Source: Dehalococcoidia bacterium (GTDB lineage Bacteria; Chloroflexota; Dehalococcoidia; Plut-88900). From it: a stretch of DNA of 64,000 nt. How positions within the stretch are numbered: the first letter of the stretch is position 1; each line of letters begins with the position of its first letter. Positions 1 through 64,000 of this stretch are shown here, piece after piece. A program made the position numbers and the translations under genes. The stretch is taken from the NCBI GenBank assembly GCA_965249275.1, contig CBDFLQ010000007.1, forward strand, positions 160,001 to 224,000. The letters run 5' to 3'. The notes under the pieces are model-generated. The model did no database searches, was not told the origin of the DNA, and saw nothing but the letters and a program-made list of their open reading frames with translations.

Positions 1-2
1 CC

Positions 3-638
3 CCTCCCCCCGACAAACAGACCGGCGCGGGCGTCGGAGCCCTGGCCCTCGTCGTCTTCCTTGCCTTCCTTCTGGCCCTCCCTGTCGCAAACCACCTCCT
101 CGACAACTTCCCCCTCGCCATCGCAGATAGCTTCTACCGCTCCGGGGCCCTTGTGTTTGGCGGCGGACACGTCGTCCTCCCCCTTCTTGAGGCAGAAGTC
201 GTCCCGACAGGCTGGGTGACCAAGGACGACTTCCTCGCCGGCTACGGTGCGGCCCAGGCCGTCCCGGGCCCTTTGTTCACATTCTCGGCCTACCTTGGCA
301 CTGCGACGGGAGTCCTGTCCCCGCGATGGCTTGGAGGCCTGCTGACCCTCGGCGCCATTTTCCTGCCATCGCTCTTGCTGGTCGTGGGCGTGCTTCCCTT
401 CTGGGAGCGGATACGAGGCTTCACACATGTCCGGGGTGCGCTGGTGGGCGTCAACGCTGCAGTCGTCGGCATCCTTCTGGCAGCCCTCTACGACCCCGTC
501 TGGACCAGCGCAATCACCTCCCCTCGGGATTTCGCCCTAGCCGCGGCCGCACTCGCACTTCTGGCCTTCTGGAAAGCTCCTCCTTGGTTGGTAGTCCTGT
601 TGACCGGCGGGGCCGGGGCCCTACTGAACCTGATGTAG
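3..638 (+). CDS. chrA: Chromate efflux transporter ChrA family, C-terminal part (5' end outside window)
   Basis: Frame open from position 3; CHR motifs FGGGHVVLPLL and GAAQAVPGPLFTFSAYLG; hydrophobic helices. Confidence 0.9.
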   Translation, partial: PPPDKQTGAGVGALALVVFLAFLLALPVANHLLDNFPLAIADSFYRSGALVFGGGHVVLPLLEAEVVPTGWVTKDDFLAGYGAAQAVPGPLFTFSAYLGTATGVLSPRWLGGLLTLGAIFLPSLLLVVGVLPFWERIRGFTHVRGALVGVNAAVVGILLAALYDPVWTSAITSPRDFALAAAALALLAFWKAPPWLVVLLTGGAGALLNLM

Positions 639-679
639 GACTCTTTAGCCGTGTTCCGTGTTTGCGGCGTCTCCGCAAA

Positions 680-708
680 TTGACCCCTAAAATCAAGGGT
701 GCTATCCT
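680..708 (+). promoter_or_regulatory. Putative sigma70 promoter
   Basis: TTGACC(680-685)-N17-TATCCT(703-708) with TG extension, upstream of the GTG at 755. Confidence 0.5.
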
Positions 709-754
709 CAATCCCAACTTCGTGCCGGACGCCCGAGTCCGAAGGAGGACGCCC

Positions 755-973
755 GTGTACACACTGATTAGGTCCCTGCCCCTGCGCTCGCTTCTGACCG
801 CCCAGACTCCGGCTTTGGCTGCCTCCTGGATTATCGCTGAACTCCTTTACAAGTTCGGCAGCTTCACGTTGGAGCTTTCCGCCTTCTTCGCCACCTGGTT
901 TGTCATAGACACCGTTCTATCCTTCGCGCTCCGCTTCTTTTCTAAGCGAAAGACCGGCGACTCCCAAGCCTGA
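755..973 (+). CDS. Small hypothetical membrane protein (72 aa)
   Basis: GTG start after AAGGAGG RBS; 3' part of ORF 326..973; two hydrophobic segments around IAELLYKFGSFTLE. Confidence 0.7.
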   Translation: MYTLIRSLPLRSLLTAQTPALAASWIIAELLYKFGSFTLELSAFFATWFVIDTVLSFALRFFSKRKTGDSQA

Positions 974-1021
974 TTCCCTACGCTCCCTTCAAATTAATCT
1001 CATCGGCTCTGGAGGACTTGA

Positions 1022-4000
1022 ATGGCCTTTGACCAGTCCCTCCTTCGCACCATGGAGTGGCGGTGCATAGGCCCGCCACGCGGCGGCCGAGTCGTCGCCG
1101 TTACCGGTGACCCCGCCGACCCCATGACCTTCTACTTCGGCGCTTGCGCCGGAGGCGTCTGGAAGTCCGACGATGGCGGCGCATACTGGCAAAACGTCTC
1201 CGACGGCTATTTCAAGACCGCTGCCGTCGGCGCAATGGCAGTCGCCGAGTCGGACCCCAACGTCGTCTACGCCGGCATGGGCGAGGCTTGCATCCGCACC
1301 GACGTCTCCCACGGCGACGGCGTCTACCGCTCCTCAGACGCGGGCCGCTCCTGGTCGAATATCGGCCTGCACAACACCCGACACATATCCCGAGTTCGTG
1401 TCCACCCAACCAACCCTGACCTGGTCTACGTCGCCGCCCTCGGCCACGCATGGGGCCCCAACCCCGAGCGCGGCATCTTCCATTCCTCCGACGGCGGTCA
1501 GACATGGGAGCACGTCCTTTACAAGAACGATATCACCGGCGCTGCAGACCTTTCTCTCGACCCGAACAACCCTCGGATAATGTTCGCCGCCCTCTGGCAA
1601 GTCCAGCGTTATCCCTGGGCATTGTCGAGCGGTGGCCCGGGCAGCGGCATCCACCGTTCGACCGACGGCGGACTTACCTGGCAGGATGTCACCCGTCACC
1701 CCGGCCTCCCCGAAGGCATCATGGGCCGCATAGGCATCGCCGTATCCGCCGCCAAGCCTGGCCGGCTCTGGGCCACCATCGAGTCCGAAGACGCAGGCCT
1801 CTTCCGCTCCGACGATTACGGCGACACCTGGTCCCTCGTCAGCGATAACCGAGACCTCCAGGGCAGGCCCTGGTACTACCAGCACGTCTTCGCCGACACC
1901 AAGGACCCCGACTCCCTCTGGATTCTCAACTACAAGACCTGGAAATCCATCGACGGCGGTGCGAACTTCTTCGAGGTCACGACCCCCCACGACGACAACC
2001 ACGACCTCTGGATCGACCCTCAAAACCCCCTCCGCATGATCGAGGGTAACGACGGCGGTGCTTGCGTATCTTTCAATGGTGGTGAGACCTGGTCTTCCAT
2101 CTACAACCAGATGACCGCTCAGTTCTATCACGTCACCACCGACAAACGGACCCCATATCGTGTCTACGGTACCCAGCAGGACAACACTTCCGTCAGCGTC
2201 CCTTCCCGCAACAGGAAGGGCGCGATCACTTGGGAAGAGTGCCGCGTCGTCGGTTCGGGTGAAAGCGGCCACATCGCCGTACACCCCGACAACCCGAACG
2301 TCGTCTTCGCTGGCGCCATCGGCAGCTCTCCCGGCGGTGGTGGCAACCTCCTCCGCTACGACTACGCCGCCGACCAGACCCGCATCATCACCGTCTGGCC
2401 CGAGCTATACACCGGCCTCGGCGCGAAGGAGATGAAGTACCGCTTCCAGTGGACCTATCCCATCTCATTCTCCCCCCACGACTCCGACACCCTCTACGTC
2501 GCCGGTAATCGCCTTTTCGCCTCCCGAGACCAGGGCCAAAGCTGGCAGGTCATCAGCCCCGACCTCACCCGTGACGACCCTTCCACACAGGAACCCTCCG
2601 GCGGCCCCATAACCAAGGACACCTCAGGGGCCGAGGTCTACGGCACCATATTCGCCTTCGCCGAGTCCCCCGTCGAGCCCGGTCTCTTCTGGGCAGGCTC
2701 CGACGACGGCCTCATCCACGTCTCCCGGGGTGGTGGGCATTTCTGGACCAATGTCACCCCTAAAGGACTGCCCGATTGGGCCCTCGTCTGCAACATAGAG
2801 CCTTCATGTCATGACCCCGCCGTAGCCTATATCTGTGCCACCCGCTACCGTCTCGACGACACCCGTCCCTATCTCTTCCGGACCGCCGACTACGGGCAGA
2901 CCTGGACGCCTATCGTCGATGGCATTCCGGTTGACGACTTCACCCGCGTCCTGAAGGAAGACCCGGAACAACCCGGCCTCATATACGCCGGCACCGAGAC
3001 CTCTATCTACTTCTCTGCTGACAACGGCGATAGCTGGCACCCCCTTTCCGCCAACCTTCCCAGCGTCCCCGTCTATGACATCACAGTGCAGGGCAACGAA
3101 ATGGCCGTCGCCAGTCACGGTCGCGGCTTCTGGATTCTCGACGACCTCCACCTCCTCCGCCAACTCGCCGAGTTTGAAGACTCCGGCATAACACACCTCT
3201 TCGCATCTAAGGACACCCTCAGGATGCCCGGCCCCAAGGAGACCAGCGGCAAGGCCACGGCGGGCGTTTCCACCTCCGTGGGCAAGAAGTACCGCATCGC
3301 CCTCGAGACCCCCGCCACCTACTTCGAGACTCCTCGACCAGGGCTAAAGCCCCGACGCGTTTTCCTAAATGCCGGCCAGAACCCCGAGGAAGGCGTCGCC
3401 TTCGACTACTTCCTCGAAAGCGCTGCCCAGTCCGCATCCTTAAGTATTCTCGACAGCCAGGATCGCGTCGCCGTCTCCTGCACCCCGGATTCCGAAGACA
3501 CATCCCTCCCCACAGCCCAGGGCATCAACCGCTTCGTCTGGGACATGCACTATCCTCCCGGCATCAAGCTCCCCGGTGACAAGACCACCGAGGACGATGT
3601 CGCTTCCGGCCCCCTCGCCCCTCCCGGCCTCTACAAGGTGCGCCTAAATATCGATGGCGCTTTGCATGAGGAACAGTTCCGCATTGTCAAAGACCCCAAC
3701 TCCGCGGTAACCGACGACGATCTAGTTGCCCAGTTCGACCTCCTCATGCAGGTCCACGCCAAAGTCTCCGAGACCCATCTTGGACTCATCAGGCTCCGCA
3801 GCATCACTGACCAGATCACCCGGTGGCGGGAGCGGGCTCTGGGTATGGGCGCCGAGGAAGCCGTGTCCACCGCCGACGAAATATTGGAAACCCTTGGCAA
3901 TGTCGAAGAACAGCTCGTCCAGACCCGATTCAAGGGCGCAAGAGACCGCCTACACTATCCTGTCCGACTCAATAAGAAACTCTCTGAGCTTACAAAGGTC

Positions 4001-4183
4001 GTTGGCGCAGGCGACTACCCTCCCACCGACCAGGCCCGAGCCGTCTTCTTAGATATCTCCGATCGCATCGATCAACATCTGGTCCGGTTGGATGAAACCA
4101 TCCTGACCGGTGTCGCCAAGTTCAATGATCAAGTGGGTTCGCTGGGTTTAATCCCCGTGGATGTGAGCCCCAGCCAGCCTTGA
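1022..4183 (+). CDS. BNR/Asp-box repeat beta-propeller protein (VPS10/sortilin-like, glycosyl-hydrolase-like), no signal peptide
   Basis: Many SxDGGxTW Asp-box repeats; WRCIGPPRGGRV N-terminus; GGAGG RBS; 1053 aa. Confidence 0.85.
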   Translation: MAFDQSLLRTMEWRCIGPPRGGRVVAVTGDPADPMTFYFGACAGGVWKSDDGGAYWQNVSDGYFKTAAVGAMAVAESDPNVVYAGMGEACIRTDVSHGDGVYRSSDAGRSWSNIGLHNTRHISRVRVHPTNPDLVYVAALGHAWGPNPERGIFHSSDGGQTWEHVLYKNDITGAADLSLDPNNPRIMFAALWQVQRYPWALSSGGPGSGIHRSTDGGLTWQDVTRHPGLPEGIMGRIGIAVSAAKPGRLWATIESEDAGLFRSDDYGDTWSLVSDNRDLQGRPWYYQHVFADTKDPDSLWILNYKTWKSIDGGANFFEVTTPHDDNHDLWIDPQNPLRMIEGNDGGACVSFNGGETWSSIYNQMTAQFYHVTTDKRTPYRVYGTQQDNTSVSVPSRNRKGAITWEECRVVGSGESGHIAVHPDNPNVVFAGAIGSSPGGGGNLLRYDYAADQTRIITVWPELYTGLGAKEMKYRFQWTYPISFSPHDSDTLYVAGNRLFASRDQGQSWQVISPDLTRDDPSTQEPSGGPITKDTSGAEVYGTIFAFAESPVEPGLFWAGSDDGLIHVSRGGGHFWTNVTPKGLPDWALVCNIEPSCHDPAVAYICATRYRLDDTRPYLFRTADYGQTWTPIVDGIPVDDFTRVLKEDPEQPGLIYAGTETSIYFSADNGDSWHPLSANLPSVPVYDITVQGNEMAVASHGRGFWILDDLHLLRQLAEFEDSGITHLFASKDTLRMPGPKETSGKATAGVSTSVGKKYRIALETPATYFETPRPGLKPRRVFLNAGQNPEEGVAFDYFLESAAQSASLSILDSQDRVAVSCTPDSEDTSLPTAQGINRFVWDMHYPPGIKLPGDKTTEDDVASGPLAPPGLYKVRLNIDGALHEEQFRIVKDPNSAVTDDDLVAQFDLLMQVHAKVSETHLGLIRLRSITDQITRWRERALGMGAEEAVSTADEILETLGNVEEQLVQTRFKGARDRLHYPVRLNKKLSELTKVVGAGDYPPTDQARAVFLDISDRIDQHLVRLDETILTGVAKFNDQVGSLGLIPVDVSPSQP

Positions 4184-4205
4184 GACTCGACATAAGGAGC
4201 GTAAA

Positions 4206-5342
4206 GTGCCGGAACAAACCCGACAACCCCTCGCCAACATCCAACGTCTGAAAGAGCACATGGCCGCCGAGGGCCTCGCCGCCGTCGTAGCACGGTCCGG
4301 CAAGAACTTCGCATACCTCTCAGGCGTCGCCTTCCCCGGCACCCTCGCCCGGCACCTTGACCTCGCAGACTCCCCCAGAGATGTCTTTTGCATCTGGCCC
4401 CTCGAAGGCGACCCCGTAATTATTATCAGCGCCCTCGGTGTTCCCGTCGTCGAACGAGATTCCTGGGTGACCAGGCTGGAGGTCGTCCAGGACTACGTCG
4501 AATCACCCCGCCAAAAGCTCGCCGCCGTGCTCACCGACATGGGCGTAGCCGACGCCAAGATCGGCATGGAAGCGTCCTACGTCAACGCTGCCCGCTGGGC
4601 CGAAATGCAGTCCCTCCTCCCCAACGCCGACTTCGTCGACTGCACGTCCCTCATGAACTCAGTGCGCTGGATCAAGACCGACGCAGAGGTCGCACTCCTT
4701 AAAGAAGCCGCCGACATCCAGGACGACGCCCACCTCGAAGTCTTCCCAACCATCCGTCCCGGCGACCGTGAGCGTGACGTCCACAGCCGTTTCATGAAGA
4801 GCCACTTAGAAAGGGGCTGCCATTTCGTCCACGGCGTCCTCACCTCTCATCGCAACACCTCCATGTACCTCGGCGAAAGCGACCTTGTCATTCAGGCCGG
4901 CGACATCATCCGCACCGACTACGTTTCCTACCTCCACGGCTACCCCGGCCACCAGTCCCGCATGGCCGTAGTCGGCCAACCCTCCCCCGACCAATCCCGC
5001 ACCTACGCCGAATACCGGGACATCTACCTGAAACTCATCGAAAAATGCACCATAGGCACCAAGGTCAGCGAGCTTTACTTCTTCGGCAGGGAGATGCTTT
5101 TGGCCAAGGGTTTCCCGCACAACCCCGCCTCGTTCGTTGGGCACAGCGTCGGTAGCTGGTGGCACCAGCAGGAGCCCTTCCTGGTCAAGGGTTGGGACGT
5201 AGAGATCGCCGAGAACATGGTCCTCGCCATCGAGCCCTACGTCGACTACTGGCACCTCCAGGACATGGTCCACATCACCAAAGACGGCCCCCAAATCCTC
5301 TCCAACCGCTTCGACACCTCTAGCCTTTTTGTCACACAATAG
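4206..5342 (+). CDS. M24 (Xaa-Pro peptidase/creatinase-fold) hydrolase
   Basis: Creatinase-N-like region, R-x-IKTDAEV, GHSVG and LAIEP motifs; AAGGAG RBS. Confidence 0.8.
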   Translation: MPEQTRQPLANIQRLKEHMAAEGLAAVVARSGKNFAYLSGVAFPGTLARHLDLADSPRDVFCIWPLEGDPVIIISALGVPVVERDSWVTRLEVVQDYVESPRQKLAAVLTDMGVADAKIGMEASYVNAARWAEMQSLLPNADFVDCTSLMNSVRWIKTDAEVALLKEAADIQDDAHLEVFPTIRPGDRERDVHSRFMKSHLERGCHFVHGVLTSHRNTSMYLGESDLVIQAGDIIRTDYVSYLHGYPGHQSRMAVVGQPSPDQSRTYAEYRDIYLKLIEKCTIGTKVSELYFFGREMLLAKGFPHNPASFVGHSVGSWWHQQEPFLVKGWDVEIAENMVLAIEPYVDYWHLQDMVHITKDGPQILSNRFDTSSLFVTQ

Positions 5343-5405
5343 TTCTCCATTGGGTCGCTTGGTTATAGTATAATTGTGGCAGTTGCACCTATTTGGGAGC
5401 GCACA

Positions 5406-5960
5406 ATGGTTGAAACCAAACTCCACAACCTAACTTACGAGGACTATCTCAAGACTCCCGACGATGAGCGGTGGGAACTCCTCAACGGAGAATTGTTGAT
5501 GGTAGCGAGTCCCAACACCGCTCACCAGATCGTGACGGGAAATCTATATTGGCATTTGCGCGCATTCGTAGATAAGAGGGGTTTGGGCAGGGTCTTCGTC
5601 GCCCCGTATGATGTCGTTCTTTCTTCCCATAACGTACTCCAGCCCGATGTCCTGTTTATACCTGAAGAGCAGCAATCACTTATCACCGCCGAAAATGTGA
5701 AGGGCTCGCCCGCACTGGTTGTTGAGGTGATTTCACCTTCTTCCGGGGCCCGAGACCGGGAAATCAAGCGGCGCATTTACGCTCAGCAAGGAGTTGGAGA
5801 GTACTGGCTGGTGGATCCTGTCGCATACACCCTCTCCGTCATGGTTCTGCAAGGTGAGCAGTTTCGGCAAGTGGGTGTGTACGGCCCGGAGGATGTCCTT
5901 ACTTCTCCGGCGCTGCCGGGGCTCGCCCTTGAGGGTCGGGATATTTTCGCGGATGTCTGA
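5406..5960 (+). CDS. Uma2 (DUF820) family putative endonuclease
   Basis: LTYEDY...WELLNGEL, QPDV, LVVEVISPS, GVGEYWLVDP motifs; ATG 5406 after GGGAG; TATAAT at 5369-5374. Confidence 0.9.
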   Translation: MVETKLHNLTYEDYLKTPDDERWELLNGELLMVASPNTAHQIVTGNLYWHLRAFVDKRGLGRVFVAPYDVVLSSHNVLQPDVLFIPEEQQSLITAENVKGSPALVVEVISPSSGARDREIKRRIYAQQGVGEYWLVDPVAYTLSVMVLQGEQFRQVGVYGPEDVLTSPALPGLALEGRDIFADV

Positions 5961-5987
5961 CCGTCCTGCGGCAACCGGATAGTGAGG

Positions 5988-7268
5988 CTAAGAAAACTCC
6001 AACGCCTCCGCTGCCACCAACTCCCCGATCTCCTCTTCACTCAACCCCGCGAACTCCTTCAGTACCATCTCGCTGTGCTCCCCGACCAACGCCTGCGCCC
6101 ATCTCAGCTTACCCGGCGTCTTAGACAGCGTAAACTGCAGCCCGTCGTAGGGCATGGGCCCGCACTCCGTGTGCTCCAGCATCTGGTAGAAGCCGAGATG
6201 CGCCAGCTGTGGGTCGTTCCACAGCTCCGACTGGCTCTGCACCACCCCCGCCGGGACCCCCGCCCCTTGCAGCATCTCCATCAGCGCCCGTGACTCGAAC
6301 CCCGACGTCCACCCCGAGACTATCTCGTCCAAGGCCGCAGAGTTCTCCAACCGCTTCCCCATCGACTCAAATCTTGGCTCGACCTTCAGCTCCGGCGTCC
6401 CCATCGACTCACACAGCGCCCTCCACTCCTCCTCCGAGGTCACCGCAATCGCGCACCAGTGCCCGCCTTTGCGTATAGGCGTCTCAGGCTCGTTTTCGGG
6501 CGCGGCACAGGGATAGATCCCGTGGGGAGCATACGCCTCGTCACTGTTGCCATTTCTGCGCATCACACGGCCTGTTGCCTGGTAGTCGAGCGCCAGCGGC
6601 GAAAGATACTGAATTGCACACTCGAATTGGGCGAGATCTATGTGCTGTCCCTTCCCCGTCCGATCCCTGTATAGGAGCGCCGCCAAAATCGCCGCTGCCC
6701 CGTTAGGCGGATTGATGAAATCGCTGTAGGCGCCGTATGGAGGCAGTGGTCCATGGTCTGGCCATCCCGTCAGGTGATAGAAACCCGCATGCGCCGCCGC
6801 CTGCATCCCAAACCCCGCAAACGCCGACTTGGGCCCCGTCTGGCCCTGCTGGCAGGCGCTGAACAGGATGATGTCTTCCTTGATCTTCTTCAAGGTTTCA
6901 TAGTCCAGGCCCCACCTTTTCTTGACGACCGGGGTGAAGCTCTCCGCCACCACGTCGGGCTGCCACTCCTTAACCAGCCTTCGAATCAGGTCTTGAGACT
7001 CGGGTTTCGACATGTTCAGCCCCAGCCCGTATTTGCTCGTGTTGTAAATTGCGGGAAACTGGCTGCTGTTTATGCTTGATATTCCGTCCTTGCACGGCGG
7101 TGCCGCACGGAGGTCGTCCCGCCGGGTCACCGACTCCACCCTGACAACCGTGGCCCCGTTGTCTGCCAGGTATTTGATGGTTATCGGCCCGACCGCCACC
7201 CACGTGAAGTCCAGCACCTTCAGACCTTCAAGGGCCATCCCCTTTCCCGTGTCCAGTCCAGCGCTCAA
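5988..7268 (-). CDS. Class III CoA-transferase (CaiB/BaiF family)
   Basis: LEGLKVLDFTW, GATVVRVES, DVVAESF motifs; Asp at the presumed catalytic position (YSDF). Confidence 0.9.
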   Translation of the reverse strand: MSAGLDTGKGMALEGLKVLDFTWVAVGPITIKYLADNGATVVRVESVTRRDDLRAAPPCKDGISSINSSQFPAIYNTSKYGLGLNMSKPESQDLIRRLVKEWQPDVVAESFTPVVKKRWGLDYETLKKIKEDIILFSACQQGQTGPKSAFAGFGMQAAAHAGFYHLTGWPDHGPLPPYGAYSDFINPPNGAAAILAALLYRDRTGKGQHIDLAQFECAIQYLSPLALDYQATGRVMRRNGNSDEAYAPHGIYPCAAPENEPETPIRKGGHWCAIAVTSEEEWRALCESMGTPELKVEPRFESMGKRLENSAALDEIVSGWTSGFESRALMEMLQGAGVPAGVVQSQSELWNDPQLAHLGFYQMLEHTECGPMPYDGLQFTLSKTPGKLRWAQALVGEHSEMVLKEFAGLSEEEIGELVAAEALEFS

Positions 7269-7269
7269 C

Positions 7270-8520
7270 TTATATCACCCCCGACTCTTTCATCGACTCG
7301 AATTCCTCATCCCCCAACCCCAACTCATCAACGAACACCTCACGATTGTGCTCCCCCACCCCCGGCGCCCGACGCCTGAACGAGATCGGGCACTCCGGCA
7401 TCGAGATGTACCGCCCCGCATATTTGAGAGGTTGGTCGTGGCACGGCGTATCTGCCTTCAGCCAGTACCCCCGGGCCCGTAGCTGTACGTCCCCCAGCAC
7501 GTCATCGATGGCATTGCATGGTGCCAATAGCACCTTTTCCTGGATCGACCTGTCGAAGAGTTCCTCTCGGGTCTTTGTCATGAAGAACCGGCGGATATAC
7601 TCCGTAACTGTGTTGATTTCCTGCTGCTCTTTCTCCCCCGGCACCGCCTCCTCATCCCATCCTCCCCACTTCTCCCAGTCCATTTCCTTCATTAGATCAG
7701 GGGCGAAGCCCTCTTCATCCATCCACCGCACCAACCCTTCCATACGGAACCCGTGCATCCCGCCCGCCAACGTGTAGCTCACGTATCCGTCCTTGCACGG
7801 AAAGATGGCCAAAACGTCCAGGTCGCCATTCTTGTTGTAGGCCCCGTTCCGCTCGACGTTGTACCCCTCCAGTTGCGGAAACTGGCTCGCATTCATCATC
7901 GTCCAGAACACCGACACCTGCGTAGAAACCTCAACTACCTGCCCCTCCCCGCCACTATGAGCTTTCCATAAAGCACACATCGACCCAACCGCCGCCTGCG
8001 CCCCTGCGTGGAGTTCCGCCTGCGGAAACGATATCCGAACGGGCGGACGGTCGGGTTCGCCGCTGATGTAGGCCATCCCACCCATCGCCCAGGAGACGAG
8101 GTCAGTCGCCTTGTACTTCGCATGTGGCCCCGACTCCCCAAACGGCGTCATCGACGCAACGACCAACCTGGGGTTGACCCTACTCAACTCCTCGTAACCC
8201 AGCCCCACCGACTCCATGTAGTCCAGCCCCCAGGACTGCACTAGGAAGTCCGTGTCGGCTGCCAACCTCTTCAGCAGATCTGCCCCTTCGGGCTTGGTGA
8301 TGTCCAAGGTGATTCCCCGCTTGTTGAAGCAGTACGTCTCCCAGTACCAGCTCCGGTCGGGCTGCTCTTGGCCCGGATATAGGGGCCAGTGGTAACGCGT
8401 TGGGCTTCCGCCCGGGGGCTCGACCTTTATCACGTCGGCTCCGAGGTCGGCCAGCACCTTCCCGCACCAGTTGTAGCCGCCCTCGGTCAGGTCCAGAGCC
8501 CTGTACAGCCCGAGAGCCAT
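7270..8520 (-). CDS. Class III CoA-transferase (CaiB/BaiF family), partner subunit
   Basis: LADLGADVIKVEPPGG, NKRGITLD, APGVGEHN motifs; ATG 8520 after GGGAG; adjacent to the downstream paralog. Confidence 0.88.
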   Translation of the reverse strand: MALGLYRALDLTEGGYNWCGKVLADLGADVIKVEPPGGSPTRYHWPLYPGQEQPDRSWYWETYCFNKRGITLDITKPEGADLLKRLAADTDFLVQSWGLDYMESVGLGYEELSRVNPRLVVASMTPFGESGPHAKYKATDLVSWAMGGMAYISGEPDRPPVRISFPQAELHAGAQAAVGSMCALWKAHSGGEGQVVEVSTQVSVFWTMMNASQFPQLEGYNVERNGAYNKNGDLDVLAIFPCKDGYVSYTLAGGMHGFRMEGLVRWMDEEGFAPDLMKEMDWEKWGGWDEEAVPGEKEQQEINTVTEYIRRFFMTKTREELFDRSIQEKVLLAPCNAIDDVLGDVQLRARGYWLKADTPCHDQPLKYAGRYISMPECPISFRRRAPGVGEHNREVFVDELGLGDEEFESMKESGVI

Positions 8521-8696
8521 CGACTCCCTGTCAAATCCCATTCGCTTTCCGACACTCCAGCGTCCGATTTCGGCGGTTAGTATATACCCTATCCCACCCC
8601 TCATCCCGCCCACCCCTCGCCCTCCCTCCCCTTTCCCGCGACACGGGCCGAAGTTTCGCCGTGGCGTGAATCCATCCTCCAACCTCCCGTCATTCC

Positions 8697-9752
8697 TGTA
8701 GATGTCAGGTAATTCGTTGACAGAATTAGAGAGATTTAAGGGTTTGCAAAGGGGTCTTTCCGTCCATTGCCTGGTGGGGTCTCTGAGTATTGTAGTAGAT
8801 CAGGTATTGCTGAAGCTCGTCCTTCAGTTCCGAGACCGATTCGAAGGTTGTCCCCTCCAGCAGGTCCTCGTTCAAGGTTCTCCAGAACCGTTCTATCTTC
8901 CCGTTGGTCTGGGGCCTATAAGGGCGGGTGTAGCGGTGCTTTATGCCCAGTTCATTGAGCATGCGTTCCATAGGGTGGCCCTGGGTGTTCCTTGGGGAGG
9001 CCATCTCGGGGCCGTTGTCGGTGAGGATAGCCTCGAATTGGATGCCGTACTCCACGTTAAGGAAATTGATGGACTTCAGAGTAGCCAACATCACGGAGAG
9101 ACTCTTGATGTCTCCAACCACTTCGGCCCAGGCCAGACGGGTGAAGGCGTCGATGAGGGCCACGAGGTAGTAGCGGTGCTTAGTGCCCACGATGGTATCC
9201 CGGCTGAGGTAGTGGCTGTCCAGGTGGCCCAGCTCTCCTGCCCGGGTCTTGATGATCTTGCGCTTCGACTGCTGCATCGGCTTTGTGAGCCTATTGAAAC
9301 CGTGGCGTCTGGTGATGGCGTAGATGGTGGAGGGCTTAGGGGTGTTGTGTTTAAGGATGGGTTTGAGTATGGCATAGATCTCGTAACGGTTGGTACCGTT
9401 AAGGCGCTCGTTGATGACCTTCTGCTCAATGTAGGGCAGGGTGCGGCGGGACTTCCACCCGGGACCCCGCTTACGGGGGAGGAAGGCGTTGTCGGAGGGG
9501 GAGAGGAGGAACCGGTTGTAGTACTTGGCGAAGGTCTGACGGCTAGTGCCGTGGAAGGAGTAGAAGTCCTGGGCGAAGCGGAAACGGGGATGCTTCCCTG
9601 CCTTGACCAGTTGATACTCATGGATGAGGAACCGCCACTTCTGAATGTAGTTCCGTTCAAGGGTGAGGTCCTTGCTATTGTCTCGCATTCTCGCCTCCAG
9701 ATTGGTGTTGGCCTCTTATACCAATCTGTCAACGAATTACCTAACACTTACA
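8697..9752 (-). mobile_element. IS481-family insertion sequence
   Basis: 28-bp imperfect terminal IRs TGTAGATGTCAGGTAATTCGTTGACAGA / TCTGTCAACGAATTACCTAACACTTACA; 5-bp TSD ATTCC (8692-8696, 9753-9757). Confidence 0.9.
8726..9688 (-). CDS. IS481-family DDE transposase (integrase core)
   Basis: LTDNGPEM, RPYRPQTNGKIERFWRTL, YYNTQRPHQAM motifs. Confidence 0.92.
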   Translation of the reverse strand: MRDNSKDLTLERNYIQKWRFLIHEYQLVKAGKHPRFRFAQDFYSFHGTSRQTFAKYYNRFLLSPSDNAFLPRKRGPGWKSRRTLPYIEQKVINERLNGTNRYEIYAILKPILKHNTPKPSTIYAITRRHGFNRLTKPMQQSKRKIIKTRAGELGHLDSHYLSRDTIVGTKHRYYLVALIDAFTRLAWAEVVGDIKSLSVMLATLKSINFLNVEYGIQFEAILTDNGPEMASPRNTQGHPMERMLNELGIKHRYTRPYRPQTNGKIERFWRTLNEDLLEGTTFESVSELKDELQQYLIYYNTQRPHQAMDGKTPLQTLKSL

Positions 9753-9951
9753 ATTCCCGTGCCTCGACACGGGAATCCATTCCCCTGGAGGGGCCGCTCA
9801 CCCTGAGCAGAGTCGAAGGGTCGAGCGGGGGGTGGCCCTGCAACGCCAATCCGTCATGGTTTCTCGACGCCACTCCTCCCGATACCCCTCAGCCCACCCC
9901 TCCCCATGTTATATACTCTCCTACACAACCCCCAACAGGAGACCCCCGACT

Positions 9952-10683
9952 ATGCCTGAACAACCCGCCAAGCTCCTTCCCCTCCCCGAAAACTGGAACC
10001 GCGCCCTGGCCATCGCCGCCCACCCCGACGACCTCGAATACGGCGCTGCCAGCGCCATCGCCCGCTGGACTTCTCAGGGCAAGGAGGTCGGCTACCTCAT
10101 GGTCACCAAGGGCGAGGCGGGCATCGATTCCATGCACCCCGAAGAGACCGCTCGTCTCCGCATGCAGGAGGAGATCAACAGCGCCCGAGTCGTCGGCGTA
10201 AACTACGTCGAATTCCTGGGATTCACCGATGGCGTTGTCGAGTATGGCCTCCCCCTCCGCCGCGCCATCACCCGAGAAATAAGAAAGTTCAAGCCCGACG
10301 TCATCATCAGCGGCAACTACGACCTGTTTTTTCCCGGCGGCCATTTCAACTTTGCCGACCACCGAGCTGTTGGCGTCGCCGTCCTGGACGCCGCCCGGGA
10401 CGCCGACAACCGTTGGATCTTCCCCGAACTCCTTGAAGAAGGCCACGAGCCATGGCATGGCATAAAGCACATCTTCATTGCCTCCCCCCCCGTCACCACT
10501 CATTACGTCGACGTGACAGATTCCATAGACAAGGGCATTGCGTCCCTTGAGGAACACAAAGTCTACATCGACAATCTCTCCCAGGACTTCAACCCGGAAG
10601 ATTTCCTCAGCTTCGGCGCCGCCGCCACCGGTATGCAAGCCGGCTGCGACTACGCCATCGGCTTCGGCTTCATGGACTTTTAA
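9952..10683 (+). CDS. PIG-L/LmbE-family deacetylase
   Basis: AHPDDLE, VTKGEAG and ADHRAVG motifs; ATG 9952 after AGGAGA. Confidence 0.9.
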   Translation: MPEQPAKLLPLPENWNRALAIAAHPDDLEYGAASAIARWTSQGKEVGYLMVTKGEAGIDSMHPEETARLRMQEEINSARVVGVNYVEFLGFTDGVVEYGLPLRRAITREIRKFKPDVIISGNYDLFFPGGHFNFADHRAVGVAVLDAARDADNRWIFPELLEEGHEPWHGIKHIFIASPPVTTHYVDVTDSIDKGIASLEEHKVYIDNLSQDFNPEDFLSFGAAATGMQAGCDYAIGFGFMDF

Positions 10684-10819
10684 CCCACCATAAATTGTCA
10701 TCCCGCCCCCCCACAAGGAATCCGGGGCAGGGCATTCCACTCGCCCTGAGGCTCTCGAAGGGTCTCAATGACGGAATGGTGGGTGGCCCTTCCTACCCCA
10801 CCCACCCACACCCTTGTCG

Positions 10820-10848
10820 TGTCATCCCGAGGCTCCGCGAGGGATCTA
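10820..10848 (-). repeat. REP-A palindrome (consensus TAGATTCCTCGCGGAGCCTCGGAATGACA), reverse orientation
   Basis: Reverse copies at 10820 and 13931; forward copies at 16499, 23643, 23980, 43926, 52296, 57521, 60574. Confidence 0.85.
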
Positions 10849-11025
10849 AGGCGTAGGCCCACCTTTTCAGCGATTACTTGAATGCTCCCGGTGGCCGAGA
10901 CGCACCGCCCTCTCCCGTCATCCCACCCTCCCGAGCCGGTCGAAGATGCTGCAAGTGCTCATTTGGCGTGCGCCGAGGCGTGAATCCATCCCACCCCCAT
11001 CCTCTTCCCCGTAGGGGCAGGTCTC

Positions 11026-12703
11026 GGAGTCTGTTTCATAAGTTATAGGCATATGGAGTAGGCTATGGTGGACAAGGTAGACAGCGTCATAAGGAGGTGA
11101 CTGGGGATGCCACATCGACCGATGAACCGGGAACAGGTATGGATGTTGCCGCCGAGTCTCGACGAGATGCTGGGGGCCGGTCATTCTGCTCGATTTGTTG
11201 CTGAGTTCGTCGATGCCTTGGATGGAGAGGGCTGGGCAGGGATTGGGATTGATAGAGACGGGGAGGCGATGGGAGCGCCGGCCTACCATCCCCGTGCGCT
11301 GTTGGGTGTGTGGCTGTACGGCTTCATGACCGGTGTGCGATCGAGCCGCAAGCTGGAGGCGGCCTGCTGCGACCAGATACCGTACCTTTGGCTGACGGGC
11401 TGCCAGCGCCCGGACCACGTGACGTTGTGGCGGTTTTACAGCTCGCATCGGGATGGTATGAGGAAGCTGCTCAAGCGGACGGTGCAGACGGCGGTTAATA
11501 TGGACCTGGTGGAGATGGCGGTGCAGGCGGTGGACGGGACGAAGATTAGAGCGAATGCGGCAAAGGACCGGACCTACGACGCCGCTGGGTTGCGCCGTCT
11601 GTTGGGCCGTTTGGAAGGTGCGATAGACGAGTTGGAAGCGCAGAACGAGGCTGGGGAGGAGTCGGCTATCGGCCATCTGCCGGAGAGGTTGCAAGACCGC
11701 AAGGCATTGCGTGAGCGGGTGCGTGAGACGGTGCACAGACTTGCCGATCGGGATGGGCAAAAGCAGATCAACCTGACCGATCAGGACGCCCGGATGATGA
11801 AGACGCGACAGGGTTATGCGGTGGCCTACAACGCCCAGGCGATGGTCTCTACGGTAGCAGCGGCTGAGGGTAAAGCGCCCGGCATGCTGATCACGGCAGT
11901 TGATGTGGTGAACGACATATCCGACAGACGGCAACTGGGTGCGATGATGGAGAAGGCTGAGGAGACGTTGGGACAAAGGACGGAGATGACGTTGGCGGAT
12001 GCGGGCTATCACTCCGGGAACAATCTACAGGAGTGCGCCCTAAGAGGCCAACGGGTGGTGATGCCTGAGTCGCAGGACCGGGCGCTGCAGAGCCCGTATC
12101 ACAAAGACCGTTTCACCTACGACGAGGCGAGCGACAGCTACCGTTGCCCCGAGGGCCGGTTGCTGCGCTTCACTCGCACCAAGCGCACTCGCAACACAGC
12201 AATGCGGCTCTACCGGGCATCAGGGGCCGTGTGCCGGGCCTGCCCGGCCTTCGGGGTCTGTACGAAAGACAAGCGTCATGGGCGTGCCCTGGAGATCGGT
12301 TCCCACGACGCTGCGTTGCGTCGACACCGGGCCTGGATGTCCACCGAAGAAGCCAAGGGTGCGTATAAACAGAGAATGCAACTGGTAGAACCGGTCTTCG
12401 GTATCATCAAGGAGCAACAGCAAGCCCACAGGTTCCTGTTGCGTGGCTTAACCAACGTCTCGGCTGAATGGAGCCTGCTCGCCACAGCCTTCAACTTGCG
12501 CACCCTGTGGAGGATACGGCGAGCCGCAGCTACCTGGACAAAGCATTGGGTAGCCGAGGGCGCATACTCGGCCTATCGGGCGCTTCGGACGGCAATCGTG
12601 GGCACACTCAGCCCCCTGCTTCGATTAATGCGGCTCCGCCATCAGCCAGCCCGACCAAGCCAACTCCCCACGTCAAGCACAACCTACATCTGAAACAGAC
12701 TCC
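11026..12703 (+). mobile_element. IS1182-family insertion sequence
   Basis: Perfect 13-bp IRs GGAGTCTGTTTCA / TGAAACAGACTCC around the transposase. Confidence 0.88.
11107..12693 (+). CDS. IS1182-family transposase
   Basis: GAPAYHP, SSRKLE, VDGTKIRANA, TDQDARMM, LADAGY, VEPVFGIIK motifs. Confidence 0.93.
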   Translation: MPHRPMNREQVWMLPPSLDEMLGAGHSARFVAEFVDALDGEGWAGIGIDRDGEAMGAPAYHPRALLGVWLYGFMTGVRSSRKLEAACCDQIPYLWLTGCQRPDHVTLWRFYSSHRDGMRKLLKRTVQTAVNMDLVEMAVQAVDGTKIRANAAKDRTYDAAGLRRLLGRLEGAIDELEAQNEAGEESAIGHLPERLQDRKALRERVRETVHRLADRDGQKQINLTDQDARMMKTRQGYAVAYNAQAMVSTVAAAEGKAPGMLITAVDVVNDISDRRQLGAMMEKAEETLGQRTEMTLADAGYHSGNNLQECALRGQRVVMPESQDRALQSPYHKDRFTYDEASDSYRCPEGRLLRFTRTKRTRNTAMRLYRASGAVCRACPAFGVCTKDKRHGRALEIGSHDAALRRHRAWMSTEEAKGAYKQRMQLVEPVFGIIKEQQQAHRFLLRGLTNVSAEWSLLATAFNLRTLWRIRRAAATWTKHWVAEGAYSAYRALRTAIVGTLSPLLRLMRLRHQPARPSQLPTSSTTYI

Positions 12704-12864
12704 CCGTGCCTGCCCAGTCCCCACGCCCGCACACCTTGACCCGCAGAACACTGAATGCGGTAACCTCCGGGCCTGTCCGTCCCCTCTCCCTTAAAGGCCC
12801 AAAGGCGTCGTAGACCCGCCTTTAGCGGAAGAGGGGGCCAGGGGGAGAGGGTTCCCTATCCGCT

Positions 12865-13779
12865 CTACAACTTCGACAAATACTGATCGAAAATATCCAC
12901 ACCCACGAACCCGCTGTACGCCCTCTCCAGCCTCTGTGTCACGGGGCCCGGTATCCGACCATCCGCAATCGGCGCACCATTCACACTCGACACCGGGCAG
13001 ATGCACAGGCTAGTTGACGTAATGAACACTTCGTCCGCATTGTAGGCGTCAAACATGTCCAAGTCAGTCTCCACCGTCTCGATATCCATCTCCCGAGCCA
13101 GGTCAAGCACCGTCTGCCTGCTGATCCCTTCCAACGTGAACCGGTCGATGGGAGTATGAATCGCGCCGTCCTTCACCAGGAAGATGTTGCTGCCCGCTCC
13201 CTCGGCCAGGTTTCCGCTGACATCCAGCAGCACTGCCCATGCCTCCGAGTCCTGCGCCTTGACCTCCAGGTCAGCCAGCACCATGTTCACGTAGTTGTGC
13301 GTCTTCGCGCGAGGACTCATCGACGAAGGGGGCGTCCGACGCACCGATGGCGTGATCACCCGGATTCCGTCCCGGTAAAGATTGGCCCTCTGTTTGAAGG
13401 GGATCGGGTCCGTCTGGATAATAACCGTGGCCCCTCCGGCCTCTTTCGGGTTGTGCGACGGCGGATCGACTCCCCGAGTCACCCGCTGGATCACCCAGTA
13501 GTCCGCCCCCTCTTCCAGCAGAGGCAGGTTCGCATTGACTACCTCGTGGGTCAGTTCCGCCATCCTGTCCTTGCTCATTCCCGGGTCGAGCCTCAGGTAC
13601 TTGCAAGACCTGTACAGCCTGTCCAGGTGCTCCCGCACCTTGAATACCTGCCCGTTGAACGTCCGGGTGTTGTCGAACACCGCGTCGCCCATCTTGAAGC
13701 CCCGGTCCTGAATCGAGACCTTTGCCTCGCTCTCGGGAACAATCTCTCCGTTAATATAAACAACTCGTTCCTTCGTCAA
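12865..13779 (-). CDS. Class IV PLP aminotransferase (branched-chain/D-amino acid type)
   Basis: YINGEIVPESEAKVSIQDRGF, AKTHNY, EGAGSNIF, LEGISR, ADEVFITST; TTG 13779 after AAAGGAA. Confidence 0.88.
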   Translation of the reverse strand: MTKERVVYINGEIVPESEAKVSIQDRGFKMGDAVFDNTRTFNGQVFKVREHLDRLYRSCKYLRLDPGMSKDRMAELTHEVVNANLPLLEEGADYWVIQRVTRGVDPPSHNPKEAGGATVIIQTDPIPFKQRANLYRDGIRVITPSVRRTPPSSMSPRAKTHNYVNMVLADLEVKAQDSEAWAVLLDVSGNLAEGAGSNIFLVKDGAIHTPIDRFTLEGISRQTVLDLAREMDIETVETDLDMFDAYNADEVFITSTSLCICPVSSVNGAPIADGRIPGPVTQRLERAYSGFVGVDIFDQYLSKL

Positions 13780-13849
13780 CTTCGATTCCTTTCCTGCCTT
13801 GTCATTTTCTCCCTCCGACACTCTTATACCAACTGGTGCTGGACGGGCC

Positions 13850-13888
13850 GGGGCCGCTCGTGCTGAGCCCGTCGAAGTATGAGCGGGG
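13850..13888 (-). repeat. REP-B palindrome (CCCCGCTCATACTTCGACGGGCTCAGCACGAGCGGCCCC), reverse orientation
   Basis: Forward copies at about 22168, 23403, 24069, 25432, 32958, 41361, 52545, 53690-54011 (x4), 56372, 61934; variant B' at 9791 (reverse), 16589, 16817, 33004, 52405. Confidence 0.85.
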
Positions 13889-14042
13889 CGGGGGCCAATC
13901 CCCTCTCCCTCGGCGGAAACTTTGTACAACTGTCATTCCGAGGCCCCGCGAGGAATCTGGGGCTGGGTCCCATCCCCTCTCCCTTGACGGGAGTCGTAGA
14001 TGCGCCGAGGCGTGAGGGCTAGGGCTAGGGTGAACTTCTCCC

Positions 14043-15074
14043 CTAAACCGTCACCTCCGCCGCCCGAAGCGCGGGCATTACCTCTTTCGCAAACATCTCC
14101 ATCGACGCCATCGCCTTGTCAGTCTCCAGCGCCCCGATGTCAAACTGGCAAAGCAGCGTGGTCACGTTCGCCTCGTCCCTGAATGCCCGAATCTTCCGCA
14201 AGCACTCCTCCGGCGTCCCCAGCATTAGCGTCGTCTCCAGCAACTCCTCGGCGGATGGTTCGTCGGGTAGCCGGTCAGAGTACGCCCGACCGTCGATAAT
14301 CCTTTCCCTCCCCGCCCGGAGCGACCCCGCTGTCCTGCGGACATACATCCCGTTTTCGAACTGCGCCGCCACCTCCTCGGGATCGTGGGAGACGTAGGTG
14401 TGCCGCAGGATCGTGAACTCCCTTGGCCCCCAGCCGTTGGCGTCGAGACCCTCCCGGAATATCCGGTTGTTGTTCTTCAGGTTGTCCATCGCCCCCGAGC
14501 AGATCGTGTGATAGCCCCGCTCCCCACTCAACTCCATGCTTGTCGGGCTGCTCCCCGCGTGCCAGAAGGGTGGATGGGGTTGCTGCAGGGGCCGGGGAAA
14601 CGTCCATGTCTTCGGAAACTGGTAGTGCTTCCCTTCGTGGGCAACGCCGTTTTCCGAAAGGCACCGGGTCACGATCTCCATGTACTCGTTGAACCGCTCG
14701 AAGTTCTCCTCGATAGGCACCCCGAACCGGTTGAATTCGTAGGGCTGATAACCTCTGCCAACCCCCAGGTCGAGTCGTCCATCCGTCAGCTGGTCCGCCA
14801 TCCCGATCTCCTCGGCCAGCCTGAGCGGGTTGTAGAAGGGCACCACCATCACCCCAATGCCGATACGGGCTTTCTTGGTGCGTTCCGCCAGCTTCACGGC
14901 CATCAGTAGTGGGTTGGGGCAGTAGCCGTAGCTGGAAAAGTGGTGCTCAGCCAGCCACACCGAGTCGAAGCCCAACTGGTCCGCAAATGCAGCCATCTCT
15001 ACAGTGCGGCCGTACACGTCTTCTGCTGGCTTCATCTCAGGAGACTGGTTCAAAAAGAAGGCCCCGAATTTCAT
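14043..15074 (-). CDS. LLM-class (luciferase-like) flavin-dependent oxidoreductase
   Basis: GFDSVWLAEHHF, PLRLAEE, GRLDLGVGRGY, PRPLQQPHPP, GTPEE motifs. Confidence 0.92.
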   Translation of the reverse strand: MKFGAFFLNQSPEMKPAEDVYGRTVEMAAFADQLGFDSVWLAEHHFSSYGYCPNPLLMAVKLAERTKKARIGIGVMVVPFYNPLRLAEEIGMADQLTDGRLDLGVGRGYQPYEFNRFGVPIEENFERFNEYMEIVTRCLSENGVAHEGKHYQFPKTWTFPRPLQQPHPPFWHAGSSPTSMELSGERGYHTICSGAMDNLKNNNRIFREGLDANGWGPREFTILRHTYVSHDPEEVAAQFENGMYVRRTAGSLRAGRERIIDGRAYSDRLPDEPSAEELLETTLMLGTPEECLRKIRAFRDEANVTTLLCQFDIGALETDKAMASMEMFAKEVMPALRAAEVTV

Positions 15075-15236
15075 ACATATTCTCCTTACGGCTTATCTGC
15101 GCTGGAACGCCAAACATTATAGTCATCCCCCTCTCCCCCTGTCGATTAGACATCCCCCTCCCCCTTTCCATAAGACCCTTGCATAACCCCAATGCCGGAC
15201 GGTGTCGGGAAGACTTATCCCCTCTCCCTTGATGGG

Positions 15237-15288
15237 TGTACAGACCGGGGACATGGGTTACAGTTGTTCGGGGAGATAGGTAACACAT
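15237..15288. mobile_element. Orphan IS481-type terminal end (remnant)
   Basis: TGTACAGACCGGGGACATGGGTTACA...AGATAGGTAACAC matches the ends of the IS481 at 59155-60455; followed within about 12 bp by the IS5. Confidence 0.75.
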
Positions 15289-15300
15289 TCTATCGACTTA

Positions 15301-16498
15301 GGGAAGCTCTGAACAACTCACTGTAAACCAGCTTAGGTTGTCTTGCATGGAGTTTTGGGGAGAGGTTGGGTCGTAATGTTGCGTCTCGGTGGCTTATTTG
15401 CATCCTATGTTCTGGCCTGTCAGGGCATCCAGTCACCATCGACCCGGATTTGACCACACTGCTCCTCCGTCACACCGCTAAGTGGCGCTCGGCCCTTACC
15501 AAGTTGGCCAGCCCCAGCAGCATCGCCACCCGTTGCGTGTTCTTGTACAAGCCCCTGTAGCGGACCTTGGCGTAGCCGAAGTGCCGTTTCACGTACAGGA
15601 ACGGATGCTCCACCTTAGCCCTGATGGATGATTTGCTCTTCTCCGCTAAGGCCTCGCAGCTCCCCGCCCTCAGTTTCCGACGCCGTCCAGGTCTCATCGC
15701 CACCCGCCACTCCACATCCATATCCCGATTCTCCGCCCGCTTCTCCACTCCCTGATATCCCGCATCTCCCCACACTCGCCTCTCCCCTCCATGCAGCAGC
15801 CGGTGCGCCTCCGTCACGTCATGCACGTTCGCAGCTGTCGTACTCATACTGTGCACCACCCCCGTGTCAGCGTCTGCACCAATGTGCACTTTCATACCGA
15901 AGTGCCACTCCTTCCCCTTCTTCACTTGGTGCATATCGGGGTCTCGCTCTCCAGCACGGTTCTTCGTAGACGCCGGCGCCTCGATGATGCTCGCATCCAC
16001 AATCGTACCCTCCCTGAGCCTCAGTCCCCGAGACTCCAGATGACGGTTGATCTCCTCGAACAGCCCCCGACCCAACTCCTGCTCTTCCAGCAGATGGCGG
16101 AAGTTCAGTATCGTAGTCTCGTCAGGCAAGGGGCCGGACAGCCTCAGACCTGCGAACCGCCTCACCGACTCCACCTCGTAGAGCATGTCCTCCATGCCCG
16201 GATCGCTCAGGTTGTAGAACAGCTGCACGCAGTGTATCCGCAGCATCACCGACAACTCGTAGGGCCTCCGTCCACGGCCCGCCCTGGAATAGTAGGGCCG
16301 GATTCGCTCCTCTAACTTTCCCCATGGAACCAGGTCCTCCATCCGCTCCAGAAATATCTCCCGGCGGGTCTTTCGCTTCTTGCCCTCGTATTCCAAGTCT
16401 GCAAATGTCGGCTGCTCCATCAAATCTCACCTCAGCTTTGGCCTTACTCTCCCTATCTTACCTATTACCTATGCCCTTAGACTTGTTCAGAGGTTTCC
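15301..16498 (-). mobile_element. IS5-family insertion sequence
   Basis: IRs GGGAAGCTCTGAACAA / TTGTTCAGAGGTTTCC (14/16 match); TA on both sides. Confidence 0.88.
15470..16423 (-). CDS. IS5-family transposase
   Basis: QPTFADLEY..KKRKTRRE, PDETTILNFRHLLE, IVDASII, WHFGMKVHIG, GDAGYQG, RAKVEHPF. Confidence 0.95.
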   Translation of the reverse strand: MMEQPTFADLEYEGKKRKTRREIFLERMEDLVPWGKLEERIRPYYSRAGRGRRPYELSVMLRIHCVQLFYNLSDPGMEDMLYEVESVRRFAGLRLSGPLPDETTILNFRHLLEEQELGRGLFEEINRHLESRGLRLREGTIVDASIIEAPASTKNRAGERDPDMHQVKKGKEWHFGMKVHIGADADTGVVHSMSTTAANVHDVTEAHRLLHGGERRVWGDAGYQGVEKRAENRDMDVEWRVAMRPGRRRKLRAGSCEALAEKSKSSIRAKVEHPFLYVKRHFGYAKVRYRGLYKNTQRVAMLLGLANLVRAERHLAV

Positions 16499-16939
16499 TA
16501 GATTCCTCGCGGGGCATCGGAATGACAGGGTTAAGGGGGTTGGAGTGGGGGAGGGGCGGACGCGACGGATCGGCAATGCGTGGACTGCCCCCGCTCGACC
16601 CTTCGACGGAGCTCAGGGTGAGCGGCCCTTCCCCAAGGATGGATTCACGCCTCGGCGCATCTTTGACCGGCTCTCTCGGCAGTCGGAATGGCGGAGGGGG
16701 AGGGAGTCCCGGCTCGGCGGGGGGGTGCGCCTTCAGGAGGGATGGATTCACGCCTTGGCGCATCTGCGACCTGCCTCCGCAGGAAAGACGGATGAGGGGT
16801 GGCAGTGTGGGGCGGTCCCCGCTCGCCCTTCGACCCGCCTCAGCGGACTTACAGCAAGCTCAGGGTGAGCGGCCCCTCACAGGGATGGATTCCGTCTCGG
16901 GGGCCGGAATGACGAGGTTGGAGAGGGAGGCGCGCTGGG

Positions 16940-19900
16940 TTAGGAGGGTTGTTGGGTGGGGCGGGGGGCGGCTGATACCATCTGGGCTGCGACCAGCTGG
17001 GCGTAGAGGCCGTTTCGTTCCATCAACTCGTCGTGGCTGCCCTCTTCGACTTTGCGACCACGGTCGAGGACTATCAACTTGTCGGCGTCTCGGACTGTGG
17101 AGAGCCGGTGGGCGATGATGACTGTGCTTCTGCCGGACATCAGGCGGTTGAGGGCCTGTCGCACCTGGTGCTCGCTGACGGCGTCGAGATGGGAGGTGGC
17201 TTCGTCGAGGATGAGGACTGGGGCGTTCTTTAAGAGGGCTCGGGCGATGGAGATGCGTTGGCGCTGACCGCCGGAGAGCTGCATTCCCCGCTCGCCGACC
17301 ATGGTGTCGTAGCCCTCAGGGAAAGAGGATACGAAGCCGTGAGCATTGGCCTGCTGGGCGGCTTCCTCGATCTCTTCCTGGGAAGCCCCGAATTTGCCCA
17401 AGGCGATGTTGTCCCCGATGCTGGCGTTGAAGAGATAGGTGTCCTGGGTGACGAAGGCGATGCTGTCTCGTAGGGGGTCGAGCCGGAATTCCTTCAGGTT
17501 GTGATTGCCCAGGGATACCTCGCCGGACTGAGGATCCCAAAAGCGCATTAGGAGATAGGCGCAGGTGCTCTTACCCGCCCCCGACCTTCCGACAAGGGCC
17601 ACGGTCTGCCCGGGCTCGATGGTGAAGCTGAGATCGGAGACGGCCTGGGGAAGGCCCGGACCGTAGGCGAAGGAAGTGCCTTCGAAGCGGACCAAGGGCG
17701 CTGTGGGCACTGCAACCTCTCCGGGTGCAGCTACGCCGGGACCGTCCTGGACGGACATAGGTTCATCGTGGACGGCGAAGACGCGGCGGCCTGCGGCAAG
17801 GGTCTCCATGAGGTCCTTGCCGGTGCGTGCGAGGTCTGATACGGGAGAGAAGGTGGAGAGGGCAAGGAGGGCGGCAAGGGGCAGGTCAGGACGGTCCATC
17901 CTGCCTTCCAAAACTAGCCATGCGCCCATTGCCAGTACCGCAAGGCCCCCAAGCCCCGTGATCGATTCTATGAAGGAGGTCTGCGACTCCTGGGCCTTCT
18001 TGAACTTGAGCTGGCTCCCTGCGAAGTCCCAACCCCGTTCTCGGATGTCGCCGGTCCTTGCGGGGCCCTGATCGAAGGCGGATATCTCCCGCATTCCCTG
18101 GATGTTATCGACCATCTGGGCATGGATGCCGCCGAGCTTGCTCAGCACTTCGTCGCCGAGACGTTCGTTGGTCTTCTGGGCGTAGAAGGGGCGGATTGCA
18201 ACGGCGAAGAGGAAAGGCAAAAGAACAATGGCGAGGGGCCAGGAGATGAGGGCAAGGGTGATGAGGACGGCAAGGGGCACGACAAAGGCCACGAAGGCCG
18301 GGCTGATGGTGTGGGCGAAGAAATACTCGATCTTCTCGATGTCTCCGCCGACGACACCTACGATGTCCCCAGACCTACGTTTAACCAGATAGGCGGGGGC
18401 TATGGCGTCCATCTTGCGGTACATGTCGATACGCATCTCGGCCAGGAGCCTGTAGGCGAGGTCGTGGGCGAGCCAGCCCTCGGCCCAAGTGAAGAATGCG
18501 GTGAGCGGGGCAAAGACCGCGAGGAGGATGAGGTATAGGGTCAGGTCTCCGCCCCGGAACACTTCGCCGACCAGCAACGCGCTGATCACGCCAAGTCCGA
18601 TTATGGAGCCGTGATGGGCAATGCCCAAGAGGAAAGTGACAGTCTGCTGTTTCCACCAGGGGACGATAAGTGTCATCAACCTCCGGAGGATCGTGAACGC
18701 GCCCATTGGATAAGAAGCCTCGAGAGCGGCAGGCGCAGGCAGGGGTTCCTCCTCGTGGGGTGGGGAGGCGAGGCCATCGACGGCGCTGGTGAGCTGGTCT
18801 ACAGTTGCGAGATTTGCCGGGCGGGAGGCAAACCCGGCGGTCTGCTGGTCGGCCATGAGCCGGGCGTAGATACCGTCGGCGGCGATAAGCTCGTCGTGGG
18901 AGCCTATTTCGACGAGATGGCTGTCTTCCAGGACGAGGATACGGTCGGCACCGACGATGCTGGAGAGGCGGTGGGCGATTATCAGGGTTGTGCGGCCTTG
19001 CATGAGCCGGTCCAGGGCTTCCTGGATTACGGCCTCGTTTTCGGCGTCCACGCTGGACAGGGCCTCGTCGAGGATAAGGATTGGGGCATCCTTCAGGAGG
19101 GCTCGAGCGATGGCGATGCGCTGCCGCTGGCCGCCCGAGAGGCGGATAGCCCTCTCACCAACATAGGTGTCGTAGCCCTGGGGGAGCTCGGAGATGAACT
19201 CGTGGGCATTGGCGGCTCTTGCGGCGGCTTCCAATTGTTCCTGGGTGGCGTCGCCCTTGCCGAACCTGAGGTTGTCGGCGACGGTGCCATGAAAGAGGTA
19301 GGTGTCCTGGGTGACGACCGCGATCTGCTCCCGGATTCGTTCGAGGGGAAGGTCTTTCAAGTCCTGTCCGCCGAGAAGAATGCGGCCCTTCTGGGGATCG
19401 AAGAAGCGATATGCCAGCCAGACGAGGGTCGATTTTCCTGCACCACTTGGCCCCGCCACACCTAGCTTTTCACCCTTGCCCAGGGTGAACGATACGTTCT
19501 CAAGGGCGTTGCCCCGGCCCTGATTGTAGCCGAAGGTAACGTTTTCGAAGCGGATTTCGGCGGCGAGGGGAGCGGTATTAGGGGTGTCGGGAGTGGGTGT
19601 GTTCCTGGGGCCTTCGATCTCTACGGGCTCTGCCATGAGGTTGAAGATGCTCTGCGCGGCTGCACTTGCGATCATGCCTTTGTGATAGAGCTGGGTCAGT
19701 TCCCGGAGAGGCCTGAAGACCTCGACGCCGAACATCATGACGATCAGGAGAGTTCGAATCTCCATGTCACCGGCGCTGACCCGGGCTGCTCCCACGCCGA
19801 GGGCGACGGCTGCACCGGCAGAGATTCCCAGCACGGTAACGCCGCCGGTGGCAATGTTGGCGGCGAGGACACCCATAGTGCTTCGATATAGGGCACGGGC

Positions 19901-20575
19901 CTTGTCCGCCAGCCGATCGCCGTGCCGGCCACTTTGGCCGTAGGCCTTCAGGGTGGCAAGACCCTGCACACCGTCCAGGAAGTCGGCGCCCAGGGAGCCG
20001 TAGGAGCGGTAGCGGTGCATGCTGCTCTTCTGGTTCCAGCTGTGGAAGACCGCCGGAGCGACGAGGGTGAAGAGGGCGAAGCCGAGGAAGATAAGAGCAA
20101 TGGGCAGGTCCAGGATGGCCATGAATACGAAGATGAGAATCGGGGCGACGGCGGCAATGATGATCTGGGGAAGGTATTGGCCGAAGAAGGTCTCCAGGCC
20201 CTCGACGCCATCGCCGAGGGTGAGGATCACGCCACCTGTGCGACGCTGGTCGAAGTGACCCGGGCCAAGGGCTAGGCAGTGCTGATAAAGATTCTCACGA
20301 ATCTTTATCTTGACGATGTTGGAAGTGTGATGAGCGTAGCTGTTCTGCAGGTATTGGAATACTCCTCGGACGCCGATGAGGATGGCGACGCCGATCATGG
20401 GAAAAGCAAGGGAGGAGTACTCGGCTTGTCCGCGAAAGACCCGGGCGATGACTATGCCGAAGATAGCGAGGCCGGCGACTCCAGCGCCAACGGCAATAAG
20501 CCCCAGCACTGTGGAAAGAAAGATACGGAGCCGAACGCCCTGCGTAAGCTGGAACAGTCTCAGATCGAAGTACAT
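16940..20575 (-). CDS. Single-chain double ABC transporter (TMD-NBD-TMD-NBD), CydD/CydC-like exporter fold
   Basis: Two Walker A motifs (GPSGAGKS, GRSGAGKS), two LSGGQRQR, two ILDEA; two TM blocks; ATG 20575 (MYFDLRL). Confidence 0.88.
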   Translation of the reverse strand: MYFDLRLFQLTQGVRLRIFLSTVLGLIAVGAGVAGLAIFGIVIARVFRGQAEYSSLAFPMIGVAILIGVRGVFQYLQNSYAHHTSNIVKIKIRENLYQHCLALGPGHFDQRRTGGVILTLGDGVEGLETFFGQYLPQIIIAAVAPILIFVFMAILDLPIALIFLGFALFTLVAPAVFHSWNQKSSMHRYRSYGSLGADFLDGVQGLATLKAYGQSGRHGDRLADKARALYRSTMGVLAANIATGGVTVLGISAGAAVALGVGAARVSAGDMEIRTLLIVMMFGVEVFRPLRELTQLYHKGMIASAAAQSIFNLMAEPVEIEGPRNTPTPDTPNTAPLAAEIRFENVTFGYNQGRGNALENVSFTLGKGEKLGVAGPSGAGKSTLVWLAYRFFDPQKGRILLGGQDLKDLPLERIREQIAVVTQDTYLFHGTVADNLRFGKGDATQEQLEAAARAANAHEFISELPQGYDTYVGERAIRLSGGQRQRIAIARALLKDAPILILDEALSSVDAENEAVIQEALDRLMQGRTTLIIAHRLSSIVGADRILVLEDSHLVEIGSHDELIAADGIYARLMADQQTAGFASRPANLATVDQLTSAVDGLASPPHEEEPLPAPAALEASYPMGAFTILRRLMTLIVPWWKQQTVTFLLGIAHHGSIIGLGVISALLVGEVFRGGDLTLYLILLAVFAPLTAFFTWAEGWLAHDLAYRLLAEMRIDMYRKMDAIAPAYLVKRRSGDIVGVVGGDIEKIEYFFAHTISPAFVAFVVPLAVLITLALISWPLAIVLLPFLFAVAIRPFYAQKTNERLGDEVLSKLGGIHAQMVDNIQGMREISAFDQGPARTGDIRERGWDFAGSQLKFKKAQESQTSFIESITGLGGLAVLAMGAWLVLEGRMDRPDLPLAALLALSTFSPVSDLARTGKDLMETLAAGRRVFAVHDEPMSVQDGPGVAAPGEVAVPTAPLVRFEGTSFAYGPGLPQAVSDLSFTIEPGQTVALVGRSGAGKSTCAYLLMRFWDPQSGEVSLGNHNLKEFRLDPLRDSIAFVTQDTYLFNASIGDNIALGKFGASQEEIEEAAQQANAHGFVSSFPEGYDTMVGERGMQLSGGQRQRISIARALLKNAPVLILDEATSHLDAVSEHQVRQALNRLMSGRSTVIIAHRLSTVRDADKLIVLDRGRKVEEGSHDELMERNGLYAQLVAAQMVSAAPRPTQQPS

Positions 20576-20647
20576 GAAGCCTCTAGGCCAGTTTGTCGTA
20601 GAAAGAGCCCTGGCGCAAGGGTTGCTAGCCGGGGCTCTGTTCGGTGG

Positions 20648-20676
20648 ATTATACAGTCGGGCACAGAATACGGCAA
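20648..20676 (-). promoter_or_regulatory. Putative sigma70 promoter of the ABC transporter
   Basis: Minus strand TTGCCG-N17-TATAAT; a divergent TTGACT-N17-TAGCGT lies at 20697-20725 (+). Confidence 0.6.
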
Positions 20677-20821
20677 ACGAGGAGCGGTGCGTTGTATTGA
20701 CTCCCCAAGTGGATTCGCTTAGCGTATCCGGCTGTATGTGGGGAGGAGCGACCAGCCGCTCGCCCCTATGGGTTGGAGGTTCACGGAACACAAGCAAGAA
20801 CGGAAAGGGTGCAAGAAGAAT

Positions 20822-21958
20822 ATGAAGGACTACATAGCCGTCGACGTGGACGGTCACATCATGGAGCCACCCGACCTTTTCGAAAATAACCTGGAACCGA
20901 AGTATCGGGACCGGGCCTATAAGCTCGTGTTGGACGACCAAGGGGTCGAGCACCCGGTTATGGACAACATATGGCTGGACGATACGAGGCCGGTGGGCAC
21001 AGTGTCGGTGTACGGCGCTGTTGACAAGCCCATGGAGGACTACCTGGCGGGGAAGGTGCACTACCGGGACTCGATGGTCCCGGGGGCATGGGTGCCGGAT
21101 GAAAGGCTCAAGGTGATGGACGAGGAGGGGATCGATATTGCGTTGTTCTACCCGTCGCTAGGTCTGGACTGGGAGAGCTCCAGCGACGACGCCGACCTCG
21201 TGGCGGCCCACTGCCGGGTGTACAACGACTGGCTGATCGACTTCTGCAGCACCGATCCCAGCCGACTAGTGCCGATAGCTCACGTGTCTTTCATGGATGT
21301 CGAGCAGGCGGTGGCGGAGACCAGGCGGGTGGCAGATCTTGGGGCGAAGGGACTGATGTTACTTGCGTTTCCGCCAAGAAAGGGTCAGCCGTATGGCGAG
21401 CCGGAGTTCGACCCGATATGGTCGGAAGCCGAAAGCCTCGGGCTGCCTGTCGGGGTACATGTTCACGGGGGCGGGACCCGATTTGGCGGTGATTATTTCT
21501 ACCCGCACCCCTGGAAGGCGTCTTGGTGGTGGTGGTTCGTCACGGCAGCGAAGTTTGTGGTGGACTCGATGACCTCGCTGTTCCAGGGAGGTCTTTTCGA
21601 CAGGTTCCCAAACCTTCAGGTGATCGCGTTGGAGGCAGGCTGCGGCTGGCTGGCCTACTGGCTGGAGCGGATGGACGAATATTTCGAAAGGTACGGCTTC
21701 GAGACGTCGATGCAGCTTAAGCCGAGCGAATACTTCAATCGACAATGCTGGATATCGATGGAGCCCAGCGAGAAGATTGGCCTTACGATGATGCAGCTTC
21801 TCGGGGCCGACCGGTTCCTCTGGGCTTCCGATTACCCCCACTCCGATGCAGAGATGGGGACCGTGGCACAACTGAAGAAGAACCTTGCCCCCCTTCCGGA
21901 TGCGGAGTTCCGAAAGATACTGGGGGAGAATGCGGTCAAGCTGTATCAGCTTGGGTGA
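20822..21958 (+). CDS. Amidohydrolase family protein (Amidohydro_2, ACMSD/LigW-like)
   Basis: DVDGHIMEP, MDEEGID, YNDW, PVGVH, LEAGCGW, WASDYPHSD. Confidence 0.9.
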   Translation: MKDYIAVDVDGHIMEPPDLFENNLEPKYRDRAYKLVLDDQGVEHPVMDNIWLDDTRPVGTVSVYGAVDKPMEDYLAGKVHYRDSMVPGAWVPDERLKVMDEEGIDIALFYPSLGLDWESSSDDADLVAAHCRVYNDWLIDFCSTDPSRLVPIAHVSFMDVEQAVAETRRVADLGAKGLMLLAFPPRKGQPYGEPEFDPIWSEAESLGLPVGVHVHGGGTRFGGDYFYPHPWKASWWWWFVTAAKFVVDSMTSLFQGGLFDRFPNLQVIALEAGCGWLAYWLERMDEYFERYGFETSMQLKPSEYFNRQCWISMEPSEKIGLTMMQLLGADRFLWASDYPHSDAEMGTVAQLKKNLAPLPDAEFRKILGENAVKLYQLG

Positions 21959-22464
21959 TTTTACATAATGCGTCGATGGGCGGTCTATGGCGAGGGTGGG
22001 ATGAGTGATTTTGTGAGGGACTTCGTTACATAAAGTGCGCGTTTGTCTTTTGGGATACATCCTCACTCTCTTCAGCGAGTCTTCGACCCTAGCCCTTTCC
22101 CGTCAAGAGAGCTTTGCACAACTACAGGTTGCCTCTGCTGTACTGTCCGGATCACGTAACCTCCACCCCCCGCTCATACTTCGAGAGCCTCAGCACGAGC
22201 GGCCCCGGCCCCACCGCGGGAGGTTAGGCAAAAATCTCATCAAGGGAGAGGGGATGGAACGCTCGCACATCATTCAGTTCTTGGGATCCCCTTCGAGAGC
22301 CTCAGGACAGGCTTCGACTTCGCTAACGCCACGGCGCATCTTCGACAGGGCGAGCGGAATACCCCGCCCCTGGGGATGGAGCCCGACTCGGGAGCAGAAA
22401 TGTCGGTTATGCAAGGGTCTCATACCGGAAACACAATGCGGGCTCATGCTGGAAAGGTGAATCG

Positions 22465-23385
22465 ATGCCAAAGATTGGACTGGTAGGGCTGGGAGTTATC
22501 GGGCGGATATACGCTGCCAACCTGACAAGGACTTTCGGGCCGATATATGTCTATGACAGCGTTCGGGAGCGGATGGCGGCAGTAGAGAAGCTGGGGGCTC
22601 TGGCGTCGGAGAGTGGGGCGGACTTGGCGAGGTTGTCGGAGGTGGTGTTGCTGGCGCTGCCAAACCCCGAAGCGGTGAGGGCGGCGGTAGATGGGAAGGA
22701 TGGCGTGTTAGAGGGGGCTCGGCCAGGGACAGTCATTGTGGACCTGAGCACCATTGACCCGAAGACTGCCATTGAGATGTATGCTTGGGCGAAGGAGCGG
22801 GGTGTTGACTACCTGGACTCTCCGATAAGCGGGGGGCAGCCAGGTGGGGCGGGCACCGACGGGGCGAAGGCGGCCAACGTAACCTTCATGGTGAGCGGGG
22901 ACCGAGGCGCATTCGAGAAGGCAAAGCCTGTGATGGAAGCGCTCGGCGAGAAGTTCTTCTTTCTGGGGGAGGCAGGGACGGGGACGAAGGTAAAGCTGCT
23001 GAGCAACTTCGTTAGTGGGATGGTCAACTTGATCTCGGCGGAAGCGTTTGCTCTCGGGGCGGCGGCGGGCATCGATGCGAAGACCCTGATGGACGTGTTT
23101 GACGAGACGGACGCCGACTGCTACTTCATGCAGAACTATGTCCGGCCGAGAATCGAGCGGGGTGATTTCGAGCCGGGCTTCTCGGTTGACCTGCAGTACA
23201 AGGACTTGAAGCTGACCAGCGAATGGAGCAGGGAGGAGGGGGTTCCCACCCCCATCAATGACCTGGGCGTGCAGCTATACCAGATGGCTCGGGCGGCGGG
23301 GCTGGGGCATAAGGACCTGGTGGAGTCGGTGAATTATTGGGCGCGGGTGTCGGGGGTGGAGTTGGTAACGGGTGACAGGGCTTGA
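22465..23385 (+). CDS. NAD(P)-dependent beta-hydroxyacid dehydrogenase (3-hydroxyisobutyrate DH family)
   Basis: IGLVGLGVIG, VDLSTI, LDSPISGG, KLLSN, KDL motifs. Confidence 0.9.
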   Translation: MPKIGLVGLGVIGRIYAANLTRTFGPIYVYDSVRERMAAVEKLGALASESGADLARLSEVVLLALPNPEAVRAAVDGKDGVLEGARPGTVIVDLSTIDPKTAIEMYAWAKERGVDYLDSPISGGQPGGAGTDGAKAANVTFMVSGDRGAFEKAKPVMEALGEKFFFLGEAGTGTKVKLLSNFVSGMVNLISAEAFALGAAAGIDAKTLMDVFDETDADCYFMQNYVRPRIERGDFEPGFSVDLQYKDLKLTSEWSREEGVPTPINDLGVQLYQMARAAGLGHKDLVESVNYWARVSGVELVTGDRA

Positions 23386-24110
23386 GCGCAGGCTCTAGCA
23401 CGCCGCTCATACTTCGATGCTTCATAGGCGGACTTGCAGCGGGCTAAGTATGAGCGGCCCCGCCTCCGGAGACTGGATTCACGCCATGGCGCACGCCAAA
23501 GGCGCATCCTCCCGAGGCGGACGTTCCGCTTGCAGCATCTTCGACCGGCTCGGAGGCCGAAATGACGGAGAGGGAGGGGCAGGATGAGGGTGTTTTAGGG
23601 GTGGGAGTCGTAGGGATGTACGTCCGGTAGGGATATATGCCTTAGGTTCCTCGCGGGGCATCGGAATGGCATGGTTGGGGTGGTGGGTTGGCGAAGAAGT
23701 TTCGCGGTGGACGCTTGTGCAACTCCGGGTTGGGGCGGAAACGCCCTGCCCATTCCGCTCTTGAGACCCTTCGACTCGGCTTACGCTATGGCGCATCTTC
23801 GACAGGGCGAGCGGAATGCCCCGCCTTTGGGGAGGTATTCACGCCTCGGCGCACGCCAAAGGCGCACTTTCAGCATCTTCGACCGGCTCGGAGGCCGGAA
23901 TGACGGAGAGGTAGGGGCAGGATGAAAAGGTTTTAGTGGTGGAGAGCGATATGGGTACGACTACTAGGGACATGCGCCTTAGATTCCTCGCGGAGCCTCG
24001 GAATGACAATGATTAGGGTGGTGGGTTGGGGGCGGAGGGACGTGACAGATTGGCAGTGCGTGGACTCCCCCCGCTCATACTTCGACGGGCTCAGCACGAG
24101 CGGCCCCGCC

Positions 24111-25256
24111 TCAGGACAGGCCGTAGAGGCGGGCGCAGTTGTCCCAGAGGATCTTTCGCAGGCTGTCGTGGGGGAAATCGAGGGTGAGTAGCATCTCCAC
24201 GGACTTGGGGTAGCGGCTGTCGGGGTGGGGGTAGTCGGTGGAAAAGACAATGTTGTCATCGCCAAGCCAGTCGATGGCATACTTGCCGGGCGCTTCGTCG
24301 GCCTCGACGGAGGTGAAGCACTGGCGTTTGAAGTACTCGGAGGGCATGAGGGGCAGCCTATCCTTGAGAATCGACTCCCTGTGCTCGTAGTGCTCGTCCA
24401 TGCGCCAGATCCAGAACGGCGACCAGCTGCAATTCCCTTCGAGGAAAGCGAACCTTAGAGTTGGAAATCTCTGGGTGACGCCCCCCATGATGATCGCGAG
24501 GCAGGCGTACATCTGCTCTATGGGATGGGCGGCCAGGTGCTCGGTAGTCCAGAGGTTTTCGTGGTTGCCGTCGAAACGTTCTCCCATAGCAACAGGAAGC
24601 TCACAGGGAGTGCCTTCGTGGAAACCGACGGCGAGGTCGAATGCCTGGCACTCGGCCCAAAGAGGGTCATAGTAGGGGTGGTTCCAGTTGCGGCCCTGGA
24701 CGGGGTTGGGGCGCAGGAATACGCCCTTGAAGCCGAAGTCCTGGGCCACGCGTCGGGTCTCCGCAATGGCGGCGTCTATATTCTGGGCAGGGACCATGCC
24801 CGAACCGAACATCCTCTTGGAGTCGCCCTGGCAGAACTCGGCGAGCCAGTCATTGTAGGCGCGCGATATGGCTGCTGCCAGCTGATCATCGTCGTAGACC
24901 TTGGCGTGGGCGAAGAGGCCCATGGAAGGGAAAAGCAAGGCCAGGTCTATCCCCTCAGCGTCCATGGCCTCGACCTGGGTGTCGGGGCCCCAGCCCCGGT
25001 CCTGGAAGGCGAGGAATTCATCGAACCTGCCGTAGCGCTTGGCTAATTCGACGTACATTTCCCCTTCGTCGGCGAAGTTGTCCTGATTGCGGGCGATGAC
25101 TCTACCATCGTGCTTGAGACGAAGGTCCATGAAGTACTCTTCCGCACCTACGGGGGCGAGGTCACGGAACTCGGGTGAGATGTAGGTCTGCCAGAGGTCG
25201 GCGGGCTCCATGACGTGCATGTCGCTGTCGATGACCTTGAAACCGTCCTTAGCCAT
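24111..25256 (-). CDS. Amidohydrolase family protein (Amidohydro_2)
   Basis: IDSDMHVMEP, MDAEGID, YNDWL, FLEGNCSW, FSTDYPHPD; ATG 25256 after AAGGAGG. Confidence 0.9.
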   Translation of the reverse strand: MAKDGFKVIDSDMHVMEPADLWQTYISPEFRDLAPVGAEEYFMDLRLKHDGRVIARNQDNFADEGEMYVELAKRYGRFDEFLAFQDRGWGPDTQVEAMDAEGIDLALLFPSMGLFAHAKVYDDDQLAAAISRAYNDWLAEFCQGDSKRMFGSGMVPAQNIDAAIAETRRVAQDFGFKGVFLRPNPVQGRNWNHPYYDPLWAECQAFDLAVGFHEGTPCELPVAMGERFDGNHENLWTTEHLAAHPIEQMYACLAIIMGGVTQRFPTLRFAFLEGNCSWSPFWIWRMDEHYEHRESILKDRLPLMPSEYFKRQCFTSVEADEAPGKYAIDWLGDDNIVFSTDYPHPDSRYPKSVEMLLTLDFPHDSLRKILWDNCARLYGLS

Positions 25257-25523
25257 TGCGGTGCCCTCCTTCGGGCTGGGGGTCTTTTGCAAGCCAGTAT
25301 CACTCTCTCGCGCCTCGGCGAGACTACGGCCTCAGCCCTCTCGCGCCTCGGCGCATCTCCGACCCATCGAGATATCTTTGCGTAACTGCTGATCACGCTA
25401 GTGGTGCCATCCAGGTTACCTGACGTCCCTCCCCCGCTCATACTTCGAGAGCCTCAGCACGAGCGGCCCCGGCCCCTCCGGCAGGCAGAGGTTTCCTTAG
25501 TGCATTGTCCACCTTGGGCGTGG

Positions 25524-26138
25524 CTACTGCAACGGGTTGAAACGCATTGCGAGGCGAGGAAGCCAGTTACACGGGCGGTCGGGGAGGGGTCCTCGGACGA
25601 TTTCGAAGCCGGCGCGTTTGAAGAGGGGCTCGGTTCCGAAAAAGATATTGTCGGCGCCGGTGCGCTCGTTTCCGGCTCGGGGGTAGGCCTCCACGACAGG
25701 AGCGCCGTACTCGAATGCATATCGAGCCGCTGCCCGAATAAGGGCCACGGCGACGCCCTGGCCGCGTGCATTCCTGTGGACGGTCACGCAAGGGATAACC
25801 CAGACATCCTGATCGTCCACCCTGGGTGTGGCCCGGGACTTCTCGATGCGAGCAAGCTCGCTCCGGGGGGCGACGGCAACCCAGCCCACGGGGTCTTCTC
25901 CCTGGAAGGCGAGGAGGCCCGGAGCGTAAGAGCGTCGGGCCAGGTCTTCCATAGCTGCACGGCGGCGCTGAGAGCCGGACCCTTCGCCGGGGAGCTTCTT
26001 CCATTGGGCGCCTGGGATACGAGGGAACATGCACCAGCAGGTACTGCCCCAGCTTCCCCGGAGGACTGTCCTCATGCTGTCCAACAGGTCGGGGGTCAGG
26101 GGTCTGATGTCCAGAGTAGATGTCCCGGTAGTAGTCAT
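25524..26138 (-). CDS. GNAT-family N-acetyltransferase
   Basis: CWCM motif, VGWVAVAPR, RGQGVA acetyl-CoA loop, VEAYP, FKRAGF. Confidence 0.85.
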   Translation of the reverse strand: MTTTGTSTLDIRPLTPDLLDSMRTVLRGSWGSTCWCMFPRIPGAQWKKLPGEGSGSQRRRAAMEDLARRSYAPGLLAFQGEDPVGWVAVAPRSELARIEKSRATPRVDDQDVWVIPCVTVHRNARGQGVAVALIRAAARYAFEYGAPVVEAYPRAGNERTGADNIFFGTEPLFKRAGFEIVRGPLPDRPCNWLPRLAMRFNPLQ

Positions 26139-26323
26139 AAGCTGATTACCCCCTGACTGCAAGTCTATATGGCCAAATCAGGATTAGGATGCGAAAGTAT
26201 CCCGCGTAAGGATAACAGGTAAAAAAGCCCGGTTTGACCTATGGGTAACAAGGGGCCCGAAGCGTTGGGGTGGGGGCTTAGAAGTTACCGATCGGGAGGG
26301 GGCCTATGGCCTTGCGACCGTGG

Positions 26324-26587
26324 CTACCAGCGGGGGCGGCGGGGCTCTTTGGGTCGGGCCCGGTCTACGGTAAGGGGTCTGCCCTTGAGCTCTTTACCAT
26401 TCAGGCCTTGAACCGCAGCTTCACCTTCGCGCTCGTCAGTCATCTCGACGAAACCGAAACCGCGTGAGCGGCCGGAATAGGGGTCGGTGATCACGCGTGC
26501 CGAGTCGACAGTGCCGAAGGGGTCGAAAGCTTCTTTCAACTCCTCATCGGTCAGACTATAGGGAAGGTTGCCGACGAAAATGTTCAT
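26324..26587 (-). CDS. RRM-domain RNA-binding protein
   Basis: RNP2 IFVGNL and RNP1 RGFGFVEM; GGAGG RBS. Confidence 0.95.
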   Translation of the reverse strand: MNIFVGNLPYSLTDEELKEAFDPFGTVDSARVITDPYSGRSRGFGFVEMTDEREGEAAVQGLNGKELKGRPLTVDRARPKEPRRPRW

Positions 26588-26927
26588 GAACAGGTCCTCC
26601 AGGGCCAAGTATCTCCTGCTTCGAAACCCCTATCTTCCAAGCTGGAAGCAAGCGTTTACTACGCCCTTTCGGGGATACCGAAGATGGGGAGCATTCTACC
26701 ATACAAAAGATAAATGCAACTACCAGAACACATTGTTACGCATTTCCCAAAGACTCTTACATAAGGTGTATTTAAGGGCTTAGCCAGCGAGTGGAGCAGG
26801 GGCAACGTTGGGAAACAATGCGTCCCGTTTGCCGGCAGTCGTATAATCACCAGAACTCCTTGGAAGGGCGACCGTCGCCCTTCCGGAACATCAAAGAGAC
26901 CGCCGGGGAATTGGGGGATATTGGGTC

Positions 26928-27308
26928 ATGGGCGCGCGGCGTCAACTTATCGACGTAACTTATTCGTTCTTAGTCGCGCTAGGGATTGCGGTGATTATGA
27001 TTATGATCGTCACCGCGTTCCAGGACCGGCCCGACCTGGATGACGAGACACGGGAGCGGGTAGGGTTTCTTCTGCTGTTCCCGGTGTCTATTGCGATAAT
27101 AACGGGGACGATAGGCTTCGGGCTGTCGCTGATAAATTGGAGGGAATGGCGCCTGTTGATACTGGCGTTCCTGGGGGTGATAAGCCTAGTAAATGCAATA
27201 CTTGACGTATCGAACGCGCTTACCTATTTTGGCGTATCGATTTTCCTAGTGTTCGGAATGTATTTTGCCGTGGAGTGGTTCGGGGTCCGGCGTCGGCGCA
27301 GGGTCTAA
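26928..27308 (+). CDS. Hypothetical membrane protein (about 4 TM)
   Basis: Four hydrophobic stretches, basic tail; TATAAT at 26842-26847. Confidence 0.65.
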   Translation: MGARRQLIDVTYSFLVALGIAVIMIMIVTAFQDRPDLDDETRERVGFLLLFPVSIAIITGTIGFGLSLINWREWRLLILAFLGVISLVNAILDVSNALTYFGVSIFLVFGMYFAVEWFGVRRRRRV

Positions 27309-27316
27309 GGCCGGGC

Positions 27317-27946
27317 CTAAGCCCGGAAGGCGAGCATAAGACCATCCCGCAGGGTAAGCAGAACGTTGTTGACCCGGGGGTCATTGGTAACGTAATCGTT
27401 CAAGGCGTTTATGGCCTTATCGCTCTCATCTTTCGGGTCCAAAACCTTCCCTCCCCACAGGGTGTTGTCCACTGCGATCACGCCTCTGGGCGCCAGCAAG
27501 TCGATGCATTTTACATAATAGTTCAGGTAGTTGGTCTTGTCGGCATCGATGAAGACGAGGTCGAAGGGGCCTTGGAGGGTGTCGATAGTGTCGAGAGCGG
27601 GGCCGACTCTTAGGTCGATCTTCTTGCCGTGGGGTGTCTTGGCGAAGAACTCGCGGGCCAGGGATCGAGGGGCTATGTCGCAGGTTATGAGTTCACCGTC
27701 CTCCGGGAGAGCATGTGCCATCATGAGGGCGCTGAATCCTGTGAAGGTGCCAATTTCCAGGACTCGCTTGGCTCCGGAAACTCGGATGAGTGCCTGGAGG
27801 AGGGTGCCGATGAGGCGGTCGGAAAGCATTTCGGCGTCGGGTGCCGAGTTGTAGGTCGCCTTTCTGAGTTCCTCCATGACTGGGGGGAGGGGGGTGGTGT
27901 GGTCGAAGGCGTAGTCGTCGATTTCTCGGGGGACGATGCCGATCAT
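27317..27946 (-). CDS. O-methyltransferase (caffeoyl-CoA OMT-like)
   Basis: VLEIGTFTGFS, FDLVFIDADK, DNTLWGG. Confidence 0.93.
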   Translation of the reverse strand: MIGIVPREIDDYAFDHTTPLPPVMEELRKATYNSAPDAEMLSDRLIGTLLQALIRVSGAKRVLEIGTFTGFSALMMAHALPEDGELITCDIAPRSLAREFFAKTPHGKKIDLRVGPALDTIDTLQGPFDLVFIDADKTNYLNYYVKCIDLLAPRGVIAVDNTLWGGKVLDPKDESDKAINALNDYVTNDPRVNNVLLTLRDGLMLAFRA

Positions 27947-27980
27947 GGATTACTCCTGTGGGGGGTGGGGGTCAATGGGT

Positions 27981-29114
27981 TTAGTTGAACCGGGGTATGA
28001 CCTGCTCGGTGAAGAGGGTTAGGCTTCGCATCACCTGCTGGAAGCTTAGCCCCGGGAAATTCAGGAAGAGGGCGATGTGCTGGCAGTTGAGCTCTGTGCG
28101 GTAGCGTTCGATCTGTTCTGCTACCGAGTCCGGGGTGCCGACCATTATGAGGTCGTGCTTCCTCTGGAAGTCGAACCAGTCCAGGTCTAAATCGCCGTCT
28201 TCTATTTCTCCCTCTATAAACGAATCTCTGGATGCCTTCATCGGGTCGCGCTTGTTCCACACGCCGAGCATGTTGGCCCCCGGCCTGACGGCCTCTAAGG
28301 CTTCTTCCATGGTGTCGGCGACGTAGGTGGCGATCATCACGGAGAGCTTATCGCCGAAGTTGTTCTCTTCGCCTCTCGCTTCCTTAGCGGCGTCGTAATA
28401 GGTGTTCCAGATTTCCCTTATCTTGCCGAGGGAGACGGTCTGGCACATGGTGGATATGCCTCGTCTGCCGGCCAACTTGTGGGAACTGTTGGAGGTTGAC
28501 ATCTGAAAGATGGGTGGGTGGGGTTTCTGGACAGGCTTGGGGTGTACGCCGAGAGCGACCATCTCGCCATCGTCGGCGTGGTAACGGGGGTCTCGGACCC
28601 ATTCGTTGGGTTCGTGCCAGCCGGGTTCAGGGAAAGTAAAGTGGTTGCCCTGATATTGGAAAGCTTCCTGTTTCCAGGCGTCTATGATGACATCCAAGGC
28701 CTCGTTGAAGAACTCGGAGTTGACCTTGGGGTTTCGCCGGTCTCCCGCCGAACTGAACTGGGCGGAGGCCCGGGTGTCGAAGCCACGGGCGATGCCGAAG
28801 TCGACACGGCCGTCAGTGAAATTGTCCAGGAGCGCGATGTCCTCCGCGACGCGCAGGGGATGCCAGTCGGGGAGGATGGTGCCGCACTGGCCGATTCTGA
28901 GGTGGTCGCTGTTCTTGATCAGGCCCGCGCCCATGAGAATGGGGTTGGGGGAGGCGCGGTACCAGCCGTCCCAGGCGAAGTGGTGCTCGGCGAGCCAGAG
29001 GCCTGTGAAGCCTCCCTGGTCGATGAGCTTAACCTCCTGGTGCATCTCGTCCATCAGGGTGTCCCAGGAATACTGCTCTCCGACGTGATAGTAGGGTGTG
29101 CAATCGAACCTCAT
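27981..29114 (-). CDS. LLM-class flavin-dependent oxidoreductase (tandem paralog 4)
   Basis: WLAEHHFAWDGW, PLRVAED, GRVDFGIARG, PKPVQKPHPP. Confidence 0.92.
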   Translation of the reverse strand: MRFDCTPYYHVGEQYSWDTLMDEMHQEVKLIDQGGFTGLWLAEHHFAWDGWYRASPNPILMGAGLIKNSDHLRIGQCGTILPDWHPLRVAEDIALLDNFTDGRVDFGIARGFDTRASAQFSSAGDRRNPKVNSEFFNEALDVIIDAWKQEAFQYQGNHFTFPEPGWHEPNEWVRDPRYHADDGEMVALGVHPKPVQKPHPPIFQMSTSNSSHKLAGRRGISTMCQTVSLGKIREIWNTYYDAAKEARGEENNFGDKLSVMIATYVADTMEEALEAVRPGANMLGVWNKRDPMKASRDSFIEGEIEDGDLDLDWFDFQRKHDLIMVGTPDSVAEQIERYRTELNCQHIALFLNFPGLSFQQVMRSLTLFTEQVIPRFN

Positions 29115-29163
29115 TTGTCACCTCGTGTCTGGTCTGGGGTGGATGATCTTTGAAGAGTCCGAA

Positions 29164-29203
29164 TCACCCTCACCCTAGCCCTCTCTCGTCAAGGGATAGG
29201 GGA
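29164..29203 (+). repeat. REP-C palindrome (TCACCCTCACCCTAGCCCTCTCCCGTCAAGGGAGAGGGGA)
   Basis: Forward copies at 29164, 30415, 50298, 59121/60456 (split), 61882; reverse copies at 13972 and 15217 (truncated). Confidence 0.85.
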
Positions 29204-29212
29204 CTATTTTTG

Positions 29213-30346
29213 TTAAGCGAACTTGGGGATGATGCGGTCGGAGAAGAGGTGGAGGGAGTTCATGACCTGCTGGAATGATAGGCCGGGGAAGTTGAGGAAA
29301 AGGGCGATGTGCTGGCAGCGGGTCTTTGATTGGATGCGCTCAATCTGCTCGGAAACCGAGTCAGGTGAGCCGACCATGATCAGGTCGTGCTTGAGCTGGA
29401 AGTCGAACCAGTCGGAATCCAGGTCTCCTTCTTCCATCTCCTCTTCGATCAGTGTGGCCTGCCGAGCCTTGTGAGGGTTTACCGACGACCAGGCAGCGAG
29501 GCGGTTGGCACCGGGCCGCACGGCTTGAACTGCCTCTTCGTAGGTCTCGGCGAGGAAGGTTGGGCGCATGACGGCGACGCCCTCTCCGGTAGGGACGGGA
29601 CGCCCAAGCCTCCCGGAGGCTGCCTCGTTGTGGGCGGCGAAGGCCTCGTTGATTCTACCGGGGGACAGGGAGGCGCACATGGCGCTGTAACCCTTCTCTC
29701 CCGCGTAGCCGAAGGAGCCGACGGTTTCGGCCATGATGTAGACGGGAGGCCGGGGTTGTTGGTAGGGGCGGGGTGTGACGCCGAGGGCGATCAACTCACC
29801 GTCATCGGCGTGGTACTTGGGATCCCGAACCAGGGGGTTGGACTCATACCAGCCGGGTGTCGGGTAGGTGTAGAACTCGCCCTTGTAGGAAAAGGCGTCG
29901 TTTTCCAGGGCCTTGACTATGATTTCGAGGGCTTCTCGGAAGAGGGCGCGGTTGTGTTCCGGGTCTCGGCGGTCGGCTTCCTTGAAAAACTGGATGGTGG
30001 AGCGGGTGTTGATTCCCCGCCCTGCGCCGAAGTCGACGCGGCCCTTTGTCAGCTGGTCCAGGATGGCGATGTCCTCGGCGACGCGGATGGGGTTCCAGTC
30101 GGGGATGATGGTGCCGCACTGGCCGACACGCATCCTGTCGCTTTCGGCAATGAGGTCAGCGCCGACGAGGATGGGGTCGGTCGGGGCACGGTACCAGCCG
30201 TCCCAGGCGAAATGGTGCTCAGCGAGCCAGAGACCGGTGAAGCCGCCCTGGTCCATAAGGCGCACTTCTTCCCGCATCTCGCGGACCAAGGTCTGCCAGG
30301 AATAGTCCTCGCCGACGTGATAGTAGGGTGTGCTGTCGAACCTCAT
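29213..30346 (-). CDS. LLM-class flavin-dependent oxidoreductase (tandem paralog 3)
   Basis: Same motifs; MRFDSTPYYHVGE start. Confidence 0.92.
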   Translation of the reverse strand: MRFDSTPYYHVGEDYSWQTLVREMREEVRLMDQGGFTGLWLAEHHFAWDGWYRAPTDPILVGADLIAESDRMRVGQCGTIIPDWNPIRVAEDIAILDQLTKGRVDFGAGRGINTRSTIQFFKEADRRDPEHNRALFREALEIIVKALENDAFSYKGEFYTYPTPGWYESNPLVRDPKYHADDGELIALGVTPRPYQQPRPPVYIMAETVGSFGYAGEKGYSAMCASLSPGRINEAFAAHNEAASGRLGRPVPTGEGVAVMRPTFLAETYEEAVQAVRPGANRLAAWSSVNPHKARQATLIEEEMEEGDLDSDWFDFQLKHDLIMVGSPDSVSEQIERIQSKTRCQHIALFLNFPGLSFQQVMNSLHLFSDRIIPKFA

Positions 30347-30482
30347 ATTCAACCTATTGCCGGGACTAGGAGCGCTGCCTAACGTTAAGTCTGCGGAGCT
30401 TTAAGGGATGGGAATCACCCTCACCCTAACCCTCTCACGCCTCGGCGCATCTACGACCCGTCAAGGGAGAGGGGATCAATTA

Positions 30483-31613
30483 TTAACTGAAGCGGGGGAT
30501 TACTTTTGAAGAGGCCAAGTCGAGAGAGTGCATGACCTGTTGGAAGGATAGGAGCGGGATATTTAGGAAGAAAGCGAGGTGGGGGCATCCGGTCTCGGTC
30601 TCCAGACGCTCGATCTGCTCGGAGACGGAATCAGGGGAGCCGACCAGGATGAGGTCGTGCTTGAGTTGGAAGTCGAACCAGTCCAAGTCCAGGTCGCCTT
30701 CTTCCAGCTCCTCTTCGCTGACCATTATCTTGCGGACTTTGTCGGGGTCGGTGGTTATCCAGGAGGCGAGGAGGTTTGTGCCTTCCCGGGCGTCGGCGAC
30801 GGCCTGTTCGTAGCTATCGGCTATATAGGTGGGGCGCATCACGGCCAGGTTTTGCCCGTAGGGCACATCGTGGCCTGCTGCTTCCGAGGCGGCGTTGTTG
30901 TAAGCCCGCCAGGCGTCTTTGATGCGCCCGTGGGAGATAGAGAAGCACATGGCTCCAATGCCCATGCGGGCTGAGTAGGCGTGGGAGCTCGAGGACTCGA
31001 CCATGTTGAAAACGGGAGGGTGGGGCCGTTGGAAGGGTTTCGGGGTGAGGCCCAGGGCCTTAAGCTCGCTGGTTTCGCTGTGAAATCTGGAGTCGCGGCC
31101 CAAGGGGTTGGTCTCCTGCCAGCCGGGAGCGGGATAGGTGAAGAACTCACCCTTGTATGAGAAGGCATCGTTCCGCCAAGCGCCGAGAATGACCTCAAGG
31201 GTCTCGTTGAAGAGGGAGCGGTGCTGTTCGTTTCGGCGGTCGGCTTCTTCCCGGAATTGGATGGTGGCACGATTGTTGATGCCTCGGGCCACGCCGAAAT
31301 CGACCCGGCCTCTGGTGAGTTGGTCGAGGAGGGCGATGTCCTCGGCAACGCGGATGGGGTTCCAGTCGGGGAGGATGGTGCCACACTGGCCGACTCGAAG
31401 CCGGTCACTTTCGTTGATCAGGTCGGCTCCGAGGAGGATGGGGTTGGGGGAGGCGCGGTACCAGCCGTCCCAGTGGAAGTGGTGCTCGGCGAGCCAGGTG
31501 CCGGTGAATCCACCCTGGTCCATGAGGCGGACCTCTTCCCGCATCTCGTCAACGAGGGTCTCCCAATCGTAGTCCTCGCCGACGTGGTAGTAAGGAGTGG
31601 AGTCGAACCGCAT
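30483..31613 (-). CDS. LLM-class flavin-dependent oxidoreductase (tandem paralog 2)
   Basis: Same motifs; MRFDSTPYYHVGE start; GGGAG RBS. Confidence 0.92.
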   Translation of the reverse strand: MRFDSTPYYHVGEDYDWETLVDEMREEVRLMDQGGFTGTWLAEHHFHWDGWYRASPNPILLGADLINESDRLRVGQCGTILPDWNPIRVAEDIALLDQLTRGRVDFGVARGINNRATIQFREEADRRNEQHRSLFNETLEVILGAWRNDAFSYKGEFFTYPAPGWQETNPLGRDSRFHSETSELKALGLTPKPFQRPHPPVFNMVESSSSHAYSARMGIGAMCFSISHGRIKDAWRAYNNAASEAAGHDVPYGQNLAVMRPTYIADSYEQAVADAREGTNLLASWITTDPDKVRKIMVSEEELEEGDLDLDWFDFQLKHDLILVGSPDSVSEQIERLETETGCPHLAFFLNIPLLSFQQVMHSLDLASSKVIPRFS

Positions 31614-31709
31614 ACCTAGTCTCCCGAGTCGAGTGTGCGTTGATGTTTAAGCAGGGTGCCGCCGCGGTGATTATATACCATGCCCTACGATTGCCGGGCG
31701 TTCCCCCTG

Positions 31710-32843
31710 CTACATAAACCGGGGCATCACCTTTTCGACGAAGAGGGTGAGGCTTCGCATGGTCTTTTCGAAGGTGAGGCCGGGGAAGTTGAGGAAGAGG
31801 GCCAGGTGTCCGCAGTTAACCGAGCTTTGGAGGTTCTCGATCTGCTCAGAGATGGTATCGGGGGTGCCGACGCAGACGAGGCCGTGCTTGAGTTGGAAGT
31901 CGAGCCAGGGGAGGTCGAAGTCGCCGGGGTCTAGCTCATCTTCGGTGGCCATGGCGGAGTAGGCTTTGACTGGGTTGTGGGAGTACCAGGCCCCGAGCTG
32001 TTTCGAGCCCCAACTCACGTCGGCGATGGCCTGCTCATAGGTCTCGGAGACGTAGGTGGGTCTGACGATGCAGAGCTTCTCCCCGAAAGGAACTTCGCGG
32101 TTCTGGGACTGAGACAGCGCCTCGTTGTGGGTGGTCCAGGCCTCCTTAATCTTGCCGATGGATATGGACTGGCAAAAGACGCCCATGCCGCGGCTTCCAG
32201 CGAACCTGTGGGAACCGGGGGAGTCGGCCATTTGCCAGATAGGGGGGTGGGGTTTCTGGAAGGGCTTGGGGTAGACGCCCATAGCCTTCAGCTCGCCGTC
32301 AGGGCCGTGGTAGTCGGGATTCTGGACCATGGGGTTGGACTCTATCCAGCCGGGGACGGGGAACTTGTAGAACCTGCCCTCGTGCTGGAAGGCTTCCTGG
32401 GTCCAGGCTCCGGTGATGACGTCTAGGGACTCGGCGAAGAGGGCGTAGTTGGACTCCTGGTTGCGCCTGTCGGCGTTGAGGTTGAACTGGATGGAGGCCC
32501 GGGTGTCGATGCCCCGGGCGATACCGAAGTCGACGCGGCCCTTGGTGAACTGGTCCATGAGGGCGATGTCCTCAGCGACGCGGAGGGGGTGCCAGTCTGG
32601 CAGGACAACGCCGCACTGTCCGAACCTGAGTCTGTCGCTGAGGCGGGACAGTTTTGTGCCCAAGAGGATCGGGTTGGGAGCGGAGTTGTACCAGCCATCC
32701 CAGGCGAAGTGGTGTTCGGCCATCCAGAAGGTGGTGAAGCCGGCCTGGTCGGCGAATTTGACCTGGGTCTCGGCTTCGTCGACTATCTTTTCCCACGGGT
32801 AGGCCTCGCCTACGTGGGTGTAGAGGGTGATGTCAAAGCGCAT
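31710..32843 (-). CDS. LLM-class flavin-dependent oxidoreductase (tandem paralog 1)
   Basis: Same motifs; MRFDITLYTHVGE start. Confidence 0.92.
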   Translation of the reverse strand: MRFDITLYTHVGEAYPWEKIVDEAETQVKFADQAGFTTFWMAEHHFAWDGWYNSAPNPILLGTKLSRLSDRLRFGQCGVVLPDWHPLRVAEDIALMDQFTKGRVDFGIARGIDTRASIQFNLNADRRNQESNYALFAESLDVITGAWTQEAFQHEGRFYKFPVPGWIESNPMVQNPDYHGPDGELKAMGVYPKPFQKPHPPIWQMADSPGSHRFAGSRGMGVFCQSISIGKIKEAWTTHNEALSQSQNREVPFGEKLCIVRPTYVSETYEQAIADVSWGSKQLGAWYSHNPVKAYSAMATEDELDPGDFDLPWLDFQLKHGLVCVGTPDTISEQIENLQSSVNCGHLALFLNFPGLTFEKTMRSLTLFVEKVMPRFM

Positions 32844-33086
32844 GGATGGTCTCGGAGGATTGTGGGTGGTTTTGCATGGCTGCTGAGTGTATGGGGAGTG
32901 TATCTTTGGGGTGGGGTGGCGTCAACGGGGGTGTCGGAGGCATAGACGTGATCCCCGCCCCGCTCATACTTCAACGGGCTCAGCACGAGCGGCCCCTCCC
33001 CCACCCCGCTCGACCCTTCGACTTGGCTTCCGCCTCAGCGGATCTGCGACAGGGTGGGCGGCCACTCCACCCCAGGGCAACCACTA

Positions 33087-33220
33087 GGAGCCTGTCTCAT
33101 AAGTCCGTTAGACACAGCCCGATTGGATATTCTTGACCAATGCGACGGGTGCCGTAGGCACGAATCCAAGTCGTATAAGAGCGGGAAGAGGGGCATGGGG
33201 CGACTTTTGAGACAGGCTCC
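33087..33220. mobile_element. 134-bp MITE with IS1182-like ends
   Basis: Perfect 13-bp IRs GGAGCCTGTCTCA / TGAGACAGGCTCC; TA on both sides; no transposase. Confidence 0.8.
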
Positions 33221-33309
33221 TAGGGATTGTCCCCCTACAGGGGAGGGAGCCCGGCCCCTCCCGGGGATGGATTCCGGCTCGGGGGCCGGAATGACGGGGG
33301 GGGGTGGGG

Positions 33310-34188
33310 TTAGGAGAGGGCGGAGGTGATTTCGTTGTACTCCCTGAAGGCGTCCAGGTGCTTGGCTACGGAGTCGAAGCCGCAATGCATGGTCTCCAGG
33401 TAGAACTTTGATGCGCCGATCTCCTGCCAGCCTCTGACGTAGTCGGCGACGTCTGTCATGGGAACGGCTTCGAGATTGATCTGGACGGCGATGGCAATGT
33501 CCGAGGGGTCTCGGCCTGCTTCTCTAGCTGCCTCGTGGATCACTTGGATCTTCTGCTTGGCGTTGCCGGGTTGGTCGGTGGTGGGGAACCATGCGTCGCC
33601 AAGACGGCCGGTCCGCTTCAAAACGGGATTGGAGTCGCCCCCGATCCATAGCGGGATGGGCTGCTGGACAGGGAAGGGTTTGAGGCCTGCCTGTCTGATG
33701 GTGTGCCAGCGGCCCTGGTAGTTGACTACCTTCTTTGTCCAGAGTGCCCGCATCACGTCGATCTGTTCCTCGATGCGCTTGCCGCGGTTGTGGAAATCCT
33801 CGCCGAGGGCCTCGAACTCAACGGGGTTCCAACCAACTGCTATGCCGAGCACCAGACGGCCACCACTCAATACGTCTATCGCTGCCGCTTGTTTGGCCAC
33901 CAAGGTGGTCTGGCGTTGAGGCAGGATGACTATGCCGGTGATGAGCTTGATGCGCTGGGTGATGGCGGCGGCCCAACCCAGGAGCACGAAAATCTCGTGG
34001 AAGTTGCTGTCTATGTCGTAGAAGAAGTTGATGCCGCTGTTCTTGTAGAAGTCCGTGTTGGCGCCGAGGACGTGGTCATATACGACCAGGCCCTCGAAGC
34101 CCATCTGCTCGGTGGCCTGGATTAGCTCTTTGGCGTCCTTAGGGTCCGGGCCGATCTCAGTTTGTGGGAAGACTACTCCGAAATCCAT
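33310..34188 (-). CDS. LLM-class, probably F420-dependent, oxidoreductase (Rv2161c-like)
   Basis: GVVFPQTEIG, VYDHVLG, ILPQRQT.LVAKQAA, GRLVLGIAVGWNPVEF. Confidence 0.85.
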   Translation of the reverse strand: MDFGVVFPQTEIGPDPKDAKELIQATEQMGFEGLVVYDHVLGANTDFYKNSGINFFYDIDSNFHEIFVLLGWAAAITQRIKLITGIVILPQRQTTLVAKQAAAIDVLSGGRLVLGIAVGWNPVEFEALGEDFHNRGKRIEEQIDVMRALWTKKVVNYQGRWHTIRQAGLKPFPVQQPIPLWIGGDSNPVLKRTGRLGDAWFPTTDQPGNAKQKIQVIHEAAREAGRDPSDIAIAVQINLEAVPMTDVADYVRGWQEIGASKFYLETMHCGFDSVAKHLDAFREYNEITSALS

Positions 34189-34216
34189 GTCATCCTCCTA
34201 GGCGATGCAACTACGA

Positions 34217-35263
34217 TCATTTTCTGCCTGTAAGTATGAAGCGGGTGGGGAGGGGATGTTCTGGGGCTTTGACGTCCCGGAAGCCTGCGGAGTTTAGAAG
34301 GCTCCGCAACTCGCCCTGGGTAATCATACCGCAACCGACCAGGCCCTCGTGGAGCTGGACGCCGGCCATCATCTGGTATGCGGGGTTGCCACGGTAGTCC
34401 TTTGGTGAATCAGGATAAGGAAGTTCAGATACGACGACGACGCCCCCGGGACGAAGGGCTCGGTGGGCGCGGGAGAGGACGTTACGGTAGGAGTCGGGGC
34501 CACCGACCTCATGGAGTGTGACGTTCATGGTGACTACGTCGAAAGCGGAGTCGTAGTCCATGGCGTTGGCGTCGGCTTGGATTACCCGGGCGTTGTCACC
34601 GGATTCGGAGTCGGCGAGAGTTTGGGCGGCGAGGACAGCGCTGGGGGCGTCGTATTCGATGCCGAGTACTCGGGCCTTGGGGAAACGCTTTACATAGTGT
34701 ACGACCCCGTATCCTGCTCCAGAGCCAATGTCCAGAATGTCGATGTCCACGGCCGCCGGGTCGTCAGTATTCATGACTTGCGGGAGGACAGCGTCGGTGA
34801 TGACGGCGTAGTCGGGCTTGGTCATGTTCTTCAGAGCTTCGAGGAGCCAGGGATCGTGCTCGCTTCTGGGCCATACGCCGCCTGAGGGCAGGTATTTGGG
34901 GAAAGCGTGAAAGTCCTGGTGGAGGGCGGCGTTGAACTGGATCCTGCCTCCGAGGAAGAGGGGGTCGGTGGGATTCAGGAGGAGGGAGCCCATATGGGGT
35001 GCGAGTCGATAACCAGAGACCTCATCCCAGTCCAACATCTCGAAGGCGTAGGCGGCGCGGCACCAGATGCCGACGTAGCGGGGCGAGAAGCCGAGGGTCT
35101 CGGCGAGGGCATCTTCGGTCGTGCCTGGGGAGCCGGCCTCGGAGATGGCCTTAAACAGCCCCGCCTTCAGGCCGATATCGGTGATCCAGGTGGCCTGATA
35201 GCCGAGAATGTAGTCGACCAGCTTGTGCCAGGCGGCTTCCTTTGTGGGTTGCTGGGGTTTCAT
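34217..35263 (-). CDS. Class I SAM methyltransferase with N-terminal winged-helix-like domain
   Basis: ILDIGSGAG, LHEV, ALRPGG; N-terminal IGLKAGLF...LAETLG...RYV.IW. Confidence 0.82.
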   Translation of the reverse strand: MKPQQPTKEAAWHKLVDYILGYQATWITDIGLKAGLFKAISEAGSPGTTEDALAETLGFSPRYVGIWCRAAYAFEMLDWDEVSGYRLAPHMGSLLLNPTDPLFLGGRIQFNAALHQDFHAFPKYLPSGGVWPRSEHDPWLLEALKNMTKPDYAVITDAVLPQVMNTDDPAAVDIDILDIGSGAGYGVVHYVKRFPKARVLGIEYDAPSAVLAAQTLADSESGDNARVIQADANAMDYDSAFDVVTMNVTLHEVGGPDSYRNVLSRAHRALRPGGVVVVSELPYPDSPKDYRGNPAYQMMAGVQLHEGLVGCGMITQGELRSLLNSAGFRDVKAPEHPLPTRFILTGRK

Positions 35264-35353
35264 TGGCTGTCGAGGGGTGTGGTAGTCGATTGAACAAATC
35301 GGGCTGACGGGTAATAATACCCCGAAATCCAGCACGCAAGGCAAGGACTAGAC

Positions 35354-38300
35354 ATGTTCAAAATCGGAATCGACGTAGGGGGTACTTTCACCGACCTGGT
35401 GGTCACGAGACCGAGAGAAGCGCCCCGGTTGTACAAGACCCCCTCCACTCCGCAGGACCCCTCCGAGGGCGTCATGAACGGTCTGCTGGACGTGGCCCAA
35501 GACTATGGGCTGGGAATCACTGAACTGCTGTCCGGCACGTCGATGATCATTCACGGCACCACTGTGGCCACCAACACGCTGGTGGAGCGGAAGGGGGCCA
35601 AGGTGGGGCTGATCACCACGGGCGGGTTCAGAGACCTGCTGGAGATGCGGGAGGGGATGAAGGAGGACAGGTACAACCTGAGGATGAAGCAGATGGAGGC
35701 CCTGGTGCCTCGCTACCTGCGGATCGGGGTGCCGGAGCGTACTCGGGCAGATGGGTCGATAAAGAGGGAATTGGACGAGGCGGCGGTGGCGGAGGCTGTG
35801 AAAGGAATGCTGGAAGAGGGAGTCGAGGGGCTGGCGGTATGCTTCCTATTCTCGTATCTCAACCCGGAGCACGAGCGTCGGGTGGGTGAAATCATCGAGA
35901 GCCTTGCCCCGGGGCTGTACACGTCGCTTTCTCACGAGATCCTGCCGCAGATCAAGGAGTTCGACAGGCTGAGCACGACGGTGGTGAACTCGTATGTCGG
36001 GCCGGTCTTCGGAAGGTACTTGACCCGTCTAAATGAGCGGTTGGCAGCGTTCAGCGATTCCAACGATATCCTGATAATGCAGTCCAACGGCGGCGTGACA
36101 CCCATTGATGATGCGAAGAACCAGGCGGTGAAGGCGATCCTGTCGGGGCCGGCGGGGGGCGTGGCCGGGGCCAAGAGCTTCGGCGACCTGGTTGGAGAGG
36201 CCAACCTCATCGGATTCGATATGGGAGGCACCAGCACCGACATATCCCTGATAGAAGACGGCGTTCCTCATGTGACGACGGAGCAGTTCGAGGCTGGGTG
36301 GAAGATTGCGGTGCCGATGATCGACATTCACACCCTCGGGGCGGGGGGCGGAAGTATAGCGCGGGTCGATCCCGGGGGGATTTTGAGAGTTGGACCGGAG
36401 AGCGCGGGCGCCGAACCGGGCCCCGCCTGCTACGGCAAGGGCGGCGACAAGCCAACGGTAGCGGACTCCAACCTCGTGCTCGGGTTCCTTTCGGAGACGA
36501 ATTTCCTGGGTGGACGGGAGTCTTTGGACAAGGCCAAGGCAGAGGAGGCATTAGATAAAGAACTTGTCGGGCTGGGGATGTCGACGGTGGAGGCTGCGTT
36601 CGGGGTACATCAAGTTGTATCGACGAACATGGCGGAGGGGATACGGCTGCTGGCGGCGAGACGGGGTGTCGATCCACGGGACTTCTCATTGCTGGCCTTC
36701 GGGGGGTCGGCGGGGCTGCACGTAAGCGAGATGGCCCGTCAGCTACATATCGAGAGGATATATGTGCCATCCACGGCACCGGTGCAGTCTGCCTACGGAA
36801 TGCTCTCGACGGACCTCCGGTACGACTTCTCGCTGTCGCACCCGGTCAGCCTGGACAGCATCGACCTGGGGGAGGTGCGTAGGTTATCGGCCGAGATGGG
36901 AGAGAGGGGCAAAAACAGGCTGAGGGAGCAGGGTGTGTCGGACGAGGATATCAGCGTGTCGGTGTCTGCGGACATGCGGTACCTGGACCAGATATTTGAG
37001 GTCAACGTGCCGGTGCCGGACCTGACGCAGGATGACTCGGCGATATTGGAACAGTTGTCGGCGAACCTTCACAGGCGGTACCAGGAGCTGTACTCCTATC
37101 AGCAGTCGGACCAGGAGGTCAGGCTGGTGACGCTGCGGGCGTCGGTGTTTGGGGCCCTTGACCCGGTGGACTTGCCCAAGTCTGAGGGCAAGGGAAGGCT
37201 AGAGGATGCGCTGAAGGGTAAACGGAGCGTATACCTCGATGGGTGGGCAGATGTCCCGGTCTACGACATGGACAAGCTGCCCGCATCGTGGGAGATGGAG
37301 GGGCCGGCGATCGTGGAGTCGGATTTCACGACGATTTTGCTTCAACCTGGGGACAGGGCAGTGGCCGACGGCTACGGCGGCATGAGGATGCAGGTGGCTA
37401 TAGAAGAGGACGAGGTAGAGACCGACAAGGGTGAGGGTGTCAAGCCGGACCCGATCACCGTTGCCGTGGTTGAGAGCCGGTTGAACACCATTGCGCTGGA
37501 GATGGCGGAGGTGATGATCCGGACGTCGATGTCGCAGATCCTGAACTCCAGCCGGGACTTTTCGACGGCGATAATCGATGCGGACTGCCAGCTAGTGGCC
37601 CAGGGCGAGGGAATTCCAGTGCACATAAGCGCGTTACCCCTGGCTGCGGCAGCGGTCAAGCAGTATTTCGGAGATCGGATATACGATGGGGACATGTTTG
37701 CCCTGAACGATCCGTATTTCGGGGGAAGCCACATACCAGACATAACTGTCATCCAACCGATCTTCTATGAAGGCAAGCTCCGGTTCTTCGCTGTGAACCG
37801 CGCCCATCACAGCGATGTCGGCGGGGCGACGCACGGCGGGTACAACCCCTCGGCCAGTGAGATATACCAGGAGGGTATACGCATACCACCCCTGAAGCTG
37901 ATCGAGAGGGGAGTTGCCAGAGACGACGTGCTGCACATGCTCTCGGCGAACGTGCGTCACCCGGAGAACTTCCTCGGGGACTTCCAGGCGCAGTTTGGGT
38001 CGGTGAGGATAGCGGCTCGGCGGATCATTGCCATGCTGGAACGATATGGCGCAGAGGGGCTGAGTCGGGCAGTAGACGAGATCCTGCACGGGACTGAGGT
38101 GCAGGTGAGGGAAATGATCTCCAACTGGCCCGACGGCGTGTACAAGGGTGAATCGTTCATCGATGACGACGGTTTCGATGCCAAGATGGTGCCGATCCGG
38201 GCGACGGTGACCATTGCCGGGGACAGTATGACCATCGACCTGAGCGAGTCGAGCAAACAGGTCACGGGATTCATAAACAGCGCATATGCGAACACCAGGT

Positions 38301-39079
38301 CTTTGTCCCACGTATCGCTGATGTACATGGCGCCCTTTGACGTGGCGAGGAACGAGGGGTCGATGAGACCCATCACCGTGATCGCTCCGAAGGGACTGAT
38401 CGTGAATCCGTACCCGCCGGCCCCTGTGACGATGAGCACCAACCACTGCGGCGAAGAGATAGTCGAGGCGGTCTTCCGGGCCATGGTAAATGCCGTGCCC
38501 GACGCGGTGACCGCCGGGTTCTCCCGCCGCTTGAGGTACGCGATAACAGGCGAAGACCCCAAGACCGGCAGGAGGTTCATCTGGCACTTCTTCCTCGGGC
38601 GTGGGGGAGGGGGGGCGTCCGATGGGTTCGACGGGTGGTCGAACGTCGGGGAGATCAACGTGGCAGGGGGCATCAGGAGCCCCAGCGTGGAGGTTACCGA
38701 GGAGCGGTTTCCCTTCTTCATACCCCGCTACGAACTGCTGCCCGATTCCGCGGGGGATGGGCGGTGGAGGGGCGGTCTCGGGAGCGTGGTGGAGCTTGTC
38801 TATGAGGGGGAACCTGGAGCCAGGATGAACACGGCTGGAGACGGGATTGTTAACCCGCCTTTCGGGCTGCTGGGAGGCCGTCCGGGTTGGGCCCATCGAT
38901 ACAGCATCGTGTCGGAAGACGGCGGGGAGAGGGTGCTCCGTTCGAAGGAGACGGGTGTGCCGGTAAAGCCGGGAGACACGATACTTTGCTACGCGGCGGG
39001 GGGTGGGGGATACGGAGACCCGGCCCTGCGCGACGAGGACATAAGGGAACAGGACCTTAGGAATGGCTACTGTACATAA
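35354..39079 (+). CDS. Hydantoinase/oxoprolinase A-B fusion protein (ATP-dependent lactamase-like)
   Basis: IGIDVGGTFTD, HGTTVATN, SGPAGG, DMGGTSTD (A part); NDPYFGGSHIPD, HHSDVGG, GGGGYGDP (B part) in one 1241-aa ORF. Confidence 0.92.
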   Translation: MFKIGIDVGGTFTDLVVTRPREAPRLYKTPSTPQDPSEGVMNGLLDVAQDYGLGITELLSGTSMIIHGTTVATNTLVERKGAKVGLITTGGFRDLLEMREGMKEDRYNLRMKQMEALVPRYLRIGVPERTRADGSIKRELDEAAVAEAVKGMLEEGVEGLAVCFLFSYLNPEHERRVGEIIESLAPGLYTSLSHEILPQIKEFDRLSTTVVNSYVGPVFGRYLTRLNERLAAFSDSNDILIMQSNGGVTPIDDAKNQAVKAILSGPAGGVAGAKSFGDLVGEANLIGFDMGGTSTDISLIEDGVPHVTTEQFEAGWKIAVPMIDIHTLGAGGGSIARVDPGGILRVGPESAGAEPGPACYGKGGDKPTVADSNLVLGFLSETNFLGGRESLDKAKAEEALDKELVGLGMSTVEAAFGVHQVVSTNMAEGIRLLAARRGVDPRDFSLLAFGGSAGLHVSEMARQLHIERIYVPSTAPVQSAYGMLSTDLRYDFSLSHPVSLDSIDLGEVRRLSAEMGERGKNRLREQGVSDEDISVSVSADMRYLDQIFEVNVPVPDLTQDDSAILEQLSANLHRRYQELYSYQQSDQEVRLVTLRASVFGALDPVDLPKSEGKGRLEDALKGKRSVYLDGWADVPVYDMDKLPASWEMEGPAIVESDFTTILLQPGDRAVADGYGGMRMQVAIEEDEVETDKGEGVKPDPITVAVVESRLNTIALEMAEVMIRTSMSQILNSSRDFSTAIIDADCQLVAQGEGIPVHISALPLAAAAVKQYFGDRIYDGDMFALNDPYFGGSHIPDITVIQPIFYEGKLRFFAVNRAHHSDVGGATHGGYNPSASEIYQEGIRIPPLKLIERGVARDDVLHMLSANVRHPENFLGDFQAQFGSVRIAARRIIAMLERYGAEGLSRAVDEILHGTEVQVREMISNWPDGVYKGESFIDDDGFDAKMVPIRATVTIAGDSMTIDLSESSKQVTGFINSAYANTRSLSHVSLMYMAPFDVARNEGSMRPITVIAPKGLIVNPYPPAPVTMSTNHCGEEIVEAVFRAMVNAVPDAVTAGFSRRLRYAITGEDPKTGRRFIWHFFLGRGGGGASDGFDGWSNVGEINVAGGIRSPSVEVTEERFPFFIPRYELLPDSAGDGRWRGGLGSVVELVYEGEPGARMNTAGDGIVNPPFGLLGGRPGWAHRYSIVSEDGGERVLRSKETGVPVKPGDTILCYAAGGGGYGDPALRDEDIREQDLRNGYCT

Positions 39080-40313
39080 CGGTAATAAAGACAAGAGCGG
39101 GAACACTTACGACCTGGTAGTGGTCGGTGCGGGAATCGCGGGGGCGAGTCTCGCCGTCTCTATGGCGAGAGCCGGGTATGGCGTACTGCTGGTCGAGGCG
39201 ACCACGGAGTTCAGGGACAGGGTCAGGGGGGAGTTCATCTTCCCGTGGGGCGTGGTCGAGGCGACAGCCTTGGGAATCTACGACGACATAGTCGGGGCGG
39301 GGGGACATCGGGTCCTGTGGCTGGATATGTACGGAGGCCCGAAGCGGATGTTCCACGGCGACTTGGTGAACGACACGGGCGCCGGTGTATCGGCGCTTAC
39401 GTTCTACCACCCGACGCTGCAGAAGAGTTTGATAGAGGCGGCAATTAGGGCAGGGGTTACGGTGTTGCGGGGAAGTCGGGTGAAGGAGTTGGAGAGGCAG
39501 GGTGGTGTGCTAACGGTGCGAGTCGATGGGGATAACTCCGAGAAGGTGAATTGCAGGATGCTGGTTGGGGCGGATGGCCGGGCCTCGCAGACCCGGGCAC
39601 TGGGCGGCTTTCAAGTGAACAAGGACCCGGAATCGAACCTCGTGGCCGGGCTGCTCTTCGACGACATGGGTGTCGCCGACGATGCAGCGCACCACTGGGC
39701 CAACCCCAATGCGGGGCTGGCGGCCATACTGTTTCCACAAGGCCTGGGTCGGGTGCGGGCCTACTTATGCCATCGATGGGATGCAGGTTATAGACTCAGC
39801 GGCGCGAAAGACGAAGAACGCTTCATCGAGGGGTTCCTGTCAACGGGCGCGCCGGAGGACGTATTTACGGGGGCGAGGCCTACGGGGCCTCTTGCCACTT
39901 TCGATGGGGCGCACGCGTGGGTCGATCACCCCTTTAAGGACGGTATTGCGTTAATCGGGGATGCGGCCTCGACGGGGGACCCGACGTGGGGACAAGGGCT
40001 TTCGACTAGTTTGCGGGATGCCCGGTTGTTGAGGGATGCTTTGGTCTCGAATCAGGATTGGGAGCAGGCGGGGCATTCGTATTCCGCTGCTCATGACGCG
40101 TTCTATGCGATCAACCACACTTTCGAGGTCTGGACGTCCCATCTGCTGATGGACCCCAAGTCTCGGGACCTGCGGGCCCGGGTGGTGCCCAAGATGAAGC
40201 TGGACCCCTTTGGACACCTCCACGCGTTCTACCTCGGGCCTGACAGGGCTCTCGACGAGCAGGCGCGTATCAATTTCTTCGCTGAGGTGGAGGATGTAAG
40301 TGTTCCGGGCTAG
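39063..40313 (+). CDS. FAD-dependent monooxygenase/oxidoreductase
   Basis: VVGAGIAG, VGADG, LIGDAA...PTWGQG motifs; overlaps the upstream gene by 17 nt. Confidence 0.88.
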   Translation: MATVHNGNKDKSGNTYDLVVVGAGIAGASLAVSMARAGYGVLLVEATTEFRDRVRGEFIFPWGVVEATALGIYDDIVGAGGHRVLWLDMYGGPKRMFHGDLVNDTGAGVSALTFYHPTLQKSLIEAAIRAGVTVLRGSRVKELERQGGVLTVRVDGDNSEKVNCRMLVGADGRASQTRALGGFQVNKDPESNLVAGLLFDDMGVADDAAHHWANPNAGLAAILFPQGLGRVRAYLCHRWDAGYRLSGAKDEERFIEGFLSTGAPEDVFTGARPTGPLATFDGAHAWVDHPFKDGIALIGDAASTGDPTWGQGLSTSLRDARLLRDALVSNQDWEQAGHSYSAAHDAFYAINHTFEVWTSHLLMDPKSRDLRARVVPKMKLDPFGHLHAFYLGPDRALDEQARINFFAEVEDVSVPG

Positions 40314-40447
40314 GGATCTCTGCATACTCACCTTGCGGACAAATATTGAGGTGGAAGTGAGTTGCATTCCTAGTCGGGAATCCCCAACCCTAGATTCCCG
40401 ATTTCTCGGGAATGCCGGTTACATAAAAGCCCCATATATTGGGAATA

Positions 40448-41212
40448 ATGACCGCAAATAACCTGCAACGAACCTACCTGGACGGCCGGCATTACGATCT
40501 GGCCTATGGCAACTTTACGGAAGACGTCGATTTCTGGGTCGGGCAGGCGAGGCGTTATGGCGGGCCGGTCCTGGAGTTAGCTTGCGGTGCGGGTCGGATC
40601 GCGATACCGCTGGCCCACGAAGGGTTTGATGTGACGGGTATCGACCTTGCGGAGTCGATGCTGGAGCAGGCGGGGAGGAACTCCTCGGAGGAGGGGCTGG
40701 ACGTCGAGTGGGTGAAGGCAGATATGCGGTACTTTGACCTTGGGAAGACCTTTCCCCTAATCATCTGCCCATCCCAGAGCATCTCCCGTATGCTGACCAT
40801 TGAGGACCTGGAGGAGTGCCTGTCCCGGGTGAAGGAGCATCTAGCGCCGGGGGGTCTGTTCATAATGGAGCTGTATAACCCCTCGATGGAGATTCTGAAT
40901 CGGGGGGAGGGGGAGAGGTCGCCCTTCCTGGAATACGAACACCCCGACGGCGATGGAATAGTGCGGGTAGACTTCAGCAGCGTCTACGATACCGCGACCC
41001 AGGTGCAGCACCTGATGCTCCACTACTCGCTGCTCGGCGTGGAAGAGCAGCCGGCCGAGCAGATTAGCATTCGGATGTACTTCCCGCTGGAGCTGGAGGC
41101 TCTGCTCAAGTACAACGGGTTCGAGGTGCGGGCCAAGTATGGGGATTTTGAGTGCAAGTCTTTCGAGTCGGGGGATAATCACCAGATTCTGGTGTGTGGG
41201 GTGGGTGGGTAG
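40448..41212 (+). CDS. Class I SAM-dependent methyltransferase
   Basis: VLELACGAGR, GIDLAESML, ADMRYF, HLAPGG. Confidence 0.9.
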   Translation: MTANNLQRTYLDGRHYDLAYGNFTEDVDFWVGQARRYGGPVLELACGAGRIAIPLAHEGFDVTGIDLAESMLEQAGRNSSEEGLDVEWVKADMRYFDLGKTFPLIICPSQSISRMLTIEDLEECLSRVKEHLAPGGLFIMELYNPSMEILNRGEGERSPFLEYEHPDGDGIVRVDFSSVYDTATQVQHLMLHYSLLGVEEQPAEQISIRMYFPLELEALLKYNGFEVRAKYGDFECKSFESGDNHQILVCGVGG

Positions 41213-41464
41213 GGCTTGAGCAGTTGCGCACTACTACCTTTGCTCCATCAATACAGGCGTACTCTTCACTTGGCATCTGATATCACCCTCACCGATCGAG
41301 GGGTCTTTGCGTAACTGCACAACAAGCCTCATTTGCTATTCTGATCGGCGTTTCCCCTCCACCGCTCATACTTCGACGGGGCTCAGCACGAGCGGCCCCG
41401 GCCGCTCCTGGACAGATTATGCAAAAGGGGCTTGTTGGGGGAGAGGGGATAGAGAAAGCGAGTA

Positions 41465-42712
41465 ATGACGGTAGATTCACAGGGCCTCGGCGTAGAGACT
41501 GAGGAGAAGATTGGGTTTCGGTGGGTGGTCTTAACTCACTTGGGGCTGGCCAATGGGACCGTGGTCCTGTTCGTATTGTCGCTGGGGGTTATGCTCCCCT
41601 CTATCTCCAAAGACCTTGGACTTTCTCCTACCATGCAGGGATTGCTGGGGTCGTCGGCGCTGTTCGGGAACCTCGTATTGGCGCTGCCGTTGAGTATCGT
41701 GCTGTCGCGGTACAGCGGGAGGATAGTCCTGCTGGGGGCGCTTGTTGCCATGAGCGTGTTCGGGGTCGGGCAGGCATGGGCGCCGGTGTTTGCAATATTG
41801 CTGATAAGCCGGTGGCTGTTCGGGCAGGCTGCCGCCGCGATGCATCCGGCGCGTACGCTGCTCATAAACCAGTGGTTCCCGAGGCGCGAGATCATCTTCG
41901 CCAATGGCTTATTCAACGGAACCTACGGCATCGCAGCTTTGATGGCCCTGGGGCTTCTTCCCTTTGTCCTGGAATGGCTGGATGGCAATTGGCGGTTGGT
42001 CATCCTGATAAGCTCACTGCCGATATTCGTATTTACAATCGCGTGGGCGGTGCAGGGCCGACGCCAGGGAGCGGCGGCGTCGGCGGCCCTGGGGGGTAAA
42101 GAGTCCCTCAACTTAGGCAAAACCCTCGGGCGGCACCGTGTTTTGTGGGTGGTAGGGCTGGGGATGATGGGCCTGAACCTGACGTGGAGTTCGCTGATCA
42201 CCTTTTGGCCCACACTGCTGCTGGAAGAGTACGGTTTTTCCGTCAAGACATCCGGGCAGATGTTTGCGATGGCGGCGATGTTGGAGGGCGCCGGGAGCGT
42301 GGCGGTCGGGTATTTCGTGGCTAAGTGGGCTCACAGGGACTTTATGGGCCCATCCATTGCGGTATTGGGGACATTGGTCTGTGTGGGCTCGGTGGGGATG
42401 GCCTGGACGGGAAACCTGCCGTTACTTATCATTTTCGCTCTCATGCACGGAATCGGGTTTTCCCTGGTCCCCTTTGTCTGGACGCTGCCCTACAGGCTCC
42501 CAGGTTTCGGGGCACGGGACATAGCCGTAGGCATAGGCTTCATCGAGACGTGCCTACTTGCCGGAGGGGCTATCGGCCCGGCCCTTACGGGCTTTCTGCA
42601 GGACTCGACCGGAGACTTGCGGCTGGCGATGATCATCACCTGCTCGTTCTCGGCGGCGATAGCCGTGTCCGGGGTCCTGGTGACCGCCAACGGATTCAGG
42701 CGGAAGAGCTAG
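41465..42712 (+). CDS. MFS transporter
   Basis: About 12 hydrophobic helices; QWFPRRE and GPALTGFLQD motifs. Confidence 0.85.
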   Translation: MTVDSQGLGVETEEKIGFRWVVLTHLGLANGTVVLFVLSLGVMLPSISKDLGLSPTMQGLLGSSALFGNLVLALPLSIVLSRYSGRIVLLGALVAMSVFGVGQAWAPVFAILLISRWLFGQAAAAMHPARTLLINQWFPRREIIFANGLFNGTYGIAALMALGLLPFVLEWLDGNWRLVILISSLPIFVFTIAWAVQGRRQGAAASAALGGKESLNLGKTLGRHRVLWVVGLGMMGLNLTWSSLITFWPTLLLEEYGFSVKTSGQMFAMAAMLEGAGSVAVGYFVAKWAHRDFMGPSIAVLGTLVCVGSVGMAWTGNLPLLIIFALMHGIGFSLVPFVWTLPYRLPGFGARDIAVGIGFIETCLLAGGAIGPALTGFLQDSTGDLRLAMIITCSFSAAIAVSGVLVTANGFRRKS

Positions 42713-43845
42713 AGTCCGTAAATATCCCGGACGTTGAGGCCCATCACCTTTGCCTGATCGTCGGGGGAAAGCTCGCTGAGGCTCTCCCTTAGCCTTGCCA
42801 CGGGTTCCTCGCAGGAGTCGCTGTGGGGGTAGTCGAAGGCCCAGACCAGCCTGTCGGCGCCCATTAGCTTGGCCGTGGCGGCGCCGAGTTCGTCGTCGGG
42901 TTCCATGGAAATCCAGCCTCGTTCGTTGAAGTAATCGCTGGGCTTGTTCTTCAGGTCGGTCGTGAAGCCGATGAGCTCAAAGGTCTCGTCCATTCTTTCG
43001 AGGAAGTAGGGCATCCAGAGACAGCCTGATTCGAGGATGAGGATCTTGAGGTCGGGGAACCTGTCGAATACCGTGCCCTGGAAGAAGCTGCAGAAGCTGT
43101 TCATTAGCTCGGTGGACTCGACGGTGAAGGTCCACCATGAAGGGTGTTTGATCTCCGGGTGCAGCAGCTTCGATGCGGAAGTACCTGCGGAGCCGACGTG
43201 GAGGGAGACGGGGATGTCCTGTTCCTGGTGCTCGGCCCACAGGGCGTCCCAATGAGTCGAACCGAAAGATATGTCCTTGGCAGGACCAGAGGGGGCCTGA
43301 ACGGCCTTCTTTTCGAGGCCGGAGAAACGCTGCATCTCCCGGACGCTGAGGTCGACGTCGTGCCAGGGGAGGGTGAGAGCGGGCATAAGGCGGTCGGGGT
43401 GGGCTGAGCAGAAGTCGACGATCCAGTCGTTGTAGACGCTGCAGTAGGCGGCGGAGAGCTTGGCGTCTTCCATACGGGCGAAGGCGAGGCCGAGAGTGGG
43501 GTAGAGGATACTCATGTCGATGCCCTCGGAGGTCATCATCTTGACCCGCTCGTCGGGGTCCCAGGCTCCGGGGACATGGGAGAGGGCCTGCTCCCAGGTG
43601 ATGTCGCGCTTATCGAAGACGTGCTCCTTGCGCCACTCGCGGGTCGTGCCTATGGCGGCGACGTTGGCGCTTCGGCCCTTGGAGTAGGTGCTGATGGCCT
43701 TTCCATCGAAGCTCCAGAACTCAAGTCCCTCCTCGTCGATCTCGATGCGGAGAGCGCGGGACTTGAATTCGGGTGCGATGTTGTCGGACCAGAGGGAAGC
43801 GGGTTCGAGGATGTGGCCGTCTACGTCGATAACCTGGGCTGTCAT
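42709..43845 (-). CDS. Amidohydrolase family protein (Amidohydro_2)
   Basis: IDVDGHILEP, YNDW, LESGCLW, WAFDYPHSD; paralog of 20822..21958. Confidence 0.9.
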   Translation of the reverse strand: MTAQVIDVDGHILEPASLWSDNIAPEFKSRALRIEIDEEGLEFWSFDGKAISTYSKGRSANVAAIGTTREWRKEHVFDKRDITWEQALSHVPGAWDPDERVKMMTSEGIDMSILYPTLGLAFARMEDAKLSAAYCSVYNDWIVDFCSAHPDRLMPALTLPWHDVDLSVREMQRFSGLEKKAVQAPSGPAKDISFGSTHWDALWAEHQEQDIPVSLHVGSAGTSASKLLHPEIKHPSWWTFTVESTELMNSFCSFFQGTVFDRFPDLKILILESGCLWMPYFLERMDETFELIGFTTDLKNKPSDYFNERGWISMEPDDELGAATAKLMGADRLVWAFDYPHSDSCEEPVARLRESLSELSPDDQAKVMGLNVRDIYGL

Positions 43846-44030
43846 GGTGTTGCCGCCTTTCGGGGTTTGGTGGGGTGGGCATTATGAGGGGAGCGTGGGG
43901 CTGAGAAACGTGAGTGGGCAAGTCCTAGATTCCTCGCGGAGCCGCGGAATGACATGGCTAAAGGAGCGTTCTTCGGATGGCAGGGTGTGAGGGACATTTG
44001 GGTGGTAATGCTAGACATAATGATAGTGAT

Positions 44031-44483
44031 TCAAGACTCGGGGGTGGGGGTGGGGCGGGTGCGGGGGTCGAGGCGGAGGGCGATGATGAAGAGTCCGCCG
44101 GTGGATGCGCCGACTACGGCGAAGATGCCAGCCCCTTCAAAGCCGCCGAGGAAACCGCCCACGACTGCGCCGATTACAGTGGCGACCGCGGCAATGAGGT
44201 ACTTAACGCCGATCCCCAGACTCGTCATCAGGACGGTCAAAATGCCGGCCAGGATGCCGATGACTATGCCGATGACTGCCACGGCCGCGGCAACCCGCAA
44301 TACTTCTGCTGAACCTCCCATGACGAGGCCCATTAGAGCGCCCAGAATAGCCCCTGATAGTGCCCCGGCAATCGCACCGACAACGAATCCGATTGCCAGC
44401 ACGAGGACGCCTTTGGACAGCCTGACGCCTATTGCCTGGAGGCGATGGGAGTTCGTGAGGGTGATGTTGTCTTGGGTGTTCAA
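44031..44483 (-). CDS. Hypothetical Gly-rich membrane protein (glycine-zipper-like)
   Basis: Repeated GxxxG motifs in hydrophobic helices; TTG start. Confidence 0.6.
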   Translation of the reverse strand: MNTQDNITLTNSHRLQAIGVRLSKGVLVLAIGFVVGAIAGALSGAILGALMGLVMGGSAEVLRVAAAVAVIGIVIGILAGILTVLMTSLGIGVKYLIAAVATVIGAVVGGFLGGFEGAGIFAVVGASTGGLFIIALRLDPRTRPTPTPES

Positions 44484-44632
44484 GTCGGCTTTGTTATTGG
44501 GGTACGGGTTTGTAGTGTCGGGGTTATCTTAAAGCACGGGGGAAAGGCACGCCAAGCGCGGGAAGGGTGGGGGGGTTGGCAACGATTGAGTCGGATTGAC
44601 TACCGGTTGACATGGGATTGGGTGCGATTGGG

Positions 44633-44716
44633 GGATGATTGGACTTGATTGAGGGACGATTGGACTTGATTGAAGGATGATTAGACTTGATTGAAGGATG
44701 ATTGGACTTGATTGAA
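44633..44716. repeat. Tandem repeat 4 x 21 bp (GGATGATTGGACTTGATTGAA)
   Basis: Units at 44633, 44654, 44675, 44696, each at most 1 mismatch from consensus. Confidence 0.92.
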
Positions 44717-44853
44717 GCTCGATTGAATTCGTAGCTGTTTTGATTGAATGACGCCTGAAAGGAAAATAAAAGGCGGCAGAGCGGTTTTTGAGTGGGGGGA
44801 TGGGTGGTGGAGATTGACATAAGCGTAGTGGGGAAGGAGAGGGATGGAGGGGG

Positions 44854-45162
44854 TTAAAAGCTCAGGGCGCGTTGCAGTTTGTGGTTAAGGGCCTGAAGGG
44901 CAGAACGCCGGCGGGGATGATTGGCGGGGAGTTCGGAGATGAAGATGAGAGTTTCGATGATGGAGGCGGATGAGCCGCGTTGGGTCTTCTTGCTGCGGCG
45001 GGCGTTGCGCTGGAAGTTCAAAAACCAGCGATAGAGGTCGGGATAGGGGGCGAGGGCGGGAAGGAGGGTTTCCTGGACGTATTTGGATGCAAGGCCGTGT
45101 CGCAGGCGGTTTCGGTTTCCTCTAGGTGCGCCCGCTCCGGGGCGGGATCCTCCACTGGGCAT
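44854..45162 (-). CDS. Small basic hypothetical protein with GGSRPGAGAPRGNRNRLRHG motif (terminase-small-subunit/AT-hook-like)
   Basis: ATG 45162 after AAGGAGG; 102 aa, Arg/Lys-rich; N-terminus resembles GAPxGNxNxxKHG motifs. Confidence 0.65.
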   Translation of the reverse strand: MPSGGSRPGAGAPRGNRNRLRHGLASKYVQETLLPALAPYPDLYRWFLNFQRNARRSKKTQRGSSASIIETLIFISELPANHPRRRSALQALNHKLQRALSF

Positions 45163-45303
45163 AGGGTTATGATCCTCCTTATTCGAATAAATGTTCTGTA
45201 ATGATAAGGCATACAGGGGCACGTGGCAAGGGGTTCGTGTCACATGGGGGAGGGGGGTGTTAGACTAGCGCGCCCGAACTTTCAAGCAGGCGGTGTCCTA
45301 TTG

Positions 45304-46929
45304 ATGTTCAATCGTCTTCGTCGTATCCGAAAACCGATGTTTCTGGCCGTAGGTGTCGCCGTGGTCATGCTGGCGTCGCTGGGGGTGATTGCGGGGTGTG
45401 AGGGAGGAGGGGAGGACGAGGTGGCAACCCCTGTTGTAGAGCTGACACCGGTGGCGGTGTCGAGCCCCGGGGCTACGGAAGCTGCATCTACTGAAACGGC
45501 GACGCCTGCGATCTCGAAACCCGATCCCACTGTGTCGGCGGAGACGGGTGAGAGTGGGATGGTGGACCTGCTGCACCGGCTGAGCCAGGACCGGCTGAGC
45601 AACCCCGGAAATCTAACTGCTCAAACCGCCCTTCGGGAGATCGCGGATTCGGGGGACACGGCGCTTGTTGCTGCGCTGACGGACCTTATCCAGGTGCTGT
45701 TGACCCGTAATGAACTGCTCTTCAACGCGGAGCAGGTAATTCCCGTCATGCAACAGCTCTCGGGGCAGAGTTTCGAATATGACGGCAAGGCGTGGGTCGA
45801 ATGGCTGGCTCAACAACCCGACTTAGAGCTGCCAGAGGGATATTTCCAGTGGAAGGTGGACTTGCTGAGCGATATCGATCCCCCGTTCAGGAGCTACTTC
45901 ACCTCGGGTGACGGCGAACTGATAAACCCTGCGACGATAGATCTGGACCTGAGGTTTTTGGTATGGGGCGGGGTGTTACAGGACGATGGGTCGTCGAGAT
46001 CGATTCCTTCGCTGGTGAACCCGGCGATGGTCGAGGGGGATGAGGCGGCCTACCTGGAAAGCACCGACCGCGTCTTCGGGGTGTCCATAAACGGAGATGC
46101 AAGGGCCTATCCGTTGCGGATCATGAACTGGCACGAGATGGCGAACGACGTGGTGGGTGGGGTCCCGGTGGCGCTTGCCTACTGCACTCTCTGCGGTTCC
46201 GGCATTTTGTACGATACCGACGTGGACGGGCACACATACACATTCAGAAGCTCGGGGTTGCTGTATTTCAGCAACAAGCTGATGTACGACCTGACCACCG
46301 GCGGCCTGTGGAACCAGTTCACCGGCGTGCCAGTGACGGGGTCGCTGGTCGACTCGGGAGTGCGGCTGAATATACGGCCGGTGACTCTGACCACGTGGGG
46401 CGACTGGTTAGCCATGCATCCCGATACGCTGGCACTAGACATAAATACGGGATACCCGCGCAACTACTCGTCGGAAGGGGAGTTCGGGGCGGCGTACACG
46501 GACTACTTTGGGAGTGAGGAACTGTGGTTCCCTGTCGGTGAGTACGACGAACGGCTGCAAGTGAAGGACGTTGTGTACGGAATTGAAATAGACGGAAATG
46601 GTAAGGCTTATCCGGTGGAGGTTGTGGGTAGTGAAGGATTGGTGAACGATGAGATCGGCGGGACTGAACTAGTGCTTGTGGGGAATCCGGGGACAAATGC
46701 CGTAGTTGCATACGAGCGCGCGGGAGTGAGGTTCGTCAGCCTTCTTGGCGAGGAGGGAAGAACGACGCTGGTGGATGAGAACGGAGTAGAGTGGCTGGTG
46801 GGGGACGCAAGCCTGGAAGCGTTGGATGGCAGCGGCGACGAGCTGGCGCGGATTGCGGGCCGGACCAGTTTCTGGTTCGGGTGGCGGGCGTTCTTCCCGG
46901 AGACGGAGTTGTATGGGGGTGGGGGGTAG
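45304..46929 (+). CDS. DUF3179-domain protein, probable lipoprotein
   Basis: Lipobox IAGC after a hydrophobic stretch; RAYPLRIMNWHEMAND, YCTLCGS, SNKLMYD, FWFGW motifs. Confidence 0.85.
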   Translation: MFNRLRRIRKPMFLAVGVAVVMLASLGVIAGCEGGGEDEVATPVVELTPVAVSSPGATEAASTETATPAISKPDPTVSAETGESGMVDLLHRLSQDRLSNPGNLTAQTALREIADSGDTALVAALTDLIQVLLTRNELLFNAEQVIPVMQQLSGQSFEYDGKAWVEWLAQQPDLELPEGYFQWKVDLLSDIDPPFRSYFTSGDGELINPATIDLDLRFLVWGGVLQDDGSSRSIPSLVNPAMVEGDEAAYLESTDRVFGVSINGDARAYPLRIMNWHEMANDVVGGVPVALAYCTLCGSGILYDTDVDGHTYTFRSSGLLYFSNKLMYDLTTGGLWNQFTGVPVTGSLVDSGVRLNIRPVTLTTWGDWLAMHPDTLALDINTGYPRNYSSEGEFGAAYTDYFGSEELWFPVGEYDERLQVKDVVYGIEIDGNGKAYPVEVVGSEGLVNDEIGGTELVLVGNPGTNAVVAYERAGVRFVSLLGEEGRTTLVDENGVEWLVGDASLEALDGSGDELARIAGRTSFWFGWRAFFPETELYGGGG

Positions 46930-46946
46930 CTCACCGGTAGTGAATT

Positions 46947-47309
46947 CTACGTACAGCTAGACGGGGTATTCAAGGAATTGTTATTACTGTCGTTTTTACT
47001 GGCGGCAATTAATTCATCGTAGTCTCTTCGCGCCTTTTCGTAGCGAGCCTCTGCTTGGTGTAATTCTGCTATGGTAAAATCCTTACCCTTTTCAATCTCT
47101 TGCCGATAGTTGTCACCGTGTTTACTCTTCATCTTGTGATGGTGCAAATGGCTCGATCGCGCAGCCTCGGCTTTCCTCCAATCGGAGAGCGCGTTGTGGG
47201 CGTTATTCTCGCAACCACTTAATCGACGAACAGCCTCATCGAGGCGGCGTCTCGCTTCATTGATATCCATACTCTTATCTATACGGCTTTCACAAGCGTA
47301 GATATTCAC
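46947..47309 (-). CDS. Hypothetical protein (helical, lower GC than flanks)
   Basis: 120-aa ORF in visibly AT-richer DNA; no recognised motif. Confidence 0.45.
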   Translation of the reverse strand: MNIYACESRIDKSMDINEARRRLDEAVRRLSGCENNAHNALSDWRKAEAARSSHLHHHKMKSKHGDNYRQEIEKGKDFTIAELHQAEARYEKARRDYDELIAASKNDSNNNSLNTPSSCT

Positions 47310-47350
47310 ATCTTCGAAATGGGACTATAGATTATGGGCAGGTTGGGTTT

Positions 47351-48295
47351 TCAGCGGTAGTGGACGTAGCCGCCGAGGCGGGATTCGACGGATTCGGCGA
47401 TTTCTTCTGCGAAGGAGGAGCCGACTCGGGAGAAGAGTTTTTGGAAGAGGGGTCGGCGGGGGCGAGCGTAGACGACCTTGGGGGGAACCTCGCCGAGCTC
47501 AGATGCGAGCTCGATGGCTCGGTCCATGTCGGCGACTTCGTCGATAAGGCGGTACTCGGCGGCCCTTCTGCCGGTGAAGACCTCGCCGGTGGCGTATTTG
47601 AGGACGTTGTCCCGGGACATGCCTCGGGACCTGGCGACAAGGTCGACGAAATTGTCGAAGAACTGGCCGATCAGCTCGTCCCGCTTCTTCAGCTCTTCAT
47701 TGGTCGGGTCGCGGTAAAGGGCGCCCATGTCCTTATAAGGCCCGCTCTTGGAGACGGTGACGTCGATCCCGATGCGCTTGAGCAGGTCTTTTGCCACCGG
47801 GCCGATGGAGATCACGCCAATGGAGCCGATGATGGAGCTGGGAAGTGCGATGATCTTGGTGGCCCCGCAGGCGACCATATACGACCCGGAAGCGCCAACG
47901 CCCCTGACAAAGGCGATTACGGGTTTCCTGGCAGCCAGGCGAGACACGGCTCCGTAGAGGTACTCGGAGGCAGGGGCAGAGCCGCCGGGGGAATCGATCT
48001 CGATGATGACGGCGCGGACACGCTTGTCGGTCTTGAGGGTATCAATAAGGCGAACGGACTCGCCGACCTTGGCGCCGCCCTGAATCGCGCCGAAAAGCTC
48101 GACGATGGCGATGCGGGGCTGTATAGGCAGCGCGAGGCCCCAGATCGAAGGGCGCGACTCCACGGTGGCGGAAGCGGCCTCGGCGTTGGGGACGTAGGCG
48201 GTTGCAGCCGAGGCAGCGCGTCGGACGACCTCATATCCTATTCCGGCGGCGGTAAGGCCGAGCGGAAGCAGGTACGAATCTTTTGGAAACTTCAT
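47351..48295 (-). CDS. sppA: Signal peptide peptidase SppA (S49)
   Basis: IDSPGGS, ASGSYMVA, IGSIGV, KSGPYKD, GEVFTG, LIDEV. Confidence 0.9.
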   Translation of the reverse strand: MKFPKDSYLLPLGLTAAGIGYEVVRRAASAATAYVPNAEAASATVESRPSIWGLALPIQPRIAIVELFGAIQGGAKVGESVRLIDTLKTDKRVRAVIIEIDSPGGSAPASEYLYGAVSRLAARKPVIAFVRGVGASGSYMVACGATKIIALPSSIIGSIGVISIGPVAKDLLKRIGIDVTVSKSGPYKDMGALYRDPTNEELKKRDELIGQFFDNFVDLVARSRGMSRDNVLKYATGEVFTGRRAAEYRLIDEVADMDRAIELASELGEVPPKVVYARPRRPLFQKLFSRVGSSFAEEIAESVESRLGGYVHYR

Positions 48296-48765
48296 TGGTC
48301 CTCCCGATGGGTGACGTTAGATTTTAGAAATTGTCTGAGCAATATATGAAGGGCGGTGGGGTTGTCGCGACGTAAGGAAAGGAGTCGAAGGAGATAGACA
48401 AAGGCGGCAAATCCAATCACCCCACCCCCAACACCGAAGCCGAGGACATCGTAAAGGCATCCGTCCCAGAATCGGACACCCGTGCCCTCTGGGCAGAGAA
48501 GGGTATCGGCGATGAAGACTCCGAGCACACCAAAGGCAAAGATAAAAAACAATGCCGCCATAAATCGTTCTACGCTCCAGGCTCTCAGATGGGCCCCTAA
48601 CCTGGAGGAGAGCGCCTTGAGCAGTCTGTGCCGGTAGACGGGGCGTGGGACGACAGCACGCTGCGGCGGAGCAAAGAGTGCTTCTCTCCGGTTTGGAGGC
48701 GCGTCGTCGGCGATTTCAGCTGGGGTAGTGTCTCCGTTGGGGTTGTTTTCTGGCAAACCGATCAT
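48292..48765 (-). CDS. Hypothetical membrane protein (2 TM)
   Basis: Two hydrophobic segments; 4-nt overlap with sppA start. Confidence 0.6.
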   Translation of the reverse strand: MIGLPENNPNGDTTPAEIADDAPPNRREALFAPPQRAVVPRPVYRHRLLKALSSRLGAHLRAWSVERFMAALFFIFAFGVLGVFIADTLLCPEGTGVRFWDGCLYDVLGFGVGGGVIGFAAFVYLLRLLSLRRDNPTALHILLRQFLKSNVTHREDQ

Positions 48766-48775
48766 CTTCCTGAGG

Positions 48776-50257
48776 TCAGTGGGCAGGTGTCATGGGTCCG
48801 GGGCCACCCTCCTCCCGCCTTGGCGGACTTTCAGCTAATTCTACATCAGCAGGGACGCGTTTCATAAAGAAAGCCGGGACCAAGGCGAGCAGTGACACGA
48901 CAAATGCTACGAGGAAGAAGCCTTCGAAGACGGAAAGGCCGGCCTCCGAGACACGGGAGACGTAGTCTGGGTCGGTGAAGGGGAGGTCGATGTCACGGAC
49001 GAGAATGTCGAATCGGTCGGTACCCCAGGCGGCGATAGCTGCAAGGCCGACGGTCATTCCCATGAGGCGCATAACGGTAAGAAGACCAGAGGCCGACCCT
49101 CGATGGGCAGAGGGGGAGGAGTCGACTGCGGCGGCGGCAATTGGTGCGATGACGAGGCCGAACCCGAACCCGCCGATTACGAGGTGTATGGTCAGCGCGG
49201 GGTCGGTGAGGGAGGTGTCCCAGCCCATCATCAAGAAGAAGGAGACGGCAGCCAGGGCAAGGCCAAGGGCTGTCGGGAGCCGGTAACCTAGTTTCGATAC
49301 CGCAAGGCCACCGAGTATTCCGCCGACGGGGATCGCAGCGGTGAACCGCACCAGCCTGAGGCCGCCCTCCAGGGGTTCTTTGCCCATTACCGTGTCGGTG
49401 ATGAGGGGAACGTTGACCATGGCGATTATAAGGCCGATCCCGACCAGGAAGTGGGTGAGGTTCGCACCGGAGAACGTGGCACGGCGAAACAGGGCCGGAG
49501 GGATGAGGGGATAAGGAATCCGACTTTCTCGCCAGATGAAACCGGCGGCGAGGACGACGGAAAGGACGATGCCGGCGGCGGCGAGGGGTGGGTAGTCGGG
49601 CCAACGGGATATGGACAGGGTAAACAGGACCAGGCTGAGCATGATCCATATGCCGCCCAGGTAGTCTACGGGGGTCTTCCGGCCCGTTCCTCCGGGCACC
49701 AGGAGGAGCAGGAGCAGGATGGAAGCGGCTACGAGGGGGACGTTAATCCAGAAGACCCATCGCCAGTCGAGGAAGTGGTCGAGGAGCGCGCCCCACATCG
49801 GCCCGATGACGCCGCCGAACTCCGCGGAGGCGCCGAGTAGGCCGAGGGCGGGGGCTCGGCGTCCAGGGGGGAACAGGTGGCCGATCATGGCGATAGTGAC
49901 GGGAATGACCGCACCTCCTCCGACAGCCTGGATAACCCGGTAGGCGACGAGGGGCCAGAGGTTATTGGCGATGGCGCAGAGCACGGAACCGACGGCGAAC
50001 AGGAGCATAGCTGAGACGTAGACGGTGCGGTGGCCGTAGACGTCGGAGAGCTTGCCGATGAGGGGCATGCCGCAGGTGTAGCCAAGCAGGTAACCGGTGA
50101 TGATCCAGGAGACCTGGCTAAGGTCGTCGACACCCAGACGGAAGTCACCCATGATGCTGGGTAGGATGGTGACGACGACTACCTGGTCGTCGGCGGCAAT
50201 GAATACGCCGAAGCAGGCGGCGAGGATGGGGATGTAGGGTGAGCGGGTGCGGATCAT
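48776..50257 (-). CDS. DHA2-type MFS transporter (Rv1410c/P55-like)
   Basis: 14-TM pattern; GKLSDVYGHR, RVIQAVGGGA, WRWVFWINVP. Confidence 0.85.
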   Translation of the reverse strand: MIRTRSPYIPILAACFGVFIAADDQVVVVTILPSIMGDFRLGVDDLSQVSWIITGYLLGYTCGMPLIGKLSDVYGHRTVYVSAMLLFAVGSVLCAIANNLWPLVAYRVIQAVGGGAVIPVTIAMIGHLFPPGRRAPALGLLGASAEFGGVIGPMWGALLDHFLDWRWVFWINVPLVAASILLLLLLVPGGTGRKTPVDYLGGIWIMLSLVLFTLSISRWPDYPPLAAAGIVLSVVLAAGFIWRESRIPYPLIPPALFRRATFSGANLTHFLVGIGLIIAMVNVPLITDTVMGKEPLEGGLRLVRFTAAIPVGGILGGLAVSKLGYRLPTALGLALAAVSFFLMMGWDTSLTDPALTIHLVIGGFGFGLVIAPIAAAAVDSSPSAHRGSASGLLTVMRLMGMTVGLAAIAAWGTDRFDILVRDIDLPFTDPDYVSRVSEAGLSVFEGFFLVAFVVSLLALVPAFFMKRVPADVELAESPPRREEGGPGPMTPAH

Positions 50258-50373
50258 GGGGTTTTGGGGGTGTGTGGGTGTTGGTGTAGTCTTTGGATCA
50301 CCCTCACCCTAGCCCTCTCCCATCAAAGGGAGAGGGGACTGGACCCTCCCTCACCTCCTCCGGCAATGAGTGG

Positions 50374-51129
50374 TTAAGAATTAGAACTGATATCAGGTGG
50401 GGCGATTTCGGCGGGGATATCGAAGTCTGAGGGGAGGATGGTCCTGGTGATGTTTGGATCCTCGTCGGAGGACATGGGGCCGAACATGTGGATTTTGTAG
50501 ACCAGGGAGTCGTCTATCCCGACCCAGATACCGACATCTATGGGGAGGCCGGGCTCAGCGGTGGGGGCGATGGAGGTGAGCTGGCCGGAGTCGATGACCG
50601 AGGTGATGTGGTAGGTGGAGATACCTTCGAGAGAGGCCTCACCCTCCAGAACGGGGTCCTTGGCGTCTCGGATGATGCCGCTGATTCCGGTTGCGGGGTC
50701 GAGCAGGGCTGAACTGACGATTCCCCTCTCTATCAGCTCGAATTCATCGGTGAATGGGTTGGTGAGCCAGGTTTCCTCACCTATGGCGATAAGGGAGACG
50801 TCGAAGAAGAATCCACCAGCCCAGGCGCCGACCTCGGCCTCGAGGCGGTCAGGTGCTACGACCTGGCCTGTGACGTCTTCCATCAGAAGGCCAAAGGCGA
50901 TGGGTGTACCGCCGTTTTCGTGGGTCATGGTGAAGGTGAAGAATTGGAGCGCTTGGAAGCGGTCGGCGGCGGCCTGGAGGATGACGGATGGGTCGGGGGG
51001 TGGGGTGGGGGAGGGGGGGGTGGTGGCGACCTCCTGCCCACCCATGCCGCATGCTGCGGCAACAAGAACGCAAGTTAGAGCGGCTATGGCGATGACCGAG
51101 AGAGCGGGATGGAGTGTTGTTTTGCGCAT
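50374..51129 (-). CDS. LppX/LprAFG-family lipoprotein
   Basis: Lipobox AAAC, Pro-rich linker, beta-rich body with LLDPATGISG and C-terminal SDFDIPAEIAPP. Confidence 0.75.
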   Translation of the reverse strand: MRKTTLHPALSVIAIAALTCVLVAAACGMGGQEVATTPPSPTPPPDPSVILQAAADRFQALQFFTFTMTHENGGTPIAFGLLMEDVTGQVVAPDRLEAEVGAWAGGFFFDVSLIAIGEETWLTNPFTDEFELIERGIVSSALLDPATGISGIIRDAKDPVLEGEASLEGISTYHITSVIDSGQLTSIAPTAEPGLPIDVGIWVGIDDSLVYKIHMFGPMSSDEDPNITRTILPSDFDIPAEIAPPDISSNS

Positions 51130-51272
51130 TTTAGAAGTGCCTCTGAGTCATCATGTTAGCACTCTTGGTTTGGGGGCCACAATTAGGTAGGGAGCGGGGA
51201 GTCGGGGCTGCTATGTTAGAATGACCCGCCTCCCCTGTGCGCATTTTGCACCCCTTCGAACAGGAGCGTTCT

Positions 51273-51911
51273 ATGGACGAAGCCACCATCCAAGCGTTGA
51301 TACCCATTGCAATCGCGGCTTACGTGATTGGCTCGATTCCGACAGCAGTCATAGTGGTAAAACGGTTCACGGGGCGGGATGTGATGTCCCTGGGTACGGG
51401 GAACGTCGGGACGATGAACACGCTGAGGGCAACGAACTCGAAGAAGTTGACGCTGGTGGTGCTGCTGGGCGACATGGGCAAGGGGGCGCTGGCGCTGCTG
51501 CTGGGGTGGGGGGTGGCGGTGGGGTTCGGCTATGAACCGGAGCTGGCGATGACTGTGGGAGGGATCACGGCGATAGTCGGGCACAACTACTCGATCTTCC
51601 TGAAGCTGAAGGGTGGCAAAGGGTTAGCGACGGCGGCCCCGGTCCTTCTGTTCATAGAGCCGGCGTTGGCGGGAGTGTGGATTCCGACGTTCCTGGTAAC
51701 CGTCGCGTTGACGAGGCTGATGGTCGCGGGTCAAATATTGGGGACGGTGGCGGCGGCGTTGGTCGGGGTATTCGTCTTCCCGGACACGGCGATACCGGTG
51801 GGGATCTTGTCGGCGATCATCTTCATAAAACACGCGCCGAGAATCAAGAACATCATCGATGGGACGGAGCCCCGGATGTACTACAAGATAAAGAAGTCGG
51901 GGGAGGGTTGA
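51273..51911 (+). CDS. plsY: Glycerol-3-phosphate acyltransferase PlsY
   Basis: YVIGSIP, GTGNVGTMNTLR, DMGKG, GHNYSIF, GGKGLAT, KH..RI. Confidence 0.92.
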   Translation: MDEATIQALIPIAIAAYVIGSIPTAVIVVKRFTGRDVMSLGTGNVGTMNTLRATNSKKLTLVVLLGDMGKGALALLLGWGVAVGFGYEPELAMTVGGITAIVGHNYSIFLKLKGGKGLATAAPVLLFIEPALAGVWIPTFLVTVALTRLMVAGQILGTVAAALVGVFVFPDTAIPVGILSAIIFIKHAPRIKNIIDGTEPRMYYKIKKSGEG

Positions 51912-51936
51912 GGGGGGTGTCGAATTTGCGAAAGCG

Positions 51937-51964
51937 TTGACATAAGCCCTGTGTGCAACATAAT
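51937..51964 (+). promoter_or_regulatory. Orphan sigma70-like promoter
   Basis: TTGACA-N16-CATAAT with no downstream + strand CDS. Confidence 0.4.
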
Positions 51965-52652
51965 GGCCCTTAATCTACCGCGTTTTTGCTCTTTCGGGGG
52001 TTGGTCATCTGGCGGAAGGCTAGTCTCCGGGGTCCGTTAAGAAGTTGAAATCGTGGCTAAAGATGAGGATGATTGGGTAGTTGGACATGGTTGACATCGG
52101 GAAGGTGTATGGGAATTCAGGGGGCTAGGTTGACAACAGTTATATGTGTCCTTATGTCTAGCGATTAGTGCTTTAAGTGTATATGGGAGACATAACAGAT
52201 ATAGTGCGAAGTGCTATAGGGGTGTGTTAGTGGTGGGGGGAGGGGGGGTTTAAGAAGTGGGGGAAAGGGGTTGTGTGGGTGGTGGGCTGATGCCTTAGAT
52301 CCCTCGCGGGGCCTCGGGATGACACGACTAAGGGGGCTGGGCAGTCACTGGGTGTCTAGGGGTCAGGGACAGCGGGAGCTATCAGGGAATGCCCCTGCTC
52401 TTGAGACCCTTTGACGGAGCTCAGGGCGAGCGGAACCCCCGCCCCTTCTGTTCTTGTGGTTTGGCGGACCCTGGATTCCCGATTACTCGGGAATTTCGGT
52501 TATTTGGAGGTGACGCCTCGGTGCACGGGCAAAGTACAACCTCCCCCCGCTCATACTTCGAGAGCCTCAGCACGAGCGGCCCCCCGGGATGGATTCCCGA
52601 TCGGGGTCGGGAATGACGGATATGGAGAGGGGGGAGGGGATAGGTACAGGTC

Positions 52653-53633
52653 CTAGGGGTGGGTTTTGGGGTTGAGGATGGCCTGGAGGACGGTTTGGGC
52701 AGCGGTGTGGGGGTCCAGGGTGGCAGATTCGACTTGTTGGACGAGGGCGGAGAGGTCGGGGTTGGAGGAGATGACGAGGTGAGCCTCCTGGTCGACTCTG
52801 TCTCTGATGATTTCGAAGAGTTCCTGCTTGCGGCGTTCGCTTCTTCGCCGGGCCAGGAGCCCCGACTTCTCCCCGGCTCCCTTGTGCTCGCCTATGAAGT
52901 CGACCAGCTTGTCGATTCCTACATTCTCGACGGCCCTGGTGGACAGGACACGGGGGATCCATTCCCGCGGACGGGTGTCCCAGCTGATGACGGCGGAGAT
53001 GTCTCGGACGACGGCGTCGGCGCCGGGGCGGTCGGCTTTGTTGACGACGAAGAGGTCGGCGATCTCCATGAGGCCGGCCTTCATGGCCTGCATCGCATCG
53101 CCGCCTTCGGGGACGAGGGCCACGATGACGGTATCGGCGAGGCCCATGATATCAAGCTCAGCCTGCCCGACGCCCACCGTCTCGACGATGGTTACGTCCG
53201 TGCCGTAGACGTCGAGGAGCTTAATGGCGTCTCGGGTGGACCTGGGAAGGCCGCCCTGGCTGCCTCTGGTGGCCATGCTGCGGATGTAGACGCCGGGGTC
53301 CCTGTAGTGGCGCTGCATGCGGACACGGTCGGCGAGGATGGCGCCGCCGGTGAAGGGGCTGGTGGGGTCGGCGGCAAGGATGCCGACCTTTGGGTCGGAA
53401 GAGCCGTTCCAGCCCCTGGTCCTGAGGTCGGAGGTTATTCTATCGACCAAGGTGCTTTTGCCCGCGCCGGGGGGGCCTGTGATGCCGATGGTGTAGGAGC
53501 GACCAACGTGGGCGCTGATGCTGTGGATGAGGTCTCGGGCGGCGGGGCCGGAGCGTTCGACGATGGTGATGGCTCGGGCGAGGGCGCGCTTGTCTCCGGC
53601 GAGGAGATTTTCTATGAGTTGGGGGTTGGTCAT
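52653..53633 (-). CDS. meaB: Methylmalonyl-CoA mutase-associated GTPase MeaB/ArgK
   Basis: GITGPPGAGKST, DPTSPFTGGAILADRVRM, ETVGVGQ, KAGLMEIAD, VNKAD. Confidence 0.93.
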   Translation of the reverse strand: MTNPQLIENLLAGDKRALARAITIVERSGPAARDLIHSISAHVGRSYTIGITGPPGAGKSTLVDRITSDLRTRGWNGSSDPKVGILAADPTSPFTGGAILADRVRMQRHYRDPGVYIRSMATRGSQGGLPRSTRDAIKLLDVYGTDVTIVETVGVGQAELDIMGLADTVIVALVPEGGDAMQAMKAGLMEIADLFVVNKADRPGADAVVRDISAVISWDTRPREWIPRVLSTRAVENVGIDKLVDFIGEHKGAGEKSGLLARRRSERRKQELFEIIRDRVDQEAHLVISSNPDLSALVQQVESATLDPHTAAQTVLQAILNPKTHP

Positions 53634-53689
53634 TTCGATTGCAGGCTCACTCTCCTCAGCGATTCTTCGATTCTAGCCCTTTCCCACCC

Positions 53690-54011
53690 CCCCGCTCATA
53701 CTTCGACTAAGCTCAGCACGAGCGGCCCCACGCCACCTTGCGCGTACTTCGATCCTGTTTGTTCCATCCAGATCGCCTACCTCCCCCGCTCATACTTCGA
53801 CTAAGCTCAGCACGAGCGGCCTCACGCCACCCTGCGCGTACTTCGATCCTGTTGTTCCATCCAGATCGCCTACCTCCCCCCGCTCATACTTCGACTAAGC
53901 TCAGCACGAGCGGCCTCACGCCACCCTGCGCGTACTTCGATCCTGTTGTTCCATCCAGATCGCCTACCTCCCCCCGCTCATACTTCGACTAAGCTCAGCA
54001 CGAGCGGCCCC
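53690..54011 (+). repeat. Tandem array of a 94-bp unit (REP-B + about 55-bp linker), about 3.4 copies
   Basis: CGCTCATAC recurs at 53693, 53787, 53881, 53975; linkers nearly identical. Confidence 0.92.
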
Positions 54012-54041
54012 TCCAACACCGGTAATGCCACAGGTCTCTTG

Positions 54042-54959
54042 TCATGAAGAGGGGATAGGGAAACCTACCTTGGCCCAAGTTAGGGAGAAGGAGAGGAATT
54101 CTCTCTGGAGTCGGGTTGGGGGGGTTCTGTCGAGATATGTTATGTATAGTTGACGTTTGAGGGGTACGCCTTCGATTCTTAGGCCGGAGATGCGTCGGGA
54201 GGCGATGGCAGAGCGGGCGGCGAACTCTGAGACGAAGGCGACGCCCAGGCCCGCTTCCACGGCGGAGATGATGGCCTGGGTGCTCCCGAAAACCTGGGCA
54301 TGCCGCCAGATGCGAGCGTCGAAGCCTGCTTTTTCGAGCATGGCGTATACGTTCTGCATGGTCCCGGAGCCCCGTTCGCGGGTGATGAGGCGCTCCTGCC
54401 CCAAGTCGGCGATGGCGATGCTTTTCTTCTCCGCAAGCGGGTGTGAGGAGGGAACGATCAGGACCAACTCATCTTCGAGGAAAGGCTCCAGCTTCATCCC
54501 TCGATGTGAGACCCGGGCGCCGACAAATCCAAGGTCACACTCGGCGGTGCGGACCATATCGGTGATGTTGCCGGTGTCTCCAATTTCGACGGAGGCCTCG
54601 ACTGCGGGATGGAGGGCAATGAAGGCGGCAAGGAGGCCGGGGAGAATGAACTCGCCGGGGACGGTGCTTGCTCCCAAGGCGAGACGGCCACTGACCTGGC
54701 CGGTGAGGTCTTTGAGCTTCTCATCGAAGTCGGAGCGGGCGGCGAGGACTCGGGATGCGAAACGCTGAAACTCTCGCCCGGCGCCGGTCATGACGACGCG
54801 GCGTTCCCGTCGGTCGAGAAGAGGTACTCCTACATCATTCTCCAGCCGTCGGACCTGCTGGCTGACGCCGGGTTGGGTGAGGCCGAGATGCTTGGCAGCG
54901 CCCGAGAAAGAGCCACGTTTGACCACTTCCAGGTAGGTTGTCATGTGATCGATGTTCAT
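54042..54959 (-). CDS. LysR-family transcriptional regulator (CysL-like)
   Basis: GSFSGAAKHLGLTQPGVSQQVRRLE HTH; LGASTVPGEFILP; RERGSGT. Confidence 0.92.
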   Translation of the reverse strand: MNIDHMTTYLEVVKRGSFSGAAKHLGLTQPGVSQQVRRLENDVGVPLLDRRERRVVMTGAGREFQRFASRVLAARSDFDEKLKDLTGQVSGRLALGASTVPGEFILPGLLAAFIALHPAVEASVEIGDTGNITDMVRTAECDLGFVGARVSHRGMKLEPFLEDELVLIVPSSHPLAEKKSIAIADLGQERLITRERGSGTMQNVYAMLEKAGFDARIWRHAQVFGSTQAIISAVEAGLGVAFVSEFAARSAIASRRISGLRIEGVPLKRQLYITYLDRTPPTRLQREFLSFSLTWAKVGFPIPSS

Positions 54960-55111
54960 TAGGGGTAAGGCTGTCTTTGGGTCGGCGAGTGGGCGCTTAT
55001 TACTCGGGGAGATTATATAGCAAGGGCGGGGTGGGGCCGGGGGCTGGTGTAGAATGAGACGCTAGTTGGGTCTCGGAACCTGTGCGTCAACCTGAGAGGA
55101 GAACGGAACAG

Positions 55112-56314
55112 ATGAACCACGTCGAATACATGCGATTGCTTCGGAACGGCCCGATTGAAAAGGAGCTTCCCTTCACGCAGGAGGAGTACGACGAGCGGGT
55201 GGCGAAGGTCCGGGGGGAGATGGGGAATGACGGGCTGGATGGGCTGATAGTGGTCTCGCCGGCGAACTTGCACTATCTATCGGGGTACTACACGTTTTCG
55301 ATCTCCAACCTGACGGCTCTTGTGATTCCGGCAGATGGGGAACCGGGCGTGGTGACGGCGTCGTGCGAGATACCCGCGGCGATCCTATCGGGATGGGTTG
55401 AGGATGTGGTCAGCTTTGCCTGGAACGAAGGCGATTTGATCGCATCCAAGGTGGCAGGGATGCTTGAAGCTCGGGGCCTGGGAGGCAAGAGGCTGGGAAT
55501 AGAGATGGCGCGTGGGGGCCCGATCCCCGGCCTGGTAGAGGAATTGGCTCGAGCGGTGCCTAATGCCTCTTTTGTCGACGCATCCGGAGTCGTGGAGAGG
55601 GTGCGGAAGATCAAGTCGGCCAAGGAGATTGCATACATGCGGGAGGCGGGTCGGATGACGGTTGAGGGGATCAATGCGTCGCTCCAGGCGATAGCGCCGG
55701 GGGTCACCGACAACGACCTGGCGGAGGTCGGGTATGCGAAGCTTATCGGTGGTGGTAGTGAGTTTATGTCAACACCGCCAATCGTGACGACCGGGTATCG
55801 GACCAGCTGGCACCACACGACATTCCGAAGGCTGGCCCTTAACGAAGGAGAGGTGGCATTCTTCGAGTACAGCGGGTGCTACCACAGGTACAACGCCCCG
55901 ATGATGAGGAGCGGTGTGCTGGGAGAGCCGTCGGACGAGGTGAGGAAAATCGGGGAGGCGGTGAAAACGACGCTCGACCTGGTAATAGAGGGGGCAAAGG
56001 CCGGACGAACGTCGCACGACGTGGCTCGGGATGCACACAAGGGGTACGCGGGGCTGGAAGATGAGATGTGGTTTATGGGGATCTGCGGGTACAGTGTAGG
56101 GGCGGGGTTTCCTCCGACCTGGGCAGACGGGGCGACGTTCATAGCGGAGGGGAATGACGAGGTCCTGCAGCCGGGGATGACGTTCCACCTGCCGATCATG
56201 TTCCGGGTGCCGCGCAAGTTCGGGGTGGGGTTGAGTGAGACGATTGCAATTACGGAGGACGGGTGTGAGGTGTTGACGGAGGAGGCGCGGGAGTTGTACG
56301 TGGCGGGGGGTTAG
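55112..56314 (+). CDS. M24-fold hydrolase, ectoine hydrolase DoeA/EutD-like
   Basis: PFTQEEY..R, RYNAPMMR, CGYSVGAGFPPTW, GMTFH, GLSET motifs. Confidence 0.8.
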   Translation: MNHVEYMRLLRNGPIEKELPFTQEEYDERVAKVRGEMGNDGLDGLIVVSPANLHYLSGYYTFSISNLTALVIPADGEPGVVTASCEIPAAILSGWVEDVVSFAWNEGDLIASKVAGMLEARGLGGKRLGIEMARGGPIPGLVEELARAVPNASFVDASGVVERVRKIKSAKEIAYMREAGRMTVEGINASLQAIAPGVTDNDLAEVGYAKLIGGGSEFMSTPPIVTTGYRTSWHHTTFRRLALNEGEVAFFEYSGCYHRYNAPMMRSGVLGEPSDEVRKIGEAVKTTLDLVIEGAKAGRTSHDVARDAHKGYAGLEDEMWFMGICGYSVGAGFPPTWADGATFIAEGNDEVLQPGMTFHLPIMFRVPRKFGVGLSETIAITEDGCEVLTEEARELYVAGG

Positions 56315-56469
56315 GGGCACACTCAGCCGCCCAGTGGTGGATTCTCGACCCTAGTCCTTTTTGCGTCCCGCCCCCGCTCATACTTCGACGGGGCTCCCGC
56401 CTCGGCGGATCTACGACTGCACGAGCGGCCCCTAGGGCAACCATTGGCGTTGTTCTACGGGAATGGGGA

Positions 56470-56492
56470 GGGCGACCGCCGGTCGCCCCTAC
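56470..56492 (+). repeat. REP-D GTAG-type palindrome (GGGCGACCGCCGGTCGCCCCTAC)
   Basis: Related copies at 33075 (split by MITE), 56435, 57447, 57600, 60510; opposite orientation at 11011/12704 (split by IS1182). Confidence 0.75.
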
Positions 56493-56526
56493 GGGGATGG
56501 AGGGGAGGGGGATTGAGGAGGGGAGT

Positions 56527-57294
56527 TTATTGGGCGGTCCAGCCGCCGTCTACGGGCATGGCGTGGCCGGTGACGAAGGATGCGGCGTCTGAGCAGAGCC
56601 AGACTACGGTCTCGCCGATCTCTTCGGGGCGGCCCATTCTGCCGGAAGGGGAGAGGCCCGAAACCCAGGACTCAAGGCCGGGGTCGTCTTTCATGAGCTG
56701 TTTCACGGAGGTGGTGGGGACGTGGGCGGGGCAAACGGCGTTGACTCGTACACCTTGGTCGGCGTATTCGAGGGCGGCAGCCTTGGTAAGTCCGACGACC
56801 CCGTGCTTTCCAGCAACGTAAGCGGCTGTGCCGACTGCCCCGGCGATGCCGTAAATCGAAGAGGTGTTTACTATGGCCCCCGCGCCCTGTTCGAGCATTA
56901 TGGGAATCTCGCGCCTCATGCAGTACCAGATGCTGTTCAGGTTTATTTCGATTACGTGAAGCCAATCCTGTACGGCAACCTGGTGGGTCATGGGTCGGCC
57001 CAGACCGCCACCGCCGCCTGCGTTGTTGTGAGCGCAGTCGAGACGGCCGTAGAGGTCGATAGTATTGGCGATAAGGGCGTCAACCTGTTCTACGCTAGTG
57101 ACGTCGCAGGGGACGAAGGTTGCTTCGCCACCGGCTTCTCGAATCAGGCTGACGGTTTCCGTGCCGCCGGTCTCGTCCATGTCGGAGACGACGACTTGGG
57201 CGCCTTCACGGGCGAAGATTATGGCGGAGGCTCGGCCGAGGCCGGAGCCTGCGCCGGTGACGAGGGCTACTTTGCCGGTCATTGTTTGTGTCAT
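56527..57294 (-). CDS. SDR-family oxidoreductase
   Basis: TGAGSGLG, NNAG, YVAGKHG, VRVNAVCP, VDGG. Confidence 0.93.
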   Translation of the reverse strand: MTQTMTGKVALVTGAGSGLGRASAIIFAREGAQVVVSDMDETGGTETVSLIREAGGEATFVPCDVTSVEQVDALIANTIDLYGRLDCAHNNAGGGGGLGRPMTHQVAVQDWLHVIEINLNSIWYCMRREIPIMLEQGAGAIVNTSSIYGIAGAVGTAAYVAGKHGVVGLTKAAALEYADQGVRVNAVCPAHVPTTSVKQLMKDDPGLESWVSGLSPSGRMGRPEEIGETVVWLCSDAASFVTGHAMPVDGGWTAQ

Positions 57295-57355
57295 GTCGTG
57301 CCTCCCGGGAATTGTACCAACGGCTCGGAACACCCTCTCCTTGACCCTCTCCCAT

Positions 57356-57372
57356 TGTACAGACCGGGGACA
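57356..57372. mobile_element. Short orphan IS481-type end
   Basis: TGTACAGACCGGGGACA identical to 15237-15253; abuts a truncated REP-C (CCCTCTCCCAT). Confidence 0.55.
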
Positions 57373-57705
57373 AGACTCTGCATGGAACCGCTCGACCTTC
57401 GATTCTCCAGAGGCGGACTTTAAGCTAGCTTAGGGTGAGGGGGGGAGGGCGATTCACGAATCGCCCATACGTGGGAGGGGATGGGAGTGTCGAGGGAGAG
57501 AAATGTGAGTGGATAAGTCCTAGATTCCTCGCGGAGCCTCGGAATGACAGGGTAAAGGGCGAGGGTTTGGGATGACAGGGGTGGTTGGGGGAGGGGGAAG
57601 GCGACCAGCCGGTCGCCCCTACGGGGGGAGGGAGCTGAGGGAGGATGACCACGAGAGTTGCCACTACGGGGGAGCGGGGAGGGATGTTTTCAGGGTATGC
57701 CTTCG

Positions 57706-59037
57706 CTATGCCGATGGGCCTGTCGAGTAGGAGCGGTTTTTGAGGGAGTCGGTGAGTTGATTTCGGAAGTTGGGATGAGCGATGTTTGTGAGGGCTCTGG
57801 CGCGCTGTGATGTGGTCTTGCCCAGGAGGGAGGCGACGCCGTATTCGGTGACCACGTAGTCGGCGAGGGTGCGGGGGATGGTGACGCTGGCCCCGGCGTC
57901 GAGGAAGGGTACAATTCTTGACTGGCCGTGCTGAGTCGTGGAGCGAAGAACGGTTATGGAGCGGCCACCTCTCGAGGCCAGGGCCCCGATGACGAACTCC
58001 TGCTGACCGCCGGGCCCGTTGATGGGATGAGACCCCTCGGCGGACTCAACGTTTATCTGACCGGACAGGTCCACGGATGCGGCCCCGTTGATGGCTACCA
58101 TGTTGTCGTGGGCTGAGATGACCCGGAGGTCGTTCGTGTAGTCGACATCCCGGACCTCGACTTTGGGGTTGTTTGCGGCGAGGTCCGTTTCCCGGCCTGC
58201 GCCTGCCAGGGCAGACGTGACGGCCTTGCCTCGATCCTGAGTCTTACGACTGCCGTTGATCACGCCCTCCTCGACGAGGGGGAGCATTCCGGGGGCCATG
58301 ACTTCGCTGTGTATGCCAAGGTCCTTTTTCCCGTCGAAGATACCGGCTCGGGGCAGGGACATGCCGACACGGCCCCAGCCAATCTGAATGGTATCGCCAT
58401 CGTGGATCAGTGCGCTCACGTGGCGGCCCATCTCCCGCACGGCGTCATCAGGATCCGGGATTGAGTGGTAGAGCACGGGGCCGGTGTCCGGGTTTTCGAC
58501 GAAGCAGTCGATGTCCGTCACGTGGATGCTGTTCGTGCCGTAAGTCCTCATTGTGCGCGGGTCGACCTCTACGATGACCATGCGAGCACTGGCGGCGAAG
58601 GAGCGTTTGTTCCACAGGCTGTGGCCAAAGCTGCAGAAGCCGTTCTGGTCAGGCGGGGAGACGACCGCGAAGAACACGTCGGGGCGCTGTTCTTCCAGGC
58701 CACGCTCCTCGATACCCTTGAACATTAGGGTGAAAAGGGAGGGCAGGTACTCGGCGCGGCCGTCGTCGAGGAAGGGGCGGTAGGTGTAACGGTAGGAGTT
58801 CTGGACCTGGACGTTGAAGGAGGAGTCGACGCCGGGGTCGAACCAGCCGAGCTCGTTGGCGGGGCCCGCGCACTGGATGATGACGTTTTCTATATCGCCG
58901 GCTCGGGCCTGTAGGCCTGAGGCCAAGAGCCTAGGTTCTTCGCCGAGGGTGATGGCGACTCGGTCTCCCGAACGTACGTGGGAGACGGCTTCTTCCAAGG
59001 GGACTGTTCTGGAGCGGTAATGTTCGGGCCAGCCCAT
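57706..59037 (-). CDS. Acetyl-CoA hydrolase / 4-hydroxybutyrate CoA-transferase family
   Basis: VSPPDQNGFCSFG, DGDTIQIG, LGIHSE, GPGGQQEF, YVVTEYGVA, IAHP. Confidence 0.9.
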   Translation of the reverse strand: MGWPEHYRSRTVPLEEAVSHVRSGDRVAITLGEEPRLLASGLQARAGDIENVIIQCAGPANELGWFDPGVDSSFNVQVQNSYRYTYRPFLDDGRAEYLPSLFTLMFKGIEERGLEEQRPDVFFAVVSPPDQNGFCSFGHSLWNKRSFAASARMVIVEVDPRTMRTYGTNSIHVTDIDCFVENPDTGPVLYHSIPDPDDAVREMGRHVSALIHDGDTIQIGWGRVGMSLPRAGIFDGKKDLGIHSEVMAPGMLPLVEEGVINGSRKTQDRGKAVTSALAGAGRETDLAANNPKVEVRDVDYTNDLRVISAHDNMVAINGAASVDLSGQINVESAEGSHPINGPGGQQEFVIGALASRGGRSITVLRSTTQHGQSRIVPFLDAGASVTIPRTLADYVVTEYGVASLLGKTTSQRARALTNIAHPNFRNQLTDSLKNRSYSTGPSA

Positions 59038-59154
59038 GTTATGTGATTCCTAGCGGGCTTTCGGACTGGTTGGTGCGTTGTTTCATTGGGGGTTTGTGTA
59101 ATTGCTCTTTTGGGACGGGATCACCCTCACCCCCTCGAGGGACTCGGGGCAGGC

Positions 59155-60455
59155 TGTACGACCGGGGACATGGGTAACAGTTAGACCGAGGACATAGGTA
59201 ACACTTTGACTGGGGTTTTGTCGACCCTTCTGGTGGGGTCATCAAGGAGTCCGATGATGAGTGGCCCGAACTGTATGGACCAGGTTCGTTCGTCTATCTG
59301 GACCAGGCCGATGGGTTCGCCCTTGAGGGACTCGCTCACGTAGAGCATATCTCCCTTCCACTTGATCTGTCCGTTGCTGCGGACACTACGTACGGTGACA
59401 CCGGCGTTGTACTCGGGCGAGCTGATACGTGTGGGATAGGGTCTGATCGAGGGCGTGTACAGCCGGCTTGGTGGTTGCTGCCCCAGGGCCTCATGTGGCC
59501 TCTCGAAGTTGTAGGTGTGTCTGAAGCGTTCGAGGGCTCTGCGTTGTCGTCTCCAGTTGGCCTTTGGAGGTGTTGCGGTCTCGGCCTTGAGGGTCCGGTG
59601 AAGGCGCTCGATGCGTCCATTCTGTTCGGGGTGACCGGGCTCTATGCGTTCGGGTACGATCCCGAGCTTGACCCACCATGCTGAGAGTGGTGAGAGGCTG
59701 CCCAGACCCACACTGGCGAAGGGCGGACCATTGTCGGTGCGTATGGCCCGAGGGATGCCGTACTCTCGGAAGGTTCTCTCCAGAGAGCGCTTGACTTCCG
59801 GGCCGGCAGGGCGGTCGAGAGGGTCGCATACCAGTAAGTAGCGGGACATGGCGTCCTGGGCTGTAAGGGGGTCTATCCGCATTCCGTCATCCGTGCGGAA
59901 CCAGCCCTTCAGGTCGATGGCCCACACGTCATTGGGGTGCCGGGCGTGGGCGAAGGGCTCGCCCCAGCGTGTAGCCCTGCGCCGCCGCTTGCGCCGCCTC
60001 ACCAGACCCACACGGTCCAGTATGGCGCCCGCAGTACTGGAGGAAGGCCAGGGCACGTAGGGCTCGATGGAATGCAACCAGGCGACGATCTTCTTCGGGC
60101 CCCATGTGGGATGGGTGCGCTTCGCCTCGATGATACGCTTAGCCACCTCTATGGAAGTGGCGTTGGGATGGCTGTGAGGAGCCCGGCTTAGGTCAAGTAG
60201 ACCGTCCTCACCATACGCCTCGTATCGGCCGATTATCTTGTAGCCCGTCTTGCGGCTGATCCCGGACCGGCGGCACAGCTCAGCAATAGTCTCCTCTCCC
60301 GCAGTGTGACGCTCGATGAACTGCAACCGCTCCGATTCTATGCTCGTGTCTTTCCAAGGCAACACATCTTCCTCCTCTGGGATTGCCTAATACAATCCCA
60401 CGATGTGTTACCCATGTCCCCGGTTTATGTGTTACCTTTCTGCCCGGTCTGTACC
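59155..60455 (-). mobile_element. IS481-family insertion sequence (second type)
   Basis: TGTAC-type ends with repeated GGACAT(G/A)GGTAACA subterminal boxes in inverted orientation; no clear TSD. Confidence 0.85.
59181..60365 (-). CDS. IS481-family transposase
   Basis: PWKDTS start, HTH (ISRKTGYK), WAIDLKG, RTDNGPPF, PEQNGRIERLHRTLK, YNFERPHEAL. Confidence 0.93.
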   Translation of the reverse strand: MLPWKDTSIESERLQFIERHTAGEETIAELCRRSGISRKTGYKIIGRYEAYGEDGLLDLSRAPHSHPNATSIEVAKRIIEAKRTHPTWGPKKIVAWLHSIEPYVPWPSSSTAGAILDRVGLVRRRKRRRRATRWGEPFAHARHPNDVWAIDLKGWFRTDDGMRIDPLTAQDAMSRYLLVCDPLDRPAGPEVKRSLERTFREYGIPRAIRTDNGPPFASVGLGSLSPLSAWWVKLGIVPERIEPGHPEQNGRIERLHRTLKAETATPPKANWRRQRRALERFRHTYNFERPHEALGQQPPSRLYTPSIRPYPTRISSPEYNAGVTVRSVRSNGQIKWKGDMLYVSESLKGEPIGLVQIDERTWSIQFGPLIIGLLDDPTRRVDKTPVKVLPMSSV

Positions 60456-60655
60456 CACCCTAGCCCTCTCCCATCGAGGGAGAGGGGATAGGACCTCCCA
60501 ACTGCCCCAGGGCAACCACGAGGGTTGTGTAACGGTATCATAGAGGGAGTTGGAGGTGTGAGTGGGCAAGTCCTAGATTCCTCGCGGAGCCTCGGAATGA
60601 CAGGGTAAGGGTGGGGCCTTGGGATGGGAGGGGGGCGAGAGGGAGGGAGGGGGGG

Positions 60656-61801
60656 CTAGGCGACAGCGGTGGTTGAGAGCTTGTCGACTATTAGCTTTCT
60701 GAGGTCGGGGAGGCCGGTTCCACGGAGGGCGGAGATGGCTACCATGTCCTCGGGCATGCCCCACCAGTCAGGGTCAGGGGCGCCGTTGGAGGGACTGCTT
60801 CCGTTGGTAGGGAAAAGGTCCATCTTGTTGAGGACGACTATGGCGGGCTTGTGAGACAGGTTGAGCTCTCCGAGGATTTTCTGAACTTCTTCGACGTGCT
60901 CAGGAGCGTTTGGGTGGACTACGTCGACGACGTGGAGGAGAAGGTCGGCGTCTGCAAGCTCTTCCAGGGTTGCGCGGAAGGCGGCTACCAGGATGGCGGG
61001 GAGCTTTTGGATGAAGCCGACGGTGTCGGTCAAGAGGACCTGACCTAGGGGATCGATGTGCCAGCGGCGGGTGACGGGATCGAGGGTGGCGAATAGCTTG
61101 TCGGCGGCGAGAACTCCGGCGCCGGTCAAGGTGTTTAACAGGGTGCTCTTGCCGGAGTTGGTGTAGCCTACGAGGGCTACGATTGGCAGGCCTCGCCTGC
61201 GCCTATCCTCCCGATAGAGGTTGCGGTGAGTCCTGACGTCCTCGATTTCCTGCTTGAGGCGATGGATCTTGTTTCTAACGAGGCGGCGGTCGGTCTCCAG
61301 CTGGGACTCGCCGGGGCCTCGGGTGCCGATTCCTCCGCCGAGCCGTTCGAGGTGCTTCCACTGGCCCGCGAGCCGCGGGAGGAGGTATTCGTGCTGAGCA
61401 AGCTCGACCTGGAGGCGGCCTTCTCGGGTGCGGGCTCGGGAGGCGAAAACGTCGAGGATGAGGGCTGTGCGGTCGATGACCTTTGTTTTGAGCCTATCTT
61501 CGAGGACTCTCTGTTGGGATGGGGTAAGCTCGTCGTCTACGATGACGGTCTGGTAGTGAAGCTCGCCTTTCAGGTTCTTAACTTCTTCCAGTCTGCCCTT
61601 GCCGAGATAGGTGTGGCTGGGTCTCGGGAGTCGCTGGGAGACGATGCCCACTACCTCTGCGCCGGCGCTTTTGGTGAGGAGGGCGAGCTCGTCGAGGGAG
61701 TCCTGGAGGCGCCAAAGGCTTTCGACGCCTCTGACGGAGGCCCCGATAAGGAGGGCCTTCTCGGGGGACGGGTAGGTCGAGATGGAGTTGCTACGGCCTA
61801 T
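60656..61801 (-). CDS. hflX: GTPase HflX (probable ATA start)
   Basis: IGTRGPGESQLETDRR, GYTNSGKST, LFATLDP, DTVGF, NKMD; conserved N-terminus extends upstream of the ORF-track start. Confidence 0.92.
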   Translation of the reverse strand: MGRSNSISTYPSPEKALLIGASVRGVESLWRLQDSLDELALLTKSAGAEVVGIVSQRLPRPSHTYLGKGRLEEVKNLKGELHYQTVIVDDELTPSQQRVLEDRLKTKVIDRTALILDVFASRARTREGRLQVELAQHEYLLPRLAGQWKHLERLGGGIGTRGPGESQLETDRRLVRNKIHRLKQEIEDVRTHRNLYREDRRRRGLPIVALVGYTNSGKSTLLNTLTGAGVLAADKLFATLDPVTRRWHIDPLGQVLLTDTVGFIQKLPAILVAAFRATLEELADADLLLHVVDVVHPNAPEHVEEVQKILGELNLSHKPAIVVLNKMDLFPTNGSSPSNGAPDPDWWGMPEDMVAISALRGTGLPDLRKLIVDKLSTTAVA

Positions 61802-62078
61802 GGGGACCTCCGGTTTTGGTTGCGCTTATGTTAACCAACCTTTGTCGTAGGACTTTGGCGTGAATGCTGTTTAGGATTAGATTCACCCTCACCCTAGCCC
61901 TCTCCCGTCAAGGGAGAGGGGATTGGACCACCGCCCCGCTCATACTTCGACGGGGCTCCCGCCTCGGCGGATCTATGACAGCACGAGCGGCCCCGGCCCC
62001 TTTGACATTCGGCATAGAAAGGTCTCATCAAGGGAGAGAGACATATACGCTGAGGGTTGGGATAAGAAAGTATAGAGG

Positions 62079-63239
62079 TCACGAGGCTAGGGATTCTATG
62101 CGGGCTAGGGCTTCGTCGATGCGGTCGTCTGGGAGGGACATGGAGAGTCGGATATAGCCTTCTCCCTGCTTGCCGTACCCGGAACCGGGGGTGACGACGA
62201 CGGCTACCTCGTCGATGAGCTTGGCGCAGTACTCGGCGGAAGTGTAGCCCTCCGGGACACGGGCCCAGAGGTAGAAACTGGCCTGGGGGGGCAGCACTCG
62301 AAGTCCGAGTTTCGCCAGCCCTGCGACCAGCTTGTCGCGGCGGCGCTGGTATATGGCTACATTCTCGTCGACGCAGTCCTGGGGGCCTTCAAGGGCCTCG
62401 AGGGCCATGTACTGGATGGCCTGGGGCAGGCCGGAGTCCATGTTGGACTTCACGGTGTTCAGGGCGTTGATGAGCTCAGCGTTGCCGACGGCCATGGCGA
62501 CTCGCCACCCGGTCATGTTGTAGGTCTTGGAGAAGGAGTGGAACTCAATGCCAACGTCCTTGGCGCCCTCCGCTTCCAGGAAGCTGGCGGGCCGGTAGCC
62601 GTCGAAACCGATCTCACTGTAGGGGGCGTCGTTGCAGACGGCGATGTCATGCTTCTTGGCGAATTCGACTACACGAGAGTAGAAGTCCACGTCGGCTATT
62701 GCGCCAGTGGGGTTGTTAGGGTAGTTGATCCAGAGGACCTTGGCGCGCTGGAGAATCTCGGAAGGGATGTCTTCGAGGTCGGGCAGGTAGCCGTTCTCCT
62801 CCATGAGGGGGACGGGATAGCTCTCTCCGCCTGCGAAGAGGGTGCCCATCGAATATACGGGGTAGGCGGGATCGGGGACGAGGGCGATGTCTCCGGGGTC
62901 GATGAGGCAAAAGGCGACGTGGGCGATGCCCTCCTTGGAGCCGATGAGTGAGATGACCTCAGAGTTGGGGTCTAGGTCGACATTGAACCTGGACTTGTAC
63001 CAATCGGCGACGCCCTTGCGGAACTCGGGGAGGCCGTCGGACTCTGGGTAGCGGTGATTGGCGGGGTTGTGGCTCTCCTTGTACAGCCGGTCAAGGATGT
63101 GGGGCGGGGTGGGGAGATCGGGGTCGCCGATGGCGAAACTTATGACGTCATGGCCCTCAGCCTTCTTCTGAGCGATTTTCTGGTTGATGGCGACGAACAG
63201 GTAGGGCGGGATGGCATCAAGCCTTTTTGCTATCCTCAA
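62079..63239 (-). CDS. dapL: LL-diaminopimelate aminotransferase
   Basis: IPPYLF, IGDPD, GSKEG, NYPNNPTG, SFSKTYNMTGWR; TTG 63239 after GGAGG; adjacent to dapF. Confidence 0.85.
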   Translation of the reverse strand: MRIAKRLDAIPPYLFVAINQKIAQKKAEGHDVISFAIGDPDLPTPPHILDRLYKESHNPANHRYPESDGLPEFRKGVADWYKSRFNVDLDPNSEVISLIGSKEGIAHVAFCLIDPGDIALVPDPAYPVYSMGTLFAGGESYPVPLMEENGYLPDLEDIPSEILQRAKVLWINYPNNPTGAIADVDFYSRVVEFAKKHDIAVCNDAPYSEIGFDGYRPASFLEAEGAKDVGIEFHSFSKTYNMTGWRVAMAVGNAELINALNTVKSNMDSGLPQAIQYMALEALEGPQDCVDENVAIYQRRRDKLVAGLAKLGLRVLPPQASFYLWARVPEGYTSAEYCAKLIDEVAVVVTPGSGYGKQGEGYIRLSMSLPDDRIDEALARIESLAS

Positions 63240-63240
63240 T

Positions 63241-63999
63241 TTAGTTTCCTCCGACGCCGGGCTCTTCCCAGACGCCTGTAAACACGTATTCGGCGGGGCC
63301 GGAGAGGAACACGTCACCCTCGCCATCCCACTCGATGACCAGGGAACCGCCAGGAAGTTGGACGTTGACGAGGCTATCGGTGAGGCCGTGAAGGCAGGAG
63401 GCGACGGCAATGGCGCAAGCACCCGTGCCGCAGGCAAGGGTCTCGCCGACGCCGCGCTCCCAGACTCGAGCTCTGACGTGACTTCTATCGATTATGTTAA
63501 CTATTTCGAAATTGACGCGTGCGGGGAAGAATGGGTGGTTTTCGACTCGGGGGCCGACGTCTGAGAGGGGGAACTCGTCGACGGGGATGTCGGTGAAGTG
63601 GACTGCGTGGGGGTTGCCCATCGATACGCAGGTCACGGGCACCGTCCGGTCGCCGAGCTCTACCGGGTAGTCCTTGACGACAGCGGGGCCGTCAGAAAGG
63701 GCGACGGGGACCTGGGATGGGCGGAGCCGGGCCGGGCCCATGGAGGCGCGCACGGAAGAGACGCTGCCGTTGTTACGGGAGAGTTCAATCTTTCCTACGG
63801 CGCCGAGGGTCTGGACTACAAGCCGGTCTTCCGGTGCGGATACGACACCCTGCTCGACGACGTACTTGGAGAACATACGGATGCCGTTGCCGCAGGCCTC
63901 GGCCTCCGAGCCGTCTGGGTTGTAGATCTGCATGCGGCAGTCGGCCACGTCGGATTCCCTGATGAGGAGGATGCCGTCGCCACCGACGCCGAAATGTCG
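63241..63999 (-). CDS. dapF: Diaminopimelate epimerase (5' end outside window)
   Basis: RHFGVGGDG, NPDGSEAEACGNG, MGNPH, ERGVGETLACGTGA. Confidence 0.95.
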   Translation of the reverse strand, partial: RHFGVGGDGILLIRESDVADCRMQIYNPDGSEAEACGNGIRMFSKYVVEQGVVSAPEDRLVVQTLGAVGKIELSRNNGSVSSVRASMGPARLRPSQVPVALSDGPAVVKDYPVELGDRTVPVTCVSMGNPHAVHFTDIPVDEFPLSDVGPRVENHPFFPARVNFEIVNIIDRSHVRARVWERGVGETLACGTGACAIAVASCLHGLTDSLVNVQLPGGSLVIEWDGEGDVFLSGPAEYVFTGVWEEPGVGGN

Positions 64000-64000
64000 G

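Follow-up and report, generated by a model that had tools for sequence, protein, structure and literature searches.

The 21-22-nt units described here are best read as genus-specific, REP-class miniature non-autonomous elements that would be inserted at the replication fork as single-stranded DNA, in replication-strand polarity; the probability of this reading is put at about 0.55. The units were studied in a window of 64,000 nt from an uncultured Dehalococcoidia bacterium (GCA_965249275.1, contig CBDFLQ010000007.1, forward strand, positions 160,001-224,000), in which an earlier note had reported hairpin micro-inserts interrupting several repeat families. Nine genomes of the genus (G000 to G008) were compared, of which G000 is an incomplete 7-contig assembly. 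The spread of REP-like repeats is poorly understood, and this genus offers a clean natural experiment, with eight single-contig sister genomes, a minimal unit, visible exact gains and losses, a simple target (CTC) and a near-absolute polarity beyond transcription. With 21 bases, the unit would be among the smallest apparently mobile pieces of DNA in a bacterium.

Each unit consists of a GC mini-hairpin of 12-13 nt followed by a 9-nt tail, which reads ATCTNCGAC in type 1 and ACTTNCAGC in type 2. There is a single 5' hairpin and an unstructured 3' tail, with neither paired subterminal hairpins nor MITE-type terminal inverted repeats in the unit. In 156 type-1 copies the positions of the 4-bp core stem are conserved at 87-100%, and the tail at 88-99% (ATCT) and 94-99% (CGAC); the tail is free at position 17 (A 28%, G 29%, T 37%, C 5%), as is the loop. 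The closing pair (positions 1/12) covaries, being C-G in 55 copies, T-A in 15, G-C in 4, A-T in 4 and A.C in 64, the last of these becoming G.T when read on the opposite strand. Conservation of stem and tail beside a variable loop and position 17 suggests that a defined unit is recognised. In reverse-strand reading the tail is GTCGNAGAT, and since its variable position yields GAAG, GTAG or GCAG, the unit is without a fixed GTAG or CGTC tag. Hairpins and tails are at times unequal in number, as in the H-T-T and H-H-T-T-T forms, which are not what pure nesting would predict.

The type-1 21-mer has nine matches in the window at two or fewer mismatches, against 0 expected from 100 shuffles. The genome-wide motif search that had been proposed as a check returned 80 matches at up to three mismatches (of which 25 are perfect and 24, 20 and 11 have one, two and three, respectively). 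Crude gene calls contain 5 of 80 type-1 signatures and the rest lie outside, so that length, copy number and mostly intergenic location are REP-like; a few of the genic matches with three mismatches are probably chance. The exact motif occurs in 6 of 401 Dehalococcoidia genomes, all of one genus, and within part of that genus the load is 3 to 97 copies per genome. Rfam gave no match at gathering score in the 64-kb window. The copies in the window, and the empty (uninterrupted) repeats used for reference, are listed below in window coordinates; those marked new were missed in the earlier note.

13993-14013, minus strand: type-1 unit (ACGCCTCGGCGC + ATCTACGAC) in REP-C, following ccctc, 2 nt upstream of the site occupied at 30437
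16647-16667, plus strand: type-1 unit in CGTC-type REP-A, following ggattc
16750-16770, plus strand: type-1 unit in a second REP-A subfamily, between ggattc and ctgcctccgcagga
16835-16855, plus strand: type-2 unit (CCGCCTCAGCGG + ACTTACAGC) in REP-B'', immediately 3' of ttcgac
22326-22346, plus strand: type-1 unit in REP-B'
23418-23440, plus strand: type-2 unit, 13-nt hairpin variant, in REP-B, following ttcga
23783-23803, plus strand: type-1 unit, three mismatches to the consensus, in REP-B'
23841-23883, plus strand: nested composite in REP-A, in the order hairpin, hairpin, tail 2, tail 1, where a type-1 unit encloses a type-2 unit (23853-23874); new
25310-25331, plus strand: T..A-closed variant unit (GCGCCTCGGCGAG + ACTACGGCC) in a REP-C-like repeat; new
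25343-25363, plus strand: type-1 unit with G..C-closed hairpin in the same REP-C-like repeat, following ccctctc
30437-30457, plus strand: type-1 unit in REP-C, following ccctctc
33030-33050, plus strand: type-1 unit, C..G form, in REP-B''
41362-41398, plus strand: empty REP-B with an 8-nt loop, uninterrupted-host reference
48815-48835, plus strand: type-2 unit in unique non-repeat DNA, following cctcctc, in frame within the C-terminal tail of ORF 48776-50257 (minus strand); new
52530-52585, plus strand: empty REP-B, filled by a type-1 unit in the G005 orthologue (event 6)
56397-56417, plus strand: type-1 unit, C..G form, in REP-B, following ggggctc
61884-61922 (approximate bounds), plus strand: empty REP-C, uninterrupted-host reference
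61959-61979, plus strand: type-1 unit, C..G form, in REP-B

All ten type-1 positions reported previously hold a copy, nine with at most two mismatches and the tenth (23783-23803) with three. Its two type-2 copies (16835-16855 and 23418-23440) were likewise confirmed, as were the empty repeats near 61882 (REP-C), 41361 (REP-B) and 16589 (REP-B''). The identical 21-mer does sit at positions offset by 2 nt in two REP-C copies, between ccctc and tcccgtcaaggg at 13993 and between ccctctc and ccgtcaaggg at 30437. The region of the window around 13993 has negative GC skew. Without the 16647-16667 unit, the ATTC/CGGC stem arm of REP-A is recreated (a slash marks the insertion point).

Units occupy at least eight contexts without homology to one another, which include two REP-C positions, a REP-C-like repeat, two REP-A subfamilies, REP-B/B'/B'', a ttattcag/ttggg repeat, gatgtcac/cctct, aaaggtc/tcatc and unique DNA. 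Host loop lengths rise in steps of +21 and +42 nt, with units nested in units: 67 of 89 REP-B loops are empty, 18 are at +21 nt and one at +42 nt, the corresponding numbers being 21 of 32, 10 and one for REP-B', and 58 of 84, 17 and two for REP-B''. The units interrupt and weaken the hairpins of their hosts. The empty REP-B at 41362-41398 is predicted to fold as an 11-bp hairpin on the C-rich strand only, and predicted DNA folds of filled repeats are not better than shuffles (z -1.15 to +1.22). Host repeats predate the units, as the module-poor genomes G006 and G008 and the sister genus (G011) are rich in empty hosts: 60 empty REP-B-family matches stand against 5 type-1 signatures in G006, and 52 against 3 in G008, and G011 has five REP-B matches and no units. 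Unit variants follow the host, with the C..G form in REP-B and REP-B'' and the A..C form in REP-C and REP-A, so most copies need not be independent insertions.

Orthologous sites were anchored by unique 600-nt flanks. Species at ~92-94% identity differ by the exact presence or absence of 21-22 nt or 43-44 nt at syntenic sites, and the filled/empty polymorphism that the earlier note had proposed to look for in sister genomes thus exists. The G003 orthologue of the repeat at 33030-33050, for example, is empty, the difference being exactly 21 nt. The G005 orthologue lacks the 25310-25331 unit together with 11 nt (33 nt in total). At 30437-30457 the entire REP-C and its unit are missing from the orthologous spacers of G002, G003, G004 and G005, and G001 has both. 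The 56397 site is filled in G003; in G002, G004 and G005 the repeat is lacking, and the G001 spacer alignment is without a filled REP-B. G003 carries a degenerate filled copy at the 61959 site. The unit at 13993-14013 is common to G000, G002, G003 and G005 (events 22/23). At least one gain is polarised: the unit at 48815-48835 is present in G000, G002, G003 and G005, and since all five outgroups (G001, G004, G006, G007 and G008) are empty, this is a true, derived insertion. The REP-B near 52568 (52530-52585) holds a type-1 unit in G005 only, and as G000 and also the outgroup G003 are empty, it was gained in G005. The direction of change is readable at a minority of polymorphic sites, because the branching of G000, G002 and G005 has a tree support of 75%.

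The alternative that survives best, a serious one that we nevertheless consider doubtful, involves no dedicated mobility. The units would be variable segments of a modular repeat superfamily, with indels produced between paralogues at forks, through short-tract gene conversion or through template switching, new contexts by microhomology-mediated template switches, and H-T-T and tandem forms by slippage. The host-specific variants fit this explanation, as do the lack of a transposase in the searches described below and the resemblance, read by eye from the sequences, of the REP-B 5' arm ACTTCGAC to both unit tails. Events 3 and 7 show excess change within the host repeat relative to the unique flanks (17/50 versus 23/162 and 4/50 versus 4/170, respectively), the pattern expected from replacement by a paralogue. 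In event 0 an entire composite of ~150 nt, unrelated hairpin stem included, is not the same in the orthologues and finds its match in a G000 paralogue at another place. Near 25304, the 33-nt indel gives the impression that one member of a tandem pair of homologous 33-nt units was gained or lost. Gene conversion does not, however, readily account for one 21-mer in at least eight contexts without flank homology, among them the unique DNA with five empty outgroups, nor for a junction microhomology of at most 1 nt (the shared C). Divergence beside the indel is not in excess in 12 of 14 filled/empty comparisons (overall mismatch 67/697 for the innermost 25 nt on each side versus 299/2323 further out), and the constraint on stem and tail suggests a defined unit.

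Filled repeats could instead be ancestral, with empty ones arising by precise, hairpin-stimulated loss of a 21-nt segment. At some sites the best tree does need a loss, namely at the REP-B beside 13993 (with a unit in G002 and G005 and none in G000 and G003; event 23) and at 22336, where the orthologues of 22326-22346 in G002 and G005 have an additional 22-nt type-2-like unit between hairpin and tail and G000 is without it (event 2). As a general explanation deletion is unlikely, given the two gains above and the many empty hosts in module-poor genomes and the sister genus. No direct repeats that might guide exact deletion were found flanking the units in aligned sites, and the same unit in unrelated contexts would be left unaccounted for.

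The 5' flank of the 156 type-1 copies is C at -1 in 82%, T at -2 in 79% and C at -3 in 70%; the trinucleotide is CTC in 73, TTC in 20 and CAC in 16, a count partly confounded because the host repeats are mutually related. The final base of the unit is C in 99%, in agreement with the description of inserts that usually follow C and end in C. Target duplication was absent from the orthologous filled/empty alignments, as had been claimed, and the claim that inserts share the polarity of their host holds for all units inside REP-B-family loops. Hosts lie on the G-rich versus the C-rich strand in ratios of 65:2 (REP-B), 51:3 (REP-B''), 23:1 (REP-B'), 26:2 (REP-C) and 38:6 (REP-A), and units in ratios of 18:0 (type 2) and 63:17 (type 1), with exceptions mostly where GC skew is near zero. 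Genes are spread evenly over the two strands (691 versus 661), and all four flanking-gene configurations contain repeats. The near-absolute strand polarity is independent of transcription direction and cannot be explained by transcription. Unit hairpins pair better on the C-rich strand, through G.T pairs, than on the strand proposed below as exposed. Such polarity relative to GC skew, together with constraint on stem and tail, might also mark a functional cis-element, that is, a site recognised by protein or RNA, such as a polar replication or segregation signal, selected in place and spreading as a by-product. This is improbable for a unit that breaks up and weakens host hairpins, is restricted to part of one genus at such variable copy number, comes and goes freely between close species, and has no Rfam match in the window.

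The catalyst is neither a Y1/RAYT nor a TnpB enzyme that Pfam would recognise. The Y1_Tnp profile (PF01797) matched none of 12 genomes of the family, eight single-contig ones among them, and 5 of 31 genomes of a class sample used as control; the TnpB profile matched none of five genomes. The Y2_Tnp (IS91) profile matched none of nine genomes, its control likewise matching nowhere. IS110-family matches were present in four of the nine genus genomes (nine in G002, ten in G003, seven in G004, one in G005) and did not track unit load: G007 has none and 46 type-1 signatures, and G000 has none and 61-80, its zero being weak evidence because the assembly is incomplete. Ends of six G003 copies were aligned as a candidate source of the unit and were without similarity to hairpin or tail. 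For IS110, the suggestion of a transposase whose ends would rebuild the 21-mer was not borne out. IS110 elements are not known to make long target duplications, and three of the six aligned G003 copies sit in REP-B'' loops, between GCCTCAG and (A)GGATGAGCGG, at most 2 nt from the type-1 site; even so, the 21-mer as the remnant of an IS excision, or as the joined ends of an IS that has lost its interior, is very improbable given the unrelated ends and the absence of matches in unit-rich genomes. Of the earlier proposal of an ultra-short mobile unit or recombinase scar, the first half is favoured by the exact syntenic indels, the outgroup-polarised insertion into unique DNA and the range of contexts, and the second half gains no support from the IS110 comparison.

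Under the preferred reading of the units as miniature REP-class elements, the proposed substrate would be a 4-5-bp GC hairpin with its conserved 9-nt tail. Insertion, and probably removal too, would be a precise single-strand-level event at replication forks, placed just 3' of (C)TC on the G-rich strand, which would be the lagging-strand template; every insertion would have the same polarity and leave no target duplication. The main targets would be older hairpin repeats (the REP-B family, REP-C and CGTC-type REP-A), in their exposed loops and arms. Units would also land inside other units, either where hairpin meets tail or within the hairpin loop, and now and then in unique DNA. Once a founding insertion had taken place, most copies would multiply along with the host repeat, which would explain the host-specific variants. 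The anatomy of the units, their contexts, the exact indels, at least one polarised gain, the strand polarity and the single-genus range are observed directly; both mobility and the fork-coupled single-strand mechanism with its cleavage points are what we infer from comparison of the sequences. More tentatively, the unit may be the substrate of a micro-transposon, moved by single-stranded cut-and-paste at forks by an unrecognised non-Y1 enzyme or a co-opted replication or repair enzyme, with a recursive unit-in-unit grammar. If so, no smaller mobile DNA unit would be on record for a cellular genome, and the unit would offer a tractable minimal system of hairpin-guided single-stranded transposition. 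Finding the catalyst would define the minimal substrate of hairpin-directed single-stranded insertion and could explain repeat proliferation without RAYTs. In Dehalococcoidia, moreover, alignment, MAG assembly and annotation are confounded by intergenic repeats that the units enlarge and scramble.

A cognate RAYT (Y1 HUH) gene is typical of GTAG REPs and not of CGTC REPs; we know of no transposase for whole super-families such as the CGTC REPs, nor of any IS200/IS605-type element near 21 nt, those known to us being far larger. The host REP-A is itself a CGTC-type REP (reverse strand CCGTCATTCCGGC..GCCGGAATCC). REPs and REPINs, in the sections of PMC3733652 consulted, are like the units in being small, high-copy, intergenic stem-loops with a conserved unpaired end tag and in being proposed as non-autonomous mobile DNA. 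The same sections describe REPs as tagged palindromes of 20-40 bp, some inserted within small palindromes, such as the GTAG-23 REP of the Chloroflexi Thermomicrobium roseum inside CCGSSCC(n3,4)GGSSCGG. Together with the Volvox carteri organelle palindromes of 11-77 nt that are reported to be inserted into one another (PMC2670323, in part), these show that nested palindromic repeats have already been described, so the units are not unprecedented and the earlier statement that no described element resembles them was too strong. The units share a covarying palindromic stem with REPs, but it is of 4-5 bp as against 8-9 bp or more in the published stems (same sections of PMC3733652). Their 9-nt tag is neither GTAG nor CGTC and no RAYT was found with them; they are singletons in strict replication-strand polarity and not inverted dimers. 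In this system it is the small hairpin that inserts, into larger repeats that serve as targets, and orthologous gains are directly documented. In contrast to MITEs, they are without terminal inverted repeats and target-site duplication. The Volvox palindromes are AT-rich, organellar and found in both orientations, whereas the units are GC-rich, bacterial and strictly polar, with a defined non-palindromic tail. With IS200/IS605 elements, as portions of PMC3971601 and PMC3333891 present them, the units share precise gain and loss without target duplication, an insertion point 3' of a short specific sequence, hairpin dependence and a replication-tied orientation, there attributed to the use of lagging-strand single-stranded DNA; they differ in having one hairpin and not two subterminal ones with guide sequences, and a Y1 transposase was undetected in 12 of 12 family genomes. 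Enterobacterial BIMEs, going by portions of PMC3333891, are mosaic assemblies that likewise combine small conserved motifs with hairpin repeats, but there the extra motifs lie between REPs, whereas here the units lie within host stems and loops and are recursively nested.

The unit consensus MCGCCTCGGCGSATCTWCGAC was matched nine times in the window at two or fewer mismatches, against zero expected from 100 dinucleotide-preserving shuffles. These nine, together with a copy at 23783-23803 that has three mismatches to the type-1 consensus, account for the ten type-1 sites listed in the earlier note, and the sequence on either side of every copy is that of a recognisable repeat, broken by the unit. 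Two copies of a second type (16835-16855 and 23418-23440) were borne out, and the three repeats cited as empty, that is lacking a unit, were found. Three further features were absent from that list:

23841-23883, nested composite of units
25310-25331, variant unit
48815-48835, type-2 unit in unique DNA

The genome under study (G000) comprises 2.9 Mb in 7 contigs, with the window at C7:160001-224000, and the nearest relatives of a large conserved protein come from MAGs titled Dehalococcoidia bacterium. The genome-wide motif search for which the note had asked returned 80 matches in G000 at three or fewer mismatches, 25 of them exact; a few three-mismatch matches in coding DNA look like chance.

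Each unit consists of a GC hairpin of 12-13 nt and, 3' of it, a 9-nt tail that reads ATCTNCGAC in type-1 units and ACTTNCAGC in type-2 units. Conservation was assessed on 156 type-1 copies, drawn from G000 and from three sister-genome segments of 480 kb each. Stem, ATCT and CGAC positions showed 87-100% conservation; the loop was unconstrained, as was tail position 17. Positions 1 and 12 covaried (C-G 55, T-A 15, G-C 4, A-T 4, A.C 64), and on the 5' side the unit was preceded by CTC in 73 copies, by TTC in 20 and by CAC in 16. Among other variants is a hairpin whose tail reads ATG(G/T)TCC; it was found nested in other units, at the point where their hairpin meets their tail. Compound forms were also seen, namely hairpin-hairpin-tail-tail, hairpin-tail-tail and hairpin-hairpin-tail-tail-tail, the last two of which are not wholly accounted for by simple nesting. 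A generic hairpin-plus-tail finder gave many chance coding matches for tail types 3 and 4, and counts rest on types 1 and 2 only. In a search for a long element with the hairpin at one end and the tail at the other, 3166 of 3427 matches were orphan hairpins, mostly coding noise, the pattern being too loose.

The larger hairpin repeats that host the units have the following flanks:

REP-B: ccgctcatacttcgagagcctc, then the unit, then agcacgagcgg
REP-B': attccgctcttgagacccttcgactcggctc, then the unit, then agggcgagcggaat
REP-B'': like design, with agggtgagcgg
REP-C: caccctcaccctagccctctc, then the unit, then ccatcgagggagagggg; second site 2 nt upstream
REP-A: ggatggattc, then the unit, then cggctcgggggccggaatgacgg

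The two REP-C insertion sites 2 nt apart, first noticed in the window, were seen again among the genome-wide flanks, and several rarer contexts occur in G000 besides these families. Type-2 units lie directly 3' of the TTCGA of the REP-B family. Removal of the unit from REP-A restores an 8-bp stem, and REP-A read on the opposite strand is a CGTC-tagged REP. Loop lengths in the REP-B family are quantised. REP-B loops measured 7-8 nt in 67 of 89 repeats, 28-29 nt in 18 and 50 nt in one, the remaining three being 23, 23 and 94 nt. REP-B' loops were empty in 21 of 32 cases, with 10 at +21 and one at +42, and REP-B'' loops were empty in 58 of 84, with 17 at +21, two at +42 and the others of odd lengths or containing inverted-repeat pairs. 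All REP-B-family loop inserts were oriented as their host, as had been claimed from the window. Unit variants are host-specific: REP-B and REP-B'' carry the C..G form, REP-C and REP-A the A..C form.

The units are confined to one genus among the genomes searched. With one mismatch allowed, a 20-nt core was found in seven of 31 sampled genomes, all in the genus (G003 97, G000 61, G002 53, G005 44, G004 23, G001 11, G007 7). The exact 19-nt core occurred in six of 401 Dehalococcoidia genomes, again all within the genus, and was absent from all 392 genomes searched in 221 other genera. A looser 14-nt signature gave 46 matches in G007, five in G006 and three in G008. Empty REP-B-family repeats are common in these same three genomes (86, 60 and 52, respectively) and present in the sister-genus genome G011 (5), which indicates that the hosts are older than the unit expansion.

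Besides G000 the genus is represented by eight genomes, of which six are single contigs, and syntenic DNA was compared from five of the eight. In a tree built on syntenic genes (6.5 kb), G004 and G001 branch outermost and G003 next, leaving a group of G000, G002 and G005 whose branching is incompletely resolved (75% support). The cleanest case of gain is the type-2 unit at 48815-48835, present in G000, G002, G003 and G005 and absent from G001, G004, G006, G007 and G008. The insertion is derived, measures exactly 21 nt and follows ..CCTC. It lies in frame, as 7 codons, near the end of a predicted, membrane-protein-like ORF of 493 aa (48776-50257, minus strand), in a C-terminal tail that shows no conservation among the outgroups.

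Exact unit-sized presence and absence was likewise found at syntenic repeats, the filled/empty polymorphism that the note had proposed to look for. G000 has a unit in its REP-B'' at 33030 where the G003 orthologue has none, a difference of exactly 21 nt, and REP-B at ~52568 is filled in G005 and empty in G000 and G003. At 22326, G002 and G005 carry an additional nested 22-nt unit, and 33 nt including the variant at 25310-25331 are missing in G005. Whole repeats with their units also come and go as blocks, for example at 30437 and 56397. Across ~400 kb of four-way synteny, with unique 600-nt anchors required, some fifteen unit-sized indels (21-22 or 43-44 nt) were found in repeats and elsewhere, and in two cases a whole REP-A with its unit was present in one genome only. 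Public sequencing was also consulted: 24 runs were listed (Logan contigs), and four, from four studies, were compared over window positions 13900-33200. Their contigs, short and from mixed relatives, gave no clean within-population 21-nt polymorphism; in two of the runs they skip 30347-30489, the whole REP-C with its unit, and no conclusion is based on these runs.

In the main rival explanation, paralogous repeats would exchange units by conversion or template switching, with no dedicated enzyme. It accounts for some of the events: events 3 and 7 show excess mismatch near the indel, as paralogue replacement would give, and in event 0 the entire composite differs between orthologues. Across 14 filled/empty comparisons, mismatches within 25 nt of the indel numbered 67 of 697 positions versus 299 of 2323 further out, and thus gave no general sign that host repeats had been replaced by a paralogue. 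The rival leaves unexplained the many unrelated insertion contexts and the insertion in unique DNA. At event 11, a 43-nt insert in G003, the outgroup spacers have diverged too far for an alignment over the insertion point. A pure deletion model, with filled repeats ancestral, is poorly supported against outgroups that are empty at 48815-48835 and the common empty hosts of unit-poor genomes.

Several other repeats and paralogues were observed besides the units:

33075-33232, MITE-like 158-nt element with 31-nt inverted arms, 87% complementary
27981-32843, minus strand, four tandem paralogous ORFs of 376-379 aa, separated by spacers

The MITE-like element is absent from the orthologous spacer of G003, and a similar arm flanks a transposase-bearing insert in that genome. 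Spacers of the ORF array are 8-9 nt or repeat-swollen in sister species, and similar arrays of 376-aa paralogues lie at C5:545-551 kb. A composite repeat with a perfect ~16-bp hairpin and conserved flanks occurs in G000 at C7:~624.4-624.6 kb and C5:546.6-547.25 kb; its stem is wholly different from that of the G002 and G005 orthologues, but common to a paralogue elsewhere in G000.

A catalyst and a source element were sought. Y1_Tnp (PF01797; Y1/RAYT) had no match in 12 family genomes (G000 and 11 others) with positive controls, TnpB (PF07282) none in five genomes, and Y2_Tnp (PF04986) none in nine, its control likewise being without any match. RVT_1 was rejected as catalyst, being present in G003, G006 and G008 but absent from G000 and G002. 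No gene flanked by inverted units was found in two inspected wrong-strand regions, which held only repeat composites and paralogous 376-aa ORFs, and Rfam, where a search for the motif had been suggested, gave no match at gathering thresholds over the whole window. IS110 elements occur in four of nine genus genomes with no correlation with unit load, and G007 has no IS110 match yet many units. Three of six aligned IS110-family copies in G003 (L121-L126) sit in REP-B'' at GCCTCAG, then the IS, then (A)GGATGAGCGG, and their insertion point in REP-B'' loops is at most 2 nt from the type-1 site. The other three sit at look-alike sites, so these elements target this repeat family. The IS110-family ends in G003 are unrelated to the 21-mer; with this distribution they tell against IS110 as source and leave the IS-footprint model, raised earlier as a recombinase scar, poorly supported.

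Strand polarity, scored against 20-kb local GC skew, was common to all repeat families and both unit types, each favouring the G-rich strand (G-rich to C-rich: REP-B 65:2, REP-B'' 51:3, REP-B' 23:1, REP-C 26:2, REP-A 38:6; type 2 18:0, type 1 63:17). Most exceptions lie in regions of near-zero skew, and the sole minus-strand copy in the window, at 13993, falls in its negative-skew part. Crude gene calls showed no strand bias (691 vs 661), and REP-B-family repeats occupy all four flanking-gene configurations (29, 46, 45 and 30); polarity thus follows replication or skew, not transcription. The comparable orientation bias of IS200/IS605 elements is attributed, in two published reports, to use of lagging-strand single-stranded DNA (PMC3971601, PMC3333891). 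An empty REP-B forms an 11-bp hairpin on the C-rich strand only, where A.C becomes G.T, and there folds better than most shuffles (z -1.71), the only such case; predicted DNA folds of filled repeats were indistinguishable from shuffles. The A.C closing pair of the unit, which favours C-rich-strand pairing, points the same way, so the active strand may be either one. G000 combines strong skew (tens of kb at about +-0.15) with a lack of gene-strand bias in the crude calls, which is unusual. From ~16800 to the window end (C7:176.9-247 kb) the segment is inverted relative to G005 and G003, either a recent inversion or a MAG misjoin, and the skew flips at the same breakpoints. A replication origin at the ~16.8-kb flip was rejected, the flip coinciding with the inversion breakpoint against single-contig G005 and G003.

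The evidence best supports a reading of the units as REP-class micro-elements. Insertion, and probably removal, would be precise, of single polarity and 3' of (C)TC, and would most plausibly take place on single strands at replication forks; inserted units would then be carried along as host repeats multiply, which would account for the host-specific variants. The earlier proposal of an ultra-short non-autonomous mobile unit is supported by the exact gains and losses and the insertion in unique DNA, but the searches above turned up no enzyme that might move it.

In the literature searched no description of such elements in Dehalococcoidia was found, and for nested miniature REP elements only known REP/RAYT papers; the statement that nothing like them is described is overstated, as nested palindromic repeats have been reported. 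One study describes REPs as 20-40-bp tagged palindromes, CGTC REPs without a known transposase, and REPs inserted in small palindromes, including in the Chloroflexi member T. roseum (PMC3733652); another describes palindromes in Volvox organelles, 11-77 nt long, that have inserted within each other (PMC2670323). The E. coli RAYT reportedly requires a GTAG tag and a stem mismatch and cuts either side of the REP (PMC3333891). Relative to these systems, what is new is the absence of a recognisable Y1 enzyme, the very small size of a unit whose defined tail is not palindromic, the way units nest recursively, the strict replication-strand polarity common to all repeat families, and direct evidence of recent unit gains.

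Follow-up and report, generated by a model that had tools for sequence, protein, structure and literature searches.

In this Dehalococcoidia genome, at least five families of units only 21–22 nt long occupy fixed positions within larger repeated palindromes (SRM-type and REP-like hairpins). A unit is there as an exact block or missing altogether, always in one orientation, and where units of different families nest within one another they do so in a fixed order. The reading we lean towards is that the units are non-autonomous mobile DNA, moved in single-stranded form by a trans-acting nuclease other than a Y1 or RAYT enzyme, and that the nested ladder was built at least once and then copied. 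Such a nuclease would act on single-stranded units while DNA is being replicated, and would cut and rejoin them, or copy them in, at a folded hairpin or next to it. Successive insertions would have produced a triple nest, F1[F2[F3]], at least once within a copy of the repeat that we call host A, and the finished composite would then have spread along with its host A. At this size, the hairpin-plus-tail units appear to rank among the smallest known mobile DNA.

The window, by which we mean the whole 64-kb stretch of DNA analysed, contains nested, single and empty sites (Table 1). The letters bear out each nest that the original prediction had named there: a 21-nt unit interrupted by one of 22 nt, the same double nest reversed on the minus strand, where the inner hairpin has decayed, and a third unit of about 22 nt, now assigned to family F3, inside the second.

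Table 1. Nested units, single units and host repeats in the 64-kb window.
Feature	Position	Strand	Details
Triple nest F1[F2[F3]]	23481..23545	+	65 nt, composed as 12 + 13 + A + TCCTCCCGAGGCGGACGTTCCG (22 nt) + CTTGCAGC + ATCTTCGAC; 22-nt event at C7:183507
Outer F1 of triple nest	hairpin 23481-23492; tail 23537-23545	+	tail ATCTTCGAC
Middle F2 of triple nest	hairpin 23493-23505 (+A 23506); tail 23529-23536	+	tail CTTGCAGC
F3, innermost insert of triple nest	23507..23528	+	TCCTCCCGAGGCGGACGTTCCG, 22 nt
Host A copy around triple nest	23469..23568	+	SRM-type hairpin GGATTC^CGGCTCGGAGGCCGAAATGAC; nest breaks 5' arm
Double nest F1[F2]	23841..23883	+	43 nt; F1 hairpin ACGCCTCGGCGC (23841-23852), F2 ACGCCAAAGGCGCACTTTCAGC (22 nt, 23853-23874), F1 tail ATCTTCGAC (23875-23883)
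Second host A copy	23832..23904	+	holds double nest 23841..23883; perfect 8-bp arms ATTCCGGC / GCCGGAAT once the insert is taken out; belongs to a 76-nt repeat, 89% alike
Double nest F1[F2] in host A copy	10939..10981	-	inner hairpin decayed (AAATGAGC); event C7:170947
Single F1 unit in hostB hairpin loop	23782..23802	+	TACGCTATGGCGCATCTTCGA; hairpin arms 23751-23760 / 23809-23818; 4 empty paralogues
REP1-type hairpin with F2-like unit in loop	23402..23458	+	13-bp arms; unit CATAGGCGGACTTGCAGC
Empty REP1 hairpin	24067..24110	+	site between 24091 and 24092
Host E hairpin, empty F1 site	60448..60490	+	ccctct^cccatcgaggg
F1 unit in host E	30437..30457	+	whole composite missing at orthologous site of G002, G005
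F1 unit in REP1 loop	56396..56417	+	composite missing in G002, G005
F1 unit in REP1 loop	61959..61979	+	8 empty paralogues
F1 unit in REP2 loop	33030..33050	+	

All families are built on one plan, a GC stem of 4–5 bp and a loop of 2–4 nt followed by a family-specific tail of 8–9 nt (F1, ..ATCTNCGAC; F2, ..ACTTKCAGC; F3, ..AYGTTCCR; F4, ..YCTWCGR; F5, ..ACTTTCA). Allowing at most one mismatch, and counting by strand and local GC skew, we found 88 copies of F1, 37 of F2, 33 of F3, 47 of F4 and 12 of F5. The distance from F1 hairpin to F1 tail was 0 in 56 cases, 21–22 nt in 7 and 44 nt in 2. Stems include ACGCC/GGCGC (38) and CCGCC/GGCGG (18), and most copies of F3 and F4 have a T-C mismatch in the stem. 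We had considered CCTCC/GGCGG as a G-T wobble that would mark the active strand; pair counting shows the T-C mismatch instead, and the argument was therefore abandoned. Folding of the nested stretches, assessed on both strands, did not clearly exceed that of shuffled sequence (z = -2.0, -1.1, -0.8 and -0.7). These weak or mismatched stems and near-shuffle folds count against the mobile-unit reading.

Indels between paralogous repeats, taken as an unbiased spectrum across the genome, fell sharply on unit length: 39 were of 21 nt and 36 of 22 nt (75 in total), and neighbouring non-triplet lengths were represented by 1 (19 nt), 2 (20 nt), 4 (23 nt), 1 (25 nt) and 0 (26 nt) events. Length classes in steps of 21–22 nt, a consequence of the original prediction, were present at seven independent host sites (0, 21–22, 42–44 and 65 nt), and the same classes recurred in G005, a closed relative of which 1.28 Mb was sampled. 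Lengths were thus not continuous, and simple slippage duplication did not explain them: 68 of the 75 indels carry a family tail motif and 70 do not resemble tandem duplication of the adjoining block. That the units reflect slippage or chance likeness is, in our view, barely credible. The 5 remaining, tandem-like events fit slippage, as does a tail duplication seen once (ATCTTCGACATCTTCGAC), but reversed controls were nearly empty (1–2 matches in total for the reversed F1 tail; 1 match in 201 genomes for the reversed pattern). For the bulk of the events, chance and slippage are refuted.

Our detection of insertion sites sees only repeated contexts and is biased to that extent; within it, every target was a palindromic repeat or lay behind a unit hairpin. 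F1 alone occupies at least 8 different host contexts, and target contexts overall number at least 12, some of them within the arm or loop of a larger palindrome, with no small hairpin at that point. Among the insertion sites we found neither a shared target motif nor a fixed target duplication. Most F1 sites read T^C and the nested sites do not. Junctions commonly slide by 1–3 nt (C at most F1 sites; GCA at 3 of 6 F2-in-F1 events; a 3-nt slide, GCA, possible at the double nest 23841-23883), and several events have zero junction microhomology.

It is possible, though unlikely, that no dedicated enzyme is involved and that the units arise by copy-choice: a polymerase stalled at a hairpin would switch to a repeat copy sharing the stem, copy the hairpin and tail, and return through 1–3 nt of microhomology, giving unit-sized blocks because the templates are unit-sized. 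Sliding junctions are consistent with this, as are the ACGCC/GGCGC stems common to inner and outer hairpins. However, many targets and their inserts have no stem in common (ggatt^ccggctc, ccctct^cccgtc and ttattcag^ttggg are examples), and copy-choice does not account for the junctions lacking microhomology.

Nests were read by peeling, which yielded F1[F2] five times, F2[F3] six times, F1[F2[F3]] twice and F1[F1] three times, with no instance of the reverse order, such that all heterologous nests (13/13) run F1>F2>F3, the consistent order that had been anticipated. A control with shifted removal returned only 2 matches, F3 tandem artefacts. The inner unit always sits directly behind the hairpin of the outer unit and in the same orientation. 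No F2[F2] was present among the peeled nests, although the hairpins are identical; this gap and the strictness of the order would be unexpected under copy-choice.

F1[F2] was found in three hosts. The triple nest occupies host A at at least 4 places of this genome and also in G005, which suggests that the composite was built once and then copied, and that nested copies are probably largely one amplified composite, not independent events. Tandem hairpin-tail-hairpin-tail arrangements occur alongside the nests. Two of the original interpretations therefore hold in part. The inserting activity was proposed to recognise small hairpins, its own product included: insertion behind hairpins was observed, but mostly behind the product of another family (same-family nests number 3), and some targets are not small hairpins. 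The nests were also proposed to be an ordered record of successive events, which agrees with the F1>F2>F3 order and the 21–22-nt steps but not with the shared origin of the nested copies or the existence of tandems, both of which also weigh against the mobile-unit reading.

Recurrence of the triple nest in host A at these loci and in G005 is what would be expected if mobility were confined to the larger composites, and indels that arose a few times, long ago, in SRM- or REP-like hosts had multiplied with those hosts, possibly through Ssn-type or other enzymes or through gene conversion. We regard this as distinctly unlikely. Host A is in keeping with it, having 3 distinct inserts among 7 filled copies that tend to cluster (permutation p = 0.096), and entire host-plus-unit composites have indeed been gained or lost whole between species. 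Against it, filled copies in 4 of 5 hosts were as close to empty copies as to each other (permutation p = 0.30-0.999), the inserts in those four hosts were diverse (13/17, 23/28, 9/10 and 10/14 distinct), and the different target contexts are numerous.

Orthologous sites also argue against movement of composites only. At one site, G002 has a 22-nt unit that both G005 and G000 lack, between clean flanks that exceed 100 nt and in otherwise near-identical sequence. Two more orthologous pairs of filled and empty hosts agree: the REP1 hairpin 24067..24110 (empty here at 24091/24092) and host E near 60455 (also empty here) each carry a 21-nt F1 in the G002 and G005 orthologues. Insertion is separable from precise excision, by parsimony, at one site only. 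We further compared positions 16800-36700 of the window with 4 of 24 public runs (X1, X2, X8 and X9), all of them short Logan contigs from related strains. One contig end at 23781 runs on as the empty hostB form, which, the repeats being multi-copy, is not assignable to a locus.

The units are strongly polarised. Intergenic units followed local GC skew in 138 cases and opposed it in 22, with ratios of 40:1 between convergent genes and 22:2 between divergent genes. Host families behaved similarly (87:5, 78:9, 98:6, 59:2 and 29:2), as did G005 (99:5). In the window, 8/8 elements to the left of ~16.4 kb lie on the minus strand and 46/46 to the right lie on the plus strand. GC skew varies patchily along the closed relative G005, changing sign at least 12 times, and a 'replication strand' is therefore our inference from local skew. 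The skew flip near 16 kb of the window was examined as a replication origin and rejected, given that dnaA is missing from the region, where synteny breaks and a pair of DDE transposase genes is found instead. Polarity with a replication-type skew would suit copy-choice at hairpins on one template strand; it could also stem from counter-selection on one orientation, or from inheritance with the host, instead of from insertion chemistry.

Gene direction, on the other hand, is not tracked: of the units lying between co-directional genes, 43 share the direction of those genes and 52 oppose it. This speaks against the units being selected cis-acting modules (terminators, RNA stabilisers or protein-binding sites) whose modular build reflects function and not mobility, an explanation that we find very improbable. 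Units are mostly intergenic, as such modules might be, and RNA roles have been proposed for REP-type elements elsewhere (PMC3733652). However, no Rfam family matched within the window, folding is weak, and orthologous intergenic regions within the genus range from 4-5 nt up to 725 nt.

Several of the families occur across the genus as a whole, which consists of uncultured Dehalococcoidia. F1 is narrowly distributed, with 40-100 copies in 5 sister species, 2 in G008 and 0 in 3 sister genera. About 190 further genomes of the class gave 1 match, as did the reversed-pattern control in its 201 genomes, and the nested pattern was found in only 3 other genomes of a 185,579-species collection.

A RAYT/Y1 transposase (PF01797) was detected in 0/9 genomes from the genus (six are single-contig), with a profile control that was positive in 6/14 named genomes. 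TnpB (PF07282; above the cut-off in 1/9 genomes, plus 1 weak match) and IS110 (PF01548; 4/9 genomes, none in G000, G001 or G007) do not track the units and were rejected as movers. Eleven genes in G000 have F units on both sides, none of them nuclease-like. That transposase searches found none is also compatible with copy-choice.

The only candidate enzymes seen, judged by sequence, are small Ssn-like GIY-YIG nucleases of the genus. GIY-YIG genes (PF01541) with predicted products of ~95-100 aa are flanked by host A/host D hairpins in G002, G003, G004, G005 and G008 (five loci, L034, L035, L041, L042 and L043); in G004, the flanking hairpin is that of the host A copy at 23469..23568. Some small GIY-YIG genes of relatives are flanked by REP2-type hairpins. 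The G000 assembly (87% complete) contains no repeat-flanked GIY-YIG gene, and tblastn of eight relatives' small GIY-YIG proteins against it gave a single weak match (C6:408444-408632), which is not repeat-flanked. NCBIfam and PDB sequence searches with the relatives' proteins yielded nothing useful.

For a GIY-YIG nuclease acting on mobile units, two observations are unfavourable: the candidate is not tied to F units, and, read along the Ssn-type strand, F1 enters host A within the 3' arm. Cuts by Ssn are reported upstream of the motif (PMC11893778), so the positions do not match. We hold as doubtful a stronger version, in which the units would be the smallest self-contained bacterial mobile DNA yet seen and no known transposase family would take part in their movement. 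In this version, one of the template strands would be cut at the replication fork by a single-strand nuclease that is guided by hairpins and is perhaps Ssn-like GIY-YIG. Units of each family would insert at the base of the hairpin of the family before it, and the ladders would be a readable, ordered record of invasion.

The closest precedents are cyanobacterial SDRs, GTAG-tagged REPs and the SRM/Ssn system. SDRs are dispersed units of 21–27 nt, proposed to be mobile and with no known enzyme, comparable to the exact-block units here, and precise insertion into palindromic targets is common to both, allowing for our detection bias towards repeated contexts. They differ in phylum, and the likeness is one of description. 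In heterocyst-forming cyanobacteria, SDRs were reportedly also found inside other repeats by Elhai and colleagues (Genome Research, 2008). We know of no SDR work describing a five-family hairpin-plus-tail plan, a fixed F1>F2>F3 order, insertion behind a resident hairpin or skew polarity. A review by Delihas (2011) does not mention SDRs, and our search for literature on nested REPs and on Dehalococcoidia repeats returned nothing specific. SDR5 inserts between the third and fourth base of HIP1, according to a passage of PMC4390886.

GTAG repeats occur in Chloroflexi, and GTAG-23 of T. roseum is 'inserted within small palindromes', as stated in PMC3733652. Like GTAG-tagged REPs and REPINs (PMC3733652, PMC3116915), each unit couples a short GC-rich palindrome to a conserved, unpaired terminal tag, and several families coexist, often clustered. 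On the other strand, F1 begins GTCG[T/A/C]AGAT and F4 begins GCCGTAGG, which may give both a GTAG-like tag. F4 has the tag itself (CCTACGG); the tails of F2, F3 and F5 do not fit. Unlike in GTAG REPs, however, the commonest F1 tag is GAAG (31 exact tails read in reverse, versus 15 for GTAG and 13 for GCAG), stems are of 4-5 bp and not mostly 6-9, and a small unit enters a larger palindrome and other units. No RAYT was detected, as noted, and in contrast to REPINs the units are singletons in one orientation, with compounds nested or head-to-tail and 0 inverted doublets.

Ssn enzymes cut one strand of single-stranded DNA beside SRM/NTS hairpins (Chenal et al. 2025, PMC11893778), a source that does not mention nesting, 'lagging' or 'leading strand'. 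Hosts A and D read GTCATTCC-stem-loop-GGAATC on one strand, resembling the NTS CGTCATTCC..GGAATC (PMC11893778), and the oriented motif of NTS type is GTCATTCCGGCCCCCGAGCCGGAATC in host A and GTCATTCCGAGGCTCCGCGAGGAATC in host D. The hairpin-flanked small GIY-YIG genes of relatives match the NTS-ssnA-NTS layout, with single-domain products close in size to Ssn (~94 aa). The likeness holds for the hosts only; the 21–22-nt inserts have no ATTCC/GGAAT arms.

More distant parallels exist. IS200/IS605 elements and their hairpin-ended derivatives move by 'peel and paste': hairpins are recognised, insertion is specific to one strand and leaves the target unduplicated, and orientation is tied to the direction of replication. 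The units differ in having one hairpin and not two ends, in their length and in the absence of a Y1 transposase from the 9 genomes. Fungal mitochondria have mobile GC clusters and double-hairpin elements, very small GC-rich palindromes that are gained and lost and can lie within one another; they belong to AT-rich organellar genomes, are unrelated in sequence and are likened here by description. MITEs have terminal inverted repeats and duplicate a fixed length of target, and they are usually longer than 70 nt; the units here are of 21–22 nt, and their junction ambiguity of 0-3 nt is no fixed target duplication.

How REP-like repeats spread in genomes that lack RAYT is a wider question, and for CGTC repeats Di Nocera et al. 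likewise describe it as open (PMC3733652). The genus offers a compact, testable case of REP-like spread without RAYT, combining closed genomes, five tiny families built on one plan and sites whose empty and filled forms correspond exactly, among paralogues as well as orthologues, with strict nesting order, near-total strand polarity and small GIY-YIG genes, candidates for single-strand nucleases, between host hairpins. If an enzyme were matched to a unit, a minimal substrate for single-strand DNA insertion would be defined, and the sequence-specific single-stranded DNA tools proposed for Ssn could be extended. Intergenic turnover is also very fast in these symbiont-type Dehalococcoidia: across the genus, one orthologous spacer is anywhere between 4 nt and 725 nt long.

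The spacer between two convergent genes, one 3-hydroxyisobutyrate-dehydrogenase-like and the other encoding an amidohydrolase, carries nested micro-units of 21-22 nt in the genome studied (G000; 2.9 Mb, 59% GC, seven contigs, 87% complete). The original prediction of a unit split by a second one proved correct to the base, and its supposed reverse-strand copy agrees apart from a decayed inner hairpin. A third unit lies, as foreseen, inside the second in the triple nest, which reads hairpin-hairpin-hairpin-tail-tail-tail; since the hairpins come first and then all tails, the units are nested, not head-to-tail.

Coordinates of the features discussed (window positions unless a contig is named; window = G000 C7:160001-224000)
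Feature	Position	Strand	Composition or remark
Spacer	23386-24110		
Amidohydrolase gene	24111-25292	minus	
Double nest	23841-23883		ACGCCTCGGCGC / ACGCCAAAGGCGCACTTTCAGC / ATCTTCGAC
Double nest	10939-10981	opposite	inner hairpin decayed
Triple nest	23481-23545		65 nt = ACGCCATGGCGC / ACGCCAAAGGCGCA / TCCTCCCGAGGCGGACGTTCCG / CTTGCAGC / ATCTTCGAC
CTTCGAC in host loops, example	23755-23803		
33-nt block	25303-25335		..CGCGCCTCGGCGAGACTACGGCCTCAG..
REP1 hairpin, empty	24091/24092		
hostE hairpin, empty	near 60455		
REP1 array	53692-53988		four hairpins spaced exactly 94 nt
Tandem repeat	44630-44720		21-nt period, GACTTGATTGAAGGATGATTA-like
IS481-like element	59155-60447		ends TGTAC..GGGGACATGGGTAACA
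Its transposase ORF	59181-60365	minus	394 aa, DDE/rve
IS481-like solo end motif, example	near C5:569100		
DDE_Tnp_1/DUF772 transposase gene	11107-12693	plus	
DDE_Tnp_1/DUF772 transposase gene	15470-16423	minus	
Elements before skew flip	1158-14013	minus	8/8
Elements after skew flip	16493-61979	plus	46/46
Third unit-sized difference	C7:251073-251489		unit absent
F3 head-to-tail arrays	C7:805080, C5:296498		
Degenerate 65-nt hostA insert	C6-741145		
Weak GIY-YIG relative	C6:408444-408632		no flanking repeats

The inserted blocks form at least five families on one plan, with a GC stem of 4-5 bp, a variable loop of 2-4 nt and a tail of 8-9 nt, and their hosts are larger palindromic repeats. Unit loops differ by species (TC in G000, G002 and G005; CA in G001; ATA, AAT and ACA in G004, all of one genus). 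The commonest stems of F3 and F4 hold a T-C mismatch (16 vs 5 and 17 vs 3), and folding nested stretches as single strands gave no clear advantage over shuffled sequence (z = -2.0 to -0.7); ‘hairpin’ therefore denotes dyad symmetry, not proven structure. Unit junctions slide by 0-3 nt, and a fixed target duplication was sought at them and not found. The F1-tail heptamer CTTCGAC also occurs genome-wide in REP1, REP2 and hostB loops, each time 2-3 nt behind a GC-rich arm, and could be a recognition motif shared by tail and hosts. Separately, the REP1 array is a tandem of REP1 plus spacer, and the matching gap between aligned blocks is 60 nt in G005 and 165 nt in G002. The 33-nt block, an F4-like unit with duplicated flank directly upstream of the amidohydrolase gene, is present in G000 and G002 and absent from G005.

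Micro-unit families and their orientation
Family	Hairpin + tail	On locally G-rich strand
F1	[A/C]CGCC-N2-3-GGCG[C/G] + ATCTNCGAC	72/88
F2	hairpin identical to F1's + ACTT[T/G]CAGC	35/37
F3	TCC[T/G]CC-N3-GGCGG + A[C/T]GTTCC[A/G]	20/33
F4	CTC[T/G]CC-N3-4-CGAG + [C/T]CT[A/T]CG[A/G]	42/47
F5	GCCGCC-N3-GGCGG + ACTTTCA	10/12

Host repeats (^, insertion site): insert length in nt (copies), polarity, flank-permutation p and distinct inserts; hostE lengths are shifted by 1 nt owing to flank definition
Host	Structure	Empty	One unit	Two	Three	Other	Polarity	p	Distinct
hostA	GGATT^CCGGCTCGGGGGCCGGAATGAC; insert splits 5' arm of 8-bp stem	0 (28)	21 (7)	42-43 (4)	65 (4)		29:2 (empty)	0.096	3/7
REP1	CCGCTC-nnn-CTTCGA-n7-^-CAGnnnGAGCGG; insert in loop	0 (67)	20-22 (17)	42-43 (2)	65 (1)		87:5	0.56	13/17
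REP2	as REP1	0 (77)	20-22 (28)	41-44 (5)	65-66 (2)		78:9	0.75	23/28
hostB	longer relative of REP1 and REP2	0 (22)	21-22 (10)	41/44 (2)				0.30	9/10
hostE	CACCCTCA^CCCTAGCCCTCT^CCCGTCAAGGGAGAGGGG; two sites	1 (46)	22-24 (10)	44 (3)	65 (1)		59:2		
hostE5		0 (52)	21 (14)	42 (3)		24-25 (4)		0.999	10/14
hostF5		0 (1)	22 (8)						
hostD							98:6		

Units are present or absent at exact size at many sites. In an unbiased genome-wide indel test (12-mer pairs d = 1-150 bases apart, directly adjacent elsewhere more than 400 nt away), events peaked at 21 nt (39) and 22 nt (36), with 1, 2, 4, 14, 1 and 0 at 19, 20, 23, 24, 25 and 26 nt; lesser peaks fell at 43 (5), 44 (2), 64 (3), 65 (8) and 66 nt (3), and triplet lengths (24, 72, 144) stem from coding tandem repeats. 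A family tail motif was present in 68 of the 75 events at 21 or 22 nt. Double nests made up four of the five 43-nt events and F2[F3] inside F1 (brackets denoting nesting) both 44-nt events; triple nests were only two of eight at 65 nt, the rest being unrelated repeats. At seven host sites, each defined by its flanks, the predicted steps of 21-22 nt appeared as quantised stacking, other lengths being scattered at no more than 3 copies each. The same classes recurred in G005, a closed genome of 3.15 Mb, of which 1.28 Mb was sampled at even spacing; one triple nest, in hostA, was among them. Distances from F1 hairpin to tail were likewise 0 (56), 21-22 (7) or 44 nt (2). Continuous lengths and simple slippage duplication were both looked for; lengths fell into classes, reversed tails gave 1-2 matches in all, and only 5 of the 75 events had at least 75% likeness to the adjacent block. 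Slippage has the least weight of four alternatives that we considered. A 21-nt-period tandem repeat in the window, whose copy number differs among G000, G002 and G005, is unrelated to the hairpin units; its equal period could confound length-class tests.

Nests are fixed in position and order: the inner unit enters where the resident hairpin ends on its 3' side, within a junction window of 3 nt (GCA), approximately GGC-G-C-A^. Iterative peeling with at most one mismatch yielded 86 simple F1, 32 F2 and 24 F3 units, and the nests F2[F3] (6), F1[F2] (5), F1[F1] (3) and F1[F2[F3]] (2). With the removed blocks shifted by 4 nt as a control, neither F1 nor F2 nests arose, and F3 tandem arrays gave just two artefacts. 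The anticipated consistent order holds insofar as no reverse-order nest was found by peeling the G000 units, yet head-to-tail arrangements occur as well: F3 forms two such arrays, hostE5 carries F4+F4', and REP loops combine an F2-like unit with F1. Looser matching gave F1[F2] twice in hostE and once in hostB/REP2, and gave hostA three double nests and four inserts of length 65, three of them clear triple nests and the fourth degenerate. In G000 as in G005, hostA was the sole host of the triple nest and the F3 within it was nearly the same, so the nest most likely arose a single time and was multiplied along with hostA. That only composites are mobile is the second weightiest alternative. Single units favour independent events, given at least eight different F1 contexts, diverse inserts, and flanks of filled copies no more alike than filled versus empty in REP1, REP2, hostB and hostE5; hostA filled copies cluster weakly.

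Relatives show lineage-specific expansion and unit-sized orthologous differences. We compared eight genomes of the genus, of which six consist of one contig each; two of the eight, G002 and G005, share ~92% gene identity with G000 and are syntenic with the window from 16.8 kb onward. The orthologous spacer measures 725 nt in G000, 78 in G002/G005, 4-5 in G004/G006/G008, 332 in G007 and 452 in G001, and most other spacers of the genus differ equally in length. At three orthologous sites the difference is exactly one unit. The REP1 hairpin beside the amidohydrolase gene has no insert in G000 and carries CCCACCTCGGCGGATCTGCGA in G002 and G005, and a hostE hairpin empty in G000 has a 21-nt F1 unit in the same two. 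At the third, the 22-nt unit ATCGAAGATCCGCCGCAGGAGG (G002 plus strand) is present in G002 and absent from G005 and G000, within otherwise near-identical flanks of >100 nt; two empty sites against one filled favour insertion in the G002 line. Exact F1 copies number 57 in G000, 83 in G001, 61 in G002, 100 in G004, 51 in G005, 40 in G007 and 2 in G008, with none in three sister genera, one in ~190 other genomes of the class, and one match for the reversed pattern. F1[F2] nests (at most two mismatches) number four in G001, six in G002, seven in G005 and none in G004 and G007; the exact nested pattern was absent outside the genus among 185,579 species genomes. An IS481-like element inside a hostE hairpin is missing from the orthologous site in G002 and G005, and its end motif also occurs as solo copies in G000.

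Units share one orientation, hairpin to tail running along the locally G-rich strand. Intergenic units lie with the skew 138 times and against it 22 times (40:1 in convergent-gene spacers, 22:2 in divergent ones). Units in the G005 sample gave 99:5, and the host repeats of G000 were no less polar. Between co-directional genes, 43 run with the genes and 52 against, and genes themselves, from crude calls, have no strand bias relative to skew (1165/2316). Unit orientation thus follows a strand asymmetry of replication type, as measured by local skew, not transcription. GC skew along closed G005 (3.15 Mb; loci L044-L103) is patchy: over 64 samples of 20 kb its sign changes at least 12 times, which leaves no room for a simple two-arm picture. 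Repeat orientation flips with the skew, a pattern that points to numerous inversions or to a replication history out of the ordinary. In the window the skew switches sign at ~16 kb; two DDE transposase genes coincide with this flip, with that of repeat orientation and with the end of synteny (~16.8 kb), and no dnaA was found there. The flip probably marks the breakpoint of an inversion or rearrangement and not a replication origin. Polarity could also come from selection, not insertion chemistry, for example against exposing a cleavable strand as single-stranded DNA. Selected cis-acting modules rank third among the alternatives.

Among nine genus genomes, Y1/RAYT transposases were found in none, TnpB over the cut-off in one, and IS110 in four (not in G000, G001 or G007). 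According to Chenal et al. 2025 (PMC11893778), the 94-aa GIY-YIG protein SsnA binds just one strand of its motif NTS, CGTCATTCCCGCGMAVGCGGGAATCYRG, in single-stranded form only, and cuts upstream of it by a few bases; NTS typically lies on both sides of ssn genes. The opposite strands of hostA (GTCATTCCGGCCCCCGAGCCGGAATC) and hostD (GTCATTCCGAGGCTCCGCGAGGAATC) fit this form, and these hairpins or sisters flank genes for ~95-100-aa GIY-YIG proteins in relatives (hostA in G004, hostD in G002 and G005, variants in G003 and G008). Small single-domain GIY-YIG loci (94-100 aa) flanked by such hairpins, of the Ssn-related motif (SRM) type, are L034, L035, L041, L042 and L043, among G008, G004, G003 and G005. 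A second small type (L032 in G003, L033 in G005) lies between REP2/hostB-type hairpins, which have CTTCGAC in common with the F1 tail; this pairing is not described in the portion of PMC11893778 available. The 87%-complete G000 assembly yielded neither repeat-flanked type, and its single GIY-YIG relative is weak. By these gene contexts the hosts have plausible partner nucleases in the genus; for the micro-inserts no such partner was found. F units flank 11 genes in G000, none of them nuclease-like. Template switching at hairpins, which would work without a dedicated enzyme, is the weightiest alternative.

The Ssn system covers two of the hosts, hostA and hostD. The entry point of F1 in hostA falls within the 3' arm on the Ssn-type strand, whereas Ssn is reported to cut upstream of its motif (PMC11893778). 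Cyanobacterial small dispersed repeats (Elhai et al. 2008), as citing papers describe them, offer the closest precedent. GTAG-tagged REPs occur in Chloroflexi among others, and T. roseum repeats are ‘inserted within small palindromes’, according to Di Nocera et al. 2013 (PMC3733652). A literature search for nested REPs and such Dehalococcoidia repeats turned up no description of the system in the collection covered. What is new here is a hairpin-plus-tail plan common to the families, together with the strict nest order and position, the near-total polarity and the lack of RAYT in closed genomes; otherwise the micro-units are a repeat of an already known kind. In the mechanism that we propose, a trans-acting nuclease would mobilise, or would recently have mobilised, units as single strands; composites would spread along with their hosts, and the ladder of nested units would be a record of successive events.
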